A DNA stretch of 64,000 bases from a virus: IMG/VR virus record IMGVR_UViG_3300008954_003312, positions 12,235 through 76,234 of that record. One strand, 5' to 3'. Shown piece by piece: positions 1 through 64,000 of this stretch; within the stretch, counting starts at the first letter, position 1, and each line of letters begins with the position of its first letter. Under the pieces are notes generated by a model. That model was not told the DNA's origin, made no database searches, and saw only the letters and a list, made by a program, of their open reading frames with translations. The translations under genes were made by a program, and so were the position numbers.

Positions 1-26
1 ATTTTGCTTTATGAGAGAGATGCTTG

Positions 27-1211
27 ATGAAAGATAGAAAAGAAGAAATACTAAGCTTAATTAAGATGATTCATTTTGATAATCAAGAGTCAGGAGATTT
101 ACAAAAAGACTGGAATAAGTGGAAAGAATCCAATTCTTCTATTGAGTTTCCAACCATACTGGATCACAATATCTTTATGAATAGATTGTCACAATACTTT
201 ACAAAAGAAGTAATTAGTGAATTTAATCTACTTGCAGATGAAGATTCTGATTTTTTCAAGGAATTTATAAATCTATTTGATTTAATAAAAGAAAAATCTA
301 ATATCTCTGACAGAGATGACTTTAATAAGATATTTAATGACTTAAATATAGGTAAAACACTGTCAGAGATTGAAGATGCCGGAATTTCAAAATGTGAAGG
401 TCTTTTTACTGACGATGAGCTTTCTACTCTTTGTAATTTTCAAGATCAGGTTTTTGAAGGACTAAAGGGTGAAATTGAACATTCTGGATATATCTCAATG
501 AATCAAATTTCTGAAAATAAATTTCAAATCAGACATGACAAGACACTAAAAAATCATGGATTATCCCGTCTTCAGTCAAAGTCTATGGGATTTTTTCATC
601 CAGGCTCTGATGTTTTAATTAAAAATGATTATCTTAGAGCAGTTTTTAAATCATATTATAGAAATTTAGATACAGAGTTTCATAGAGCGACGCTAGAGTG
701 GCTTAATCCTTCTCCGTATAATCACAATGGATGGCATTATGACTTACTACGGAATCAATTAAAAGTTCAAATATTGCTTGATGATGTAACAATAGATAAC
801 GGTCCAATGTTCTATGCGATAGGTTCTCATAGAATTTCAAACTCTCTTGAGAGAGATATTAAACATAGCATGTTTAAGAATGGAATAAGCAAGAAGTTTT
901 GTTTATTTGGAAAAATGTGGAAAAATCATGAAGCAACTGTAAATGAATGTCATTCAGGATACCTTTCAGATGATATAGTTGATAACGTTCCTGAGACTAT
1001 GACATCTGATCCAATTCAAATTTCTGATTTTACATATGATAAATTTATATGCACAGGAAAAAAGGGAGATTGTGTATTTTTTGAATCTTCAGGGCTTCAT
1101 TCAGGAAATATAGCAAGATCTGGAATGAGGAAAGATATAGTTTTAACATGTCCTGACAGGCTTCCTTTTAAAAATAAGTTTTTAGAATTTATCAATAAAA
1201 AAGATTGTTAA
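27..1211 (+). CDS. 2OG-Fe(II) dioxygenase, PhyH-like C-terminal domain
   Basis: WHYD (HxD), NGP...GSH and GDCVFF...LHSG motifs; the ATG at 27 overlaps the TGA of a truncated upstream gene (TGATG). Confidence 0.7.
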   Translation: MKDRKEEILSLIKMIHFDNQESGDLQKDWNKWKESNSSIEFPTILDHNIFMNRLSQYFTKEVISEFNLLADEDSDFFKEFINLFDLIKEKSNISDRDDFNKIFNDLNIGKTLSEIEDAGISKCEGLFTDDELSTLCNFQDQVFEGLKGEIEHSGYISMNQISENKFQIRHDKTLKNHGLSRLQSKSMGFFHPGSDVLIKNDYLRAVFKSYYRNLDTEFHRATLEWLNPSPYNHNGWHYDLLRNQLKVQILLDDVTIDNGPMFYAIGSHRISNSLERDIKHSMFKNGISKKFCLFGKMWKNHEATVNECHSGYLSDDIVDNVPETMTSDPIQISDFTYDKFICTGKKGDCVFFESSGLHSGNIARSGMRKDIVLTCPDRLPFKNKFLEFINKKDC

Positions 1212-1212
1212 A

Positions 1213-1851
1213 ATGGGAAAATCAGATCCCTATGTGTATAGAGCATATCTAGATACACTTGATGATCAAAAAGAATATGAATCTATAGGATTCTATGGAT
1301 TTTCTAAAAGTAACCAGTTCACAGACTGGTTTGTTTCAGATGATAAGAATTTTTATGATTTATCTCTTGGAAACTGGAATATAAACGAATATCCATATGA
1401 TAATAGTAAGAAATTCGATCTTATAGTCTGTACTAGGTGCGCATATTTTTCTAAGAATCCTGAAAAAATGATGTCAAACTTTCACAATCTTTTAAAAGAT
1501 AACGGTGAGATACTAATTGACTGGGGTCTTGGTGATCATTGGAGATATGATAACTATAAGATCGGCTGGAAGAAGAATGGTGAGCATGAATCTTTTTATA
1601 GTAGTGATAACTATCTTTGGTCATGCTTATGGAATGACGATCTTTCCTTTCATCCAGAGTTTAAAGTATTTGAGAAATGGGTTGAAAAACTTGGATATCC
1701 AGATGTTAAGATGGCAATAAGACAAGAGGTTCCTGTTTTGATGGATTTCAATGTGATTTCATCTTTGCTTGACAGTCCAAGGATAAGCATGCTGGCTTTA
1801 TGGGAATCAAGCCCACAGCTCTACATAATATTATTTGGAAAGAAGAAATGA
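1213..1851 (+). CDS. Class I SAM-dependent methyltransferase-like protein
   Basis: KFDLIVC and LLKDNGEILI motifs; motif I is degenerate. Confidence 0.5.
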   Translation: MGKSDPYVYRAYLDTLDDQKEYESIGFYGFSKSNQFTDWFVSDDKNFYDLSLGNWNINEYPYDNSKKFDLIVCTRCAYFSKNPEKMMSNFHNLLKDNGEILIDWGLGDHWRYDNYKIGWKKNGEHESFYSSDNYLWSCLWNDDLSFHPEFKVFEKWVEKLGYPDVKMAIRQEVPVLMDFNVISSLLDSPRISMLALWESSPQLYIILFGKKK

Positions 1852-2900
1852 ACATAGCTTTTATTTGTGAGGGAATGACAGATTTAAGGTATTTTTTACC
1901 CTTATATTCTGGACTAAACAGGCATAAGAGCGGAATAAATTTTTATCTTTATTATACTTCAAGTGGAAAATATAACTCTGTAGACTTAAATTTTAAAAGA
2001 TTTCTATCGATACTTGAATCAGCTGATTTTTCAGATATTAAGATTTCTCATGCAGAAAATATAGATTCATCAATGTTTTTTGATATCTTATTTACCATTG
2101 AAAATATTTCTGATTTTAATATAAAGCCCGGTAAGCAAAATAAAAAATCTATTAAAAGTTCATTCAACTATGAAAAAAGATTTTGTATTCAGCATGGATT
2201 AGATTATTTTAATTTTGCATCAGAGTCTAGTGACTATATTGTTACTGATAAGTGCTATCAAGATGATCTCAAGAATAGATTTAATTCTAGCTCTATAGTG
2301 TCTAAAGTCCCAGTTTCATTTTGGAATATAGATGATCAAATAAATCTAATTCCTAAAATATTTAAAGACTATATGGATAAAAAATCAGCTTTTATATTTT
2401 ATCCTGAAAACGGGTATCATAAAGAGGTTCTGGGTATTGTTAATTTTTTAATTAACAAAGACTATAACATTGTAATAAAGCAAAGAAGAAAAAATCAAGG
2501 GATTCCAAGGCCTTATTATGATCATTCTAATATTTCTGTTTTCTTTGATGATATGTGGTATCCTAGTGAAGCTGTGGTTCTTCCAGCAATTTCTACATTT
2601 GCGATGGGATTTGGAACTTCAGCCTATTTTGATCTTATTCCTGTCGGAATACCCTATATCGACTTTGCTCTTCCTGAATATTCAAAGAATATTCAAAAAT
2701 ACAATGGTGATGAATCAATTCCAATAAATAGAAGAGGATATGTTAAGCCTAGTTCTAAGATATTTTCTTATATAGAAGAATATACAGAAGATTGTTTTTC
2801 TGAAATTGAGAGAATTGAGAAAGATTCTCCTGATAGGAGTTTTAAAGATTTTAATCAATATGTTGATAAATTCTTAAAAAATTTATTAAAATCTTATTGA
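1848..2900 (+). CDS. Hypothetical protein, possible GT-B fold sugar/nonulosonate transferase
   Basis: The likely start is ATG 1848 (ATGA overlap); IQHG, a basic IVIKQR strand and GTSAYFDLIPVGIP resemble sialyltransferase/CDP-glycerol transferase families; cluster context fits. Confidence 0.35.
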   Translation: MNIAFICEGMTDLRYFLPLYSGLNRHKSGINFYLYYTSSGKYNSVDLNFKRFLSILESADFSDIKISHAENIDSSMFFDILFTIENISDFNIKPGKQNKKSIKSSFNYEKRFCIQHGLDYFNFASESSDYIVTDKCYQDDLKNRFNSSSIVSKVPVSFWNIDDQINLIPKIFKDYMDKKSAFIFYPENGYHKEVLGIVNFLINKDYNIVIKQRRKNQGIPRPYYDHSNISVFFDDMWYPSEAVVLPAISTFAMGFGTSAYFDLIPVGIPYIDFALPEYSKNIQKYNGDESIPINRRGYVKPSSKIFSYIEEYTEDCFSEIERIEKDSPDRSFKDFNQYVDKFLKNLLKSY

Positions 2901-2918
2901 ATACTATCTGAGGAACTA

Positions 2919-3935
2919 ATGTCAAAAAAATCAATTCTTATAACCGGAGGAACCGGGACCTTTGGAAAGGCTTTTGTAAACTTCTGTCTTGAGTCAGACA
3001 TTTATGAAAAAATTGTTATCCTTAGCAGAGATGAGTACAAACAGCACAACTTAAAGGGGTATCTTCATAATAAAATAGGTGTCAATCAGACTAATAAGAA
3101 ATTTAGATTCTTTCTAGGCGACATTAGAGATAGAGAAAGACTTGCAGTTGCATTTAAAGGTGTTGACTATGTGATTCACGCCGCCGCTCTAAAGCATGTA
3201 CCTTTTTGTGAATATAATCCAGGTGAAGCAATAAAGACCAATGTCAATGGAACAAAAAATGTTTGTGATATTGCAATACAGGAAGAGATTGAAAAGGTTG
3301 TAGTTCTTTCAACAGATAAGGCAGTTGAACCTATTAACTTCTACGGTTCAACAAAAATGCTTGCAGAAAAATATTCTATCTTTAGTAACTCTTATAGCAA
3401 GACTGATGGAGATTCAAATAAAAAGACTAAGATTTCTTGTGTTAGATACGGTAACGTTATAGGATCAAGAGGTAGCATAGTAGAGGTCTTTAATAGCATG
3501 ATTTCACAATCTCACTTTAAGATTACAGATGACAAGATGACAAGATTTTGGATGGATATTAAGGATTGTGTTGAAATGGTCCAGTGGTCAATTGACAACA
3601 TGGTAGGCGGAGAGATTGTTGTTCCTAAGATCAAGGCTTCAAGGGTGGTAGATATAGCAAAGTGTGTTGACCCTAGAAAGCCTATTGAGATTATTGGAAT
3701 TAGACCTGGAGAAAAGATTCACGAACAGCTTTTAAATAGAAGGGAAAGTGAGAGAGCATTCGGTGTAGGAAGATACTTTATAATCACACCTGAAAGCTCA
3801 GAGTGGATGAATATAAATGACTACTATTCCACTCATTTTAAACCAATAGATCGAGAGAGGTATTTTTCAGATGATGAAGATATTCAAATGGAAATTGCAG
3901 AAATTAAAGAAATTATTAAGTCACATTCATCCTAA
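2919..3935 (+). CDS. pseB: UDP-N-acetylglucosamine 4,6-dehydratase (inverting)
   Basis: TGGTGTFG, SRDEYKQ, HAAALKHVP, STDKA, YGSTK, RYGNVIGSRGS and GIRPGEKIHE motifs. Confidence 0.9.
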   Translation: MSKKSILITGGTGTFGKAFVNFCLESDIYEKIVILSRDEYKQHNLKGYLHNKIGVNQTNKKFRFFLGDIRDRERLAVAFKGVDYVIHAAALKHVPFCEYNPGEAIKTNVNGTKNVCDIAIQEEIEKVVVLSTDKAVEPINFYGSTKMLAEKYSIFSNSYSKTDGDSNKKTKISCVRYGNVIGSRGSIVEVFNSMISQSHFKITDDKMTRFWMDIKDCVEMVQWSIDNMVGGEIVVPKIKASRVVDIAKCVDPRKPIEIIGIRPGEKIHEQLLNRRESERAFGVGRYFIITPESSEWMNINDYYSTHFKPIDRERYFSDDEDIQMEIAEIKEIIKSHSS

Positions 3936-4989
3936 AAAAGATAGCCATGAAGAGAGATCTTCTGATGTTTTTCACTGTTTTGAAGATATAAAGAATGATA
4001 ACTGGAGAAAGTGGGAATCTCAGCACTCTAAAGAGTATAAGAACTATAGAAAAGAGTGGGTTAAGTATCCAAAAGAGCTTAAAGTTGCTGACAGCCCTCT
4101 CCACCTAGATATTGAAGTTTCAAGTCATTGCAATCTAAAGTGCCCATTTTGCTCAAGAACACAGAGAATAGAAAAAGGGACATGGAGAAAGCCTGGAAAT
4201 ATTGATTTTGAACTTTATAAAAAAATCGTAGATGATATGTCAAAAAATGGGGTCTATGCTTTAAATTTAAATGTTATAGGTGAACCCCTTCTTCATAAGA
4301 ATCTTGGAGAGATGGTTGCGTATGCTAAGTTAAAAGGAATCATTGATATATTCTTTCACACAAACGGTGTCCTATTAAATGAGAAAAGATCAAGAGACCT
4401 AATCTCTTCAGGTCTTGATAAGCTTATTATATCATTTGACTCTCCTTATAAGGAAAAATATGAAAAAGTTAGAACGGGCGCTAAGTATGAACAGGTCCTT
4501 GAAAACGTAAAGAGGTTTAAAGATATCCGAGAGGAGATGGGTTCTATTACGCCTGTCACAAGAATAAACTTTATAAAGCTTCCGGGTGTAACAGAGAAAG
4601 AGATAAGGGATATGGTAGATCTTTTTTCTCCCATAGTTGACTCAATAGGTCTTCTTGATTACATTGAGTCTGACAATAGCATCAGACAGACTGGAAGATT
4701 TAAAAAAGGGTATAAGTCTAATTTTGTCTGCTCTCAGCTCCTTACTAGGCTGACAGTTTATGATGATGGAAGAGTTTTTCCGTGCTGCAGTGATTATGAT
4801 GATGAGCTACCTCTAGGTGATATAAACAATCAGACATTACAAGAAATATGGAATTCTGATGAGCTTAATCATATTAGAAAAAAGCATTTTGAAGGTAAGT
4901 TTTATGAGCTTTCAGCTTGCGCTAAGTGTGATTATGCACTACAGGCAGATGGTGAGTTTAAAGATAGAAAGACTGCTGATGAGTATTGA
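3871..4989 (+). CDS. Radical SAM protein with SPASM/twitch domain
   Basis: CNLKCPFC, GEPLLH, TNG, and C-terminal C...GRVFPCC...CAKC. Confidence 0.9.
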   Translation: MMKIFKWKLQKLKKLLSHIHPKKDSHEERSSDVFHCFEDIKNDNWRKWESQHSKEYKNYRKEWVKYPKELKVADSPLHLDIEVSSHCNLKCPFCSRTQRIEKGTWRKPGNIDFELYKKIVDDMSKNGVYALNLNVIGEPLLHKNLGEMVAYAKLKGIIDIFFHTNGVLLNEKRSRDLISSGLDKLIISFDSPYKEKYEKVRTGAKYEQVLENVKRFKDIREEMGSITPVTRINFIKLPGVTEKEIRDMVDLFSPIVDSIGLLDYIESDNSIRQTGRFKKGYKSNFVCSQLLTRLTVYDDGRVFPCCSDYDDELPLGDINNQTLQEIWNSDELNHIRKKHFEGKFYELSACAKCDYALQADGEFKDRKTADEY

Positions 4990-4995
4990 TTTAAA

Positions 4996-6006
4996 ATGTC
5001 TCTAGACTATCTTAATTTAGAGATACCAGAAAATTTTAATGAGTATTGTCTTATTTTTAAAAATAATCATAGTAAGATTTATGCTAATTTAATGCCTAAG
5101 TGCGGTACAATGTATGTTAGACAGGCAATGTATAATTCAGGAATCTGGAAAACAAATCACCTTCAACCGGGAACAGATTCATTTTTAGTAAGGAAAAATA
5201 ATCATCCAGGTGTCTCAATCTTATTATCTCAGGAGCAAGAAGACTTTGCCAACAAGTCAGAGATGAGAGTTGATCAGATTAAGGGGCTAATAGATAAAGG
5301 ACATCTTTGCCCGACTGAAGGTCCGATTCTAAGGGGAGATCACTATATATGCTCTGACTTAAACGGACCTTCTTCAGTTATATCTGATAGTGGTGTTGCA
5401 AGAGCCTGGAATAGAGATCAAACTAAAATATTTAAAAAAAGACTATTTTGGTTTTCTGTTTTAAGAAATCCATTTAATTTACTTGTAACTTACTTTACCT
5501 TTGGATGGCCGTGGAATAGAAATAGTAATCAAAAAATATTTAGTAGTTTTGATTATTTTATTGAATCATATTGTGATCTAGATTATAAATGGCCTGTTGC
5601 AAATAATAAGAATTTTTTATTTTTTCCAATATTTGACAACAAGGACACCTGCAGGTGTCCAATTTTATTTAGACTAGAGTTTATAGATTTTTGTCTGGAG
5701 GCTCTTTCTTTACAGTTTGGTTATAAATTTATAAAACCAGAATTGACTAAATCTTCTAGACCGCCTGGGTCTAGTATAGACAAGTGGAAGTCGTACTATA
5801 GTGAAAAGCTTTTTGATCTTGTTTCTAAAAAATGCAAAAGAGAACTATTGGCATTTGGATATGATTTTGACGGAATCAAAAAAAATGATAAGAGAAAGAT
5901 TATTGACTCTTCAAATATAAAATACAGTATTAAAGAAGATAAATTATCTATATTGCCCTATAGAAGGGAATTAATCTTTAAATCACTGGAGGGATTTCAT
6001 GAGTAA
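4996..6006 (+). CDS. Sulfotransferase family 2-like protein
   Basis: MPKCGT (5'-PSB-like), VLRNPFNLLVTYF (3'-PB-like), RLE and WKSYY...FGYDF tail. Confidence 0.6.
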   Translation: MSLDYLNLEIPENFNEYCLIFKNNHSKIYANLMPKCGTMYVRQAMYNSGIWKTNHLQPGTDSFLVRKNNHPGVSILLSQEQEDFANKSEMRVDQIKGLIDKGHLCPTEGPILRGDHYICSDLNGPSSVISDSGVARAWNRDQTKIFKKRLFWFSVLRNPFNLLVTYFTFGWPWNRNSNQKIFSSFDYFIESYCDLDYKWPVANNKNFLFFPIFDNKDTCRCPILFRLEFIDFCLEALSLQFGYKFIKPELTKSSRPPGSSIDKWKSYYSEKLFDLVSKKCKRELLAFGYDFDGIKKNDKRKIIDSSNIKYSIKEDKLSILPYRRELIFKSLEGFHE

Positions 6007-6703
6007 GATTTTTTGTGTTATACAGGCTCGATTGACTTCGAAAAGATTTCCAAATAAAATATTTCAAAAAATAGGAAAAAGATTAGCCATAGAGCATGTT
6101 CTTAGTTCTTGTAAAGATTCTATTTCAGAAAAGGTTCTACTTGTAGTTCCAAAAGATCAAAAAGAAATATTTGAAAACCAGCTAAGTTCAATCTATAATA
6201 GTAAAAAGATTTCTATACACGGGGGATCTGAAGACAATGTTTTAGACAGGTATCAGACAAGCCTAGAAGAAGAAGGCTGTCAAGAAGAAGATATAGTTGT
6301 TAGAATAACATCAGATTGCTTTTTAATAAGCCCTATCTTTATTGATAGATCAGTAAGCTATTTTAAAGAAAAGACTTTCGACTATATTAACAATAGCACG
6401 GTTACAAGAGTTTTATCTGCAGACAATCCCGATGATTATCAGACTGATACAGACACGCCGGATGGATTTAATGTAGAAGTTTTTAACTTTAGATCTCTAA
6501 TCGAAGCTCACAATAATGCTACCAGCCAATACGATATTGAGCATGTCACACCCTGGATTAAGAGAAATAAGAAGTGTAGTGTCTTTAATACTGGAAAGAT
6601 ATCATTAACTGGGAAGTTTTCTGTTGATACTCCAGAAGATCTTGAAATAGTCAGGGCTCTCCACACTCTCATAGAGAACAATAGAATATCTTTTGAGGTA
6701 TAG
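5999..6703 (+). CDS. Cytidylyltransferase, SpsF/acylneuraminate CMP-transferase family
   Basis: IQARLTSKRFPNK, GSEDNVLDRY, VRITSDC, EHVTPWI and SVDTPED motifs. Confidence 0.85.
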   Translation: MSKIFCVIQARLTSKRFPNKIFQKIGKRLAIEHVLSSCKDSISEKVLLVVPKDQKEIFENQLSSIYNSKKISIHGGSEDNVLDRYQTSLEEEGCQEEDIVVRITSDCFLISPIFIDRSVSYFKEKTFDYINNSTVTRVLSADNPDDYQTDTDTPDGFNVEVFNFRSLIEAHNNATSQYDIEHVTPWIKRNKKCSVFNTGKISLTGKFSVDTPEDLEIVRALHTLIENNRISFEV

Positions 6704-6704
6704 C

Positions 6705-7514
6705 GTGAGATTTTGCATTGTTGGATACGGAAGCATAGGAAGGCGACATCACTCAGTACTTTCTTCTATTTTTTCTAATTCCTCTTTTGATATAGTTGAT
6801 TTAAACACAGAGCTAAAAATAGAAGATTGTATCCATAGTGAGTATGATGTTTTAATAATTACAACTCCCACTTCTTCTCACCTGGATGTTCTTTCTAGAT
6901 TTTCTAAAATCAATAGATTAATCTTTATTGAAAAGCCTTTAGATATTTCATCTAAAAAAATTAAAAAATTTATGGGAGATGTTGATCACAGAAAAGTTCA
7001 TGTTGGATGTAACCTTAGATTTACTAATGCTTACAGAGATCTTCAAGACATATCACATAGAGTAAAAATCGCTAATATTATATCAATGTCGTATCTGCCA
7101 GATTGGAGAAAGGGAGATCACAGAGAGCAATATAGCTCTATAGTATCGCAGGGCGGCGGTGCTCTTTTGGATTTTATTCATGAGCCTGATTATGCTTTCT
7201 CTTTATTTGGGATGCCTAGTTCTTGTCATGTGTTAGAAAATAGGCTATTTGATATAACAGTTGACTCTAATGACACTTGCTCTATGGTCTGGGAATACAA
7301 TGATAAAATTATTAATTTTTTACTTTCTTATGGAAGTAAAAAATACACTAGAAGTTGCCAGGTCGTATTAGACGACAGTGAATTGACTAGTATCAATTTT
7401 TCTTTAGAAGATATTAATAAATCCTATGAAAATCAGTGGAGGCATATTTTAAAAAACGGTCCTGTAAATACATACGAAGACTGTTTAAGATTATATCATA
7501 AAATAGGATTATAG
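6705..7514 (+). CDS. Gfo/Idh/MocA family oxidoreductase
   Basis: GYGSIGRRH, IEKP and GGGALLDFIHE motifs; probable GTG start at 6705 after GAGG. Confidence 0.85.
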   Translation: MRFCIVGYGSIGRRHHSVLSSIFSNSSFDIVDLNTELKIEDCIHSEYDVLIITTPTSSHLDVLSRFSKINRLIFIEKPLDISSKKIKKFMGDVDHRKVHVGCNLRFTNAYRDLQDISHRVKIANIISMSYLPDWRKGDHREQYSSIVSQGGGALLDFIHEPDYAFSLFGMPSSCHVLENRLFDITVDSNDTCSMVWEYNDKIINFLLSYGSKKYTRSCQVVLDDSELTSINFSLEDINKSYENQWRHILKNGPVNTYEDCLRLYHKIGL

Positions 7515-7516
7515 AT

Positions 7517-8767
7517 ATGAAACAAGAAGATCTCTGGGCTAACGCTTTATCACTTATGCCTCGCGGAACCCAGACAATGAGTAAGTGCCCAGATCAATTT
7601 GTTGACGGGGTTTATCCAAAATTTGCAGCCAGGGCTGAGGGTGCCTATATTTGGGATCATAAAGGTAATAAGTATTTAGACTTTATGTGCGGCCTCGGCC
7701 CAATTATACTAGGATATAATCACAAACCAACAAACAAGGCTGTAAGAGCTCAGCTAGAAAAGGGAATTATATTTTCTTTACCGACAGTCCTTGAGCAAGA
7801 GCTTGCTAGTCTTATGGTTGAATCAATACCTTGTGCTGAGCAGGTCAGATTTGGAAAAAATGGAACTGATGTTGATCTTGCTGCTGTTAGAATTGCTAGA
7901 TCATACACTGGAAGAGAGCATATTGCCAAGTGCGGATATCACGGCTGGGGAGATTGGCATGCAATTAGCCTTAGATCGTATGGAGTCCCTAAGTCGCTAG
8001 GAGAAATAATTCATGAATTTGAATATAATAATCTCGAAAGCTTAGAGAGAGTATTAAAAAATCATGAGTGTGCTGCAGTTATAATGGAAGCTCAGGCCCT
8101 TACACCGCCAGATCCTGGTTTTCTTCAAGGAGTTAAGGATCTTTGCGGTTCATACGGCGCTCTTCTCATCTTTGATGAGGTTGTGACGGGTTTTAGATGG
8201 GATCTCGGAGGTGCTCAGTCTCACTATGGAGTAACACCTGACTTGGCATGTTTTGGAAAGGCAATGGCAAACGGATTACCAATATCAGCCATAGCTGGAA
8301 AGAGAGAGTTTATGAAAGAACTTGATCACATCTTCTTTTCAATGACATTTGGCGGTGAGTGTCTTTCACTTGCTGCTGCTATAGCAACTATTAAAGAACT
8401 TAAGAATAAAGACTATAGCCACATTTGGAATCTAGGAAGAAGGTTTGAAGAGGGAATGAACCTACTTTCAAGACAGTATGATCTTTCTATAAGCTTTTCA
8501 GGATCTGGACCAAGACATAATCTTACATTTTCAGAAGAATATAGAGATCCATCAGGAATGAAAGATCTTTTTTATCAAGAAATGGTAAAGAGGGGCGTTT
8601 TGTTTTCTAATGTTCTTTATATAAGCTTTGCTCATACAAAGCTAGATATAGAATTTACACTAAACGCTGCTGAAGAATCTTTTAAAGTTGTTAAAGAAAA
8701 TATCGATAATATTGACGCTGTTCTTGAAGGAAAGAGATCAGTTTCTGTTTTTAGGAAAAACACGTGA
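7517..8767 (+). CDS. Class III PLP aminotransferase (glutamate-1-semialdehyde aminomutase-like)
   Basis: GAYIWD.KGNKYLDF, GYHGW, LIFDEVVTGFR and PDLACFGKAMANG motifs. Confidence 0.88.
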   Translation: MKQEDLWANALSLMPRGTQTMSKCPDQFVDGVYPKFAARAEGAYIWDHKGNKYLDFMCGLGPIILGYNHKPTNKAVRAQLEKGIIFSLPTVLEQELASLMVESIPCAEQVRFGKNGTDVDLAAVRIARSYTGREHIAKCGYHGWGDWHAISLRSYGVPKSLGEIIHEFEYNNLESLERVLKNHECAAVIMEAQALTPPDPGFLQGVKDLCGSYGALLIFDEVVTGFRWDLGGAQSHYGVTPDLACFGKAMANGLPISAIAGKREFMKELDHIFFSMTFGGECLSLAAAIATIKELKNKDYSHIWNLGRRFEEGMNLLSRQYDLSISFSGSGPRHNLTFSEEYRDPSGMKDLFYQEMVKRGVLFSNVLYISFAHTKLDIEFTLNAAEESFKVVKENIDNIDAVLEGKRSVSVFRKNT

Positions 8768-9789
8768 AATCATTTGTCATAGCTGAAGCAGGAGCTAATC
8801 ACAATAGAGATTGGAAAATTGCCAAAAGCCTTATAAGAAGTGCAGCTAGATCAGGTTCAGATGCTGTAAAATTTCAAACATACACTTCAGAGACTCTTTA
8901 CGCTAAAAATACACCTGACTTTGCAGGTTATAAAAATATTAATCAGCTAATAAAAGATATTGAGCTTCCTAGATCTTGGCAAAAAGACTTAAAGTTATTT
9001 TGTGATGATTGCGGAATAGAGTTTATGTCTACTCCCTTTGATGAAAAGGCTGTCGATGAGCTTTATGACATCGGAGTTAAGCGATTTAAGATTTCCGGAT
9101 TCGAAGCTACAGATCCAAGAATTGTTCAGCATGTTGCTAGAACTGGACTACCTATGATAATAACAACCGGAATTAAGTGTGATATTTCTATGATGAAAAG
9201 TATTTTAGAATGGATCCAGGATGTTAATTCAGAACCAGACGTAACATTCCTGCATGGCAATCATGCCTATCCAACACCGATTTCACAGATATGTCTAGGA
9301 CAGATAGGAGTTCTTAAAGATGCTTCTTTTTCTATTCCTGTTAAGATTGGAATTTCTGATCACACTAGGGGAATATTAATTCCACCTGTTGCTGTTTCTC
9401 TCGGCGCAGAAGTTGTTGAGAAACATTTTACTCTAGATAGAAATATGGAAGGCCCAGATCATCCATTCGCTATAGAGCCCTTTGAGCTGTCTCTAATGGT
9501 TCAGAATATTAGATCAGTGGAAAAATCCATGGGTATTAGAGAAAATAAAGTTTCTGAGAGTGAATCTAGCTTTATTCATGCAACAAGATCAGTAGTAGCA
9601 AAAAGTCCACTAAAGAAAGGTGATCTGCTTTCAAGAGAAAATATAACAACAATGAGACCGTGGTTTGAAGACTCTATTCCAGCTTCAAGCTATCTAAAGA
9701 TAATAAATGGAAATATTTTTATTCAGAAAGACATAGATGCTGGGACTATTTTAAAACTGTCTGATATTTGTGAGAATAGAAATGGATAA
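8764..9789 (+). CDS. Nonulosonic acid synthase (NeuB/PseI family) with C-terminal SAF domain
   Basis: IAEAGANH, AVKFQT, STPFD, SDHT, EKHFTLDR and GPDH motifs. Confidence 0.92.
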   Translation: MKSFVIAEAGANHNRDWKIAKSLIRSAARSGSDAVKFQTYTSETLYAKNTPDFAGYKNINQLIKDIELPRSWQKDLKLFCDDCGIEFMSTPFDEKAVDELYDIGVKRFKISGFEATDPRIVQHVARTGLPMIITTGIKCDISMMKSILEWIQDVNSEPDVTFLHGNHAYPTPISQICLGQIGVLKDASFSIPVKIGISDHTRGILIPPVAVSLGAEVVEKHFTLDRNMEGPDHPFAIEPFELSLMVQNIRSVEKSMGIRENKVSESESSFIHATRSVVAKSPLKKGDLLSRENITTMRPWFEDSIPASSYLKIINGNIFIQKDIDAGTILKLSDICENRNG

Positions 9790-10459
9790 ATGTGTATTTG
9801 CTTCTAAGGACAATGAATGGTCTAATGCTCTTTATGATCGTCTAATATCAAAAAATAAAGATATTTCTTGGATGAGAATCTCTAAAGAAGCAGATTTAAA
9901 TGCTATTCATAGTTTTGATCCTGACTGGGTTTTCTTTTTTCACTGGTCCCAAATAGTTGACAAGGATATTTGGGATAAACATCGATGTGTAGTTTTACAT
10001 ACATCAAACTTACCACATGGAAAAGGAGGAAGCCCAATACAGAACCAAATTTTAGATAATGTCATTCAAACTAAGGTCAATGCTATTGAAATGACTGATA
10101 AAGTAGATTCTGGAAAGATTTATTGTAATAGGCTGATTACTCTTCAAGGAACTTTAAGGGATATATGGATGACTATAGCGATTCAGTCATATGGATTGAT
10201 TATAAAATGCATAAAAGAAAATCCCAGACCTGAAGAACAAAAAAAAGAATCTGTCATAAAAACTTACAAGAGAAGAAGAAGTAGCAATATTGATCTTAAC
10301 TGTACTTTAAATCAAGCTTATAATCAAATTAGAATGCTTGACGGTGAGGGATATCCAAGATCAAATATAAAGATGGGAAATTTTATTATAGAGTTTTCTA
10401 GAGCTGGATTTGATAATAGTGGTAATCTAATTTGTGATGCAAGATTTAAAAAAGTATAA
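9770..10459 (+). CDS. Sugar N-formyltransferase (Fmt-like)
   Basis: HTSNLPHGKGGSP and VDSGKI formyl-THF motifs; the start may be ATG 9782. Confidence 0.8.
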   Translation: MRIEMDKCVFASKDNEWSNALYDRLISKNKDISWMRISKEADLNAIHSFDPDWVFFFHWSQIVDKDIWDKHRCVVLHTSNLPHGKGGSPIQNQILDNVIQTKVNAIEMTDKVDSGKIYCNRLITLQGTLRDIWMTIAIQSYGLIIKCIKENPRPEEQKKESVIKTYKRRRSSNIDLNCTLNQAYNQIRMLDGEGYPRSNIKMGNFIIEFSRAGFDNSGNLICDARFKKV

Positions 10460-11108
10460 AAATGTCTTAGTCCTGGCAGCGCATCCTGATGACGAGACGC
10501 TGGGGTGTGGAGGCACTATTTCAAAACTTTCATCCCTGGGCTCTATAGTTAGGCTTTTAACATTTACTGACGGGATAAGCGCAAGAGAGCCCGGTCAGAG
10601 AGTTTCTCATCTTTCTCAAGTTTCTCAAAGATTGGGAATATTTCAATATAAGTCTTTTGATTTTCCTGATAATAAGATGGATTCCATACCCATTTTAGAT
10701 GTTGTAAAGAAAATAGAAAAATACATGGATGATGAATCTTTTAGGCCTGATTTAGTTCTAACACATTCTCCGTTTTGCTTGAACATTGATCATAAAGTTG
10801 TATATAATGCAACTATAACTGTATTTAGAGGTTTAGATATTTTTAGCCCTATAAAGATTATGTCCTATGAAGTTCCATCTTCTTCTGAGTGGAACTCACT
10901 TTCTAGCTTTGTTCCAAATTGCTATATTGACATCAAGTCTCAGCTAGAAGATAAGCTTGAAGCACTTTCTTTTTATAAAGATGAAATGAGAAATCATCCT
11001 CACCCTAGGTCATTTGAGAATATTAAAAGGCTTGCATCTGTCTATGGATCTCAATGTGGATTAGAGCTAGCTGAAAGATTTATGATTATTAGAGAGGTAA
11101 TTAAGTGA
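10434..11108 (+). CDS. PIG-L/LmbE family N-deacetylase
   Basis: AAHPDDETLGCGGT, TDG and DH motifs. Confidence 0.88.
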   Translation: MMQDLKKYKNVLVLAAHPDDETLGCGGTISKLSSLGSIVRLLTFTDGISAREPGQRVSHLSQVSQRLGIFQYKSFDFPDNKMDSIPILDVVKKIEKYMDDESFRPDLVLTHSPFCLNIDHKVVYNATITVFRGLDIFSPIKIMSYEVPSSSEWNSLSSFVPNCYIDIKSQLEDKLEALSFYKDEMRNHPHPRSFENIKRLASVYGSQCGLELAERFMIIREVIK

Positions 11109-11638
11109 TTAAGGGAGAAAAATGTTTTCTTACAGCAGTTAATCCAGATTCAATAGAGACTTTAAGGAACTGGAGAAACAATCCTAAGCTAAGAAGATAC
11201 TTTAGGGAATTTAGAGAGATTAGCAAGCCTATGCAGGAATCCTGGTATAGAGATAGAGTTCTAAACAATCCAAATCAATTTGATTTTGAAATACGAGATA
11301 AAGAAACAGGAAGCCTAATCGGACATTGTGGTCTTTATTACGTTAACTGGGTTAGTCGATCAGCAGAGTTTACTATATACATTGGTGACTTTAGCTTTAG
11401 GGGACAGGGAATAGGAAGTGATGCGCTTAGATCACTAATAAGATATGGATTTGATGATTTAAACCTTAATAGGATATGGTGCGAGGTTTATTCTAACAAT
11501 GATGCTATTCACATTTATGAAAAAATTGGATTTATTAAAGAGGGTGTTATGAGAGATCAGTACTATAGTGAAGGAAAGTATTGGGATAGTACAATCTTAT
11601 CAATGCTTAGCAGTGATTGGAAAAAAGAGCTTTCTTAG
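11105..11638 (+). CDS. GNAT N-acetyltransferase, PseH/RimL-like
   Basis: WRN.P, RGQGIG and N..AI..YEKIGF motifs. Confidence 0.82.
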   Translation: MIKGEKCFLTAVNPDSIETLRNWRNNPKLRRYFREFREISKPMQESWYRDRVLNNPNQFDFEIRDKETGSLIGHCGLYYVNWVSRSAEFTIYIGDFSFRGQGIGSDALRSLIRYGFDDLNLNRIWCEVYSNNDAIHIYEKIGFIKEGVMRDQYYSEGKYWDSTILSMLSSDWKKELS

Positions 11639-11647
11639 GATGTTAAA

Positions 11648-12514
11648 ATGAGTTTTAAATATAATATAGGAATTATTGGAAATGGATTTGTGGGATCATC
11701 GATCACTGCTGGATTTGGCTTACATGCAAATATAAAGATATATGATAAGAATCCATCTAAGTCTATGAATTCAATTGAAGACACAGTAAATAATTCTGAT
11801 TTCATATTTGTATCAGTTCCGACTCCCATGAGAAATGTAACAGGTGGAAAGATTGATTTATTGATAATGGATTCTGTTTTTGAGGAGATAAGCAGAGTTA
11901 ATAAAAGAGATGATAATATCTTTATAGTTAAGTCTACTGTTGTTCCTGGGACTGTTGAAAGATATGTTGAGATGTATCCGAAAATGAATATTATATTTAG
12001 TCCTGAATTCTTAACGGAAAGAGCAGCTAGACTTGACTTTATTAATACAGCTAGAATAGTCCTAGGGGGAGACATGGCGCTTCTCGATAGGGCTGAGAGT
12101 TTATTTAGAGAAAGATTTCCTCACACTAAGATTATAAAAACAGATCTTGCCACAGCGCAATTTATAAAGTACATGGCGAACTGTTTCTTCTCAGTTAAGC
12201 TTTCTTTTATGAATGAGATGCTTCAAGCTGCAGAGGCATTTCAAGTAGACTGGGCTAGAGCGATTGAGGGATTTATTACAGACGGCAGAATTGGAAATTC
12301 GCATATTGACATTCCGGGACATGATGGATCGAGAGGTTTCGGTGGCAAATGCTTTCCAAAAGATCTTAATGCATTTATTGGCTTTTTTGAAGATGTGGGT
12401 GTTGATCCTACGGTTATGAAAGCTGCCTGGAGAAAAAATTTGGAAGTTAGAGATGATCACGACTGGGCTACAATAGAGGGCGCTGTAAGTGAAAATACTA
12501 AAGAAGGAGACTAG
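11648..12514 (+). CDS. UDP-glucose/GDP-mannose dehydrogenase family protein (short form)
   Basis: GNGFVG, VPTP, KSTVVPGT, PEFL, KY..N and GFGGKCFPKD motifs. Confidence 0.85.
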   Translation: MSFKYNIGIIGNGFVGSSITAGFGLHANIKIYDKNPSKSMNSIEDTVNNSDFIFVSVPTPMRNVTGGKIDLLIMDSVFEEISRVNKRDDNIFIVKSTVVPGTVERYVEMYPKMNIIFSPEFLTERAARLDFINTARIVLGGDMALLDRAESLFRERFPHTKIIKTDLATAQFIKYMANCFFSVKLSFMNEMLQAAEAFQVDWARAIEGFITDGRIGNSHIDIPGHDGSRGFGGKCFPKDLNAFIGFFEDVGVDPTVMKAAWRKNLEVRDDHDWATIEGAVSENTKEGD

Positions 12515-12519
12515 AACTT

Positions 12520-13320
12520 ATGAATAATTTTCCAACTGGAAAGCCTCACATTTCTTTTTCTGAGATAAAACAGTGGAAGGAATGCCCGTGGAGGCACAAG
12601 CTTTTGTATATTGATAAGATTGATCTATTTGAACCCTCACCCCATCTTGACTATGGGACTAGCGTTCACAATGCCTGTGAAAGCTATTTAAAGACTGGTC
12701 AGATGATAACTGAATCAGCAGAAATAGAAATTCGAGAAGCATTTGAAAAAAATGGAAAAACATGGTATGAACAAGGTCATCCTCATGTTGACACCTGGGT
12801 AGATTGGGCCAAGGTTAGCCTTGATGCTCTCCCAGCATATTTTGATGAGATGTTCGGAGATTGGCAAGCAGTCGAGGCTGAAGAGTATCTTTATGAAGAG
12901 ATCGAGGGTAAAGAGATAAAGTTTAAAGGTTTTATTGATGCCATTATTAAAACTAAGAACAAAAAAGGAAAAGAAATCTATTGGATTCTTGACTATAAGA
13001 CAGCACCTAAATATGGCTGGCGTCGAGAGAAAAAGCAGAGCATTCTTATGACAGCCCAGTTAATTCTATATAAGCACTTTTGGGCTAGAAAGCACTCTGT
13101 GGCCCTCGAAGACATTCGATGCGGTTTTATATTAATGAAGAGAGGAAGTAAGCCAGAGAAGTCCTGTGAGCTTGTAGCAGTATCTGTGGGACCAAAGACA
13201 CTAGAGCGAGGAATAAAAATGATGAATAACATGATATATTCTGTTAAGACAAGAATGTTTCTAAAAAATAGAGATTCTTGTAAGTGGTGTCAGTATAAGA
13301 ATACTAATCATTGTACTTGA
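12520..13320 (+). CDS. PD-(D/E)XK nuclease, Cas4/AddB-like
   Basis: S.S.I..W.ECP, GTSVH, GFIDAI, DYKT, QL.LY and a terminal CKWC...C cluster. Confidence 0.85.
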   Translation: MNNFPTGKPHISFSEIKQWKECPWRHKLLYIDKIDLFEPSPHLDYGTSVHNACESYLKTGQMITESAEIEIREAFEKNGKTWYEQGHPHVDTWVDWAKVSLDALPAYFDEMFGDWQAVEAEEYLYEEIEGKEIKFKGFIDAIIKTKNKKGKEIYWILDYKTAPKYGWRREKKQSILMTAQLILYKHFWARKHSVALEDIRCGFILMKRGSKPEKSCELVAVSVGPKTLERGIKMMNNMIYSVKTRMFLKNRDSCKWCQYKNTNHCT

Positions 13321-13365
13321 TTTACTGGATGTTATCTAAGGGTAATATTTCCTATAGGAGAATAC

Positions 13366-14610
13366 ATGGAAAAGAAAAAGGTTTTAATTCTATCTGATCA
13401 TGCTCTTTCAACATCAGGTGTTGGAACTCAGACAAGACATTTAGTCTCAGGGCTATTAGAAAAAGAATTTTGGACTTTTAGACAGTTTGGAGCTGCATTA
13501 AAGCATTCAGACTATAGAACTGTTGTTGTTAATGATGATTTTATAATTAAGCCCATTGACGGATTTGGAAATAGAGATCTAATAAGGATTACTCTTGCTA
13601 CAGAGAGGCCTGAAATTCTTTTTATATTTACTGATCCAAGATTCTTTATTTGGCTTTTTGAAATGGAGGACGAAGTTCATCAGGTATGTCCCGTTGCTTG
13701 GTGGCATGTCTGGGACAATCTTCCCTATCCTAATTACAATCAGGAGCTTTATGACTCAACTGATCTAATAAATTGTCATTCATATCTAACATATCAGATG
13801 TGCAATGATCATTTTTCTGAAAAGACAAACTTTATTCCACATTCAATTCCAGAAAATATATTTTTTCCGCTACCAGATGTTCAAAAGAAACAGTTTAAAG
13901 AACAGATACTTGGAAAAGATAGAGTAGATCATTTCGTTGGTATCTGGGTAAATAGAAATGCAAAAAGAAAAAGACCCAGTGATGTCATCGAGTCCTGGAA
14001 GATATTTTTAGATGACATTGAAAAGAAGCACGGTCATAGAAATGCAACACTTATAATGCATACAGACCCACAGGATCCAGAAGGCCCAAATCTTTTTATG
14101 GTTACAGAGCTATTTGGAGTTCAGAATAACATATTCTTTTCAAAGGAAAGACTTGACTTTGACAAGATGAATATTCTTTACAATATTTCAGATTTTTGTC
14201 TAAATGTAAGCTACGCTGAGGGATTCGGGCTTACTACACTAGAAGCTATGCAGTCTGGAATACCAATAGTTGCTGCCAAGACTGGTGGGCTGACTAGGCA
14301 AGTCGTTGATCATAGGGATGGTTCAGAAAATGGAATTGCTCTTGATATAGAGTTGCAAACACTAGTAGGATCTCAGCAGGTTCCATACATCTATGAAGAT
14401 TATGTTTCTTGTCAGTCTATTGCAAATGGAATACAGTCGCTTTATGAAATGCCTGAAAAAAAGAAAAAGAAGCTAGGAGAGAAAGCAAGAAACTATGTTC
14501 TCTCTGAGTTTGCATATCAGGATACAGTTGATAAGTGGCACAGTACCATGAAAGATCTTGTTGAAAATTGGAAAGATGAATACAAGAGCTGGGAATGCAT
14601 AGAGATTTAA
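13366..14610 (+). CDS. Glycosyltransferase family 4
   Basis: SGVG N-terminal loop, RNAKRK and EGFGLTTLEAMQSGIP motif. Confidence 0.88.
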   Translation: MEKKKVLILSDHALSTSGVGTQTRHLVSGLLEKEFWTFRQFGAALKHSDYRTVVVNDDFIIKPIDGFGNRDLIRITLATERPEILFIFTDPRFFIWLFEMEDEVHQVCPVAWWHVWDNLPYPNYNQELYDSTDLINCHSYLTYQMCNDHFSEKTNFIPHSIPENIFFPLPDVQKKQFKEQILGKDRVDHFVGIWVNRNAKRKRPSDVIESWKIFLDDIEKKHGHRNATLIMHTDPQDPEGPNLFMVTELFGVQNNIFFSKERLDFDKMNILYNISDFCLNVSYAEGFGLTTLEAMQSGIPIVAAKTGGLTRQVVDHRDGSENGIALDIELQTLVGSQQVPYIYEDYVSCQSIANGIQSLYEMPEKKKKKLGEKARNYVLSEFAYQDTVDKWHSTMKDLVENWKDEYKSWECIEI

Positions 14611-14626
14611 TTTGGAGATATGATAA

Positions 14627-15790
14627 TTGATTAAGGTTTTATTAAGAGCACCCGTTTTAACTGTAAGCGGCTATGGAATTCACTCAAGACAGGTTTTTAA
14701 GTGGCTAGAGTCTAGAAAGAATGTAGACTTGTATGTCCAGCCGTTAAACTGGGGAAATACAACGTGGCTTATTAATCCAGACATAGAAGATGGTCTAGTG
14801 AGTAGAATAATGGAAAAGTCAAGAGAGCACAATGGAAAGTATGACATCTCTTTCCAAGTCCAGCTCCCAGATGAGTGGGACACCTCTCTAGCTAAAAAGA
14901 ATGTTGGAATTTCTGCTTTTGTTGAGACAGATAGATGTAATCCAAAATGGATAGATTCAATTAATAGCATGGATGCTGTTATTGTGCCAACAACACACAC
15001 AAGAGATATTATTAAAAACACTGGATCTACAAGAACACCTATACATGTAATTCCCGAGTCTTATTTGGATAAAATAGATGACAGTGAAATTTTACCACTT
15101 GACCTTCCTATAAAGACAGATTTTAACTTTTTAGTTGTTGGTCAGTTTACTGGAAATGATCCGTGGAATGATAGAAAAAATATTTTTTATACAATTAAAT
15201 GGTTTTGCGAAGCGTTTAGAGATGATCCTGATGTAGGCTTGATAGTAAAATCTAATCACGGCAGGAGTACAAGAATCGATAGAAGGATAACAAAATCTGC
15301 ACTAAAGGGGATATTAGATGAAGTAAGGATCGGTCCATTTCCAAGAGTCCATCTTCTACATGGTCTAATGAGTGAAGAGGACATGACTGGTCTATATAGA
15401 AGAGACGATGTTAAGTGTCTTATAAGTTTGACAAGAGGAGAGGGATTTGGACTCCCGATGCTAGAAGCAGCTGCCTCTGGGATTCCTGTAATTGCAACTA
15501 ACTGGTCAGGTCATTTAGACTTTCTTGGTCTTGGAAAGTTCTTACCTATAAACTATTCTCTTGGTGAGATACCGGAAAATAAGCCCGATGATAGAATATT
15601 TTTTAAGGGAATGAGATGGGCACAGCCCAGTGAGGAAGATTTTAAGAAAAAGGTCGTTAAATTCAGACAAAAGCCCAGTCTTCCTACTAAGTGGGCAGAT
15701 GATCTATCTAAAAAGATCAAGAATAAGTTCTCTATCAGTGAAATCTGTAGAGAATATGATAGGTTTCTACATCGGGAATTTAACATATGA
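14627..15790 (+). CDS. Glycosyltransferase family 4
   Basis: SGYG, DRKN and RGEGFGLPMLEAAASGIP motifs. Confidence 0.88.
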   Translation: MIKVLLRAPVLTVSGYGIHSRQVFKWLESRKNVDLYVQPLNWGNTTWLINPDIEDGLVSRIMEKSREHNGKYDISFQVQLPDEWDTSLAKKNVGISAFVETDRCNPKWIDSINSMDAVIVPTTHTRDIIKNTGSTRTPIHVIPESYLDKIDDSEILPLDLPIKTDFNFLVVGQFTGNDPWNDRKNIFYTIKWFCEAFRDDPDVGLIVKSNHGRSTRIDRRITKSALKGILDEVRIGPFPRVHLLHGLMSEEDMTGLYRRDDVKCLISLTRGEGFGLPMLEAAASGIPVIATNWSGHLDFLGLGKFLPINYSLGEIPENKPDDRIFFKGMRWAQPSEEDFKKKVVKFRQKPSLPTKWADDLSKKIKNKFSISEICREYDRFLHREFNI

Positions 15791-16083
15791 CATCTCTTGA
15801 GATAATTCTGATTGTAGTTTGTCTCTTTCTTCTAGTTTTGACTCTCGTTTCTTTTTATTTTAATTTAAAGTTTGGTAAATTAATTTTAGATTTACAGGAT
15901 TCAATAGAGGGATCTCTTGACGTTCTTGACAGAGGGTATTTATCAATGTCTAAAGTTCTTGAAAAGCCTATTTTTTTTGACTCTTTAGAGATTAGACAGG
16001 TAGTTTCAGAAATTAAGAAATGTCGTGACTCTATATTGCTTGTTGCAAATAATATGACATCTAATTTTGAAAACAATAATTAA
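15787..16083 (+). CDS. Small membrane-anchored protein
   Basis: One N-terminal hydrophobic helix; ATGA overlap with the upstream glycosyltransferase gene. Confidence 0.6.
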   Translation: MTSLEIILIVVCLFLLVLTLVSFYFNLKFGKLILDLQDSIEGSLDVLDRGYLSMSKVLEKPIFFDSLEIRQVVSEIKKCRDSILLVANNMTSNFENNN

Positions 16084-16092
16084 AATCTATTA

Positions 16093-16824
16093 ATGAAAAA
16101 AAAATTTAAAAGAATTAGAAGAAAGAAAGGGTCAAAGTCTAATCTGTACTTTGATTTAAATACTCATAATGCTATAGTTAAATTTCAAAATAATGAATGT
16201 GAAAAAGAAAGATCTAAAATATATATAAATGAAATATTTCCAGCATTTGATAAGCTAGTTGAGAATCTTATTTTTATTCACGGTTTTTCAAAGCCGTTTG
16301 GAGACCATGTTAGTCTAAAAAGTGACTGTGTGACATTTCTATATGAGACATTAGAAAAATTTGATCCATCTAGAGGGACTAAGGCTTTTTCTTATTTTAA
16401 TGTAGTAGCAAAAAACTGGCTAATAATTCAAAGTAAAAAGAGAATCAAGAGCAACAGAAGGCATGTTAGCATTGATGATATCCTATCTCTAAGTCATGGA
16501 GATAAAATTGCAATTGAGACTCATAAGACTGTTCCAGCACAAGATAGTAAAATTATAAAAAGAGAGTCAATTGAAAGTTTATTTCAATTGATGGAAAATA
16601 TTAGACACCGGCTTAAGAATGAAAATGAAATTGCTTGCATGGAAGCCATTATAACATTATTTAAAAATATAGAAGATCTAGATCTTTTAAATAAGCGAGC
16701 TGTTTTTGTCTACATGAGAGATCTTTCTAACCTTAATCCAAAACAGCTTTCTGTTGCTATGTCTGTGATAAGAAAGCACTATAAGGACCTACTTAAGACT
16801 GGAGATTTTGACGTATTTTTTTAG
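16093..16824 (+). CDS. Phage late sigma factor (T4 gp55-like)
   Basis: EKFDPSRGTKAFSYFNVVAKN matches sigma region 2; it precedes the structural genes. Confidence 0.7.
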   Translation: MKKKFKRIRRKKGSKSNLYFDLNTHNAIVKFQNNECEKERSKIYINEIFPAFDKLVENLIFIHGFSKPFGDHVSLKSDCVTFLYETLEKFDPSRGTKAFSYFNVVAKNWLIIQSKKRIKSNRRHVSIDDILSLSHGDKIAIETHKTVPAQDSKIIKRESIESLFQLMENIRHRLKNENEIACMEAIITLFKNIEDLDLLNKRAVFVYMRDLSNLNPKQLSVAMSVIRKHYKDLLKTGDFDVFF

Positions 16825-16836
16825 GATTTAAAAAAA

Positions 16837-17205
16837 ATGAGTAAGGCAATTGAAAAACAGATAGACAGGCTAAAAGAAAAAGAGCAAAAGATAGAGAGAT
16901 TTTCAGACATACTTGACTCTCTGACTAGCACAGAAGATAGAAAGAAACTTTTATGGAAAGAAGTCTATGAAAATGCAATCAATGATAGAGAGAGTGCTAA
17001 TACACTCTTTACTGACTTATTAATTCAATGTAAGGGCAACGCATCAAATCACAGCCTATTTGGCCAGCTTATGTCAAAGTATCTTGAGAGAATGTCAAAA
17101 AGCAATGATCAAATCTTAAGACTCGCTGAGATTATATCTAAAGAGGATCAGGTTACTGTAGATCCAAACGCAATTTTTGATCAAATAAGAGAAGAGAATG
17201 CGTAG
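16837..17205 (+). CDS. Hypothetical helical protein
   Basis: Well-placed ORF with coiled-coil-like sequence, overlapping the next gene. Confidence 0.55.
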   Translation: MSKAIEKQIDRLKEKEQKIERFSDILDSLTSTEDRKKLLWKEVYENAINDRESANTLFTDLLIQCKGNASNHSLFGQLMSKYLERMSKSNDQILRLAEIISKEDQVTVDPNAIFDQIREENA

Positions 17206-18700
17206 AAGACCTGACGGAACATCACACAACGATGCATCAGAGCAATTTGGTGATCTTAGACGAAGACTGTCTCGATCACGGAGGATTTTATATTCTGCTG
17301 TTGTGACAGAGTTTATAACTAATCCTGGAATTTTTAGTGATGATGAGGCAGAGTCTCTTAAGGTGGGAGAAATGAGTGTACAAAACCCACAGTATGTGGA
17401 CAAGATGCCTAGAAATTCAATACTTGCTAGATTAATCTCTGATGGAAAAGGAAGATCACAAAAAAAACCCCAGATATTTTATCCATTTTTTTCTCCTCAT
17501 CTCTCGATGCCAGTTAAGACAGGAGAGCAGGTCTGGGTTATATTTGAGACACCCGATGCTTCTCTTGGATATTGGATTAGTAGAAAGGCAACAAATCTCT
17601 CTGTTGATGATCTAAACTATACACACCTAGATAGAGTCACAGTATCTCGCCCGACAGGCGAGCTGACAACAAAGGAAAAATATGACAGCTCTAGCGACAC
17701 TGATTCTTCTGACTTAGACGCTGTTCTTGCAGAAGCATACGGCTATCCTATGGGCGGTCGTGGTCGACAGGCTAACAATACACTTTGGTCCAGAACTGGA
17801 GATGAAAATCCGTATGATGTGATAGTTGATTCTTCTATTTCATATAACAATTACTTTGTCGGAGAGCCAGTCCCAAGATTCACGAAGGCACCTGCGGGTC
17901 TCACACTACAGGGATCAAATAATACACTTATATCACTGGATAGAGATAGATCAGCTGGGCTAGAAGAGATCTCTAGCACAGAAGATTATGGGAGGGGAAC
18001 AATTGATATAGTTGCTGGTCGAGGACAGACAGATTCTACAGATGCTGTAGGAGATCCGTATATGAATACTAGAGGATATCACGAAATAGATAAGACGCCT
18101 GCTCTAAGTGGAGCTTCTAGCAGCGCTAGTTCTGATGAAGTAGATAGATACGGAAATTTTAATGCTGAGGGAGACTTAGACTTTGAAAATGATCTATCAA
18201 GAATTTATGTTTCAATGAAGACAGATGGAGATGCTAACTTTGGAATTAGCGAGCTAACAGATGTATCAGACGGAGCTGCTGTGGTAGCAGACTCTGGTGA
18301 TGACGCTTATTGTATAATAAATTCTAATCACACGAGAATAATATCTGAAACTGACGGATCTATTAAGATAGTCAAGAAAGGTGATAATGAGGCATCAGTC
18401 GTTATTAGCTCAGATGGAAAGATAACAATTATGGGATCTGAGATCTATATGGGTAAGTCATCAGGCGGAGCGGTGCATCCATTTACCTGGGCTGATACCC
18501 TCGAAGATCTCTTGGAAGCCTGGCAGGCTTCAATTGAATCTACTATAACAAGTGCAGGAAATGCTCTTCTGGGATCTTTTGTCACTCCGGTTGTGGGTGG
18601 GCCAGATGCTGCATGTTTAACAGCCGGCGCGGAGATGATTGGTTTTACTCTAGATACACCGGTAGGTGTTTTTAAATCGGAAGTTATAAAAGGAGAGTGA
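17198..18700 (+). CDS. Baseplate central spike/hub protein (gp5/VgrG-like)
   Basis: OB-fold-like PVKTGEQVWVIFE, beta-strand repeats near the C-terminus, and position upstream of the gp25- and gp6-like genes. Confidence 0.55.
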   Translation: MRRRPDGTSHNDASEQFGDLRRRLSRSRRILYSAVVTEFITNPGIFSDDEAESLKVGEMSVQNPQYVDKMPRNSILARLISDGKGRSQKKPQIFYPFFSPHLSMPVKTGEQVWVIFETPDASLGYWISRKATNLSVDDLNYTHLDRVTVSRPTGELTTKEKYDSSSDTDSSDLDAVLAEAYGYPMGGRGRQANNTLWSRTGDENPYDVIVDSSISYNNYFVGEPVPRFTKAPAGLTLQGSNNTLISLDRDRSAGLEEISSTEDYGRGTIDIVAGRGQTDSTDAVGDPYMNTRGYHEIDKTPALSGASSSASSDEVDRYGNFNAEGDLDFENDLSRIYVSMKTDGDANFGISELTDVSDGAAVVADSGDDAYCIINSNHTRIISETDGSIKIVKKGDNEASVVISSDGKITIMGSEIYMGKSSGGAVHPFTWADTLEDLLEAWQASIESTITSAGNALLGSFVTPVVGGPDAACLTAGAEMIGFTLDTPVGVFKSEVIKGE

Positions 18701-18701
18701 C

Positions 18702-19100
18702 ATGGCATTAGACATAGAATTGCTCAAAACTAACATCCTGGAAGCTTTTGATGCGGCTAGTGATATTGACATAAAAGAATATACAGATGAAATTACAGGC
18801 GATATTGATATCCCATCATTCTCTGCTGCAGCAATGGGAGCAATGGCATCAGCATTTGCTGAGGCTATAAACACCTTTGTCACAAGCGCTGAGGTTGAAA
18901 TAACAGGTGCTAGCTTTGATAATGGTACACTCAATGGAAATATAGTTGTTTTTGATGATAAGAATGAAAATACTGATGGAGTTAAGTACTATCTATCACG
19001 GCCAACTAGCTTGAGTGCAATTGATTTTGATACAACAAGATGGCAAGGAGAGGCATATGTTACAGGTGACGTTACAATTTCAGATGGGAAGTTGAAATAG
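18702..19100 (+). CDS. Hypothetical acidic structural protein
   Basis: SD AGGAG; lies between the spike and gp25-like genes. Confidence 0.5.
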   Translation: MALDIELLKTNILEAFDAASDIDIKEYTDEITGDIDIPSFSAAAMGAMASAFAEAINTFVTSAEVEITGASFDNGTLNGNIVVFDDKNENTDGVKYYLSRPTSLSAIDFDTTRWQGEAYVTGDVTISDGKLK

Positions 19101-19151
19101 TTTTCTTTCATTCTTTCCTTGATTATATTTAATAACTGAAGGAAGATTATC

Positions 19152-19646
19152 ATGGCCACAGATGAAGTGTATGACTTCAATTCAGTTGGTGTTCAAACCA
19201 ATGACCCAAGATTCTCTCGGGTTGCTGATTCAAGTCCAATAGGGATACAGACGCCCTTGAGACTAGATTCATCTAGGGGCGGCCCGTTTAAGATGAACTT
19301 TAATGTCTATGATCAGATTAAGGATAATCTTAGGAATCTGATTTTAACAAATAACGGGGATAGACTTGGACGCTATATACATGGAGGAAATCTTCTTGAG
19401 CTTTGCACTGAGTTTGTGTCTAAGAAGTCTTTTGATTCTGAGGCCATGATAAGAATAAAGACTGCTGTTGCAAAAAGCATGCCGTATGTCGAACTTTCAA
19501 CATTTGAGTCTGAAGTTAGATCGATACCTAGGGATCCTGCAAAGCCTGAAGGGATGTCTTTAATCTCTATTAAAGTTGCATATTCAATTCCAAGATTGAG
19601 ATCATCAAATAATGCTTTAGAATTTATACTTTATATAATGGGTTAA
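19152..19646 (+). CDS. Baseplate wedge protein, gp25-like
   Basis: QIKDNLRNLILTNNGDR motif and MPYVEL. Confidence 0.8.
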   Translation: MATDEVYDFNSVGVQTNDPRFSRVADSSPIGIQTPLRLDSSRGGPFKMNFNVYDQIKDNLRNLILTNNGDRLGRYIHGGNLLELCTEFVSKKSFDSEAMIRIKTAVAKSMPYVELSTFESEVRSIPRDPAKPEGMSLISIKVAYSIPRLRSSNNALEFILYIMG

Positions 19647-19647
19647 T

Positions 19648-21507
19648 ATGTCTAGAAGAATTCAAAAAGAAATTAAAAAGAAGAAAGTAAGAAGCTATTT
19701 AAATAAAGATTTTGAATCTTTTAAGTCAGACTTGTTGCTGTACGCAAATACATACTTTTCTGATCATATATCAGATTTTTCTGATTCATCAGTAGGATCA
19801 CTTTTTCTTGAAATGGCAGCGTACGTCGGTGATGTCATGTCTTTCTATTTAGATCATCAATTTAATGAGCTAGATATTTTAACAGCAGTTGAAAGTAAGA
19901 ATGTTGAAAGACTAGTTAGAGCAGCTGGTGTTAAAATAAAGGGTGCTGCTCCTGCATTTGTAGATGTTGATTTTTATATTGAAGTCCCAGCTGAGCAGGT
20001 TTCAGTTAATGGTGTTTTAACATCACTTCCAAAAAACAGTGTTTTGCCTGTAATAAAGAAAGGAACTACAGTTAGTTCAAAATCTGGTATTGTATTTGAG
20101 TTAACAGAAGATATTAACTTTTCTTTAAAGGATGAAAACGATAGTTATGTAGCAACATATTTAGCATCAGAGACTAATTCTGATGGTGAGGTGATAAGCC
20201 TAATAGGAAAGGCATCAGGCCAATGTACATCCGGTCGAACATCATTGGAAAGTTTTTCTATAGCTGATAAGTTCGAACCATTTAGAAAGATTACGCTTAC
20301 TTCTCAAAACATTTCAGATATAATTTCAGTAAAAGATTTAGATGGTAATGAGTACTATGAGGTTGAATCACTTACTCAAGATACAGTATTTAGTAAGGTT
20401 GCTAATTTTGGATCTGATTTAATGGAAGTTACAGATAGTATTCAGCTTATTCCTGCACCCTATAGATTTATAACGAAATCAAGTAGAAAGACTGGGATGA
20501 CTACAATTATATTTGGGTCAGGAAGGGCAGAAACCCTAGATAACGATATTATACCAGATCCCAGTGAGGTCGCACTTCCAATGTATGGAGATAAAAAGAC
20601 ATTTTCAAGAGCTGCAATTGATCCAAATTCTCTCTTAGGAACAAGAACACTTGGAATATCACCCTACAATACAAATATTTCAGTCCGGTACAGGGCCGGA
20701 GGGGGAATTAGCCATAATGTAGGATCTGGACAGATAACTTCACTGTCAAGTCTTTCTACTTATTTCGGTTCAGGTGTTCCATCTGTAACAGCAGCTAAGA
20801 TAAGGGCTTCAGTTCAGGTTAGTAACCCACTTACAGCAGCAGGGGGTGAGGATCCATTGACAGAGAGTGAGCTAAGAACAACAGCACTTGCATTTAGAAA
20901 TTCTCAGTCCAGGATAGTTACACGAGATGATCTAGTTGCTAGAATATATACGATGCCATCTAATTTTGGTAGAGCATTTAGGGTGGGTGTTAGATCTAAT
21001 CCAAATAACCCACTAGCTTCTATGATTTCAGTTATAAGTAGAAATTCAGCTGGTCACTTAATAATATCACCAGACACACTAAAAGAAAACATAAAAGTCT
21101 ATGTTAATCAATTTAGACTTATATCAGATGCTATTGACATAGTTGATTCACAGATTATAAACATTGCTATCAACTATTCTATCGTTACAGATTCAACTTC
21201 TAATAAAAACTTAGTCATACAAAGAGTTAACACAGCACTTAAAAGCTATTTAAAAATTGAGAACTTTCAAATCGATCAGCCAATAGTAATATCAGATCTA
21301 ACTAATCTTATTCTTAATGAAGATGGTGTTGTATCTTTGATAGATATAAATATAGAAAATAGAACTGGAACTATTGATGATAGAGTGTATGGAGAAAGTA
21401 CTTTCGATGTCAATTCAAATTTAAAAAATAATATTTTATTTCCAGTCGAAGGTGGAATTTTTGAACTTAAGTTTCCACAGGACGATATAGCTGGTAGCAC
21501 AGTTTAG
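19648..21507 (+). CDS. Baseplate wedge protein, gp6/baseplate J-like
   Basis: DFESFK, EMAAYVGDVMSFYLD, YRAGGG and GGED...QSRIVTRDD motifs. Confidence 0.85.
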   Translation: MSRRIQKEIKKKKVRSYLNKDFESFKSDLLLYANTYFSDHISDFSDSSVGSLFLEMAAYVGDVMSFYLDHQFNELDILTAVESKNVERLVRAAGVKIKGAAPAFVDVDFYIEVPAEQVSVNGVLTSLPKNSVLPVIKKGTTVSSKSGIVFELTEDINFSLKDENDSYVATYLASETNSDGEVISLIGKASGQCTSGRTSLESFSIADKFEPFRKITLTSQNISDIISVKDLDGNEYYEVESLTQDTVFSKVANFGSDLMEVTDSIQLIPAPYRFITKSSRKTGMTTIIFGSGRAETLDNDIIPDPSEVALPMYGDKKTFSRAAIDPNSLLGTRTLGISPYNTNISVRYRAGGGISHNVGSGQITSLSSLSTYFGSGVPSVTAAKIRASVQVSNPLTAAGGEDPLTESELRTTALAFRNSQSRIVTRDDLVARIYTMPSNFGRAFRVGVRSNPNNPLASMISVISRNSAGHLIISPDTLKENIKVYVNQFRLISDAIDIVDSQIINIAINYSIVTDSTSNKNLVIQRVNTALKSYLKIENFQIDQPIVISDLTNLILNEDGVVSLIDINIENRTGTIDDRVYGESTFDVNSNLKNNILFPVEGGIFELKFPQDDIAGSTV

Positions 21508-21515
21508 AGGAAAAT

Positions 21516-23054
21516 ATGCATAGAATCCTTACATGTAGTTCAGATACCTACATTACTAATAAGATTATTAATAATAAATTCAGAGCAGAAGATGCCAATG
21601 TCGGCCAAGCAGGAACAATTGATATATTTAAACTTTATAATGAAAATTCTAGTGGGTCAATTACGGGAACTATTGAGGTCTCAAGGGGTCTGTTAAAGTT
21701 TGATCTAAATCCGCTTAGACAGCTTACGGGATCTTCTTTAGATACAAATCACTCATCTTTTAAATGTATGCTAAAGATGTATGATGTTTATGGTGGTCAA
21801 ACTACTCCTTCAAGCTTTAAGCTAATAGTATTTCCGCTTTCTAAGTCTTTTGACGAAGGTATCGGCAGAGATATAGTTAATTTTTCTGATCTTGACTCTT
21901 CTAATTTTGTAACAGCATCAGTTATTGATGATACTGCAACGCTTTGGGAGCATACGGGTGCAGCCAAAGAGGGTCTGCTCGGGTCAAATGATCTCGATAT
22001 TATATCTAGCGGAAATCTTTCTGATGGCAGTGGTGTTGTAAACATCTGGAAATCACAGACATTTTCAAAAGGAAACGAAGATCTTTCAATTGACATAACA
22101 ACTATGGTATCTGCTACACTTGCTAGTCAAATACCGGACTGCGGGTTTAGAATCTCTTTTTCAGGCACACAGGAGTCTGATGACAGGACAAGATTTGTTA
22201 AGAGGTTTGCTTCTAAGAATTCTACTAGATTTTCAAAAAGACCTAAGATAGTTGTGACCTACGATGATTCAGTTCAAGACCATCATGGTGTATTCTTTTT
22301 TGATGTAACTGGGTCTATATTTTTAAATAACTTTCATAGAGGTAATCCTACAAATATACTTTCTGGAACAAGAAGAAGGGGAATATCTGGATCTAACTGC
22401 ATAGTTTTTAAGATATTTTCTGGAGTTAATGGATCTGGATCTTACTTTGCTAAACAGCTATCAGCTTCTCAGCACCAAGTTGGTATTAATTTTATAACAG
22501 GTGTATACTCAGCAACATTTGCAATTTCAGAATTTGAGAGCTCTAGCCTAAGAGAGGAGATAAAAAGCGCTGGATCAGCTACATTTACTACAGTCTGGTC
22601 TTCTGTTGACGATACAGTCGGATATCATACTGGATCACTTGTAATTAATACAGTAAAAAGAACATCATTTGAAAATTCTCCTCGCAGGCTTTTTATAAAT
22701 GTAACAAATCTAAAGCCAACGTATGTATCTTCAGAGAAGTCTAGATTTAGAGTGTTTGTTCAGGACGTTGCAAAGCAGATTGTTGCCTATAAGCTTCCAT
22801 TTGAGACAGTAAGCGAAATATTCACAGACATGTACTATAGAATTAGAGACTTTGAGACAGATGATATTATAGTTCCTTTTGACCCTGAGTCAAAAGGAAC
22901 GCTTCTCTCTACAGATACCAAGGGAATGTATTTTGATTTTTATATGGACTCTTTGGCTCCAGGAAGAACTTATATATTTGACTTTTTAATAAAGGACGAA
23001 GGAACAGACCTGGTATTTTCAAATGTTGCTGCTAAGTTTGATATTACCAGGTAG
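21516..23054 (+). CDS. Putative baseplate/virion structural protein
   Basis: DTYI...SRGLLKFD...RPKIVVTYDD pattern (DNRLRE-like); S/T/G-rich; follows the gp6-like gene. Confidence 0.5.
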   Translation: MHRILTCSSDTYITNKIINNKFRAEDANVGQAGTIDIFKLYNENSSGSITGTIEVSRGLLKFDLNPLRQLTGSSLDTNHSSFKCMLKMYDVYGGQTTPSSFKLIVFPLSKSFDEGIGRDIVNFSDLDSSNFVTASVIDDTATLWEHTGAAKEGLLGSNDLDIISSGNLSDGSGVVNIWKSQTFSKGNEDLSIDITTMVSATLASQIPDCGFRISFSGTQESDDRTRFVKRFASKNSTRFSKRPKIVVTYDDSVQDHHGVFFFDVTGSIFLNNFHRGNPTNILSGTRRRGISGSNCIVFKIFSGVNGSGSYFAKQLSASQHQVGINFITGVYSATFAISEFESSSLREEIKSAGSATFTTVWSSVDDTVGYHTGSLVINTVKRTSFENSPRRLFINVTNLKPTYVSSEKSRFRVFVQDVAKQIVAYKLPFETVSEIFTDMYYRIRDFETDDIIVPFDPESKGTLLSTDTKGMYFDFYMDSLAPGRTYIFDFLIKDEGTDLVFSNVAAKFDITR

Positions 23055-23063
23055 GCGATTAGA

Positions 23064-26000
23064 ATGAAGAAGAAAAGAGTACTAAATCTTAGACAGCCTC
23101 ATCTATTTAAGCCCTCTACTGTTAGAAGGACAGCTAAGCCAGGAGCTACTTTTAATAGAGATATAAAGCTTAGCAGTCTATCAAATACAAACATTGAAAG
23201 CACTTCTTCTTTTAGATACGACAATCCAGGCTCAGGGCTAAAGTCTACACAAGAAGTCTCAGTTGACTATAGCAGATTTGAAAAACATACATTTTTTAAC
23301 TCTGCTGTCTCAAAAGTAAATATTGCATTTGATAGAATTATTAATGAATTTCCTTTTGATGGAGCAGAAAGAGAAATAGAGGGATTTATTGACTCTTTGA
23401 CAGGATATGAGAAGCACATTTTTGATACCTTTCCTAAAAACACAGGCTACCTTATATTTTCAGGAACTGTGTCAGGTGAAGACTATCACGAAGGGACTTA
23501 TCTTAAGGTAAATGATAAGGCAGGAACAAGTTATCCTGAATTTTCTAAAAATAGAACTGGAAATAGTGTTATAAATCCTGGATTAAGCACATTTTCTATT
23601 GAGATGCAAATATTTCCACCTGATATAGTCAATGACAATCAGGTCATATGTCAGATGCTAAGCGGGACTAATGGTAGCTTCGGCGATGGCGGATTTACTT
23701 TGGGTCTATCATCCTCAACAAGCACAAGTGAATCAACTTTGATATTTGCTGTTGCTTCGGGAACAACTCACCTTCATGCCACAGGAACTATTAACAAGGG
23801 ACAGTGGAATCATATATGCGCTACTTTTAATAGATCTCCAGGCGCTGGAAATTTACTTCTTTACGCCAGCGGAAACCTAATAGCTTCATCTTCAGATTCT
23901 GCAGATGAAATGGGGACTCTATCTTTTAATTCACTTATGCCGCTCTATATCGGTTCTGGTTCTGCCCAAGATCTTTCTTTAGGCATGGAGAATCCTGCAC
24001 ATTCAGCTCAGACTCTCTGGACACCTCGTCAGACATTTTCTGGATCGATTGATGAGTTTAGATTTTTTCATAAGACAAGGAGTATTATTGATCAAAAAGA
24101 GACAGCTCTAAGTGAAATATATCCAGATGATGAAGGTTCACTGCGACTTTATTTTAGATTCAATGAGCCGTCTGGCTCTTATAGTATTCCAGATGTTGCT
24201 CTTGATAGCTCAGGAAACTCTCTTCATACTAATATTACAAATTTTGATTCTACTAATTCGAGACTGACTGGGTCAAATACAGACTGGGGTGTTTGTATGA
24301 CGGCTGAGAATAAATCGTTGTCACCAATTCTATTTCCATCTTTTAAAAATGTAAGGGGATTAAATGCAGATCTTTTACTCTCTGCTAGCTTGTTTGATGG
24401 TCAAAATCCAAATCTAATAACAAGACTAATACCTCCACATTATCTTGAAATGGGATCTGAGGACCAGGGATTTAATTCTATAACAGGAAGCATGGGAGAT
24501 ATGATTAAGCCCAATAGCATTCCGGGATCTTCTGTCATAGGATCACCTCAGATTATGACAGCATTCTTATTAATATGGGCAAAATATTTTGATGAGATAA
24601 AGATATTCATAGATCACTTTTCTAACTTAGTTCACATTGACTATGATGACATAGATACAGCAGCAGATAAATTTTTACCTTTTGTTGCTAAATATTACGG
24701 ATTTGAGCTTCCTGGAATTTTCTCTAACACTAGCCCAGAGCAATTTATTAAAGGTAGAAATATTGACGGTTCTTACTCTATATCCGCTGAGTCTCTTAGA
24801 TTTGTTCAAAATCAAATATGGAAGAGAATTTTAATAAACATTAGTGACATAAGGGCATCTAAGGGAACAAAGCATTCTGTAGAATCAGTGTTTAGAGCTG
24901 CTGGAATTGATCCTGATTCATTTTTTACAATTAGAGAGTACGGAGGTCCGACTAAACGATCACTAGTTGGATTGCGACAGTCTAGAAAAGAAGTCTCAAC
25001 AGCCTTAAGTTTTACGGGAAGTCTAGCACCGTGGCCAGAAGCGACTCTTGCGACAACATCTTCTGATGGTCTCAATAGCTTAATGCCCATCCTTAGATCA
25101 CCGTTTCTATCCGGATCCAGGGTTGAGGTAGGGTACCCTCTTGCCCGAGGTGGGTTTAATAATGCAAAATATGTTGCAGGAGAGATAGTTACCCACGGAA
25201 CATCTACTGATAGGTCTGACGGATTATTTACATCTGGCTGCTTTACATACGAGGGAACTTATATATTTCCAAGGCTTGTTACTGGCTCCTATCCAGTAAG
25301 TCAAAGTCTCGTTAGATTTCAAGTGACTGGGTCTGCTTCTCCTTCTGATAGAAACGGAGTTGTTGCAAACCTTATTGCAGTCTCTGGAGCTAATAACTCT
25401 CTTACAGGAAGCGGATCAGATTTAAAGCTATTTGTTAGACCTTCATATGCATCAACATCAGAGAAGACACTTGAGATTGCTTTAACTGGTGCTAATATCT
25501 TTAACGGTGAGCAGTGGAATATTTCTTTTGGAAGAATTCGATCTGACTCACCTCAGCTTGATTTAGATTCTGAAAATGCTGTCTCTTCATCGTATTTCCT
25601 TAGATGTGGGCATCAATCAGCTGGAGAGATTACTAGCGTCTATCAGACGTCTTCATTTTTTATGGAAGTTTCAAATAGGGGTGTAACAACTAATAAGAAT
25701 GTATTCTCATCGAAAGTTACAACTTACAATGCCAGTGGTGTGTTTTTCGTAGTAGGCTCACAAAGTTTAGGAGATCCTACTGGAAACTACTTTTTAAACG
25801 ATGAATCAGTAGCAGCTGACAGTGCAGCTCGTGTAACAGATTTTGCTGGTCGAATATCACGTATAAGATTCTGGTCCAAAGCACTTGAGTCAGGTGAGTG
25901 GAAAGAGCATGTAAGAAATTTTAAATCTCTTGGGGTCAAAGATCCACTAGTTAATTTTAATTTTAACACTCTTTCATCTGGCTCATTCGAGAGGCTGCGG

Positions 26001-26798
26001 ATTGATGCTACAACAGATCAGAGAGTTACAGCTTCAAATAGTCAAGGTGAGATAGAGATATTTGATTTTTCAAAGAATAGCACAATAAACTCAGAAGGCT
26101 CTGCTGCACCGTGGATTGCAGCAGACCAGGCTGGCTCAGTTACATACTATCACCTTTCAGGAACAGGATTTGAAGCTGACAAGTCTGTGATAAGGCCTGA
26201 AGAATTTTATTATAGCTTTTTATCACCGAGATTTGATATCGGACAGACAGATGATAAAGTAAGAATAAGAAGCTTTAAAGATGCTGATAAGATAAAGAAT
26301 AGCAACTATGCAGGAAGTGCACCAGTCTACGAGGTCCCACCAAGCGAGCAGCCCGATGATGATACCAGGTTTAGCATTGACTACTCTGCTGTCAAAGCAT
26401 TAGATGAAGATATAATGAATATTTTTTCATCTCTTGAGTTTTTTGATGATGCTCTTGGGCAGCCAAATATGATGTTTGATGAATACTATCCCGATATTGA
26501 TCAGGTAAGAAAAATTTATTTTAATAGGCTTATTGATAAGATAAATGTTAAAAAATTCTTTGAGATATTTAAATGGTTTGATACATCATTTACTGCCTTT
26601 ATTGAGCAACTTATCCCTAGAAAGACAAAATTTCTAGGCATAAACTATGTTATAGAGTCTCATGTTCTTGAACGGCATAGACACAGATATTTATTTGATG
26701 AAATTTATCAACCAGCCGGCGAAAGAGAGCGGACATTTGATGTTGCTACACTTATTGATATCGATGTAACCATAGATGGACATGGAGGAGATTTGTGA
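23064..26798 (+). CDS. Large baseplate protein with LamG-like domains and a tail protein I-like segment
   Basis: GQWNHICATF and FSGSIDEFRFF (LamG), LPFVAKYYG...SKGTKHSVES (P2 gpI-like), and a second RISRIRFWS strand. Confidence 0.6.
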   Translation: MKKKRVLNLRQPHLFKPSTVRRTAKPGATFNRDIKLSSLSNTNIESTSSFRYDNPGSGLKSTQEVSVDYSRFEKHTFFNSAVSKVNIAFDRIINEFPFDGAEREIEGFIDSLTGYEKHIFDTFPKNTGYLIFSGTVSGEDYHEGTYLKVNDKAGTSYPEFSKNRTGNSVINPGLSTFSIEMQIFPPDIVNDNQVICQMLSGTNGSFGDGGFTLGLSSSTSTSESTLIFAVASGTTHLHATGTINKGQWNHICATFNRSPGAGNLLLYASGNLIASSSDSADEMGTLSFNSLMPLYIGSGSAQDLSLGMENPAHSAQTLWTPRQTFSGSIDEFRFFHKTRSIIDQKETALSEIYPDDEGSLRLYFRFNEPSGSYSIPDVALDSSGNSLHTNITNFDSTNSRLTGSNTDWGVCMTAENKSLSPILFPSFKNVRGLNADLLLSASLFDGQNPNLITRLIPPHYLEMGSEDQGFNSITGSMGDMIKPNSIPGSSVIGSPQIMTAFLLIWAKYFDEIKIFIDHFSNLVHIDYDDIDTAADKFLPFVAKYYGFELPGIFSNTSPEQFIKGRNIDGSYSISAESLRFVQNQIWKRILINISDIRASKGTKHSVESVFRAAGIDPDSFFTIREYGGPTKRSLVGLRQSRKEVSTALSFTGSLAPWPEATLATTSSDGLNSLMPILRSPFLSGSRVEVGYPLARGGFNNAKYVAGEIVTHGTSTDRSDGLFTSGCFTYEGTYIFPRLVTGSYPVSQSLVRFQVTGSASPSDRNGVVANLIAVSGANNSLTGSGSDLKLFVRPSYASTSEKTLEIALTGANIFNGEQWNISFGRIRSDSPQLDLDSENAVSSSYFLRCGHQSAGEITSVYQTSSFFMEVSNRGVTTNKNVFSSKVTTYNASGVFFVVGSQSLGDPTGNYFLNDESVAADSAARVTDFAGRISRIRFWSKALESGEWKEHVRNFKSLGVKDPLVNFNFNTLSSGSFERLRIDATTDQRVTASNSQGEIEIFDFSKNSTINSEGSAAPWIAADQAGSVTYYHLSGTGFEADKSVIRPEEFYYSFLSPRFDIGQTDDKVRIRSFKDADKIKNSNYAGSAPVYEVPPSEQPDDDTRFSIDYSAVKALDEDIMNIFSSLEFFDDALGQPNMMFDEYYPDIDQVRKIYFNRLIDKINVKKFFEIFKWFDTSFTAFIEQLIPRKTKFLGINYVIESHVLERHRHRYLFDEIYQPAGERERTFDVATLIDIDVTIDGHGGDL

Positions 26799-27688
26799 TG
26801 GCAATAAAACCCTTTGAAGATAGAGGCATTGTTGATCTTGGTAAGAATGTCAATAAGTACACTATAGGATCTCAAACCGGCTCTAGCGCAACTCAAACAA
26901 CAGTTCTTGATAGACTGAGACAGGGAGTGAGCATTAGGAGTGTAAGCCAGCAATACAATAGAAACCTACCGATATTGAGAAGCGCTGACCCACCAACTTT
27001 CACTGATCGTCCAACTGTGCCATATCTTGAAAAGTGTAACTATGGACAGCCGAAGCATTTTAATGATCCCTCACCAGATGGAACCCCGTCCCCCTTTGAA
27101 GATATTGTCGGAAGGTTTACTGGAAAGGAATACATAGAGGACGCTGGTGGGACACAGATATATCCGATAATACTTCTCAATCCAACACTCAGGGACCCGG
27201 GTCAGATGGATGGTGTGATCGAACCTCTCGATATTAGAAATACAGTCGTTAATAGCTCACTAGGCGAGCCCTATATTTTCCATTCAGTCAAGGGTGCGCT
27301 CATGTCAGGTCACAGAGACCACAGTGCAAAAGGTGCAGAGGTCATGTCTCAAATTAGGTACTTTAAAAACTCAAAAAATATTGATTTTTTTGAGGATAAC
27401 AGCGAGAGATCTTTAGGTAATGTGGCAGCACCTGGATTTGTTTCTAATTTTGAAACAAAGATAAATCCATTTATAGACTCTCAGATTTCTACTAATCCGA
27501 CTGCATCTTTTTCCTTTCTTTCTGGCTCGTACAGAGATAGAGGTAAATTTGGTGTAACGTATAAGTCTGCTCATTCTGGGTTTATATTTAATCCGTCAGG
27601 TGTAGGTAATACAGATGATGAAAATGGAAGAGTTGTGTCCACAGTTCTTGGGACAGATTCCATAGCATTCGGAGGTCTAAAGAAGTAA
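26795..27688 (+). CDS. Hypothetical virion protein
   Basis: Coupled ORF with SD GGAGG in the structural operon. Confidence 0.5.
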   Translation: MMAIKPFEDRGIVDLGKNVNKYTIGSQTGSSATQTTVLDRLRQGVSIRSVSQQYNRNLPILRSADPPTFTDRPTVPYLEKCNYGQPKHFNDPSPDGTPSPFEDIVGRFTGKEYIEDAGGTQIYPIILLNPTLRDPGQMDGVIEPLDIRNTVVNSSLGEPYIFHSVKGALMSGHRDHSAKGAEVMSQIRYFKNSKNIDFFEDNSERSLGNVAAPGFVSNFETKINPFIDSQISTNPTASFSFLSGSYRDRGKFGVTYKSAHSGFIFNPSGVGNTDDENGRVVSTVLGTDSIAFGGLKK

Positions 27689-30441
27689 TGCCAGTTTCAG
27701 GATCAGACGGAAAGCTTAGATCAGGATTTATATCACTACCTCCTCGTGTTGTTTTACGATTTTTTGATAACATGACCGGCTCTTACCCCACAATTGCCAG
27801 AACAGGAGACAAGGACAGACTTGGAAACTTTAGGACTTACTTTGATGATACAGATACGATAGTATTTGGAAATAGTGAAAATTTTGAATATCCAACGCTT
27901 CTTCACTCTAGATCATTTGCTTATATTGGCAGAAGAGTTGCAACTCCTCACCCTAGAAGTAGCATAACAACTGCAGCAACCGGTGCAGCCGGAGTCAGCG
28001 ATTCTGGAATCTATATTCCTGTAAAGGGTCCGCTTGTTCCTGCTTCTTCATCTTTTGACACCTTTTCACCTTTTGATGAGAGCAGGATTTTTATAAACAG
28101 ATCTTCAAACTTTTGGGCAACAGGCACCAAAGAAGAAGTTAAGCCAGGATTCTCTACACCCCTCTGGAGTAAGACTCAGATATCAATTGATATATCCCCT
28201 AGGGAAAGAACTAGATTGACAAGAGCATCAGGCCATCGGAATGATCGAGGTCCGTTTATGAGCCAGAGTTTTACAGGCTTTTGCTATTACAACTTTGTAG
28301 AAAAGAGATGGGAGGAAAAAGGAATACTTGACCCAGTGAGTGATGGCTCATCTTTACATAGGCTGCAAATGTTTGACTGGGCAGCTAGGATAAATGGAGC
28401 TGTTGGAACACTAACCTCCGGAACAAGCAACTATCCTTTGCAATTCTTTCCTAGCCCGCAAAGATGGCCAGACGCCAAAGCCGATCCATCAGCATTTGGG
28501 TATAGCCGCATAGGTACACCTACCTGTACAAGCTTTGCTCCATTTGCTACGAAATATCATGCTTCTGCTAGTCAGGTTCTAAAGATGTCTGACTATATCA
28601 CCAGCCCATTTCTTCTTGAAAAAATAACGCTCCAGTTGCCGATTGAGGCTCAGAAGGCTTGGAATACAAACTCTTCTCGTGCTAGAGACATGGACAATTA
28701 TACGTTTTTTCTATATCGTCAGCAGAGAAAGCCAATTGTCTCAGGGTCAGGAAATTCCTATGGATCACCGCCTGACTCAAAGGGAGCAATTACAGGATCT
28801 CAGAGATTTTTAATTGGTAGTGGCTGTATTTGCTTTTACAATACACACGTTGAAAATGAGAGTGGACAGGTCGTAACACCTAATTTTCAACCTATTCACA
28901 CACCTGCCTTTAAGCATGCGATGGGAGCACTAAGCCCTACAGCCACAGCAATTAATAGCTTTACTGGATCAATAATAGTTCCAATAGTTCCAGCAGTTGC
29001 TAATAGGTGCTATCATGGATTTTACTATGTTGAAGACTCTACTAATGGAAAGGGTGTCGGAGTGACTGATAGAAAGGCATATGCTCAGATCTTTAATTAC
29101 TGGCCAGGTGGAAATTCAACTGAGACATTTCATGGTAGAAATTATACAGGAAAGCATCCGGTTCAAATTGCAGCCTATGGTGCTGCAACCATACCAGAGA
29201 TTGGAATATCAACAGGAAAATTTTCCACTTCAATACAAAACTTTAAGGTTGAAAAATTTGATCCAAGATCTCATAGACCATTTGGTGCAGCTTCAAGCTC
29301 AAGCTTTGATAGCACATATTATGTTACAGTTGGAGGAAAACAGTCCATTGAATCTCCATATCTTTTGTTTCCAGAAGATGAGCTAATTTTAGGGATTGAT
29401 GCAGGTCTTTCAAATAATGGAACACTTGATGGAACCTCAAAGAATGCATGGAATGAACTTACGGGTTCAATGCTGACAATGATCTCTAGTGGTTCAAAAA
29501 TGACTCTATTTGGATCTATGATAAGAGACGGTGTTCAGTTTCATAACGGATTAAATCAAAACTTAACTTCTAATGCAATACATGAGTCTCTTCACTATGA
29601 CAATCCCACACTTGATCAGTTTAATATTGAGAGCAGAGAGTCATATATTGGAACTTACATAGACGACGGAATCACAGGGTCCTTTACAGAAGCGGGTATT
29701 CATGCAAGGGGAGTAATGGGCAGTTTCGCTTCAGGCACTGCCGGACCGATGACTGGATCACTTTTGAGAGGCTTAAGGACGGCCGATTCCTCTGAAAGAT
29801 ATTACGATACTTTAATGCCCAGTATAGAATCTATTGGAAATTCGCTTGGTCTAACTAAGTATGCAAGGTATAATGGCTCTGCTTACCCAGTTATTAATTT
29901 TGCCACTGCAGCATTTAGAAGATCTATGCCATGGCCTTACGCTGAGGGAAGAGGCGATAATAGACAAATATCTGATAATATTGGAATTCTTTTATTGAAT
30001 ATTGATGGATCTGCTATGCTTTCACGAGCGACTTTTAGTCATAAGCCCGTTAGAAGAATATTATTTTCAAAATATAAGTTTCTTGATCCAGAGAATGGAT
30101 TGACTGCTACCTCTAGATACCAGTCAAGTGCTAATGTAACAGGCGCACTATCTTTTAACTATGGTATCTATAATATAGATCCAAAAAATTCATCAGCTGT
30201 TTTTAGATATGATAGATACGGCCAGTTTAGAGATATGCTTGAGCAAAGACAGGACTCTAAGTTCTATAAGCCCTTTACAGTCAGCAAGGATGGCAGATCA
30301 ATATCTAAGAGAGCAATTGCCCAGTCACCAGTTTTTATAAAGTTTGTCAGTAGATCATCAGAAATAGAAATAAGCCCGTATGAGACATCACTCTTCAATA
30401 AGAGTATTGAATCCACATCTTCATATCCGTACTCTGGATAG
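27688..30441 (+). CDS. Large hypothetical virion protein (S/T/G-rich)
   Basis: TAATG coupling to the upstream gene; structural module context. Confidence 0.5.
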   Translation: MPVSGSDGKLRSGFISLPPRVVLRFFDNMTGSYPTIARTGDKDRLGNFRTYFDDTDTIVFGNSENFEYPTLLHSRSFAYIGRRVATPHPRSSITTAATGAAGVSDSGIYIPVKGPLVPASSSFDTFSPFDESRIFINRSSNFWATGTKEEVKPGFSTPLWSKTQISIDISPRERTRLTRASGHRNDRGPFMSQSFTGFCYYNFVEKRWEEKGILDPVSDGSSLHRLQMFDWAARINGAVGTLTSGTSNYPLQFFPSPQRWPDAKADPSAFGYSRIGTPTCTSFAPFATKYHASASQVLKMSDYITSPFLLEKITLQLPIEAQKAWNTNSSRARDMDNYTFFLYRQQRKPIVSGSGNSYGSPPDSKGAITGSQRFLIGSGCICFYNTHVENESGQVVTPNFQPIHTPAFKHAMGALSPTATAINSFTGSIIVPIVPAVANRCYHGFYYVEDSTNGKGVGVTDRKAYAQIFNYWPGGNSTETFHGRNYTGKHPVQIAAYGAATIPEIGISTGKFSTSIQNFKVEKFDPRSHRPFGAASSSSFDSTYYVTVGGKQSIESPYLLFPEDELILGIDAGLSNNGTLDGTSKNAWNELTGSMLTMISSGSKMTLFGSMIRDGVQFHNGLNQNLTSNAIHESLHYDNPTLDQFNIESRESYIGTYIDDGITGSFTEAGIHARGVMGSFASGTAGPMTGSLLRGLRTADSSERYYDTLMPSIESIGNSLGLTKYARYNGSAYPVINFATAAFRRSMPWPYAEGRGDNRQISDNIGILLLNIDGSAMLSRATFSHKPVRRILFSKYKFLDPENGLTATSRYQSSANVTGALSFNYGIYNIDPKNSSAVFRYDRYGQFRDMLEQRQDSKFYKPFTVSKDGRSISKRAIAQSPVFIKFVSRSSEIEISPYETSLFNKSIESTSSYPYSG

Positions 30442-30484
30442 TTTGAGTTTGTAATATTTATATTTGTAAAGATAAGAAAATAAA

Positions 30485-31453
30485 ATGGCCGGAATCCTAG
30501 ATAAGAAAACAAGAATAATGGATAACATTATAACGCTTGCTGGAAAAAAACAAATGGCATCCGGCAGATTGCGATTTGAATTTATTTCATTCACAGATTC
30601 TGATACTTTTTACAAAGGCGATATCGTTAGTGGGTCAGCTGATGCTTCAAAGAGAATTTTCTTTGAAGCGACAAGTAAAAATCAAGACTCTATTACATTT
30701 GAAACTGATGATTCAGGAAAGCTAATTCCAAATAGCAGAATTTATGAAGGCGCATCCCTTACAACTGATGCAATTTTTTCAAAAACCACTTCAACAGAAA
30801 AATATGGAGACTATGTATATACTTCAGGTTCTGGAGATTTTGCTAGCTTATCTGGCGGAATAATTACTGGATCTTTGGATAATTTTAAAAATCTTAGAAT
30901 GCTTGGGACCAGGCTAGGAAAAGATGCTTTTAAAAATCTAAGACTTTCTACAACTGAGCTTTACTATGAGATGACATCAGATGTTCCTTTCCCAGGAGGT
31001 ACCGGTGAGGAAATAAACATAGATGCTGTCGAACCTCTCTTTATAGATAAGCGTCTTTCTCATATTGATAATTTTAAATTTCTACCCCCAGTCTTTCCGC
31101 CTGTTCCTGGATTTGATGACGGTGGTGAGCTTGGAGAATATATTAATCTAAATGAAAATGATGAGCTAACATATTCAGAAATATTGTCTGACCTATCAGA
31201 CAAAGAGGCTTTTTCTATTGATTTTGAATCCACATCTGATGCTAACAATATTGTTATGCAAATGTTTGAAACAGGAAATGGAAAATTTATAAAGCTTGAT
31301 GTTATAGACTTTGGAGAAGTTTACCATTCTCCGCTCACTCACGGTCTCTCTGAGGGCAGCAGCCAAAAGAGAATCTTTTTTATTGGAAAGGTTTTTCTTG
31401 ATTCTCTAAAGATGCCGACATTTGTTAACTTATTTACAATGGTAATAGACTAA
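30485..31453 (+). CDS. Putative baseplate/tail protein
   Basis: N-terminal GILD...DNIITLAGKKQMA...FTD motif, paralogous to 40821. Confidence 0.5.
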   Translation: MAGILDKKTRIMDNIITLAGKKQMASGRLRFEFISFTDSDTFYKGDIVSGSADASKRIFFEATSKNQDSITFETDDSGKLIPNSRIYEGASLTTDAIFSKTTSTEKYGDYVYTSGSGDFASLSGGIITGSLDNFKNLRMLGTRLGKDAFKNLRLSTTELYYEMTSDVPFPGGTGEEINIDAVEPLFIDKRLSHIDNFKFLPPVFPPVPGFDDGGELGEYINLNENDELTYSEILSDLSDKEAFSIDFESTSDANNIVMQMFETGNGKFIKLDVIDFGEVYHSPLTHGLSEGSSQKRIFFIGKVFLDSLKMPTFVNLFTMVID

Positions 31454-34164
31454 TGAAAGTAAAAGATTCAGGAATAACAGGTGTCTTGCTTGACACAGAT
31501 TCAACATTGGTTTCTGATATCAGCTCAGTTAGTGTCGGAGAAGATGGAATAAGACTATTCAACTATACCTTCAGAGTAAGGGTTGATATGAGAGGAGGTG
31601 TTCTTTTTAATAGACTTCGATTCTCTTTATACTCACAATCTCCTAAAAAATCAGCAAGATCAGTAGCTAGAATTGGAACCCAAAGCCCATCTGATGTCAT
31701 TGATGCTATCAACACAGAGACCAAGAGAAGAAGAGTATCTATAACGTCAAACTTTAATAAATTTTTAATAGCTCATAGAGAAGTAGACTTAATTTCTAGC
31801 ATTAGTAATACTACTGTTGGACGTGTTCCTGTTTTGACTGATGATCAGGCATTTGGATTTCGAAGAAAGAGTGAGCTAGTTACACCTAAAAGTGTTTCAT
31901 TAAATTCATCTCTTTCAAACATTCCTGTTTTAGAAGAGATTGTACCAGAAAAGATAACATCCAAAAATAATCTAGGTGTTAAAGATAATTTTTTTAAAAT
32001 ACTAAGAAATGGAAGAGATCCCGCTGAGGCATTTTTAGAATCTAGTTTTAGATCTAGAGTTCATACAACTAAAGAAAGAATGCAAGGATATTCAAATAAA
32101 TCACAAAATATTTTATTTGATCAAACACTTGAGATTGCTGCTCGATCTCTTCGAAGATCTTTTGAGACAAATGAGAAAGTCATTAACAAGATTGAAAATG
32201 AATCAGGAAGTGAGGAGAGACAGATTTATCAAAAAGATAATAGCTTTTCTCAGTTCAAGTCAAGTGATTTGATTCCTGTAGAATCTAAAGAGATAGATAG
32301 AGAGAAATTAGTTGATGTTAATTTTGTAATTTCTGAATCTAAAATACCAGTTTCAAGAAAGCTCTTTCTCAAGGCAGAGATTGTTGATAGCAATAATCTA
32401 ATACAGCAGACTAAAACTTTTTTAATTGATCACGGTAGTAATATTTCTATTTTTGAAATGCCCCGCGAAGAACCTGAGATCAAAGTAAAGAATCTAGGAA
32501 ATGGAAAATACTCTATAGAATGCTATACATCAGATCAAAATATTAATTCTATAAAAGTGTATGCCAAAATCTTGAATGAAACTACTAATACTAATTTTTC
32601 ATTTTTTGAAATTGCAGATCTTAGCTTGAAGCCTAGTAGATATAAAGTCAAGGCTGATTCAAATCAAAAGGGCGGATTTGTACCAGCTGCCTGTGTTGAA
32701 AAAAAGAATAGAGCTACATCAAGGGAATATTCTCAAAAAATGGCTTCTTTTTCTTATAACACATCAACACTTTCACCAGTTTTGTTTCGAGCAGTAGGTG
32801 TAAATAAGTCTGGCACACCTATGTCTAATTTTAGTAGCTCAAGCTGCTCTCTATCCAAATACACAGCTAGACATGTTTGTATTTTTGGTAGAATTATGAG
32901 AGAAGGTATTAATATCTCTGTTTCAAATATACCCTCTGGCGTTGTTTTGATTGAATTTTTAAGAAAGAATTTATCGAGACACGAAAGAGAATTTTATCCT
33001 ATACCAATTATAAATGACATTCCTACAACGGAGTCTACAACACAAAAGGATTCTATTGGATCAGACATAGTTACATTTTTCGATGAAAATGTTATTGAAG
33101 ATCATTTGTATGAATATGGTGTTATGATGACGTATTTAAACGGAGATAGAGTTTTATCTACAGGAACATTTATTGATACATTTAAGCCTCCATCTGGTAT
33201 ATCTGAAGTTAGAGTCACAAATACGTCTATGGGATCCAGGGCAGGAAAAAAGAAAAAAGCTTCTATTTCTATGAATATTGATCTAGTAAATTCTGATAGT
33301 CTTTTTGATTTCATTATATCTGGAATGGATGAATATCAAAAATCATTATTCTCAAATGAAATCAATCAAATTAAAGATGTTTTAGGAAGATCATCTAGAA
33401 TAGAGGTTGTTAGGACAAATTTAACAACTGGTGAAATAAGTCTAGAAATGATAACACCAGGTGAGTTTGTAGATGATGGAACTAAGTTCGGAGGCTCGGG
33501 CCCCAATCAATTAAATTCATATTCTTATAGGTTTGAGCCTTTAATAATATCTCCTACAGAAATTATTAAAGATATTGAGATAAGTCAAGATATTGATCAA
33601 AATTCAAATATGAAAGATCCAAGAAATAGAACTGCTGCAGCTAGAAAGTCTGAGGCTAACAAAAGAGAGCATTCAACAGCTCAGAAAAATCAAGATACCA
33701 AATCTTCTGGAAAAAACTACACTGATAAATTTTACTCTGAAAAAGCTCTTCTTGAGGGAACACTTGACTACGGAATCAAGAGAAGTGGGTTTGATGCCGG
33801 GAGAACAGGAGACTTTACATATGTTAGTATTCCTGGTAAGTATTCAAATCCCACTATGGGTAACATCAATGTTAGACAGATCTCTCTAAACGGATTGAAT
33901 GATATTGCTTTGACATGGAGAGGAAGAAGTACAGAATTAATTGATCACTTTATCATAGCAGCTGAGGTCTTGGGTGCTAAGCTGGTGATCGGAGCTGCTC
34001 ATAATGTATCAAAATCAGGGACTTATACGTACATATCAAAAGATTTTAGAGACTTTATTGGAGGTGTGAAGTTTCACATAACACCAATTTTAAATAGTGG
34101 ACTACCTTTAAGCACAATTTCAACAGAAACAATAGTTATCAATGAGGTTCCAATTGACAATTAA
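31453..34164 (+). CDS. Large hypothetical structural protein, possible FN3/Ig-like strands
   Basis: FFDENV...YEYGV and FVDDG...YSYRF patterns. Confidence 0.45.
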   Translation: MKVKDSGITGVLLDTDSTLVSDISSVSVGEDGIRLFNYTFRVRVDMRGGVLFNRLRFSLYSQSPKKSARSVARIGTQSPSDVIDAINTETKRRRVSITSNFNKFLIAHREVDLISSISNTTVGRVPVLTDDQAFGFRRKSELVTPKSVSLNSSLSNIPVLEEIVPEKITSKNNLGVKDNFFKILRNGRDPAEAFLESSFRSRVHTTKERMQGYSNKSQNILFDQTLEIAARSLRRSFETNEKVINKIENESGSEERQIYQKDNSFSQFKSSDLIPVESKEIDREKLVDVNFVISESKIPVSRKLFLKAEIVDSNNLIQQTKTFLIDHGSNISIFEMPREEPEIKVKNLGNGKYSIECYTSDQNINSIKVYAKILNETTNTNFSFFEIADLSLKPSRYKVKADSNQKGGFVPAACVEKKNRATSREYSQKMASFSYNTSTLSPVLFRAVGVNKSGTPMSNFSSSSCSLSKYTARHVCIFGRIMREGINISVSNIPSGVVLIEFLRKNLSRHEREFYPIPIINDIPTTESTTQKDSIGSDIVTFFDENVIEDHLYEYGVMMTYLNGDRVLSTGTFIDTFKPPSGISEVRVTNTSMGSRAGKKKKASISMNIDLVNSDSLFDFIISGMDEYQKSLFSNEINQIKDVLGRSSRIEVVRTNLTTGEISLEMITPGEFVDDGTKFGGSGPNQLNSYSYRFEPLIISPTEIIKDIEISQDIDQNSNMKDPRNRTAAARKSEANKREHSTAQKNQDTKSSGKNYTDKFYSEKALLEGTLDYGIKRSGFDAGRTGDFTYVSIPGKYSNPTMGNINVRQISLNGLNDIALTWRGRSTELIDHFIIAAEVLGAKLVIGAAHNVSKSGTYTYISKDFRDFIGGVKFHITPILNSGLPLSTISTETIVINEVPIDN

Positions 34165-34876
34165 AACCATTGACTATGCCGGATCTAAGCTCTCTGTCCA
34201 GTCTGCAACAAGGACATCAGGAGCTCAGAGATCAGGTGGCTCGTCTGCTACAGTTCAAACTAGTGTATTAACAAATTTAGAAAAATATACATCTAATGCA
34301 GTACAGTCGTCTCTTTTAATCAATGAATCAACACTTGATTCAGGAAAGATTAGTACATCAGGAAAAGTTAATTCTCTTGCAAATTTTTCAAGAATGACCC
34401 CCTCAGGTGATTTGATGTCATCTGTTCTTGCTGCTGGTGGAATGAATTCTCTTTATGATCAGATGAGACTTGAGTACGCCTCTTCAGGAAGATCGATTTC
34501 TCAGATTGAAATAGGGGATGTTCAGACGGTATCTAGTGATACTTCTGACACAGCTGCTTCAGATGTGACAACGATCTATCAAGATGTTATATCTTCTAAT
34601 ATGCTAATGAATAGAGGCTTTGATCCTACAAGATCATCTATTATAGGATCATTTGAATTTATTCCCATAGCAGATGAGATCGAGACAAATGATCAAACAC
34701 TGCTTTACGATTTTACACCTACAACATGTCTTCTATTAGTTGATATGCAATCCATAACACAGCAAACTAGATTATTTACTGTAAGCACGATTATCTATAG
34801 CCTCGGAGGTCTTGCAGATGATGATTCAGCACAGTCCTCCAGTAGTGCAGATTACTCAGGTTATAGCACAGATTAG
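34154..34876 (+). CDS. Hypothetical Ser/Thr-rich protein
   Basis: Probable TTG start at 34154 after GAGG (ORF track starts at 34142). Confidence 0.5.
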   Translation: MTIKTIDYAGSKLSVQSATRTSGAQRSGGSSATVQTSVLTNLEKYTSNAVQSSLLINESTLDSGKISTSGKVNSLANFSRMTPSGDLMSSVLAAGGMNSLYDQMRLEYASSGRSISQIEIGDVQTVSSDTSDTAASDVTTIYQDVISSNMLMNRGFDPTRSSIIGSFEFIPIADEIETNDQTLLYDFTPTTCLLLVDMQSITQQTRLFTVSTIIYSLGGLADDDSAQSSSSADYSGYSTD

Positions 34877-34890
34877 GAGACTATATTATA

Positions 34891-35103
34891 ATGCCATCCA
34901 AAGATAGCCCAGGAAGAAGAAGAAGGCAGACTGATTTTAAAGAAAACGTTCGAAATGCATCCAAGAGACTGAACTTTAAGAGACAAAATGGTCAAAAATC
35001 TAAATCATCTTCTCAAAATATTAAAAAGTCTTTGAGAAGATTATCAAAAAGCGCAATCTCAATTAATAGCTCAGTTAAAAATCAGCTGAATAGGAGAAAA
35101 TAG
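34891..35103 (+). CDS. Small highly basic protein
   Basis: SD AGGAG; 22 of 70 residues are K/R by hand count; fills the gap exactly. Confidence 0.5.
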   Translation: MPSKDSPGRRRRQTDFKENVRNASKRLNFKRQNGQKSKSSSQNIKKSLRRLSKSAISINSSVKNQLNRRK

Positions 35104-35105
35104 AC

Positions 35106-38100
35106 ATGGCTGTAAAAACATCATTTGATGATGCTTTAATTGATGATTCTTTAGCAGGTGAGTCATTTGATAATGAAATACAGTCTCTAATAGCAGAAAA
35201 TTCTGTGCTACGGGCAGATACAGATCAAGTTTTAGATAATTTAACAAACATTCTTAGTTCAATTAACGCTATTCTTAACTCTCTAAATATAAAGTTTGGT
35301 TCTTACATAACAAGCTCTTCATTAGTTGATGAGATGTATTCTAATCTAGGGGTTGATGAAGAATTATACACTAATGCCAGTGACTCTTTGACATTGCAAG
35401 AGTATTTTACTCAAGTAATGGGTTTCTCTGAGGAAAAAATTGGATATATGTCTTGTACAGCAATGTTTATCCAGCTTTTAAATGATCTAAGAAACTCAAT
35501 ATCGACTTGCTCACCTGGGCTTGTTACAGCTGATGGTAGCTCGAGTGACTATACGCAGCATGGAGAAAGAGATGCAGCTTTTACTGATCGGACTGGTACC
35601 AGTGTCGCCGGTGTTGAGCATACATATTCAGAGAGAGTCATAGGAAATCTTAAGTCACATCTAGTACAGAGCCCTTCTGGTCTCTATGATGGGCTATCAC
35701 GTGTCAGTGCAGTCATAGAGGGCATCTTTGAATCAGGCCAGTGGCAGACTGGCGGATCACCCTCTATCGGCAGCGAATCTGGAGAGTCTTCTGTTTCTGA
35801 TATCCAAGAGGGTCTTTCTGATATTGGAGATGATCCAACGGGAATCGCAGCTTATCTTTTATATGTTACTAGAGACTTTATTAAGCATGTATCGCTTCAG
35901 TCGACTGGAATCAGGTCTGCTTTAAAGAGCTATATAAGTGTAACTGATAACACAACGATTGAAGAGATACATACTGCAGTATTTGGAGATACTGGAGGAG
36001 AATCTGGTAAGCGTATTTTAGGTTACGGTCTTGAGACAACAGAGGGTGCTTCTGGTCAGCCTGAAACAGCAATATATAGTGATATTATTATGCAAAGCTG
36101 GTCTTCTGAGATGAAGTCTTCAGAGTCTACTAATCCGGTTAATTATCTTCCGTTTGATAGATATTCTCTGATCACTGCAGATTCAGCTTATCTTCCAGCT
36201 ATTCAAATCTTTATTAATCATATGCTTACAGAGTCTGGGACATCGGGATCTACGCTTTTAAATCCAAGAAGATTTGTTGCTTTTTCTAATAGAATTTCAA
36301 AAAAAATCTCTAATATAACAACATATGTTAAGAATATTATCTTAGCCAGAGGTGCATCAGAGTATAACTCTGCTAAGCTTTTTGAGATTTGTGTTAAAAA
36401 ATTTCAAGGTGTGCTTGAGTCTAGATATACTGGATCTGGTGAAGAAATCAATAAAACAGATCTAACTAGAATGTTTATACTCTTACTTGCAGAAAAAGAT
36501 GAAGATGTTGATAACGCTCTTTTAGATTTCTTGCTAATCCGAAGCACATTTAAGCGAAAGTGGAGTTCGGGAACAGGATACCCTACAGCTGAAGGCAAAG
36601 AGAATGACACTAGCCTGCTCGGTTCCGATGAGCGATTCCGAGCCGGGGTTGCTTCTATTACAGATGACAGCATCACCTGGAGTGATTTGGAAACAGCTTA
36701 TTATACAGCTGCTGCAACACTTGCAAATGCTGTTAGGGAATCTGCTGCATTCGGCGCACTTCATAGTTCCGGCGGGACAGTTCCGGCTGGAACAGAGATA
36801 TTTGATGACTTAGCTATTGTAAAAAGAACCTTCAGCTCAGCAGATCCCTTTAGAGAGGGTGGCATAGATATTGGTGAAGATGATTCTTCCGCCTTGCAGA
36901 ATGATCTTGAGTATGATTCTATTATTCGTGCAATAGCCTACGATCATGGTGAAGGTAATGATCTTTTTGATATTCTTTGGGTTTGTGTTAATGCCTTTCA
37001 AAGTGCAATTATGAATAGGTACCAGACATTAAGTGGATTTGATTCACCCATAGAGAATGGCGATATTTTGACATATCAGTCAGATGAAATAAACAGATAT
37101 GGTCGTGAGACTGCAGTATACATTTTCTTTAAGAAGTTTCTTTCAGAAACTATTCGAATAACTTTTAATAGGGGTGTTGATAACGAGTATAATGAAGAGC
37201 CATCGGGTGCCGATGCCCATGGCGATAATGAACCGGCTTACTACACATTTAGAGAGGGTGTATTTATCTTTCTAAGCAATGTAATTTTAGAAAGCTATGA
37301 ATCTATAGATAGTGTTAGTCAAAATCTTGACTACTGGGAATCGGAATGGCTCGGCGGTGGTGAAGGACAAATAGAAGGAGATAGATCAGAGTTATTAAGC
37401 GCTGCTACTGATAGAGCATCTTACTTAGGATCAATCTATAGCTCATTAGTCAATGAAGATGCAAAGTGCATTAATCTTTTGCATTACTTAAACTCCATTT
37501 CAGATGAAATGGCGTCTGCCTCTAATCAGGTTCAGACAATGGTGGGGCTGCTCCCAACACCTGGGTTTAATGTTTCAGACGACGTCCTTGCCTTTTTAAA
37601 GCAACATCCCCAGGGTCAAAATATGCTTCTCACACTAACTAGAGATTCTCTAATGACTTCAAAGTATCTTCACAAGGGGTTTCAAGATCACAGGCAGTAC
37701 GATTATCAGGTTGCTATAAAGAACTTTGACGCTGAACAGATTTCAAACATGGTCCAGGCACTTTCCAATGATCTATCATCATACTTACCGAATGTAGGTA
37801 TCCAATATGATTTTGTACCATCTGCATCTCAAGATAGAAAGAAGATCCTAGTTGTTGGTATCCCAGCCGGTGTTGCTGAATACCTTAGATATAAGGGTGC
37901 GTGGCTGGGAAATGATAGCAGATATCTTGACAGCACATATTTAAAGATTACAGTCTATAGGCGAAATCTTCAGGATGATTCGGAGACTTCTATTCCTAAG
38001 GAGTTTTACTTTGATATGTCATCATATCTTCTTGAAGGCCTAGCAGGTGTTGATGATTCTGCGTCACTTAGATCAGATGATCAATCTGTTACACACATAT

Positions 38101-38711
38101 TCGCTAATATGCTAAGTGCTATGACAATATTTGACCCACTTATATTTGACGATATAGGTTCCCCATCTACTTTTGAAACAGATCTCATTAAATGGGATGG
38201 AGAAAGCGTAAGTCTATCGCCTTCCGGAGAGATAGTTTTACAAAATCACTTTTTTGATTATTACCTCAAGATGTATCTTAGGATTGTTCTTGGAATTGAT
38301 GTCTTTGAGGATTCTTTTCCTTTTAATGAGTCCGAGACAATATCTTCAACCTGCGATGCAGACAAGCAAGAGATTTTTAACTCCTTTGAGGAGGGCTTAG
38401 TGACTCTATATGCTAGCTCGGATGAGCTCGCTGAAGATTCTCAGGAGCTAGAGTTCAATAAGACAAGATCAGTCATTGCACAGTCTACAATCTTCAGCTC
38501 TATTAAGTACAGAAACAGGGTGTTGTTTTCAAGAATATTTGATAGAGTTTTCTGTATATACGTTGATATTGATGATTTTGAGCTAGAGAGCGGAGAAGCT
38601 GATACATCTGAAAGTGTTCCATCTTTTTATCAGCTATATACAACCTATGAGATTGTTCCAGCAATTGGAGATGCCCCTGATCGATCAGGCAGTGAAGAGC
38701 AGGGCATGTGA
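35106..38711 (+). CDS. Large acidic hypothetical protein
   Basis: 1201-aa ORF with SD AGGAG; no recognisable motif. Confidence 0.55.
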   Translation: MAVKTSFDDALIDDSLAGESFDNEIQSLIAENSVLRADTDQVLDNLTNILSSINAILNSLNIKFGSYITSSSLVDEMYSNLGVDEELYTNASDSLTLQEYFTQVMGFSEEKIGYMSCTAMFIQLLNDLRNSISTCSPGLVTADGSSSDYTQHGERDAAFTDRTGTSVAGVEHTYSERVIGNLKSHLVQSPSGLYDGLSRVSAVIEGIFESGQWQTGGSPSIGSESGESSVSDIQEGLSDIGDDPTGIAAYLLYVTRDFIKHVSLQSTGIRSALKSYISVTDNTTIEEIHTAVFGDTGGESGKRILGYGLETTEGASGQPETAIYSDIIMQSWSSEMKSSESTNPVNYLPFDRYSLITADSAYLPAIQIFINHMLTESGTSGSTLLNPRRFVAFSNRISKKISNITTYVKNIILARGASEYNSAKLFEICVKKFQGVLESRYTGSGEEINKTDLTRMFILLLAEKDEDVDNALLDFLLIRSTFKRKWSSGTGYPTAEGKENDTSLLGSDERFRAGVASITDDSITWSDLETAYYTAAATLANAVRESAAFGALHSSGGTVPAGTEIFDDLAIVKRTFSSADPFREGGIDIGEDDSSALQNDLEYDSIIRAIAYDHGEGNDLFDILWVCVNAFQSAIMNRYQTLSGFDSPIENGDILTYQSDEINRYGRETAVYIFFKKFLSETIRITFNRGVDNEYNEEPSGADAHGDNEPAYYTFREGVFIFLSNVILESYESIDSVSQNLDYWESEWLGGGEGQIEGDRSELLSAATDRASYLGSIYSSLVNEDAKCINLLHYLNSISDEMASASNQVQTMVGLLPTPGFNVSDDVLAFLKQHPQGQNMLLTLTRDSLMTSKYLHKGFQDHRQYDYQVAIKNFDAEQISNMVQALSNDLSSYLPNVGIQYDFVPSASQDRKKILVVGIPAGVAEYLRYKGAWLGNDSRYLDSTYLKITVYRRNLQDDSETSIPKEFYFDMSSYLLEGLAGVDDSASLRSDDQSVTHIFANMLSAMTIFDPLIFDDIGSPSTFETDLIKWDGESVSLSPSGEIVLQNHFFDYYLKMYLRIVLGIDVFEDSFPFNESETISSTCDADKQEIFNSFEEGLVTLYASSDELAEDSQELEFNKTRSVIAQSTIFSSIKYRNRVLFSRIFDRVFCIYVDIDDFELESGEADTSESVPSFYQLYTTYEIVPAIGDAPDRSGSEEQGM

Positions 38712-38783
38712 TGAAAATTATCAATTGGATATTACGAGAGGGTTTTATGATTTATTTTTATTTATTAACTAGAGGGGCTAGCG

Positions 38784-40715
38784 ATGTCAAGTGAAATAGA
38801 CGGTCAGCTTCCCACCTATCCAAGCAGACCTGTCGCATTTATTGATATTCCTGAGCCCACTGATTTTTCTGCAGATTTTCAATATAATTTTTTTACATCA
38901 GATGAGAGAGTCAGCGGTGATGCGACTACAGTATTGATCGATATGGGAATTACAAGAACAGATCAGCTCCTTACTACTAATCAGGCTTCGAGGCTTCCAA
39001 GATATATTGAGCTTCAATGGTCAATGGTTGACTTTAATAACTTTGAGGACGGCTCTTATAGGGAAAATCTATATAACACATATAATCTTGACGATTACGG
39101 AATAAGTGAAAGTGATATCATGGACGAGGAGGCTATTTCAAATGCTTTCTTTAGTGCTGCTGCAATGCAAGATACCGGTGCAGATGTGTCATTTTATAGA
39201 CTTTCTGCTGGCTCAGCAGCTGTTCTTGGAATAGACTTCGATACAACATCAGGAAATACAGTTGGTGCCAGCCTTGCAAGAATGATTGGATCGACATCTA
39301 TTGTTGATTCTAGCGGAAAGAAGCTCTTGATGGAGACGTTGTCCAATCTACAGTCGCAAGGGGTCACCTTTGCTAGTTCAGATGTTAACACATCTATTGA
39401 TTCATTTTTATGGACACCTGCTAGAAATTTAAAATTTAATTTTAATATCAATAATTTAATTATCTCTTCTTTGTTAAAATCATCTTCTGAAAACAGCTTG
39501 AGCTTATTTGAAGATGAGCTTAGATCAGGGCTCTTAGCAGCAAAAAAGATTCAAAATAGTGCAATAACAAATTCAAATCCGGGAGCAGTAGATATATCTG
39601 GAGATTATGATTTTGAAATAACACCTATTCACATGACTGAACAGCCTACGACTGATGGAAATCTAGAATATTTTAATGAAGGTGCAGTTCTTGCTGGATA
39701 TGTGATTGAAAAACAGGAGCTATTGCCTGATGGGTCGCTTATTCAAAGAGATTCTATTTTAGTCTCCTCTAAAGGTATCAAGAGTGTTAAAGATCCTCAC
39801 GTTAGATATGGGGCTGCATATATCTATACTGTTAAAGCTGTTGCTATAGCTAGATTTGAGGCAATGAGAGGTGATCCAGAGTCTTCTAACGCTGATCAGA
39901 TTGTTATAGCTGATGTCCTAATTAAGTCAAAAGGTACATCTCTGACTGTTAACTGCTTTGAGAGTGTCCCGCCACCACCTCCTAACAATCTAAGATTTCA
40001 TTACAACTTTGAAACCGAAGATTTGGTTATTTTTTGGGACTTTCCTGTAAATACCCAGCGAGATATTAAGAGATTTCAAATATTTAGAAGAAAGAGTGTT
40101 CATGATCCTTTTACTATTCTTAAAGAGTACGACTTTGATGACTCCGAGTCAAAGTCAAATACACTAGAGAAAACACCTAGAACTCTAATTGAGACCATGA
40201 CATATCCTTCAACATATTTCATAGATGAAGAATTTAAAAAATCAAGTAGCTATATCTATGCTGTTTGCTCGGTTGATGCACGGGGTCTTACATCAAACTA
40301 TTCAAGTCAGTTCTTAGTTAGCTTTGATTCTTTTAAGCAGTCAGTTAAAGTTACTACAGTCTCTGCAAAAGAGGCACCTAAGTCTTATCCAAATCTATAC
40401 CTAACACAGGATCTTTTTGTTGATACCATGAAAGATAGCGGCCACAGCCGAATTAATCTTTATTTTGACCCTGAGTATATTGATGTTCTTTCAGGTGAGA
40501 CAGGAACAGAAGAGTCTTTATCTCTATTTTCAAAAGATGGAACAACAGAAAATCCAGACTATAGATTGCAGATTATAAATACAGACCTTCAACAAGGCGA
40601 GGTTGTCAATATTTATATTGGAGGAAGTATACCTAGTGAGTATTTTAGTTATACCAGGGCATCTAGTATTGAGCTTGCATCTATGGGCGGTCTTGACTTT
40701 GGATCAGATTCTTAG
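38784..40715 (+). CDS. Structural protein with fibronectin type III-like domains
   Basis: PPPPPNNL...IFWD...FQIFRR...FIDE...YIYAVCSVDARG..S.YS pattern. Confidence 0.6.
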   Translation: MSSEIDGQLPTYPSRPVAFIDIPEPTDFSADFQYNFFTSDERVSGDATTVLIDMGITRTDQLLTTNQASRLPRYIELQWSMVDFNNFEDGSYRENLYNTYNLDDYGISESDIMDEEAISNAFFSAAAMQDTGADVSFYRLSAGSAAVLGIDFDTTSGNTVGASLARMIGSTSIVDSSGKKLLMETLSNLQSQGVTFASSDVNTSIDSFLWTPARNLKFNFNINNLIISSLLKSSSENSLSLFEDELRSGLLAAKKIQNSAITNSNPGAVDISGDYDFEITPIHMTEQPTTDGNLEYFNEGAVLAGYVIEKQELLPDGSLIQRDSILVSSKGIKSVKDPHVRYGAAYIYTVKAVAIARFEAMRGDPESSNADQIVIADVLIKSKGTSLTVNCFESVPPPPPNNLRFHYNFETEDLVIFWDFPVNTQRDIKRFQIFRRKSVHDPFTILKEYDFDDSESKSNTLEKTPRTLIETMTYPSTYFIDEEFKKSSSYIYAVCSVDARGLTSNYSSQFLVSFDSFKQSVKVTTVSAKEAPKSYPNLYLTQDLFVDTMKDSGHSRINLYFDPEYIDVLSGETGTEESLSLFSKDGTTENPDYRLQIINTDLQQGEVVNIYIGGSIPSEYFSYTRASSIELASMGGLDFGSDS

Positions 40716-40820
40716 AAGGAATTTAATATTTTTAGTCTAAAAGATAAGTTAATGGCTATAATATTTAATCTAGGTTAACTTTAAATTTTATAAATCTATA
40801 ATTAGATGTAGGAGGAAAAA

Positions 40821-41522
40821 ATGGGATTCTTAGACAATTCTACAAATAACATTATTATTGATGCTGTTTTAACAAATCTCGGTAGAGAGTTCTTAGCTAG
40901 AAACGATGGATCTTTTTCTATTTCAAAGTTTGCGCTAGGAGATGATGAAGTAGATTACTCAATAATTCAAAAATTTGGTAGAACAGTTGGTGTTGAAAAA
41001 ATTGAGAAGAATACACCAATATTTGAGGCACTAACCTCAGGAAATCAAGCAATCAAGAGCAAGCTAGTCAGTGCAAGCGATCCCACACTCACGAGGCTTC
41101 CAAGCATTGTTATTACTGGGCCAGATGCAAATAACACTGTTGAGCTTACAAGGACAACGACAGCCTCTTCGACAACCAATGAAAAGACGCTAATTGTTGA
41201 ACAGTCACAATCAGGAGGGGGTACAGTTCCCACAGACTTGCAGGATCCTGCAATACTTCTTGAATGTAATAACTTATTTGTAAGTGTCAAGGGAAAAGTT
41301 CCAGAATCTATAAATTCTGATAATATAGCTACATACCTTATAGTCAAGAATCCTACTACACTTTCTGGAAATAGATCACAGTTTACACTAACGATATCTG
41401 CTAAGAATGTTTCATCTTCTTTGTTTAATGCATACGGAGATGATTCAACCGTTATTTTACCGGTTACAGTAACCGGAATTTCATCTGGTGCTAGCAGCAC
41501 GTTTACTGTACAGATTACATGA
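40821..41522 (+). CDS. Putative baseplate/tail-fibre attachment protein
   Basis: DAVLTNLGREFLA...ISKFALGD; strong SD AGGAGG. Confidence 0.55.
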   Translation: MGFLDNSTNNIIIDAVLTNLGREFLARNDGSFSISKFALGDDEVDYSIIQKFGRTVGVEKIEKNTPIFEALTSGNQAIKSKLVSASDPTLTRLPSIVITGPDANNTVELTRTTTASSTTNEKTLIVEQSQSGGGTVPTDLQDPAILLECNNLFVSVKGKVPESINSDNIATYLIVKNPTTLSGNRSQFTLTISAKNVSSSLFNAYGDDSTVILPVTVTGISSGASSTFTVQIT

Positions 41523-41541
41523 TAATTGGAGTTAATAAAAA

Positions 41542-42807
41542 TTGGGTACCTATAAATCTATAAGCGCAGCTGATATTAAGACAAGCAGATCTTCTTTAAA
41601 TCAGCTTGTTGATATTATTCAAGAGGACATTTCAGGCTCTGTAACAAGAAAGACATTTCAGGTTTTTGTCACAGGAGGTGTCGCCTCCTGTCCCGGTGTG
41701 ACGTCTTCTCAGTACCACACTGTCTTTGATCAAAATTACAGTTTCCAGACTGCTAATGAAATTTGTGACATGACTATCGGACTTTGGGAATCTGGGTCTA
41801 CAGTCGCGAGCTGTAGCACAGGAGAAGATAGCGCCGGTAAGCTTCTATTCACATCAGAGACGCTGATGATGAGAGAAAAAGTGGACCTCTACAGGCAATA
41901 CTCTCAGACTCTCTTAGGCTCTGACACTGTTTTCCAGATTCCGTATAAGGGAAGCAGTCAGAAGAATATCGATAATGCAATGTTTATTAACTTTAAGAGA
42001 CTTTTTGCTCGAGATGCTATTAAGAAAGAGACATTTGCTATGCGAATGTATGCCACAGCGGTCATTGATTTTAATGACACGACAACAAGAGGGGGTAGCA
42101 CAGCAGGAACACCTTATTCAAATCTCGATAGAACCACAACTACAGGCAGCAAGATCTGGACAGATGTAGGTGCTTCAAGCTTGACACATGTAGCCTATGG
42201 TGGCACAGTTGCAAATATTGTTGACTCTGCAGATACAAGCAACTATGGCGGACTGATATTCTATGATCAGGGAATAATTGTCATGGATCTTGAAAGGTGC
42301 ATATCAGGATCTCAGCATGTTTCAGGTGTTATAAGCAGCATGTCTCCTAATTCTCGTGCTGATGCAGCAGCAGGTCAATCTATAATTGGAAGCGGGACAT
42401 CTGACACAGCTACAGATCCAAACTACAGGGCTACATTTATTCCCTCGCTTATGAGATGTGGATCAATAGACGATATTGTTAATCATCTTGCATCTTGTAG
42501 ATTCCAGTCAGGGTCTTTAACAGCCATAACATTTCAAAATGTTACAGAGATCAACTCTACGCTGATATTCTGTCGTGCAACAGCAGATGAGTTTAATTAC
42601 TCAGGAAATCCAACATTTACTGATGCTGATGATAGGCTAGTTGTAATTGATACCGGGGAAGAAAGCACACAGAGAACATTTAGCTTTATTACCTCTGTAG
42701 GTCTTTATGATAATAATAATAACCTGCTAGCTGTCGCAAAGCTGTCTAGGCCAGTTCAGAAAAGCGATGAGAAGGATCTGACAGTCAGAATCAGGCTAGA
42801 CTTCTAA
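41542..42807 (+). CDS. Putative baseplate/tail-fibre attachment protein
   Basis: C-terminal ITSVGLYDNNNNLLAVAKLSRP...RLDF; TTG start after GGAG. Confidence 0.55.
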   Translation: MGTYKSISAADIKTSRSSLNQLVDIIQEDISGSVTRKTFQVFVTGGVASCPGVTSSQYHTVFDQNYSFQTANEICDMTIGLWESGSTVASCSTGEDSAGKLLFTSETLMMREKVDLYRQYSQTLLGSDTVFQIPYKGSSQKNIDNAMFINFKRLFARDAIKKETFAMRMYATAVIDFNDTTTRGGSTAGTPYSNLDRTTTTGSKIWTDVGASSLTHVAYGGTVANIVDSADTSNYGGLIFYDQGIIVMDLERCISGSQHVSGVISSMSPNSRADAAAGQSIIGSGTSDTATDPNYRATFIPSLMRCGSIDDIVNHLASCRFQSGSLTAITFQNVTEINSTLIFCRATADEFNYSGNPTFTDADDRLVVIDTGEESTQRTFSFITSVGLYDNNNNLLAVAKLSRPVQKSDEKDLTVRIRLDF

Positions 42808-42817
42808 AGGAGACATC

Positions 42818-45595
42818 ATGTCTCTAATAAAGATCTTACCAGAATATCTTGAGACCTTTACCCTAACACTACACCCTAACAGGAGGTTTGTTTCTTCTTC
42901 TGCGGAGGGTGTAACGACTGGTTCACTGTCGCTATCAGCGAGACCTAGCACATCTGTAAAGAGCATAGTTAAGATGTCAACCGGATCTGACACGTCTGGC
43001 TTTGAGGGCTCAGTCTTTGATTTATCAAACTACTACCCTAGCAATATACTCGAAAGTGTAAATAGGGATTATTTAGATAATTACAGAGACTCATCGTGGG
43101 ATGGAACAGCTAGCTATACATCTAATATGGTCGCATATTTATCAGGTGTTCATGAGACGACTGGGTCTCATAGAAACGCTAGGACATTTGAAATCACTAG
43201 ATTTGATGCTCCTTTTGAACTATCTAAAGAGAATGGTGTTAAGAACTTTGTTAGAAACGGTCTAATGTCATCATATAGATCAAGATATACCGGTTGTGAC
43301 TTTACCTATACAAATTATAGCTCATTAAACTTTTTTACCTCTTCTGACGTTCCTTCAGGCTCAGCACTAATTTATCCAAACTTTAGCGGTGCAACACCAG
43401 GTCTTCTTCCCGTTGGAAGCAGTGAAGTTGCCGAGAGGGGTTACGGTCTTCAGCAACCCAGGCCTTACACACCCTATAAGGGATTTACTCTTCAGTTTTA
43501 CATAAATCCAAGGTATACAACTGATGATCCAGTTCAGCACGGAGGGGCTAGCAGCCCGACTTCAGGAAGTGTCTTTAGAGCTGGAACTATTATGCACCTA
43601 TCTTCAACTTTTGCTGTCTCTCTTGTGACTGGGAGTGGAGTTGATGAAAGCGGATATCCCAATGGATACCGAATCATGCTTCAGTTAAGTCATAGTTGTG
43701 ACACTAAGCCCTCTGATGTTGATCTAAGCATAACAAACAGCAGAAGAGATGTTCCAAATGATCTGATCTTTCTATCAGATGATAATGTCCTGACAAGAAA
43801 TCACTGGCATCATGTCTCTATACGATGGGATGCTGCGACTAATAATAGAGGCACAGGATCTTTTTATGTGGACGGATCAGAGAGAGGCAGCTTTGCTGTT
43901 CAGTCTGCTTCAATTGCTGCAACAGAACCGTTTAAGTCTCGACCTAGCGGAAATGATCCAAGGATTACATGGGGATCAGATGCTCTTGTGATTGGAAACT
44001 TTTTTGAGGGATCACACATCGGTCAGCTTTTTAACGGACCTGCTACTGGTAGTGAGGGATGTGCGAGAAAGGTTTTTTCTGATGGAGCCGACAATCCCTA
44101 TCACAGCAGCATTGATCCTGCTGTGGGATTCCATCACCCATTAAATGCTGAGATCCACGAGGTGCAGATCTGGAAGAGGTCCCTGGCAAATGACGAGGTA
44201 AGCACTTTAATGAAAAAAGGTGTCGGATCTATAGACGCACCGTGGTCTGAGAATAACTTTTCAACAAATAAAGCCTCTCTCATAGCTCATAATGATCTTT
44301 GCTTTTATCTTCCTCCTTTCTTTGTCAAGGAGTCCAATCCCAGAAAAGTTACTGCGACACCTTTCCTATTTTCTGAAGGGACAAACGGATTTTCTGCTGT
44401 AGACCTCGACGGCGGCCAGACTCTGGGAACATTCTCTTCTACAACTACTTCACAGACAGATACACCATTTCATCTAACAGCATCACTTTCTGTTGGAGGA
44501 CACATTGTTAGTCTTGAGAACTATGTTAGAGACTTTGTTACCGGGTACTATCCTAGACTTTTTCACCTAACAGCAACTATTATTGACACAGCTGGATTTA
44601 CAGCTAGCCCTAGCAGTTATATCAAGCTAGATCCCGACGGAGAAAAGTGGAGTGCTAATAGATATTTTTATTCTCAGATGTTTGGAGCATCTGGGTCCCA
44701 GATAGCAAAGAGAAATTTAACTATCTTGCCAAACGATAATGGAAAGTTTCAACCTAACTTTGATCTTCTTGAAACTGGATCCGGCTATGGTCTTTCTAAT
44801 GAACCTGACAGCATCTTTAAGACTTCACTGGGTGCAATTGATAGATCGATTGTAAGTCTCAATGAGATGATATTGACAGGTGCCCTGGGCACTCCGCCTC
44901 TTCCTGGTGATTTTGATGTTGATGACAAGAGCTTTATGACAGACATCTGCGGAGCAGCTCCCTCTTCTGGCTCAACAATAACCCCTCCTGATTCTTGTAA
45001 CATTAGTAGAAATTACATACATTATTTCTCTGTCTATAATCAAATAAGAGATCCTAGTTCTAATCAGCTTACATTTTTTAATATTCCAAATCTGTACTAT
45101 GGTCAAAGAATATTGCCTGAAACATTTAAGATAATTGACCCTAGCATGACTGGATCTGGAGGAAAGGTCAAGATCACCCTTAAGGACAATGGAAAAGGGG
45201 GACTCTATAGAGCAGACTGTACAGGATCTCACCCTACTTGGTCAAATGTTGGAAATGTTTTTTATGAAGAGGGCGTTGCGATTATTAAATCTCCAAATCT
45301 TCCCTTGTTTGCAACAGGAGCATTTGAGACATCCTTCCAGGGAGAGCAGAGTACACATGTTTTGACAATCAATGCTCCCTGTGAAACTGGAATGTTTATG
45401 TCATCTTCTAACCCATCGTTCAAAGTTCTATCAGCTTCCCTTGATCCGAATGAATACGACCCTGAGTTTGTATACATTACGGGCTTTAATCTTCATGATG
45501 ATAATCTTAATGTTATTGGAAGGTCAAATCTTGCTCAGCCCTTAATCAAGAGGTCTAGCGATGAATTTCTTTTTAAATTTAAAATGGATTTTTAA
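42818..45595 (+). CDS. Virion protein with LamG-like domain
   Basis: NHWHHVSIRW, FYVDG and IHEVQIWKRSL; C-terminus paralogous to 41542. Confidence 0.6.
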   Translation: MSLIKILPEYLETFTLTLHPNRRFVSSSAEGVTTGSLSLSARPSTSVKSIVKMSTGSDTSGFEGSVFDLSNYYPSNILESVNRDYLDNYRDSSWDGTASYTSNMVAYLSGVHETTGSHRNARTFEITRFDAPFELSKENGVKNFVRNGLMSSYRSRYTGCDFTYTNYSSLNFFTSSDVPSGSALIYPNFSGATPGLLPVGSSEVAERGYGLQQPRPYTPYKGFTLQFYINPRYTTDDPVQHGGASSPTSGSVFRAGTIMHLSSTFAVSLVTGSGVDESGYPNGYRIMLQLSHSCDTKPSDVDLSITNSRRDVPNDLIFLSDDNVLTRNHWHHVSIRWDAATNNRGTGSFYVDGSERGSFAVQSASIAATEPFKSRPSGNDPRITWGSDALVIGNFFEGSHIGQLFNGPATGSEGCARKVFSDGADNPYHSSIDPAVGFHHPLNAEIHEVQIWKRSLANDEVSTLMKKGVGSIDAPWSENNFSTNKASLIAHNDLCFYLPPFFVKESNPRKVTATPFLFSEGTNGFSAVDLDGGQTLGTFSSTTTSQTDTPFHLTASLSVGGHIVSLENYVRDFVTGYYPRLFHLTATIIDTAGFTASPSSYIKLDPDGEKWSANRYFYSQMFGASGSQIAKRNLTILPNDNGKFQPNFDLLETGSGYGLSNEPDSIFKTSLGAIDRSIVSLNEMILTGALGTPPLPGDFDVDDKSFMTDICGAAPSSGSTITPPDSCNISRNYIHYFSVYNQIRDPSSNQLTFFNIPNLYYGQRILPETFKIIDPSMTGSGGKVKITLKDNGKGGLYRADCTGSHPTWSNVGNVFYEEGVAIIKSPNLPLFATGAFETSFQGEQSTHVLTINAPCETGMFMSSSNPSFKVLSASLDPNEYDPEFVYITGFNLHDDNLNVIGRSNLAQPLIKRSSDEFLFKFKMDF

Positions 45596-46137
45596 TGATT
45601 TTAGGGCTGGATATATCTACTAGCTGTACTGGCTGGTGTATTGTTGGACCAAGTGGTAATTTAATTGACATGGATTCGATTGTCTTATCAAAGGATAAGA
45701 CAATATTTAAGAAAGCTCAAAAGGTTAGGAGAGAATTATCCAGGCTGAATATTGAATATGGAATTGAAAAGGTGTGCATTGAGGAAAATTTGCAGGCATT
45801 TAGACCAGGACTCTCTTCTGCAAGGACACTTCTAACCCTTGCGAGATTCAATGGAATCGTGAGCTATCTTGCACAAGAGGAGTTTTACTTTTCTCCAACA
45901 TTTATAAATGTAAACACAGCTAGAAAGGCGCTTGGAATAAAAATTAAAAGAAAAAAAGATGGAGGAAAGCCAACAAAAGACCAGATTATAGAATGGGCAT
46001 CTGGTGAACTAAATAATTTTAAGTGGCCAACAAAGGTTTTAAAAAGCGGACCTCGTAAAGATCAGTGTATTTTGGATCCAGTAAGCTATGACATGGCAGA
46101 TGCATATGTGATTTCAAGAGCGGGATTAATTATTTAA
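45595..46137 (+). CDS. RuvC-like Holliday junction resolvase
   Basis: ILGLDIST, IEE and DMADA acidic catalytic motifs. Confidence 0.8.
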   Translation: MILGLDISTSCTGWCIVGPSGNLIDMDSIVLSKDKTIFKKAQKVRRELSRLNIEYGIEKVCIEENLQAFRPGLSSARTLLTLARFNGIVSYLAQEEFYFSPTFINVNTARKALGIKIKRKKDGGKPTKDQIIEWASGELNNFKWPTKVLKSGPRKDQCILDPVSYDMADAYVISRAGLII

Positions 46138-46168
46138 AAAATATTTAATCTTACAGTATTATTTAGAC

Positions 46169-47125
46169 ATGAAGTCTATAACAGAAAGACTTAGATTTGT
46201 TAGATCAGTTTTTGGAAAATCTCATCTTGCAAATAATGGAGTTGATGTTGCTGTTAGATGCCCAAGCTGTAATAGTAAGTCGAAGAAGAAACTATCTATA
46301 AATCTTGAGACTTGGCAGTATCACTGCTGGGTATGTGGAATAAAGGGAAAGGATTTATCTTTTATTTTAAAAAAGTTTTCTAATCCAGAAGACTTATCAC
46401 TATACAGTTCTGAATTTTTAGATCAAAAAAATACTGATTTAATAGTAGAAGAATCCATTGAAACACCCAGCCTTCCAGATGACTTTATTTTACTTGCTGA
46501 CAATTTAAAAACAAGAGATCCCGATCTTAGATCATGCCTTCTTTACTTAAAGAAAAGAGGGATTACAAAAAAAGACTTATGGTACTTTAAATTAGGTACA
46601 TGCAGATCTGGTACACATCGTAGAAGGGTTATTACTCCATCTTTTGATGCAGATGGATATTTAAATTTTTACTCTTCTAGGACTATCGACGATGGAAGAA
46701 TAAAATATCTAAATTCTAAGTTTGACAAGAGAGACATTGCATTCAATGAGATAAACATTGACTGGAAAAGAGAGTTAACAGTTGTTGAAGGACCATTTGA
46801 TTTATTTAAATGCAATGATAATTCTACTTGTCTGCTTGGTTCAAGTCTAGGTGAGGGTCATTTTCTTTTTAGACGAATTGTTGCCAGCGCAACACCCGTT
46901 TTACTTGCTTTAGATAGTGATATGATTCAAAAATCATTTAAGATTGCTAGACTTTTATCAGAATACGGAAGCCAGGTTAGAATTCTTAACTTAGAGGGAA
47001 ATGAAGATGTTGGTAGCTTGACAAAAGAAGCTTTCTTAAAGCTAAGAGAAAGAGCAGCTCCATACGATAGAAATATTGATTTAATCAGTAGAATTGGATC
47101 ACTTAGAAGTGGATCAATTATCTGA
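46169..47125 (+). CDS. DNA primase (Zn finger plus TOPRIM)
   Basis: CPSC...HCWVC, VVEGPFD and LALDSD motifs. Confidence 0.85.
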   Translation: MKSITERLRFVRSVFGKSHLANNGVDVAVRCPSCNSKSKKKLSINLETWQYHCWVCGIKGKDLSFILKKFSNPEDLSLYSSEFLDQKNTDLIVEESIETPSLPDDFILLADNLKTRDPDLRSCLLYLKKRGITKKDLWYFKLGTCRSGTHRRRVITPSFDADGYLNFYSSRTIDDGRIKYLNSKFDKRDIAFNEINIDWKRELTVVEGPFDLFKCNDNSTCLLGSSLGEGHFLFRRIVASATPVLLALDSDMIQKSFKIARLLSEYGSQVRILNLEGNEDVGSLTKEAFLKLRERAAPYDRNIDLISRIGSLRSGSII

Positions 47126-47236
47126 GATATAATACTTATGACTATAACAGAATTATAAGATTGCAAGAATGAAAAAATGATCTGTTGTACAAATTGCAAT
47201 TTTAGTGTTGAATTAATAGATAGACATGGTTAATAT

Positions 47237-50200
47237 ATGAGAATAATACATCTCGCTGATATTCACTGGCGCGGACTTTCTAGGCACGAAGAATATCGTG
47301 AGTCTTTTTCAAAGTTTTTTAAGATTGCGAGAGAGCTAAATCCAGACGTTATCTATGTTGGCGGTGATATTGTTCATAGCAAGACACAGGGAATATCTCC
47401 AGAGCTGATAGACAGCCTTTCTTGGTGGTTTTCTGGCATGGCACAGATATGTCCAGTTCATGTTATACTTGGAAACCATGATGGGCTGATTCACAACAAG
47501 GGAAGACAGGATGCAATTACACCTATTCTTTCTGCTTTAGACAATTCTAATATCCACCTTTATAAGGAATCAGGAACGTATCCTACTGGCGTTCCAGGAT
47601 TTAATTGGTGCGTTTTTTCTTGTTTTGATGAAGCAGGTTGGAGAAATGTATATCCTGTTAATGATGAAATTAATCTTGCGCTATTTCACGGAGGTGTTCT
47701 GGGGTCGAAAACAGATATTAACTGGGACATCGAGGGTGAAGTTACAGTTGATTTTTTTGATAAATACGATTTTTCTCTCTTAGGTGACATACATAGACTT
47801 CAATATCTAGATGATAGGAAGACAATAGCTTATCCAGGTTCTACAATACAACAAAACTACGGTGAAGATCCTGGTAAGGGATTTTTATTTTGGGAGATAG
47901 AAAGTAAAGATAAGTTTACTAGCAAATTTTATGAAATACCTCATGATAGACCCTTTATTACAGTTGACTGGAAGGGTGATTTAAATAAAACATTGCTAAG
48001 CGCAAAAAAGTATTCTGACAAAACGAGATTTAGAATCAGATCAGAAAATCCAATTTCTCAAGAAGATATACGGTCTCTTCAGAGAGACTTAAAAAGTATT
48101 AAAGACGCCACAGAGGTCGTCTTTAAGTGTGAGAGTAGCTTTGATTCTTCTAGAATAAGAATGAAAAAAGGTGAGATTAAGAAGAGAGATCTCCGTGATG
48201 CTGCTACACAAAAAAGATTAATTCGTGAGTACTATCTTAACAATGAAATATCTGATGATATGCTTTCTGAATTTGATTCACTTGTTGCAAGATACCTTTC
48301 TCAAATAGCTGAGACAGATTCTGTGGTTAGAAATACAAGATGGAATATCAATAAATTGAAATTTGATAACACGTTTGCATACGGAAATAACAATATTATT
48401 AATTTTGATCATCTACCTGGAATAACTGGAATATTTGGAAAGAACGCCAGGGGAAAGTCAGCAATTGTCGGATCTTTGATGTATGGACTTTTTAATACAA
48501 CCGATAGAGGGTCTATTAAAAATATTCATATTATAAACAATAGAAAAGATAGCTGCTGTGTAGAGACAGAGATTACAGTCAATGGAGATAGGCACAAAGT
48601 AGAAAGAAAGACAATAAAGCATCAGACCAGAAAAGGCGAAGTCTATGCTTCTACATCAATGTCTTTTTTAAGGCTGGGTGCAGAAGGTGAAGCTGATAAA
48701 GATCTTTCTGACGAGCAGAGAAGAAAAACAGAAAAAATATTAAAAAGATCAATTGGTTCATCTGAAGATTTTCTAATGACTGCCTTAGCATCTCAGGGTC
48801 AGATGAATACCTTTATTAAAGAAAGGGCAACTTCAAGAAAGATGATTTTATCAAAATTTTTAGACCTAGAGGTCTTTGATAAGATGCATGAAAAAGCCAA
48901 GGAAGATTCATCTGAGCTTAGAAGCCAGATTAGAAATGTTCCTGATATTGACTGGGACGCAAAGATAGATGATTTAAAATTTAAATTAATAAATAAGAAA
49001 AAAGATATTGAGACAACAAATGAAAGACTGGGCTTAATTAGAGAAAAATTACAGCAGATTAAGATTGAGCTTGCTGTTTCTGATAATCCAAATGTAGTGA
49101 CAACATCAGAGATAGAAAGACAAGTGTCCAGCATAGAAGCTCTAAAAGTCAGTCTAGATAGTCTTCTAGAAGAAAAAGAATTATTATTAAAAGATATTAA
49201 TGAAAAGAATGGATTAATTTTAAAGATAAGGCTTGCCAAATCTGACTTTTCAATTGAAGACTTTAAGAAAAAGCTTGAGTTTCACAGAGAGTTAGAGAAG
49301 AAAATACTTTCTATAAGCTATGAATATGAAAAAGAAAAGATCACACTAGATGATCAGAAAAAGTCCATTAAGATACTTTCTGAAGTCCCGTGCGGAGATC
49401 AGTTTCTAAGCTGCAAGTTTATTAAAAATTCTCATAAAAATAAGTCTTTAATAGAAGATCAGAGAAAAAAAGTTAAGTCCCTAGGGAGTGATCTAAGAAA
49501 AAATAGAAGATTTCTAAAAGACATGAATCTAGATGAGATCGAGAAGAGCATGTCTAAGTTTGAAAGTCTAGAGAAAAAGCAAGTTGAATCATCCCTTCAG
49601 GTTTCTAGATTGCGTGTTTTATTGGGAAATAAAGAAAATGAAATAGAGTCTCTTAACAATATGCTAATTACAAGCTCAGAAAGACTTGAGGATATGAATG
49701 CTAGAGTAGTTGATGATGATTCTAAGGATATATCTTCAAAATTAAAATCAAGAATTGTGACTCTAGAATCACAAATAGAAAAATTAGATAAAAATAGAAC
49801 AAGTCAAATTGATAAGATTACCAGAATTAAGGTTGAAATTTCCAGGATAGTAGATCAAAAATCTGAATATGAAAAGATAAAAAATCAACTAAAAATTTAT
49901 GATATGTTTATACAGGCAGTCTCTAAGAAAGGAATTCCTCTACAGATCATGATGTCCCAGCTTCCTATCATTAATTCTGAAATTGAAAAGATATTACAGG
50001 GTGTTGTTGGATTTACAGTATCTCTTGAGGCTGACGATGAATCAAATTCTATGGATGTCTATATAGACTATGGTGATTCTAAGAGAATTATCGAGCTTGC
50101 TTCTGGCATGGAAAAAATGATGGCTTCACTTGCCATCCGCGTTGCATTGATTAATGTTTCAACACTGCCTAAGACAAACATGCTCATTATTGATGAGGGA

Positions 50201-50374
50201 TTTGGTGCTCTAGATGAAAATAACATAGAGGCTTGTGGTCGTCTTCTTATTTCATTAAAAAAGTGGTTTAGAAATATTCTAATAATATCACACGTTGATG
50301 CTATTAAAGATGTTGTTGATAATTCACTTGATATTATAAAAAAAGAAAAGGACTCCTATGTGATCCATGAGTAA
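47237..50374 (+). CDS. Fused SbcD-SbcC (Mre11-Rad50; gp47-gp46-like) nuclease-ATPase
   Basis: HLADIH, GGD, GNHD and LGDIH, followed by GKNARGKS, a long coiled coil, ASGME, LIIDEGFGALD and ISH. Confidence 0.92.
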   Translation: MRIIHLADIHWRGLSRHEEYRESFSKFFKIARELNPDVIYVGGDIVHSKTQGISPELIDSLSWWFSGMAQICPVHVILGNHDGLIHNKGRQDAITPILSALDNSNIHLYKESGTYPTGVPGFNWCVFSCFDEAGWRNVYPVNDEINLALFHGGVLGSKTDINWDIEGEVTVDFFDKYDFSLLGDIHRLQYLDDRKTIAYPGSTIQQNYGEDPGKGFLFWEIESKDKFTSKFYEIPHDRPFITVDWKGDLNKTLLSAKKYSDKTRFRIRSENPISQEDIRSLQRDLKSIKDATEVVFKCESSFDSSRIRMKKGEIKKRDLRDAATQKRLIREYYLNNEISDDMLSEFDSLVARYLSQIAETDSVVRNTRWNINKLKFDNTFAYGNNNIINFDHLPGITGIFGKNARGKSAIVGSLMYGLFNTTDRGSIKNIHIINNRKDSCCVETEITVNGDRHKVERKTIKHQTRKGEVYASTSMSFLRLGAEGEADKDLSDEQRRKTEKILKRSIGSSEDFLMTALASQGQMNTFIKERATSRKMILSKFLDLEVFDKMHEKAKEDSSELRSQIRNVPDIDWDAKIDDLKFKLINKKKDIETTNERLGLIREKLQQIKIELAVSDNPNVVTTSEIERQVSSIEALKVSLDSLLEEKELLLKDINEKNGLILKIRLAKSDFSIEDFKKKLEFHRELEKKILSISYEYEKEKITLDDQKKSIKILSEVPCGDQFLSCKFIKNSHKNKSLIEDQRKKVKSLGSDLRKNRRFLKDMNLDEIEKSMSKFESLEKKQVESSLQVSRLRVLLGNKENEIESLNNMLITSSERLEDMNARVVDDDSKDISSKLKSRIVTLESQIEKLDKNRTSQIDKITRIKVEISRIVDQKSEYEKIKNQLKIYDMFIQAVSKKGIPLQIMMSQLPIINSEIEKILQGVVGFTVSLEADDESNSMDVYIDYGDSKRIIELASGMEKMMASLAIRVALINVSTLPKTNMLIIDEGFGALDENNIEACGRLLISLKKWFRNILIISHVDAIKDVVDNSLDIIKKEKDSYVIHE

Positions 50375-50654
50375 TCATAAAATAGTTGAAGAAAATGAAA
50401 GATTTAATATAGTATCTATTTATTTTAAAAATAGAGACGGATTTGTTCCTGTGTTTTGTCCTGTGTGCAGCTTCTTGATGAGAGGGTCTAGTGATTCTGA
50501 ATCTTATTTTAAATTTAAATGCTGCTTTGATTGCGGAATGAGGTGGGCACAGTCCAGAAAGAGGGAATGGAATGACGGCTGGAGACCCGAAGATGATGAA
50601 ATTCAACAAGAGATTTCTCAAAGGAAGAAAATTCCGCCAGCATTCCATCTATGA
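50367..50654 (+). CDS. Small putative zinc-binding protein
   Basis: CPVC...CCFDC; overlaps the upstream stop codon region. Confidence 0.6.
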   Translation: MSNHKIVEENERFNIVSIYFKNRDGFVPVFCPVCSFLMRGSSDSESYFKFKCCFDCGMRWAQSRKREWNDGWRPEDDEIQQEISQRKKIPPAFHL

Positions 50655-50688
50655 GCGTCATATTTAATATTACTTTTAGGAGTTATTC

Positions 50689-51069
50689 ATGCTTTCTATT
50701 GAAGAAATTAGAGCTATAGGACAAATTTGTGATACAACCTGGGGAAGATATTCGACTGCTTCTTCTCCGACAATGTCGATTAAAGCGACACTTCAGGGTG
50801 ATAAATTAACAATTAGATATCTAACAGTCTGTCATCTTGCATCTGAGAGAGAGCTCAGAGGTCAGGTTGATTCAGTATCAGACGAGTCTATTCAGATTAC
50901 AAATGACTATATGAAAAATTTGAGAAAAGAATTTAAGAGCATATCCGGTCGAGCGATTAAGACAAAGAAGGAGTCAACACAGGACAGTATTGAAATGCTG
51001 ACCACGTCTCCGTACACACCTAGAAAAACAGCGTACTATAGAAGATTTACAACATTTACGATTGAATAA
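50689..51069 (+). CDS. Hypothetical protein upstream of terminase
   Basis: SD AGGAG; TAATG coupling to the terminase gene. Confidence 0.6.
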   Translation: MLSIEEIRAIGQICDTTWGRYSTASSPTMSIKATLQGDKLTIRYLTVCHLASERELRGQVDSVSDESIQITNDYMKNLRKEFKSISGRAIKTKKESTQDSIEMLTTSPYTPRKTAYYRRFTTFTIE

Positions 51070-52694
51070 TGGCTATAATCAATAAGTCAAATCAGATAAA
51101 GGAAATAATAAAGTGTGGAAAAGATCCTACTTATTTTTTTAATAGCTACCTAAGAATTCAACACCCTGTAAGGGGGCTGATTCCGTTTGACACATATCAG
51201 TTTCAAGATGAGTGTGTTGATACATTTATAGAAAATAGATTTTCAATAGTTCTTAAATCCAGGCAGCTAGGAATGTCAACACTGGCTGCAGCATACGCTG
51301 TCTGGCTAGCACTATTTCAAAAAGATAAAAATATTCTCATTATTGCTACTAAGCTTAGTGTGGCACAAAACTTTATATCTAAAGTCAAGATAATGATACG
51401 AAGCCTTCCAGCCTGGCTTGTCCTACCTCAGATTGTAACAAACAATAAACAGCTTTTAGAATTTAGTCATGGATCTTCAATCAAGGCTGTTCCAACTTCA
51501 GAAGATGCAGGTAGGTCAGAAGCACTTTCACTTTTGATTATTGATGAGGCAGCGTTTGTTCGTAATTTTGATGAACTGTGGATGGGACTCTATCCTACAA
51601 TCTCAACAGGTGGACGAGTTATTATATTGTCTACGCCTAACGGTGTAGGTGGGCAGTATTATAAGCTTTATACAGATGCTGAAGCAGGATTAAATGAGTT
51701 TAAGTCAATTAAGATACCATGGGACGCTCACCCAGAACGAGATCAAGACTGGTTTGATAAGACAACAGCAAATCTATCTAAGCGTCAAATTGCTCAAGAG
51801 TATCTTTGTGACTTTGCTTCATCGGGAGAGACATTCCTTTCAGATGACGATATTTTATTTTATAGAAACTTATCACGACCGCCAGTTGAAAGAGCTGGAG
51901 TAGATAAAAACGTATGGATATGGAAGTACCCCCTGACTGAACACAATTATATTATAACTGCTGATGTTTCTCGTGGTGATTCTAAGGACTACTCTACATT
52001 TCATATAATAGATGCAAATGAGGGTGAGTGTGTTGTAGAGTACAAGGGAAAGATTCCTCCAGATAGATTTGGTGAGCTTTTAAACGAATTTGGATTAAAA
52101 TACAATAATGCACTCATGTGCCCAGAGAATAATAGCTATGGGTATGCAACTATTATAAAGCTTAAAGAGCTAAACTATCCGAGACTTTACTATAAAAGAA
52201 GAAAAGCAGTTTATGTAGGAGACTATGTTCCTCATCGTGAATCTGATATTGCCGGATTTACAACTAGCGGAAAAAGTAGAAATTTAATTTTAACTAAGCT
52301 AGAGGAGATTTTAAGAAACAAGCAGATTAAAATATATTCTACAAGATTTTGTGATGAACTTAAGACTTTTATATGGAAGGGACAAAAAGCTCAGGCACAA
52401 AGAGGCTACAATGATGATCTCGTCATCAGTATGGCAATAGCTATGTGGCTGTATGATGCATCAGATGAGCACAGTAGGTCTTCTGCTGTTCTTAACGACG
52501 CAATGATAAAGGCTATGAAAAGAGAGACAAAGACGTATGATGATCTCCCAGACGCAATTCTTAATAATAGACCTTATAACTCAAATTCAAGAAATCCAAA
52601 TGCTGACATGTCTAATAAAAACAGAGAGATCAAAAGTCGAGAATGGGGAAATAGAATTGAATTTAACCCAGAGTTTGACTGGATGTATAAATAG
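51069..52694 (+). CDS. Terminase large subunit (T4 gp17-like)
   Basis: KSRQLGMST, LIIDEAAF, STPNG, QEY.C.F, ADVSRG..KDYS and NDDLV motifs. Confidence 0.95.
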   Translation: MAIINKSNQIKEIIKCGKDPTYFFNSYLRIQHPVRGLIPFDTYQFQDECVDTFIENRFSIVLKSRQLGMSTLAAAYAVWLALFQKDKNILIIATKLSVAQNFISKVKIMIRSLPAWLVLPQIVTNNKQLLEFSHGSSIKAVPTSEDAGRSEALSLLIIDEAAFVRNFDELWMGLYPTISTGGRVIILSTPNGVGGQYYKLYTDAEAGLNEFKSIKIPWDAHPERDQDWFDKTTANLSKRQIAQEYLCDFASSGETFLSDDDILFYRNLSRPPVERAGVDKNVWIWKYPLTEHNYIITADVSRGDSKDYSTFHIIDANEGECVVEYKGKIPPDRFGELLNEFGLKYNNALMCPENNSYGYATIIKLKELNYPRLYYKRRKAVYVGDYVPHRESDIAGFTTSGKSRNLILTKLEEILRNKQIKIYSTRFCDELKTFIWKGQKAQAQRGYNDDLVISMAIAMWLYDASDEHSRSSAVLNDAMIKAMKRETKTYDDLPDAILNNRPYNSNSRNPNADMSNKNREIKSREWGNRIEFNPEFDWMYK

Positions 52695-52708
52695 ACCTGA
52701 GGTTATAA

Positions 52709-54796
52709 ATGGCTAAAAACGACTCTGAAAGCCTGTTTAGAAGGCTGACGCTTCTATTTAGAAGCGGACCAGTTATAAAGAGAAAGGTCCGAGATTTTGA
52801 ATCTGGATCAAAGACATCATCTGCATTTGAGCTGTTTAGAAAGACTCAGAGCCACGTCTATAGCACAGCAATGAGTGCTTATGGCACATATGATAGAATG
52901 GCAAGATATTCAGATTTTTCTGAAATGGAATACACACCTGAGATAAGTTCAGCTATTGACATTTATGCAGAAGAGACAGTCTCAGCTGATGAGATTGGAA
53001 CTGTATTACATATTCATTCTGAAAATCCAACAATTCAAAGACTATTGGAAGAGGTTTTCTACGATACATTGAATGTTGAATTTAATTTAACTTCTTGGGT
53101 TAGGACGCTTTGCAAGTACGGTGACTTTTTTCTTTTTAATGATGTTTCTCCTGAGCATGGAGTTATTAACGGATATCCTATTCCAGTAAATGAGATAGAA
53201 AGAGAAGAAGGGTTTGATCCAAATGATCCAATGGCTGTCAGGTATAGATGGGTCACACAGGGAAATCAAGTTCTTGAAAATTGGCAGGTAACTCACATGC
53301 GTGTCTTAGGGAATGATGCCTTTCTTCCTTATGGGTCATCTGTCCTGGAGTCAGCTCGAAGAATATGGCGACAGTTGATTTTAATTGAAGATGCCATGCT
53401 GGTTTATAGGATTGTAAGATCTCCTGAGAGAAGAGTTTTCTATGTTGATGTTGGAAATGTTCCACCAGAAGAAATACCAAACTATATGGAACAAGTTCAG
53501 ACTACTCTAAAGAGAGCCCAAGTTGTTGATAGAGACAGCGGCAGAGTTGATTTAAGATATAACCCTCTTTCTGTTGATGAAGACTATTATCTTCCTGTTC
53601 GCGGATCTGAGACAGGGACTAAGATTGATACACTCGCAGGCGGTCAAAATACAACTGCAATTGAAGATGTGGAATATATTCAGAAAAAATTATTCGCTGC
53701 TCTAAAGATTCCAAAAGCCTATCTAGGGTATGACGAAGGCCTGGGAGCAAAGGCAACTCTTTCTCAAGAAGATATAAGGTTTTCTAGAACAATAGCTAGA
53801 ATTCAAAGAACAGTTATAGCAGAGCTTAATAAGATAGCAATAATTCACTTATTCTGCAATGGGTTTGAAGGAGAGGATTTATTAGATTTTAAGCTACAAC
53901 TTTCAAATCCATCAACAATAGCTCAGCAGCAAAAGCTAGAGCTGTTTAGATCAAGATTCGAGATAGCTGGAAATGCCATGAATGTTGCAGGAATGGTCAA
54001 CAAAGACTGGCTCAGAAAGAATCTATTTTCAATGACAGATAGTGAAATAGATAAAATAAATAAGGGACTGGTTGAAGATAAGACAAGAGAGCTAGAGATT
54101 GAATCGATTCAGCTACCTGGCATGGGAGAGGAAGACCTCGGCGCAGAAGATTTAGGAGGTGGTGGTGGACCACCACCTGGTCCCCCTTCCCCCGAGCCGC
54201 CACCAGACAGCGAGCCTCCGCTTACAGCAGTAGATATAAGGGCTTCTTCTAGTGATGGTTTAATTTCTGATGTTGATATTAGAAAAAAAGAGGGATCTTC
54301 GGGATTTAGTCTTCTTTCAATTGAAAATGAAGACTCTCCTATAGTTGCTCAAAATAGAGTTGACAAGTTTTTAAGTCTGTCTGAGTCTGCTATTGATGAA
54401 GAGGCTGAGGATGATGATAAAGATGATGATAGTGAGCCCACAGAGCTTGAAAGATCTATTCTCAATAGAAGGAGAAAAAGACACTCTGGCGGGCGATTCG
54501 CTGATGCAACTAAGCGGACTCATACAAGCAGAGCAAATGATTCTATAAGCAATCCAGACGGAATGAAGCTGCTTTCTCAAGAAATGAAATCTGATATGAA
54601 AGCACTTGTCAACCCTATGGGTGAGGGCACTTTCGAAAGCGGCTACGATGTATCAGAATTTTTAGATGAAAAGATAACACAGAACGCAAAAATGAATTCT
54701 CAGATAAGATCTACATTAAAATCTCTTGGGAACAACCTAAGTAATACAGGGATTCTAATGTCAGAAGGAAACTTAGATTCAATTGACGAGGCATGA
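52709..54796 (+). CDS. Portal protein (T4 gp20-like) with long C-terminal extension
   Basis: IEDAMLVYRIVRSPERRVFYVDVGN, EDYYLP.RG, IDTLAGG and KLFAALKIP motifs. Confidence 0.95.
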   Translation: MAKNDSESLFRRLTLLFRSGPVIKRKVRDFESGSKTSSAFELFRKTQSHVYSTAMSAYGTYDRMARYSDFSEMEYTPEISSAIDIYAEETVSADEIGTVLHIHSENPTIQRLLEEVFYDTLNVEFNLTSWVRTLCKYGDFFLFNDVSPEHGVINGYPIPVNEIEREEGFDPNDPMAVRYRWVTQGNQVLENWQVTHMRVLGNDAFLPYGSSVLESARRIWRQLILIEDAMLVYRIVRSPERRVFYVDVGNVPPEEIPNYMEQVQTTLKRAQVVDRDSGRVDLRYNPLSVDEDYYLPVRGSETGTKIDTLAGGQNTTAIEDVEYIQKKLFAALKIPKAYLGYDEGLGAKATLSQEDIRFSRTIARIQRTVIAELNKIAIIHLFCNGFEGEDLLDFKLQLSNPSTIAQQQKLELFRSRFEIAGNAMNVAGMVNKDWLRKNLFSMTDSEIDKINKGLVEDKTRELEIESIQLPGMGEEDLGAEDLGGGGGPPPGPPSPEPPPDSEPPLTAVDIRASSSDGLISDVDIRKKEGSSGFSLLSIENEDSPIVAQNRVDKFLSLSESAIDEEAEDDDKDDDSEPTELERSILNRRRKRHSGGRFADATKRTHTSRANDSISNPDGMKLLSQEMKSDMKALVNPMGEGTFESGYDVSEFLDEKITQNAKMNSQIRSTLKSLGNNLSNTGILMSEGNLDSIDEA

Positions 54797-54800
54797 TTTA

Positions 54801-55658
54801 ATGACAAAGTCTCATAATAAAAAAAGAAATATTGGAATTATATACGAACTTTTGTTGCGTAATATTTCTAGTAACCTTATAGCTAAGAATGTCAATGAGG
54901 CTCAGCGGTCACTTGACTTACTGTCTAGTAGGTTTAATAAAGATAGTGAGCTCTACAGAGAGTTTAGGCTATTTAACGCACTAGCAAATGCTTCAGTTAG
55001 CGATACAGCAATTGCTGCTGGAATCCTGGCTGAAGCTAAAAGGGCTGCCAGGAGATGCGATACAAAGAAGCTTAATCATGAAAAATCTATGCTGATAAAA
55101 GAAATTAATCACAGCCTAAAGGATGATAGCTTTTATCATAGAAAAATTAAAAACTATAGAGACTACGCTACGATTCAGACTCTTTTAAACGACTGGAGAG
55201 AGGGAGACAGTGCAGACTTAACAAGGGTTATAAAGTATGAGTCTAAAGTTATTCAGAGGCTACTTGAGCAAAAGCCTGAGACTGAAGACGTAGCTAACCT
55301 TAAAAATCCAAATATTGACAATCTTGTTGTTAAGATTATGACAGAAAAGCTTAATAGAAAATACGGTGATTCTCTAAGCGATCATCAAAAAGATATAATA
55401 AGAACATACGTTTTTTCAATTAGTGAAGATGGCGGAGAGACCATTAGAAAAAAACTTAATAAAATTAAGTCAAGCGCTCTTAGTGAAATGAAAACGCTTA
55501 GAGAAAAAACAGATAATAAAGTTCTATTGGAAAAAATAGATAGTGTTAATCAAAAAATAATTGATCAAAATATTGATCATGTTGATGATAAATCTATTTC
55601 TAGGTTTTTGACAATTTCAAGACTTAGAAATGAAATCCTGGAGTCTATAAATGAGTAA
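54801..55658 (+). CDS. Hypothetical head-module protein (possible prohead core)
   Basis: Lies between portal and protease; probable ATG 54801 after GAGG. Confidence 0.5.
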   Translation: MTKSHNKKRNIGIIYELLLRNISSNLIAKNVNEAQRSLDLLSSRFNKDSELYREFRLFNALANASVSDTAIAAGILAEAKRAARRCDTKKLNHEKSMLIKEINHSLKDDSFYHRKIKNYRDYATIQTLLNDWREGDSADLTRVIKYESKVIQRLLEQKPETEDVANLKNPNIDNLVVKIMTEKLNRKYGDSLSDHQKDIIRTYVFSISEDGGETIRKKLNKIKSSALSEMKTLREKTDNKVLLEKIDSVNQKIIDQNIDHVDDKSISRFLTISRLRNEILESINE

Positions 55659-56253
55659 TAATTTACAGCTACTAACAGAGTGGATGCCACTGTCCTATGA
55701 TAAGGGTCTTATTAGTGAATCTAAAATGAGAAATGGCGGTAAGATAGTTCTAAAGGGAATATTGCAAAAATGTAATACTCTAAATCAAAATGGAAGAATC
55801 TATCCTGAGTCTATACTTTCAAGAGAGATTTTAAATTATCAGAAATTTATTAAGGAAAATAGAGCCTTGGGAGAGTGTGACCACCCTGACTCTTCTGTTG
55901 TTGAGCTAAAGAATGTTTCTCATATTGTTAGAGAAGCATACATGGATGGAGAAAGTGTTGTCGGGATTGTTGAGCTTTTAGACACACCTGCCGGAAAAAT
56001 TCTCCAGAGCCTTGTTGAGTCTGGTGTGACGCTTGGAATCTCTTCTCGAGGTGTCGGATCAACTAAGGATAATGGTTCAGCTCAGGTTGTTCAAGAGGAT
56101 TTTCAGTTAATATGCTTTGACATGGTTAGTGAGCCCTCTACCCCTGGTGCATTTATGATGTCTGAGTCGAGAAACTTAAGAAGAGATCTAGATAGGGTTT
56201 TTACTCAGACAGATAAAATTGATAGAATTTTTAATGATATTTTAAGCTGGTAG
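55651..56253 (+). CDS. Prohead protease (T4 gp21-like)
   Basis: NQNGRIYP, ALGECDHP, VSH, TPAGKI, GISSRGVGS and D.VSEPSTPGA motifs. Confidence 0.95.
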   Translation: MSNNLQLLTEWMPLSYDKGLISESKMRNGGKIVLKGILQKCNTLNQNGRIYPESILSREILNYQKFIKENRALGECDHPDSSVVELKNVSHIVREAYMDGESVVGIVELLDTPAGKILQSLVESGVTLGISSRGVGSTKDNGSAQVVQEDFQLICFDMVSEPSTPGAFMMSESRNLRRDLDRVFTQTDKIDRIFNDILSW

Positions 56254-56261
56254 GAGAAAGA

Positions 56262-56753
56262 ATGTCAAAGCTATCTAGATCTGTTCTTAAGGGAATAGTT
56301 AAGGAGTGCTTGGTTGAGATCTTGCAGGAGGGCCTTAGTCCTGAATCATCAATAAATTTATCAGAGTCTAAAGGAAACCACACATCAGTAAAAAGATCCA
56401 CTCGCTTAAATAACAGGAGGTCTTCTGCACTAGATAGAATATCTTATGGATCTAACTCTATTGAAAGTAATCTTCCTAAAAATAGAAAATTTGAGTCAAA
56501 TATTAAAAAAGTTACTGAGAATATGACTCAAGATCCTGTTTTATCTTCTATACTTGCTGATACTGCTCGGACAACACTTCAAGAGCAATCAGGCGCAGAA
56601 TCTAAAGGCCCATCAGGCGCTTATTTGCCAACAGCAGCAGCAGGAGATACAGCGGCTAGAGTAGCTGCTTCATCAGACCCTATGGAGATATTTTCTGAAT
56701 CTGCCGAAAAGTGGGCAGAGTTGGCATTTTCTAATAAATTACCAGGAAGATGA
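56262..56753 (+). CDS. Hypothetical head-module protein
   Basis: SD AGGAG; LKGIVKECLVEILQE N-terminus. Confidence 0.55.
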   Translation: MSKLSRSVLKGIVKECLVEILQEGLSPESSINLSESKGNHTSVKRSTRLNNRRSSALDRISYGSNSIESNLPKNRKFESNIKKVTENMTQDPVLSSILADTARTTLQEQSGAESKGPSGAYLPTAAAGDTAARVAASSDPMEIFSESAEKWAELAFSNKLPGR

Positions 56754-56828
56754 TTCAGATAATTTTGATGAAGTTAGTTATTTTTTTTAATTAGCTTGAT
56801 ATGTATTGATGTTACATTAGGAGACACA

Positions 56829-57095
56829 ATGTCTAGAGTAAGAAAACTTACACCCGGAGTATTGAAGAGGATTATAGCTGAAGAACGTTCAAAGCTAGCT
56901 GCTGAGAACAGAAGGTCATCTAGGTCCACTCAGAGAAGTGCCAGAAAGGCTGCAAAGAAAGGCGGCAATCAGACTCTTCAGAACATTACTGATGCCAAGC
57001 GTCTTAGAATTGCTGAGGCAAGACTAAGGAGAGCACTTAGCAGAATAACTAAGCAGAGAAGAGTCCTTAGAAATAAAATCAATAAGGAGCTATAA
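56829..57095 (+). CDS. Small Arg/Lys-rich protein, possible DNA-binding internal protein
   Basis: ATG 56829 follows AGGAG; very basic helical sequence. Confidence 0.55.
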   Translation: MSRVRKLTPGVLKRIIAEERSKLAAENRRSSRSTQRSARKAAKKGGNQTLQNITDAKRLRIAEARLRRALSRITKQRRVLRNKINKEL

Positions 57096-57602
57096 ATGGC
57101 TGAAGTCAGGCAGACCACAGTAAATCCTGATATTCCTGATTCAAAGCAGTTTGGAACTAGAAATCAGAAAAATCTTAAGTCTTCTTTTGGAGGATCTCCT
57201 ATACTTTCTGGAGAATATACAGATGAAACACTTAGATCTCTTTACTCTGACCTGGCTTTAGACGGAACTGTTTTAAATGGTCTAGGATTCAGTAGCTTTG
57301 ATAGAGATTTTTCTGATGCACCCAACATGGCTGATGTTCCTACAGGCGGTGGCGGTCTTCCTACTACACCTCATGTTCCAAATATCACTTCACCCGGACC
57401 GGGAAGTGTATTTGCAAGTGATCAAGCACCGTACGATGGAGATATTTTAGATCCAGGAGTTGAGTTTGGATCTGGTTTGGGGGCAATGACTTCTCCAAAT
57501 GTTACTTCTGATCCTATTTCAAAGATTGGATCTGAGGGTGTATTAACAGTCGGATCTTATATAATGGGAAGATCATTTAAGGGTTCTGACGGTCAGTCCT
57601 GA
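57096..57602 (+). CDS. Hypothetical Gly/Pro/Ser-rich protein
   Basis: SD AAGGAG; abuts the upstream stop codon. Confidence 0.55.
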   Translation: MAEVRQTTVNPDIPDSKQFGTRNQKNLKSSFGGSPILSGEYTDETLRSLYSDLALDGTVLNGLGFSSFDRDFSDAPNMADVPTGGGGLPTTPHVPNITSPGPGSVFASDQAPYDGDILDPGVEFGSGLGAMTSPNVTSDPISKIGSEGVLTVGSYIMGRSFKGSDGQS

Positions 57603-58270
57603 TGGGATCACAGCAGGATTTAACAGGTCCCTTAGGGGTCATAAATCCTGTAGCGGGTAGAAGTTCTAATGCTGGTGGCGGATACGGTCGCTTACGAGGC
57701 TCTGGTCGCTCACCAGCAGATGGCTCAGGTGAATCGAGACCGAGACAGGGGCACTTTCCATACACTGATCCCGTTGTCAGCTTCTCTAAAGAAGAAGAGA
57801 TTGAATTTTTTGATGACGTCTTAAGCGATGATGATATTGACTCTTTCGTTGCTAAGATTCTTTCTGTAATTACACCGTCAGATCCTAGTAATAGAGCAGA
57901 CAGAGCATCACTTGTTAGTAACCAGCCATACGGCCATACTGGCCTTAGTGAGAAAAAGTTTCACAAGGCTCGACAAGGACCAGCACCCTTTACGTTCAAC
58001 TTCCTTTATCCTAATAAGTTCCCAGGTCCTGCTTTGGGTGGATTTTCAACTGATGCAGCTATGACCACTGGTCCAGGCAGCAGGGGGATGAGAAGTACAC
58101 CCTACGGAACGCAAAGAGCACCAATCCCACTGATCGATGATGATGATTCAACTTTCTCTTATTTTGATATTAAAGAAAAGGGAACAGGAGACCTTTCTGA
58201 CTTTGAGAATGTTAAGAGACAGCAAAGAAGAGTGCTTAAAGTTCTTGATGAGATAGATAGTGATCTATAA
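57602..58270 (+). CDS. Hypothetical Gly/Pro-rich protein
   Basis: TGATG coupling to the upstream gene. Confidence 0.55.
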   Translation: MGSQQDLTGPLGVINPVAGRSSNAGGGYGRLRGSGRSPADGSGESRPRQGHFPYTDPVVSFSKEEEIEFFDDVLSDDDIDSFVAKILSVITPSDPSNRADRASLVSNQPYGHTGLSEKKFHKARQGPAPFTFNFLYPNKFPGPALGGFSTDAAMTTGPGSRGMRSTPYGTQRAPIPLIDDDDSTFSYFDIKEKGTGDLSDFENVKRQQRRVLKVLDEIDSDL

Positions 58271-58280
58271 GATGGGTTTT

Positions 58281-58302
58281 TTTAATCTTACAGTAATATT
58301 TA
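58281..58302 (+). promoter_or_regulatory. Candidate late promoter (ATATTTA) within a 22-bp element also present at 46144-46165
   Basis: TTTAATCTTACAGTAATATTTA versus TTTAATCTTACAGTATTATTTA, 21/22 identical, both intergenic. Confidence 0.55.
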
Positions 58303-58321
58303 TTTTGGATGAGGTTTAAAA

Positions 58322-59836
58322 ATGACAACGTCACTTTATGATGAAGTAATAGCAGAAGCAAAGCAGCTAAGAGAAGTTGCTGAGCAAAATGCTAAAAATG
58401 CTATAATTGAGGCTGTAACGCCCAAGATTAGGCAGTTTATAGAAGACCAGCTTTTAAATGATGGAAAGAGCATAAAAGATAACAAAGAAAATCAGGATGT
58501 CTTATCTGAGACAATTTCTGAACTATTGTCATCTGATGAGATCGGCGGAGAAGAGGTCGTTATTGATGAAAGCGCTCTCTCTTCACTAATAAACCTTCTT
58601 GGTGAAGGTGATGATGTCAATCTATCTACTAGCAGTGTTCGTCAGGCTCTAAGAGAGACCGTAGGTGGACTAACAAGCTCTGAAAGGCATAAGCTTACTT
58701 CAGCAGCTAGTAAAATAAAACAAACAGCAAACAGTTTGTCTTCTAAGAGAATAGATATAAATGAGACTATTTTGGAGAATCCTACAATGTCAAGAAATAA
58801 AAATGATGTGCTTTATGAGGTTGACTTAGACAGCCTTTCCTCACTTATTGAGCAGTCTGATGACTCTGGAAGAGGCTCGTCCTCTCCGAAACAAAGATAC
58901 GCTGATGAAGCAGATCTTGCTGATGCACTTAGAGAGGCATCAATAGTTATGGATCTTGGCGATGATTTAGATGTTGAATCTCTCCAAGATATATTGGGAC
59001 CGGCGCTTGGTACAGCACAGCTTTCACTAGAGGTTGGCGAAGAAGACGAGGGTGCTGACATGGATGATGAGGAACTAGATCTAGATCTAGATATGGACAT
59101 GGATGATATGGAAATGGAAGATATGCCCGTTGATGAGCCTGAAGAAGAAGTCCTTGATGAGGTCTATGATATAGATCCTAGAATGCTCAAGTCTGAGATA
59201 CGAAGACTTAGAAGAAACCTTGCAGAGGTTGCTAGCGGTCTTCATGATGCCAAGGGCGGAACTGATTCTAAGGAATCAAGCTTCGGAGGAGCTGGAAGCT
59301 CAGCTGCTGGACTTAAGAACGTATGGGGTGGCAAATCTGGAAAGAAGGGTGATGACTTCGGAGGAGGCTCCCGTTCAGGGGATGTGCTCGAAGCACCACC
59401 GACTATGAATAAACTTGCTGAAGTTAAAAAGCTTCGTAGAAAATTACAAAATGAGGGCCGCAGAAATCGTGCTCTCCAAGATAGGCTCAAACAATACAGA
59501 AGTGCCGTTGAAACACTTCGTGAGCAGTTAACAGAGATGAACTTATTTAACGCAAAGCTTCTTTACGTTAATAAGCTTTTACAAAATAAGGGTGTTACTC
59601 CTTCTCAAAGGAGATCTATCATTGAGTCAATAGACGGTGCTAGAACTCTAAGAGAGGTGAAGCTACTCTATAAGAGCCTGACTGGCTCAATTAAAAATAA
59701 GCCCAATAGGCTTTCCGAGTCAGCAGCGAGAAGAACGCTCGGCGCTTCCTCAAGGGTAACAAGACCTGGATCTACACATGCAGAGTCAGGTGCCGCTGAG
59801 GTTACACGCTGGGCTAAGCTCGCAGGGCTTAAGTAA
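58322..59836 (+). CDS. Prohead scaffolding protein (gp22-like position)
   Basis: Acidic coiled-coil protein directly upstream of the capsid gene; NLFNAKLLYVNKL; ends WAKLAGLK. Confidence 0.7.
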   Translation: MTTSLYDEVIAEAKQLREVAEQNAKNAIIEAVTPKIRQFIEDQLLNDGKSIKDNKENQDVLSETISELLSSDEIGGEEVVIDESALSSLINLLGEGDDVNLSTSSVRQALRETVGGLTSSERHKLTSAASKIKQTANSLSSKRIDINETILENPTMSRNKNDVLYEVDLDSLSSLIEQSDDSGRGSSSPKQRYADEADLADALREASIVMDLGDDLDVESLQDILGPALGTAQLSLEVGEEDEGADMDDEELDLDLDMDMDDMEMEDMPVDEPEEEVLDEVYDIDPRMLKSEIRRLRRNLAEVASGLHDAKGGTDSKESSFGGAGSSAAGLKNVWGGKSGKKGDDFGGGSRSGDVLEAPPTMNKLAEVKKLRRKLQNEGRRNRALQDRLKQYRSAVETLREQLTEMNLFNAKLLYVNKLLQNKGVTPSQRRSIIESIDGARTLREVKLLYKSLTGSIKNKPNRLSESAARRTLGASSRVTRPGSTHAESGAAEVTRWAKLAGLK

Positions 59837-59868
59837 CAAAAGATAAACTGCTAAGGAGAAAATAAAAA

Positions 59869-61827
59869 ATGGCAAAATCTTTCACATTAAATCAGCTTAC
59901 GGAAGGTATCCGTAACAGAAACGTAGGTGCTGAGGGTATGCGATTGGTTGAAAAGTGGACTCGAACAGGTCTTCTTCGTGGTCTTAGTGATCACAGTAGA
60001 GAAAACATGTCGAGAATGCTCGAAAATCAGGCAGCTCAGCTTCTTCGTGAGTCTAACTCACTTTCTACGGGCGCCGGTGCTCTTGCAGACTCCGGTGACA
60101 TTCGTGGATTCACCAACATCGCTTTCCCAATCGTTCGCCGAGTCTTCGGTGGTCTGGTTGCAAACGAGCTTGTTTCCATTCAGCCCATGAGCCTTCCTTC
60201 TGGTCTGCTCTTCTATCTGGATTACACCTATGGTACTAACATCGGTGGTGACTCCAGCTTAAGCGCTGGAACTAGAACTACAGCTAGTGATACCGGTGCA
60301 TCTGGAGCAGCTACATATAAGGCTGGTGACTCTATCTACAACTCACCAGTTGGTAAGGGCGTTCGCTCTGGTTCACTTGCAGTTGGCGGTCAATATGATC
60401 TTGTCGGCTCCACATACACTAGAGTTCACACCAACTCTGTTGGTTTGACACTTCTGGCAACAGGCGCTTTCAATAGCGGCGGCTCAACAACAACCACACT
60501 CACAGCTGGTTCTTACTGTATGGCTACAGGATCTGATGGAAAGCTTCTTCAGTTCGATCCACAGATCACTCAGCTTATTGAGGATGGTGCTGCTAGTCGA
60601 ACAAGCGGTGGATTCCAGTTTCACATGTTCTCACTTACATCAACTAAGTTTGCTAACATGGACACAGGTGCTGCTAAGGATGTTTCAATCTATCTTGGAA
60701 ATGCTTCAGATGTTAAGTGTACACCCTCGATGGGAGAAATTCAGGGAGGTACAAACATTATCAATGTTCGTAGACTTAACCAGCTCGGAACATTCGTGAA
60801 TGGTAAATTCACATCTGATCCTCTTGTTAGCCCAGGCGATGCAAATGCCGCTCTACTGACAGTTCTTTCTGGTGCACATGTCTATGACAATGCGCAGCTG
60901 GGTAATGGTGATGCTTCATACAGAGCTAACCTGTCTGCTTCATACGCACTCACAGCCAACCTTAACGTTGACTCTGATGACGGTTCAACTCTTACCATTC
61001 CAAGTTTCGAATCTAACTTCGCTACTACACCTTCACCCATAATTCCTGAAATCGACATCAAGATCGAAAGTATTGCAGTTACAGCTCAGACTCGTAAGCT
61101 CCGCGCTCGCTGGTCTCCAGAGCTTGCTCAGGATTTGAACGCTTACCACAGCCTTGACGCTGAGGTTGAGCTTACTCAGATTCTCTCCGAGCAGATTGCT
61201 CTAGAAATCGATCGTGAGATTCTTAATGACCTGCTCGTTGAGGCCGGTGGTGCAAACTACTATTGGAGCCGTATGCCTGGTAAGTTCGTTAAGAAGACTG
61301 ACGGAACTGAGGTTGAGAGATCAAGTACGCTTGCTGCCGGTCCCGCTTTTACGGGTACAGTCCGCGAATGGTACGAGACTCTCGTCGAGACCATTATCGA
61401 TGTTGCTAATGAGATCCATAGAAAGACACTTCGTGGTTCCGCTAACTTCATCGTTTGTTCTCCTGAAGTTGCAACAATCTTCGAGGCTTCTGTTCTCTAT
61501 AAGCCAAGCCTTAAGATTGACGGCGACGGTCAGGTCGGTGCACCATTCCAGCTCGGAGCTTCTCCGGTTGGTACGTTGAGCAACCGCTTTACAGTCTACA
61601 AGGATCCCTACTTCCCACGGAACAAGGTCCTCGTCGGTTACAAGGGCGGAAGTTACTTGGAGACAGGCTATGTCTATGCTCCCTATGTACCCCTCATCGT
61701 TACTCCTACGATCTTCGCACCAGAGGATTTCACACCCCGCAAGGGCGTGATGACTCGCTACGGAAAGAAGATGGTTCGTAATGATTTCTACGGTACAGTT
61801 ACAGTTATGGATATGAACGTCATCTAG
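59869..61827 (+). CDS. Major capsid protein (T4 gp23-like)
   Basis: PIVRR, IQPMSLPSG, TRKLRARWSPELAQDL, EIDREI, VGYKG, YAPYVPL and PRKGVMTRYG motifs. Confidence 0.96.
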   Translation: MAKSFTLNQLTEGIRNRNVGAEGMRLVEKWTRTGLLRGLSDHSRENMSRMLENQAAQLLRESNSLSTGAGALADSGDIRGFTNIAFPIVRRVFGGLVANELVSIQPMSLPSGLLFYLDYTYGTNIGGDSSLSAGTRTTASDTGASGAATYKAGDSIYNSPVGKGVRSGSLAVGGQYDLVGSTYTRVHTNSVGLTLLATGAFNSGGSTTTTLTAGSYCMATGSDGKLLQFDPQITQLIEDGAASRTSGGFQFHMFSLTSTKFANMDTGAAKDVSIYLGNASDVKCTPSMGEIQGGTNIINVRRLNQLGTFVNGKFTSDPLVSPGDANAALLTVLSGAHVYDNAQLGNGDASYRANLSASYALTANLNVDSDDGSTLTIPSFESNFATTPSPIIPEIDIKIESIAVTAQTRKLRARWSPELAQDLNAYHSLDAEVELTQILSEQIALEIDREILNDLLVEAGGANYYWSRMPGKFVKKTDGTEVERSSTLAAGPAFTGTVREWYETLVETIIDVANEIHRKTLRGSANFIVCSPEVATIFEASVLYKPSLKIDGDGQVGAPFQLGASPVGTLSNRFTVYKDPYFPRNKVLVGYKGGSYLETGYVYAPYVPLIVTPTIFAPEDFTPRKGVMTRYGKKMVRNDFYGTVTVMDMNVI

Positions 61828-61845
61828 TCTATCTAGAAGATACCC

Positions 61846-61876
61846 AAAGGGCGGCTCTTTGAGCCGCCCTTTTTTT
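61846..61876 (+). terminator. Rho-independent terminator after the capsid gene
   Basis: AAAGGGCGGCTC-TTT-GAGCCGCCCTTT hairpin followed by a T run. Confidence 0.92.
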
Positions 61877-61920
61877 ATAAACTATTGATAGTTTGATCTT
61901 ATAATGTATCTAGGGTAAAG

Positions 61921-62811
61921 ATGATAATATCTCATAAGAATAAATTTATATTTTTTAAACCCATCAAGGTTGCAGGGTCAAGCGTTGAAGTTGCTCTAAT
62001 TCCACAGTGCGGACCAGAAGATATAATTACCGGTTCTGACTATCTTAATGAGATCAATGACAGCTTATATGACTATAGCTCTAGAAATTGCACAGAGACT
62101 ATAATTCTCTATGGGCAAGATGCAAAGAAATATCTCATGTTAAAAAAGAGATCAGGCATCTTAACAGATCCACCAATTACTGATAAGATTATTAGAGAGT
62201 CAAATGAAATAACCTGGCATAGAAGAATTTTTGACTCTCATGCTTCTCCTGTTGCATTTCAGTCTTTATCTGATAAATTTCAAGATTGTAATTCATATTA
62301 TAGGTTTACCATAGTTAGAAACCCCTGGGATGTTCTTGTTTCGTATTTTTGGTGGTGCTTTTCATCATATGAGCTTATTTCTCCAATAACAGGTGCTACA
62401 GTAATTGAAACTTTATCAGACTTTGAGAGGACCCGATGGATGCAACCCAACCCGGATGACTCGAAGAGAACTCTGATGACTAAATTTTCATCATTTTTAA
62501 AGCTTGAAGAGGAGACAGTCGATCAGCTAGGATTTCCAAAAAGTGTTCAAATGCTAGACCACCTTTCCAAAGTTGCTATGGAGTTCTATCAAGACGGATA
62601 CATGAATCGAGTCTTAAGGTTTGAAAACCTTCAGAGAGACTTTGATCAAGTGTGCGATAATTTATCAATGAGAAGAGTCGATCTACCTAGACTTAAGTCC
62701 AGCATTAGAAAGAGCCCAATGCACTATTCTGACTATTACACAAGTCAATCAAGAAAAAATGTTGAACAAGCTTTTGGTGAAATTATAGAAAACTTTAAAT
62801 ATTCCTTTTAA
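61921..62811 (+). CDS. Sulfotransferase family 2 protein
   Basis: FIFFKPIKVAGSSVE, IVRNPWDVLVSYFW, RFENLQRDF and YSDYY...FKYSF motifs. Confidence 0.8.
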   Translation: MIISHKNKFIFFKPIKVAGSSVEVALIPQCGPEDIITGSDYLNEINDSLYDYSSRNCTETIILYGQDAKKYLMLKKRSGILTDPPITDKIIRESNEITWHRRIFDSHASPVAFQSLSDKFQDCNSYYRFTIVRNPWDVLVSYFWWCFSSYELISPITGATVIETLSDFERTRWMQPNPDDSKRTLMTKFSSFLKLEEETVDQLGFPKSVQMLDHLSKVAMEFYQDGYMNRVLRFENLQRDFDQVCDNLSMRRVDLPRLKSSIRKSPMHYSDYYTSQSRKNVEQAFGEIIENFKYSF

Positions 62812-62838
62812 AAGTGATAAATAGAGTCCTATTTAATA

Positions 62839-62891
62839 GCAAGCCCGGCACGAGCATAATAGCTGAACTCGCCAGTGTGTCGGAAGCATGC
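62839..62891 (+). promoter_or_regulatory. Candidate structured RNA leader
   Basis: GC-rich island in an AT-rich gap; CCGGCAC (62845-62851) can pair with GTGTCGG (62877-62883), with inner AGC/GCT pairing. Confidence 0.35.
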
Positions 62892-62920
62892 GAACAATTA
62901 AACTCATCAAGGAGGGAATT

Positions 62921-63370
62921 ATGCCTAAAGTAGTAGTCACCAACGCCAAAGGTCTTGTGCAGGAAACAGGCGAAGGTATTGAATTTAGGGACGGAACTCC
63001 CAAGCTTCCTGCAACATCAATTACAGCCAATACAACCCTAACAAAGGGCGGTAGCTATACACCAAGCGGCGGAGTACGAACACTTACACTTCCGGCTGCA
63101 GCTGATGTTATCGGTCAGATGTTTGTCATCAGATCAGCTTCAGGGCATGCTCACATTCTTACAGGATCAGATTCTGGTGTTGCAAGCTTCTGTCCAAGCG
63201 GCGGTCCGATTCCACTAGCTAACTCCGATGCCTTTAAGGCCGGTGGAGCAGCTGGAAAGATAACGTTTACAGCTACATCAGGAAATTCAATTGTCCTGAT
63301 AAGTGATGGAGTTCAGTATCTTGTCATGGCATCATCTGGATCTTTCACAGTAAGTGGTTATCCAAATTAA
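62921..63370 (+). CDS. Putative capsid decoration/small virion protein
   Basis: ATG 62921 follows AAGGAGG; G/T/S/A-rich beta sequence with LTLPAA; has its own downstream hairpin. Confidence 0.5.
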   Translation: MPKVVVTNAKGLVQETGEGIEFRDGTPKLPATSITANTTLTKGGSYTPSGGVRTLTLPAAADVIGQMFVIRSASGHAHILTGSDSGVASFCPSGGPIPLANSDAFKAGGAAGKITFTATSGNSIVLISDGVQYLVMASSGSFTVSGYPN

Positions 63371-63401
63371 AATATAATAATTGTAATATGCATCTATTAT
63401 T

Positions 63402-63431
63402 ACCTCCTTCTTCGGAAGGGGGTCTTATTTT
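63402..63431 (+). terminator. Hairpin with C(UUCG)G tetraloop, probable terminator
   Basis: ACCTCCTTC-TTCG-GAAGGGGGT followed by CTTATTTT. Confidence 0.75.
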
Positions 63432-63443
63432 ATGGATTAATAT

Positions 63444-63471
63444 TTGACAATGTGATAATTATTGATAGAGT
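63444..63471 (+). promoter_or_regulatory. Candidate sigma70-type promoter
   Basis: TTGACA (63444-63449), 16-nt spacer, TAGAGT (63466-63471). Confidence 0.35.
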
Positions 63472-63477
63472 TAATTT

Positions 63478-64000
63478 ATGGCATCTACCATGAGAACTTT
63501 GAAAAAGGATCATGTACGAAGTAAGATTGTACCTAAGGGCGGCAATATCGAAATGAATTCTGAATTTTACGCTGATGCAAATATAGAGAAAGATAAAAAA
63601 ACTAAGACTGTAAAAAAGAAAGAAGCTACCGCTTCCCTAACTGAGGAGATTAAACAGGATATGGTTACTGATAACAATGATGATTTTGACTTTGTGGCTG
63701 ACTATGATGAGCCAATTGATAGTGGTGGAGGAAGCCTCTTACCAGACAATACAGCTGCATCTTCACTTTCAGTAGGCTTTGTCGGTGTCGGCGGCGGCGG
63801 AGGAAAGCTAGCTAAGGCATTTATAGACGTTGGATTTACAAAGACGCTTGTTGTAAACACAACTGACAAAGACAAGTCAACTGGGCTGGATGATGCACAC
63901 TTTCTACTTCTTCCAGGAGCAGCTGGAGTAGGTAAAAATATTGAGCTTGGTAAGAAAATCTTGTCTGATAATAGCACATTTGTTGAAGACTATCTTAGGA
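63478..64000 (+). CDS. Tubulin/FtsZ-family GTPase (PhuZ/TubZ-like), truncated by the window end
   Basis: Manual translation of an open frame to the window end gives VGFVGVGGGGGKLAKAF...VVNTTDKD...GAAGVGKNIELGK; an alternative start is ATG 63661. Confidence 0.85.
   Translation, partial: MASTMRTLKKDHVRSKIVPKGGNIEMNSEFYADANIEKDKKTKTVKKKEATASLTEEIKQDMVTDNNDDFDFVADYDEPIDSGGGSLLPDNTAASSLSVGFVGVGGGGGKLAKAFIDVGFTKTLVVNTTDKDKSTGLDDAHFLLLPGAAGVGKNIELGKKILSDNSTFVEDYLR

What the first reader, a model, noticed from the sequence alone, without database searches (positions are those of the whole stretch)
21516..45595. Recurring (hydrophobic)-[S/T]-G-S motif confined to a subset of virion proteins: possible sequon
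Hand counts of [S/T]GS give about 6 in the 512-aa protein, 12 in 1244 aa, 9 in 917 aa, 3 in 322 aa, 5 in 421 aa and 13 in 925 aa, plus many variants (LSAS, VTAS, FSGT, LTGA). I found none in the 1045-aa SbcCD, the terminase or the 643-aa FN3 protein, 1 in the 903-aa protein and 3 in the Ser-rich 1201-aa protein. The copies are dispersed, use varied codons and occur in proteins of different folds, so they are not a DNA repeat. Inference: a convergently selected post-translational modification site.
Basis: partly seen in the sequence, partly recalled or inferred. Interest (0 to 1): 0.82.

Follow-up and report, generated by a model that had tools for sequence, protein, structure and literature searches.

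The report
Ser/Thr-Gly-Ser tag on phage tail proteins
The outer baseplate proteins of this uncultured marine T4-like phage and its whole clade carry the ordered tripeptide Ser/Thr-Gly-Ser five to nine times more often than chance, at conserved positions; the same phages keep a pair of sugar-transferase genes in the baseplate operon, so the tripeptide may be where sugars are attached, but no chemistry shows this.

Summary
Pooled over seven proteins, TGS is 27 observed against 3.6 expected and SGS 23 against 5.5. Permuted tripeptides are flat, and codon use matches background.

Other virion proteins of like composition, and the SbcCD, terminase, portal and capsid proteins, show no excess.

The copies are not free-floating. 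In three families, 75-87% sit in conserved alignment columns, as hydrophobic-[ST]-[G>A,S]-[S>>T]. They lie in turns, often just before a beta-strand.

One nested sub-clade replaced these columns with unrelated residues, so the fold does not need them.

The bias is shared by phages immuto, RM378 and Mel-JY01. It is absent from T4 and weak in cyanophage S-ShM2.

All enriched phages carry an adjacent GT4 glycosyltransferase pair. In all 75 marine loci with enough flank (50 IMG/VR, 25 metagenome; the sets may overlap), the pair lies about 6 kb upstream, in the baseplate gene block.

My reading: an acceptor tag for phage-encoded O-glycosylation (0.4) against a purely structural turn (0.35).

The nonulosonic-acid island is accessory. 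This scan noted the same motif in at least eight other genomes. `look-up of encoding contigs` was closed, so whether motif loss goes with loss of the transferase pair stays untested.

The parts
21516..23054 (+). 512-aa baseplate protein directly after gp6, with 6 [ST]GS copies
   Evidence: 6 against 0.98 expected; family of 117 sequences averages 6.1 per protein against 0.93 expected, 618 of 713 copies in conserved columns; 822 against 128 over 147 loci.
23064..26798 (+). 1244-aa baseplate protein with a LamG_3 domain, 12 copies
   Evidence: 12 against 2.28. PF13385, E 1.3e-12; 5 of 12 sites shared exactly with a 44%-identical homologue, others as SAS or TAS; 1246 against 206.
26795..27688 (+). 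297-aa protein, 2 copies
   Evidence: 2 against 0.49; family 120 against 33.7 (3.6-fold).
27688..30441 (+). 917-aa protein, 9 copies
   Evidence: 9 against 1.96; family 495 against 132 (3.7-fold).
30485..31453 (+). 322-aa protein, 3 copies
   Evidence: 3 against 0.49; site 49 shared with a 36%-identical homologue.
41542..42807 (+). 421-aa protein, 5 copies, with no solved structural relative
   Evidence: 5 against 0.84; 232 of 271 family copies in 7 columns; model pLDDT 81.6; no fold match.
42818..45595 (+). 925-aa protein with a LamG-like jelly roll, 13 copies
   Evidence: 13 against 2.08; 929 against 148 in 120 homologues. Reference positions 34, 271, 346, 626 and 778 are conserved in 76-109 of 113-114 sequences..
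13366..14610 (+). GT4 glycosyltransferase A, first of the clade-wide pair; candidate transferase
   Evidence: PF00534, E 2.3e-14. EX7E motif EGFGLTTLE; pair present in G001-G003, immuto, Mel-JY01, LR756508 and RM378; syntenic in 75 of 75 loci.
14627..15790 (+). GT4 glycosyltransferase B, second of the pair
   Evidence: PF00534, E 9.5e-10. EGFGLPMLE; synteny.
13343..13350 (+). TAATATTT element 16 nt upstream of the GT4-A start codon, shared with gaps upstream of virion genes; candidate late promoter
   Evidence: 17 copies against 8.6 expected; 6 of 10 plus-strand copies lie in intergenic gaps. Not found upstream of the pair in relatives.
19648..21507 (+). gp6-like baseplate J protein, motif-free neighbour
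   Evidence: PF04865; 0 against 0.83; 12 against 79.3 (0.15-fold) over 147 loci.
24..12514 (+). Window part of an approximately 28-kb glycan-building island that includes a nonulosonic-acid pathway; accessory, not shared by relatives
   Evidence: Pfam annotation. NeuB absent from 4 of 4 relatives; no multi-pass membrane protein.

Best explanation
The tripeptide is the core of a short surface tag, hydrophobic-[Ser/Thr]-[Gly, less often Ala or Ser]-Ser-(hydrophobic). It sits in the turn at the edge of a beta-strand or helix at fixed positions of the distal baseplate and fibre proteins.

I think it is most likely read by a phage-encoded factor. The best candidate is the pair of soluble GT4 glycosyltransferases encoded at the head of the baseplate gene block. 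They would O-glycosylate Ser/Thr of the tag in the cytoplasm while the baseplate assembles. In this phage the glycan could then be extended by the adjacent 28-kb sugar island.

Shown: the enrichment, its order-specificity, its conservation, its restriction to certain proteins and to one phage clade, its dispensability for the fold, and the synteny with the GT4 pair.

Inferred: that the tag is modified at all, that the modification is a sugar, and that the GT4 pair does it.
For: 1. The motif is ordered and asymmetric. TGS is 7.5-fold and SGS 4.2-fold enriched, permutations are about 1-fold, and position +2 is Ser in 70-75% of cases against Thr in 8-9%.
2. It occurs in seven proteins without detectable homology or internal repeats. 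The secondary-structure contexts in two AlphaFold models are mixed: a hairpin turn, coil before a strand, a strand start, helix ends and loops.
3. Within the clade the columns are nearly invariant as [ST][GAS][ST] (107-116 of 117 sequences). A nested sub-clade of the same family carries unrelated residues there (P0387 has 0 copies), so the fold does not require them.
4. Co-assembling neighbours are depleted: gp6 12 against 79 and gp25 2 against 15.4.
5. The central residue is G, then A or S, with N and D at 2% or less. That indicates a need for a small residue, not a left-handed-turn glycine.
6. The bias follows the phage clade, not the host. It is seen in RM378, immuto and Mel-JY01, with T4 at 0.2-fold and S-ShM2 at 1.8-fold.
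7. Every enriched genome has the adjacent GT4 pair. The order GT4-A, GT4-B, then about 6 kb, then the 512-aa gene, on one strand, holds in 50 of 50 IMG/VR and 25 of 25 metagenome loci.
8. Both GT4 proteins keep the EX7E motif, and the island has no exporter.
9. There is a precedent. [quoted passage not shown] Chloroviruses glycosylate their capsid in the cytoplasm at non-standard sites (PMC5408694).
Against: - There is no chemical evidence of any modification.
- The GT4 pair is a core gene of the clade, so its co-occurrence with the motif is confounded by descent; it amounts to one clade against two outgroups.
- In RM378, immuto and Mel-JY01 the pair lies away from the tail genes, among replication genes in RM378 and Mel-JY01. 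In Mel-JY01 GT4-A is annotated as two CDS, yet the motif persists.
- The pair is generic GT4, closest to BshA and MshA, and is not a member of any known protein-glycosylating family.
- In the fibres of relatives the motif is part of regular repeats that structure alone explains.
- All the enrichment lies in conserved columns, and no ongoing gain of sites is seen.
- The capsid shows no excess (2 against 1.06), unlike the mycobacteriophage precedent. The sheath of this phage is not in the window.
- The island could instead modify DNA or a lipid.
Confidence: 0.4

Rival explanations
1. A purely structural motif. Hydrophobic-[ST]-small-[ST]-hydrophobic is this clade's preferred short connector at strand and helix edges in beta-rich tail proteins. 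The hydroxyls cap the backbone and the small centre allows tight packing. It is inherited at fixed positions and is not modified.
For: - 75-87% of copies lie in conserved columns, and the residual is 0.8-1.6 times expectation.
- In relatives' fibres the motif forms doublets spaced 6 residues apart, an F-[ST]GS-F-SGS-F-x-GDGS signature, and 27-residue tandem repeats, typical of beta-helical fibres.
- 7-8 of 15 ordered sites in the two models lie 0-3 residues before a strand, and two start a helix.
- The G/A/S centre fits a steric constraint.
- Cyanophage tail proteins show a mild excess of 1.8-fold without the GT4 pair.
Against: - A structural preference should not be this order-specific. SGT is only 2.5-fold enriched and TGT 1.3-fold, and Thr at +2 is rare.
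- It recurs in unrelated folds and contexts.
- T4 builds the homologous machine with essentially none.
- A sub-clade of the 512-aa family dropped it while keeping the fold.
- gp6 and gp25 are depleted 6-7-fold.
Confidence: 0.35
2. A tag read by some other factor than the GT4 pair. Examples are a Ser/Thr kinase or other modifying enzyme encoded in the roughly 85% of the genome that was not recovered, a tail-assembly chaperone, or a common binding partner or ligand such as a host polysaccharide contacting arrays of hydroxyls.
For: The same evidence for recognition in trans applies: order-specificity, dispensability for the fold, and depletion in neighbours. The contig is only about 15% of the genome by CheckV's estimate, so many genes are unseen. 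Nothing computed ties the GT4 pair to the motif mechanistically.
Against: No kinase or dedicated chaperone was seen in the 76-kb contig. The only conserved enzyme genes inside the baseplate block are the two GT4 genes.
Confidence: 0.15
3. The glycan genes and the motif are unrelated. The GT4 pair and the island glycosylate phage DNA or a host envelope lipid, and the motif has an independent cause.
For: - In RM378 and Mel-JY01 the pair lies among replication genes, next to a PD-(D/E)XK nuclease in Mel-JY01 as in this window.
- Phage glycosyltransferases that hypermodify DNA are well known (bioRxiv 10.1101/2023.12.21.572611, listed).
- The nonulosonic-acid pathway is absent from 4 of 4 relatives that keep the motif.
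Against: - In the marine lineage the pair is fixed at the head of the baseplate block in 75 of 75 loci.
- In this window it carries the same upstream element as the virion genes.
- No hydroxymethylase or TET-like enzyme was seen in the contig.
Confidence: 0.1

Closest known systems
Autotransporter O-heptosylation by Aah/TibC (BAHT family) in E. coli
   Same: It is a cytoplasmic O-glycosylation of many Ser/Thr in a beta-rich surface protein. [quoted passage not shown] Here the motif is hydrophobic-[ST]-G-S-hydrophobic at strand edges.
   Different: The enzymes here are GT4, not BAHT. The substrates are phage baseplate and fibre proteins. No modification has been shown here.
Mycobacteriophage virion glycosylation (Freeman et al. 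2023, known here only through its citation in PMC12619734)
   Same: Phage-encoded glycosyltransferases decorate the phage's own particle.
   Different: There the glycans sit at the C-termini of the capsid and tail-tube subunits. Here the capsid has no excess (2 against 1.06), the tail tube was not identified in the window, and the candidate sites are internal positions of distal baseplate proteins. The original paper is not held in the library.
Chlorovirus PBCV-1 capsid glycosylation
   Same: The machinery is virus-encoded, soluble and cytoplasmic, and attaches sugars at sites that are not the standard sequon (PMC5408694). The PBCV-1 glycosyltransferase B736L is a weak sequence hit of GT4-A (3oy2, E 5.5e-4).
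   Different: Those glycans are N-linked on Asn of the major capsid protein of a eukaryotic virus. The similarity to B736L is at the generic GT4 level.
GtfA/GtfB O-GlcNAc transferase pair of serine-rich repeat adhesins
   Same: Two adjacent GT-B genes act in the cytoplasm on Ser in S-x-S type repeats. This comparison rests on my own knowledge of the system.
   Different: GT4-A scores 18.6 bits against the 574.6-bit cut-off of TIGR02918. Both proteins here keep the catalytic EX7E motif, whereas GtfB is non-catalytic.

Membership tests
CAZy GT4 / Pfam PF00534 Glycos_transf_1 (the two candidate transferases) | Match to the family profile above the curated cut-off | tested here: met
   53.7 and 38.7 bits against a cut-off of 26.4.
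CAZy GT4 / Pfam PF00534 Glycos_transf_1 (the two candidate transferases) | EX7E motif in the C-terminal domain | tested here: met
   EGFGLTTLE at residue 285 and EGFGLPMLE at residue 272.
Phage virion glycosylation, mycobacteriophage type | Phage glycosyltransferase genes linked to structural genes | tested here: met
   the GT4 pair lies on the same strand, about 6 kb upstream of the 512-aa gene, in 75 of 75 loci.
Phage virion glycosylation, mycobacteriophage type | Glycans demonstrated on virion proteins | not testable with these tools
   Needs mass spectrometry or glycan staining of virions.
Phage virion glycosylation, mycobacteriophage type | Targets are the C-termini of capsid and tail-tube subunits | tested here: not met
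   gp23 capsid 2 against 1.06. The candidate sites are internal positions of baseplate proteins. The tail tube was not identified in the window.
BAHT (Aah/TibC) strand-loop-strand O-glycosylation | Transferase of the TibC/Aah family | tested here: not met
   only GT2 and GT4 families were found in the contig.
BAHT (Aah/TibC) strand-loop-strand O-glycosylation | Acceptor Ser/Thr at the start of a loop between two strands | tested here: inconclusive
   7-8 of 15 ordered sites lie 0-3 residues before a strand, and -1 and +3 are hydrophobic. Other sites flank helices or lie in long loops. No coordinates are available.
GtfA/GtfB accessory-Sec glycosyltransferase pair | Match to TIGR02918 (GtfA) above the cut-off | tested here: not met
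   18.6 bits against 574.6.
GtfA/GtfB accessory-Sec glycosyltransferase pair | The second subunit lacks catalytic residues | tested here: not met
   both proteins keep EX7E.
Structural repeat motif of beta-helical tail fibres | Regular spacing or tandem repeats carrying the motif | tested here: not met
   In this window there are no internal repeats and the spacing is irregular. The feature is met in the fibres of immuto, Mel-JY01 and RM378.
Laminin_G_3 / ConA-like jelly roll (1244- and 925-aa proteins) | Profile match and fold match | tested here: met
   PF13385 at 48.6 and 37.5 bits; pentraxin and LamG folds, E about 1e-6. This explains only a few of the sites.

The most novel reading that the evidence does not exclude
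A large, abundant clade of aquatic T4-like phages, from thermophilic RM378 to huge marine phages, O-glycosylates its own distal baseplate and fibre proteins in the cytoplasm. The acceptor would be a defined minimal sequon, hydrophobic-[S/T]-[G/A/S]-S, and the enzymes a conserved pair of GT4 genes built into the baseplate operon. Lineage-specific sugar islands (here including a nonulosonic acid) would then diversify the glycan. This would be the first sequon-defined protein glycosylation system of tailed phages.
Probability: 0.3. Interest if true: 0.85.

Novelty: new variant of a known kind. Interest (0 to 1): 0.6.

Why it matters
If the tag is a sugar-attachment site, it would give phage virion glycosylation a readable sequence signature. 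So far that modification has been demonstrated only for a few mycobacteriophages and for giant viruses.

With such a signature, glycosylated phage proteins could be predicted from sequence across thousands of uncultured aquatic phages. Sugar coats on the host-recognition apparatus could affect adsorption, stability, and evasion of host or grazer recognition.

Three cultured members (immuto, Mel-JY01 and RM378) make the idea directly testable.

If the tag is only structural, it is still a strikingly specific, clade-wide design rule for baseplate proteins that T4 itself does not use.

Tried and rejected
- Composition artefact: rejected by shuffles and permuted controls.
- DNA-level motif or GATC effect: rejected. 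Codon use equals background and 38 of 50 nine-mers are distinct.
- Paralogy or internal repeats among the seven proteins: none found, apart from a weak 71-residue C-terminal match between the 421- and 925-aa proteins.
- LamG fold as the explanation: it accounts for a few sites only. PAPP-A2 has GDS where the window has SGS.
- Host-specific effect (Bacteroidota): rejected, because Mel-JY01 infects a cyanobacterium and shows the bias.
- Link to the nonulosonic-acid pathway: rejected as a general cause. NeuB is absent from 4 of 4 relatives.
- Free turnover of sites, meaning selection on density: rejected. The residual outside conserved columns is 0.8-1.6 times expectation.
- GtfA/B membership: rejected.
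- Fold identification of the 421-aa protein: no match.
- Homologues in GenBank phages of the 925-, 1244- and 917-aa proteins: none.
- Shared late-promoter element upstream of the GT4 pair in relatives: not found.
No long contig of the motif-lost sub-clade was found in the viral, metagenome or genome collections.
- Literature: no paper found on this motif or on virion modification in these phages.


Full report
**Setting**

The window is bases 12235-76234 of a 76-kb IMG/VR contig that CheckV estimates to be about 15% of a genome. All large ORFs lie on one strand.

The terminase is T4-type and closest, at 43% identity, to Flavobacterium phage immuto and Microcystis phage Mel-JY01. A T4 portal, a prohead protease and a gp23 capsid gene follow.

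The finding's interval covers the genes after a gp6-like baseplate J gene at 19648-21507.

Yes, and the counts match exactly. The [ST]GS counts are 6, 12, 9, 3, 5 and 13 in the six named proteins, against 0.5-2.3 expected. The 297-aa protein adds 2. SbcCD, terminase and the 643-aa protein have 0, the 903-aa protein 1, and the 1201-aa protein 3.

Pooled over the seven proteins, against 2000 shuffles, TGS is 27 against 3.58 (z 12.7, the most deviant of all tripeptides). SGS is 23 against 5.48. GST, STG, SSG, GSS, GTS and TSG lie between 0.8 and 1.4 times expectation.

Position -1 is hydrophobic in 26 of 49 sites (15.7 expected) and charged in 2 (9.7 expected). Hydrophobic-[ST]GS occurs 27 times against 2.9 expected.

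Nine other proteins of the structural region (one of them later proved primase-like), with the same Ser/Thr/Gly content, give 5 against 7.7.

Selection is on the protein. Codon use inside the motif equals the background, and 38 of 50 nine-mers are distinct. The seven proteins are not detectable paralogues and have no internal repeats.

**Are the copies convergent or inherited?**

They are mostly inherited.
- 925-aa family: 120 homologues carry 929 copies against 148 expected. 655 of 874 aligned copies fall in 11 columns. Reference positions 346, 778, 271, 626 and 34 are occupied in 109, 97, 95, 84 and 76 of 113-114 sequences.
- 421-aa family: 232 of 271 copies fall in 7 columns, and the residual is 0.82 times expectation.
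- 512-aa family: 117 sequences carry 6.1 ± 1.3 copies against 0.93 expected. 618 of 713 copies fall in conserved columns, and the residual is 0.88 times expectation. At those columns the degenerate form [ST][GAS][ST] is present in 107-116 of 117 sequences.

At about 40% identity, exact copies alternate with TAS, TSS, SAS, SGT or TGA in the same columns.

In the conserved columns the centre is G in 63-72%, A in 11-16% and S in 7-17%, with N and D at 2% or less. Position +2 is S in 70-75% and T in 8-9%.

So the unit is hydroxyl-small-Ser flanked by hydrophobic residues. The small centre does not behave like a left-handed-turn glycine.

**Structure**

AlphaFold models of the 925-aa protein (pLDDT 77) and the 421-aa protein (pLDDT 82) place the sites between secondary-structure elements. 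There is one two-residue hairpin turn. Several sites lie 0-3 residues before a strand, one starts a strand, several flank short helices, two lie in confident loops, and three are in disordered loops.

This is not one repeated fold element. The only fold recognised is a LamG/pentraxin jelly roll in the 925-aa protein. The 421-aa protein has no solved relative.

In the fibre-like proteins of relatives the motif is clearly part of regular architecture. Examples are doublets six residues apart such as TGS-VDI-SGS-FKV, an F-[ST]GS-F-SGS-F-x-GDGS-x-LTG signature, and 27-residue tandem repeats in RM378.

**Is the tripeptide needed for the fold?**

Apparently not. A profile search of the library clustered at 50% identity found 1618 relatives of the 512-aa protein. 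Most full-length representatives keep 3-8 copies.

A group that clusters together, nested among motif-rich leaves in a midpoint-rooted tree, has lost them. P0387 has 0 copies, P0386 and P0325 have 1 each, and P0355 and P0345 have 2 each. Unrelated residues sit at the motif columns. Compare the consensus FFNL-SGS-LF with YLDK-TNR-LY.

**Distribution**

The split between motif-rich and motif-poor families is conserved. Over 147 related IMG/VR loci:

| Family | Observed against expected | Fold |
|---|---|---|
| 512-aa | 822 against 128 | 6.4 |
| 1244-aa | 1246 against 206 | 6.0 |
| 297-aa | 120 against 33.7 | 3.6 |
| 917-aa | 495 against 132 | 3.7 |
| gp6 | 12 against 79 | 0.15 |
| gp25 | 2 against 15.4 | 0.13 |

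The 903-, 1201- and 643-aa families, SbcC and the terminase are at or below 1.0.

The same bias appears in cultured phages whose tail proteins are not detectably homologous to these.
- Immuto: for example, 26 against 5.9 in gp169, and 0 in gp6.
- RM378: 21 against 3.3 in six adjacent ORFs.
- Mel-JY01: 5-15-fold in the genes after gp6, and 5 against 4.5 in replication genes.

The hosts are a flavobacterium, Rhodothermus and a cyanobacterium, so the trait belongs to the phage clade.

T4 has 2 copies in 21 virion proteins against 8.6 expected. Cyanophage S-ShM2 has 36 against 20. That is only two outgroups.

**Sugar genes**

The contig begins with about 28 kb of glycan genes: three GT2 and four GT4 transferases, four epimerases/dehydratases, methyltransferases, a carbamoyltransferase and a formyltransferase. 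There are also a PIG-L deacetylase, a GNAT, a UDP-sugar dehydrogenase, a radical SAM/SPASM enzyme, and a nonulosonic-acid set (PseB-like dehydratase, aminotransferase, NeuB and cytidylyltransferase).

No multi-pass membrane protein is present. NeuB is absent from all four relatives tested, so that pathway cannot explain a clade-wide motif.

The two GT4 genes at 13366-15790 are different. An adjacent pair of the same sizes is present in G001-G003, immuto, Mel-JY01 and RM378; uncultured phage LR756508 has a GT4-A homologue, its partner gene unchecked.

In every marine locus with at least 9 kb of upstream sequence, the order GT4-A, GT4-B, 243-aa, 500-aa, gp25, gp6, 512-aa holds on one strand. That is 50 of 50 IMG/VR loci and 25 of 25 metagenome loci, and the two sets may overlap. 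The median distance from the end of GT4-B to the 512-aa gene is 6.0 kb.

Both proteins keep the EX7E motif. They are generic GT4 enzymes, nearest to BshA and MshA, and belong to no known protein-glycosylating family.

In this window a TAATATTT element lies in the gaps upstream of several virion genes and of GT4-A. It was not seen upstream of the pair in relatives.

**Interpretation**

Several features point to a tag read by another factor:
- order-specificity
- the preference for Ser over Thr at +2
- occurrence in unrelated folds
- near-invariance inside the clade although the fold can do without the tripeptide
- depletion in co-assembling neighbours

The only conserved enzymes in the baseplate block are the two glycosyltransferases. 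[quoted passage not shown]

Against this stand five points.
- There is no chemistry.
- The co-occurrence with the GT4 pair is confounded by common descent.
- In the cultured relatives the pair lies away from the tail genes (among replication genes in RM378 and Mel-JY01), and GT4-A is split into two CDS in Mel-JY01.
- The motif plainly plays a structural role in fibres.
- The capsid shows no excess.

I put the glycosylation-tag reading at 0.4 and a purely structural connector at 0.35. Another trans-acting reader gets 0.15. An unrelated role for the sugar genes gets 0.1; it overlaps with the structural reading.

**What could not be done**

No long contig of the motif-lost sub-clade could be found by other routes. 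The nearest is L240, with 1 copy and a contig of only 6.4 kb. The natural experiment of motif loss against GT4 loss is therefore untested here.

Earlier notes of this scan describe the same motif in at least eight other genomes, and some claim such a joint loss. Those are unchecked AI notes, and I could not reproduce that claim.

Noticed in passing
window 24-15790 and L002 1-12234 (contig 1-28000): An approximately 28-kb glycan-building island with at least seven glycosyltransferases, a nonulosonic-acid pathway (PseB-like dehydratase, class III aminotransferase, NeuB, cytidylyltransferase), a carbamoyltransferase, a formyltransferase, PIG-L and a GNAT. No exporter, flippase or polymerase is present.
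   Followed up: partly
window 61921-62811: A Sulfotransfer_2 (PF03567) family gene lies directly after the gp23 major capsid gene (59869-61827). A carbohydrate-type sulfotransferase inside the head module is unusual.
   Followed up: no
window 19648-21507, 19152-19646, 13366-14610 and their homologues in L101-L327: [ST]GS is strongly depleted across relatives in gp6 (12 against 79 expected), gp25 (2 against 15.4) and GT4-A (0 against 8.4, and 0 against 3.6 in the metagenome set). T4 virion proteins are also low (2 against 8.6).
   Followed up: partly
window 41542-42807: The 421-aa baseplate protein gives a confident model (pLDDT 81.6) but has no significant structural match in the PDB. Its last ~70 residues resemble the C-terminus of the 925-aa protein (28% identity, E 2e-4).
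   Followed up: partly
window 13343, 30452, 40724, 40759, 58294, 63438: TAATATTT recurs in intergenic gaps just upstream of late genes: 17 copies against 8.6 expected, with 6 of 10 plus-strand copies intergenic. It is a candidate late-promoter element.
   Followed up: partly
window 46169-47125: The 318-aa gene between the tail genes and SbcCD is DnaG-primase-like (zinc ribbon plus a weak DNAG_N match). It carries one conserved C-terminal SGS/TGS in 42 of 74 relatives, so the motif is not strictly limited to virion proteins.
   Followed up: partly
window 47237-50374: SbcD (Metallophos) and SbcC (AAA_23, Walker B) are fused in one 1045-aa protein.
   Followed up: no
window, the 50 motif sites in the seven proteins: The motif's Gly uses GGG in 24% of sites against 7% for other Gly residues of the same proteins. 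This is unexplained and the sample is small.
   Followed up: no
L090 33441-34932 (Mel-JY01 83441-84932): The GT4-A homologue of Mel-JY01 is annotated as two CDS (190 and 302 aa). It is preceded by a PD-(D/E)XK nuclease gene and an IMP-dehydrogenase (GuaB) gene; in the window the nuclease lies directly upstream of the pair. More glycosyltransferases and a methyltransferase follow.
   Followed up: no
window 3871-4989: A radical SAM/SPASM enzyme lies inside the sugar island. Its nearest families are peptide or cofactor maturases and twitch-domain enzymes, and its role is unknown.
   Followed up: no
L240 3926-5416 and proteins P0387, P0386, P0325, P0355, P0345: A nested sub-clade of the 512-aa family has lost the motif. 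Its genomic context (GT4 pair present or absent) could not be retrieved.
   Followed up: partly
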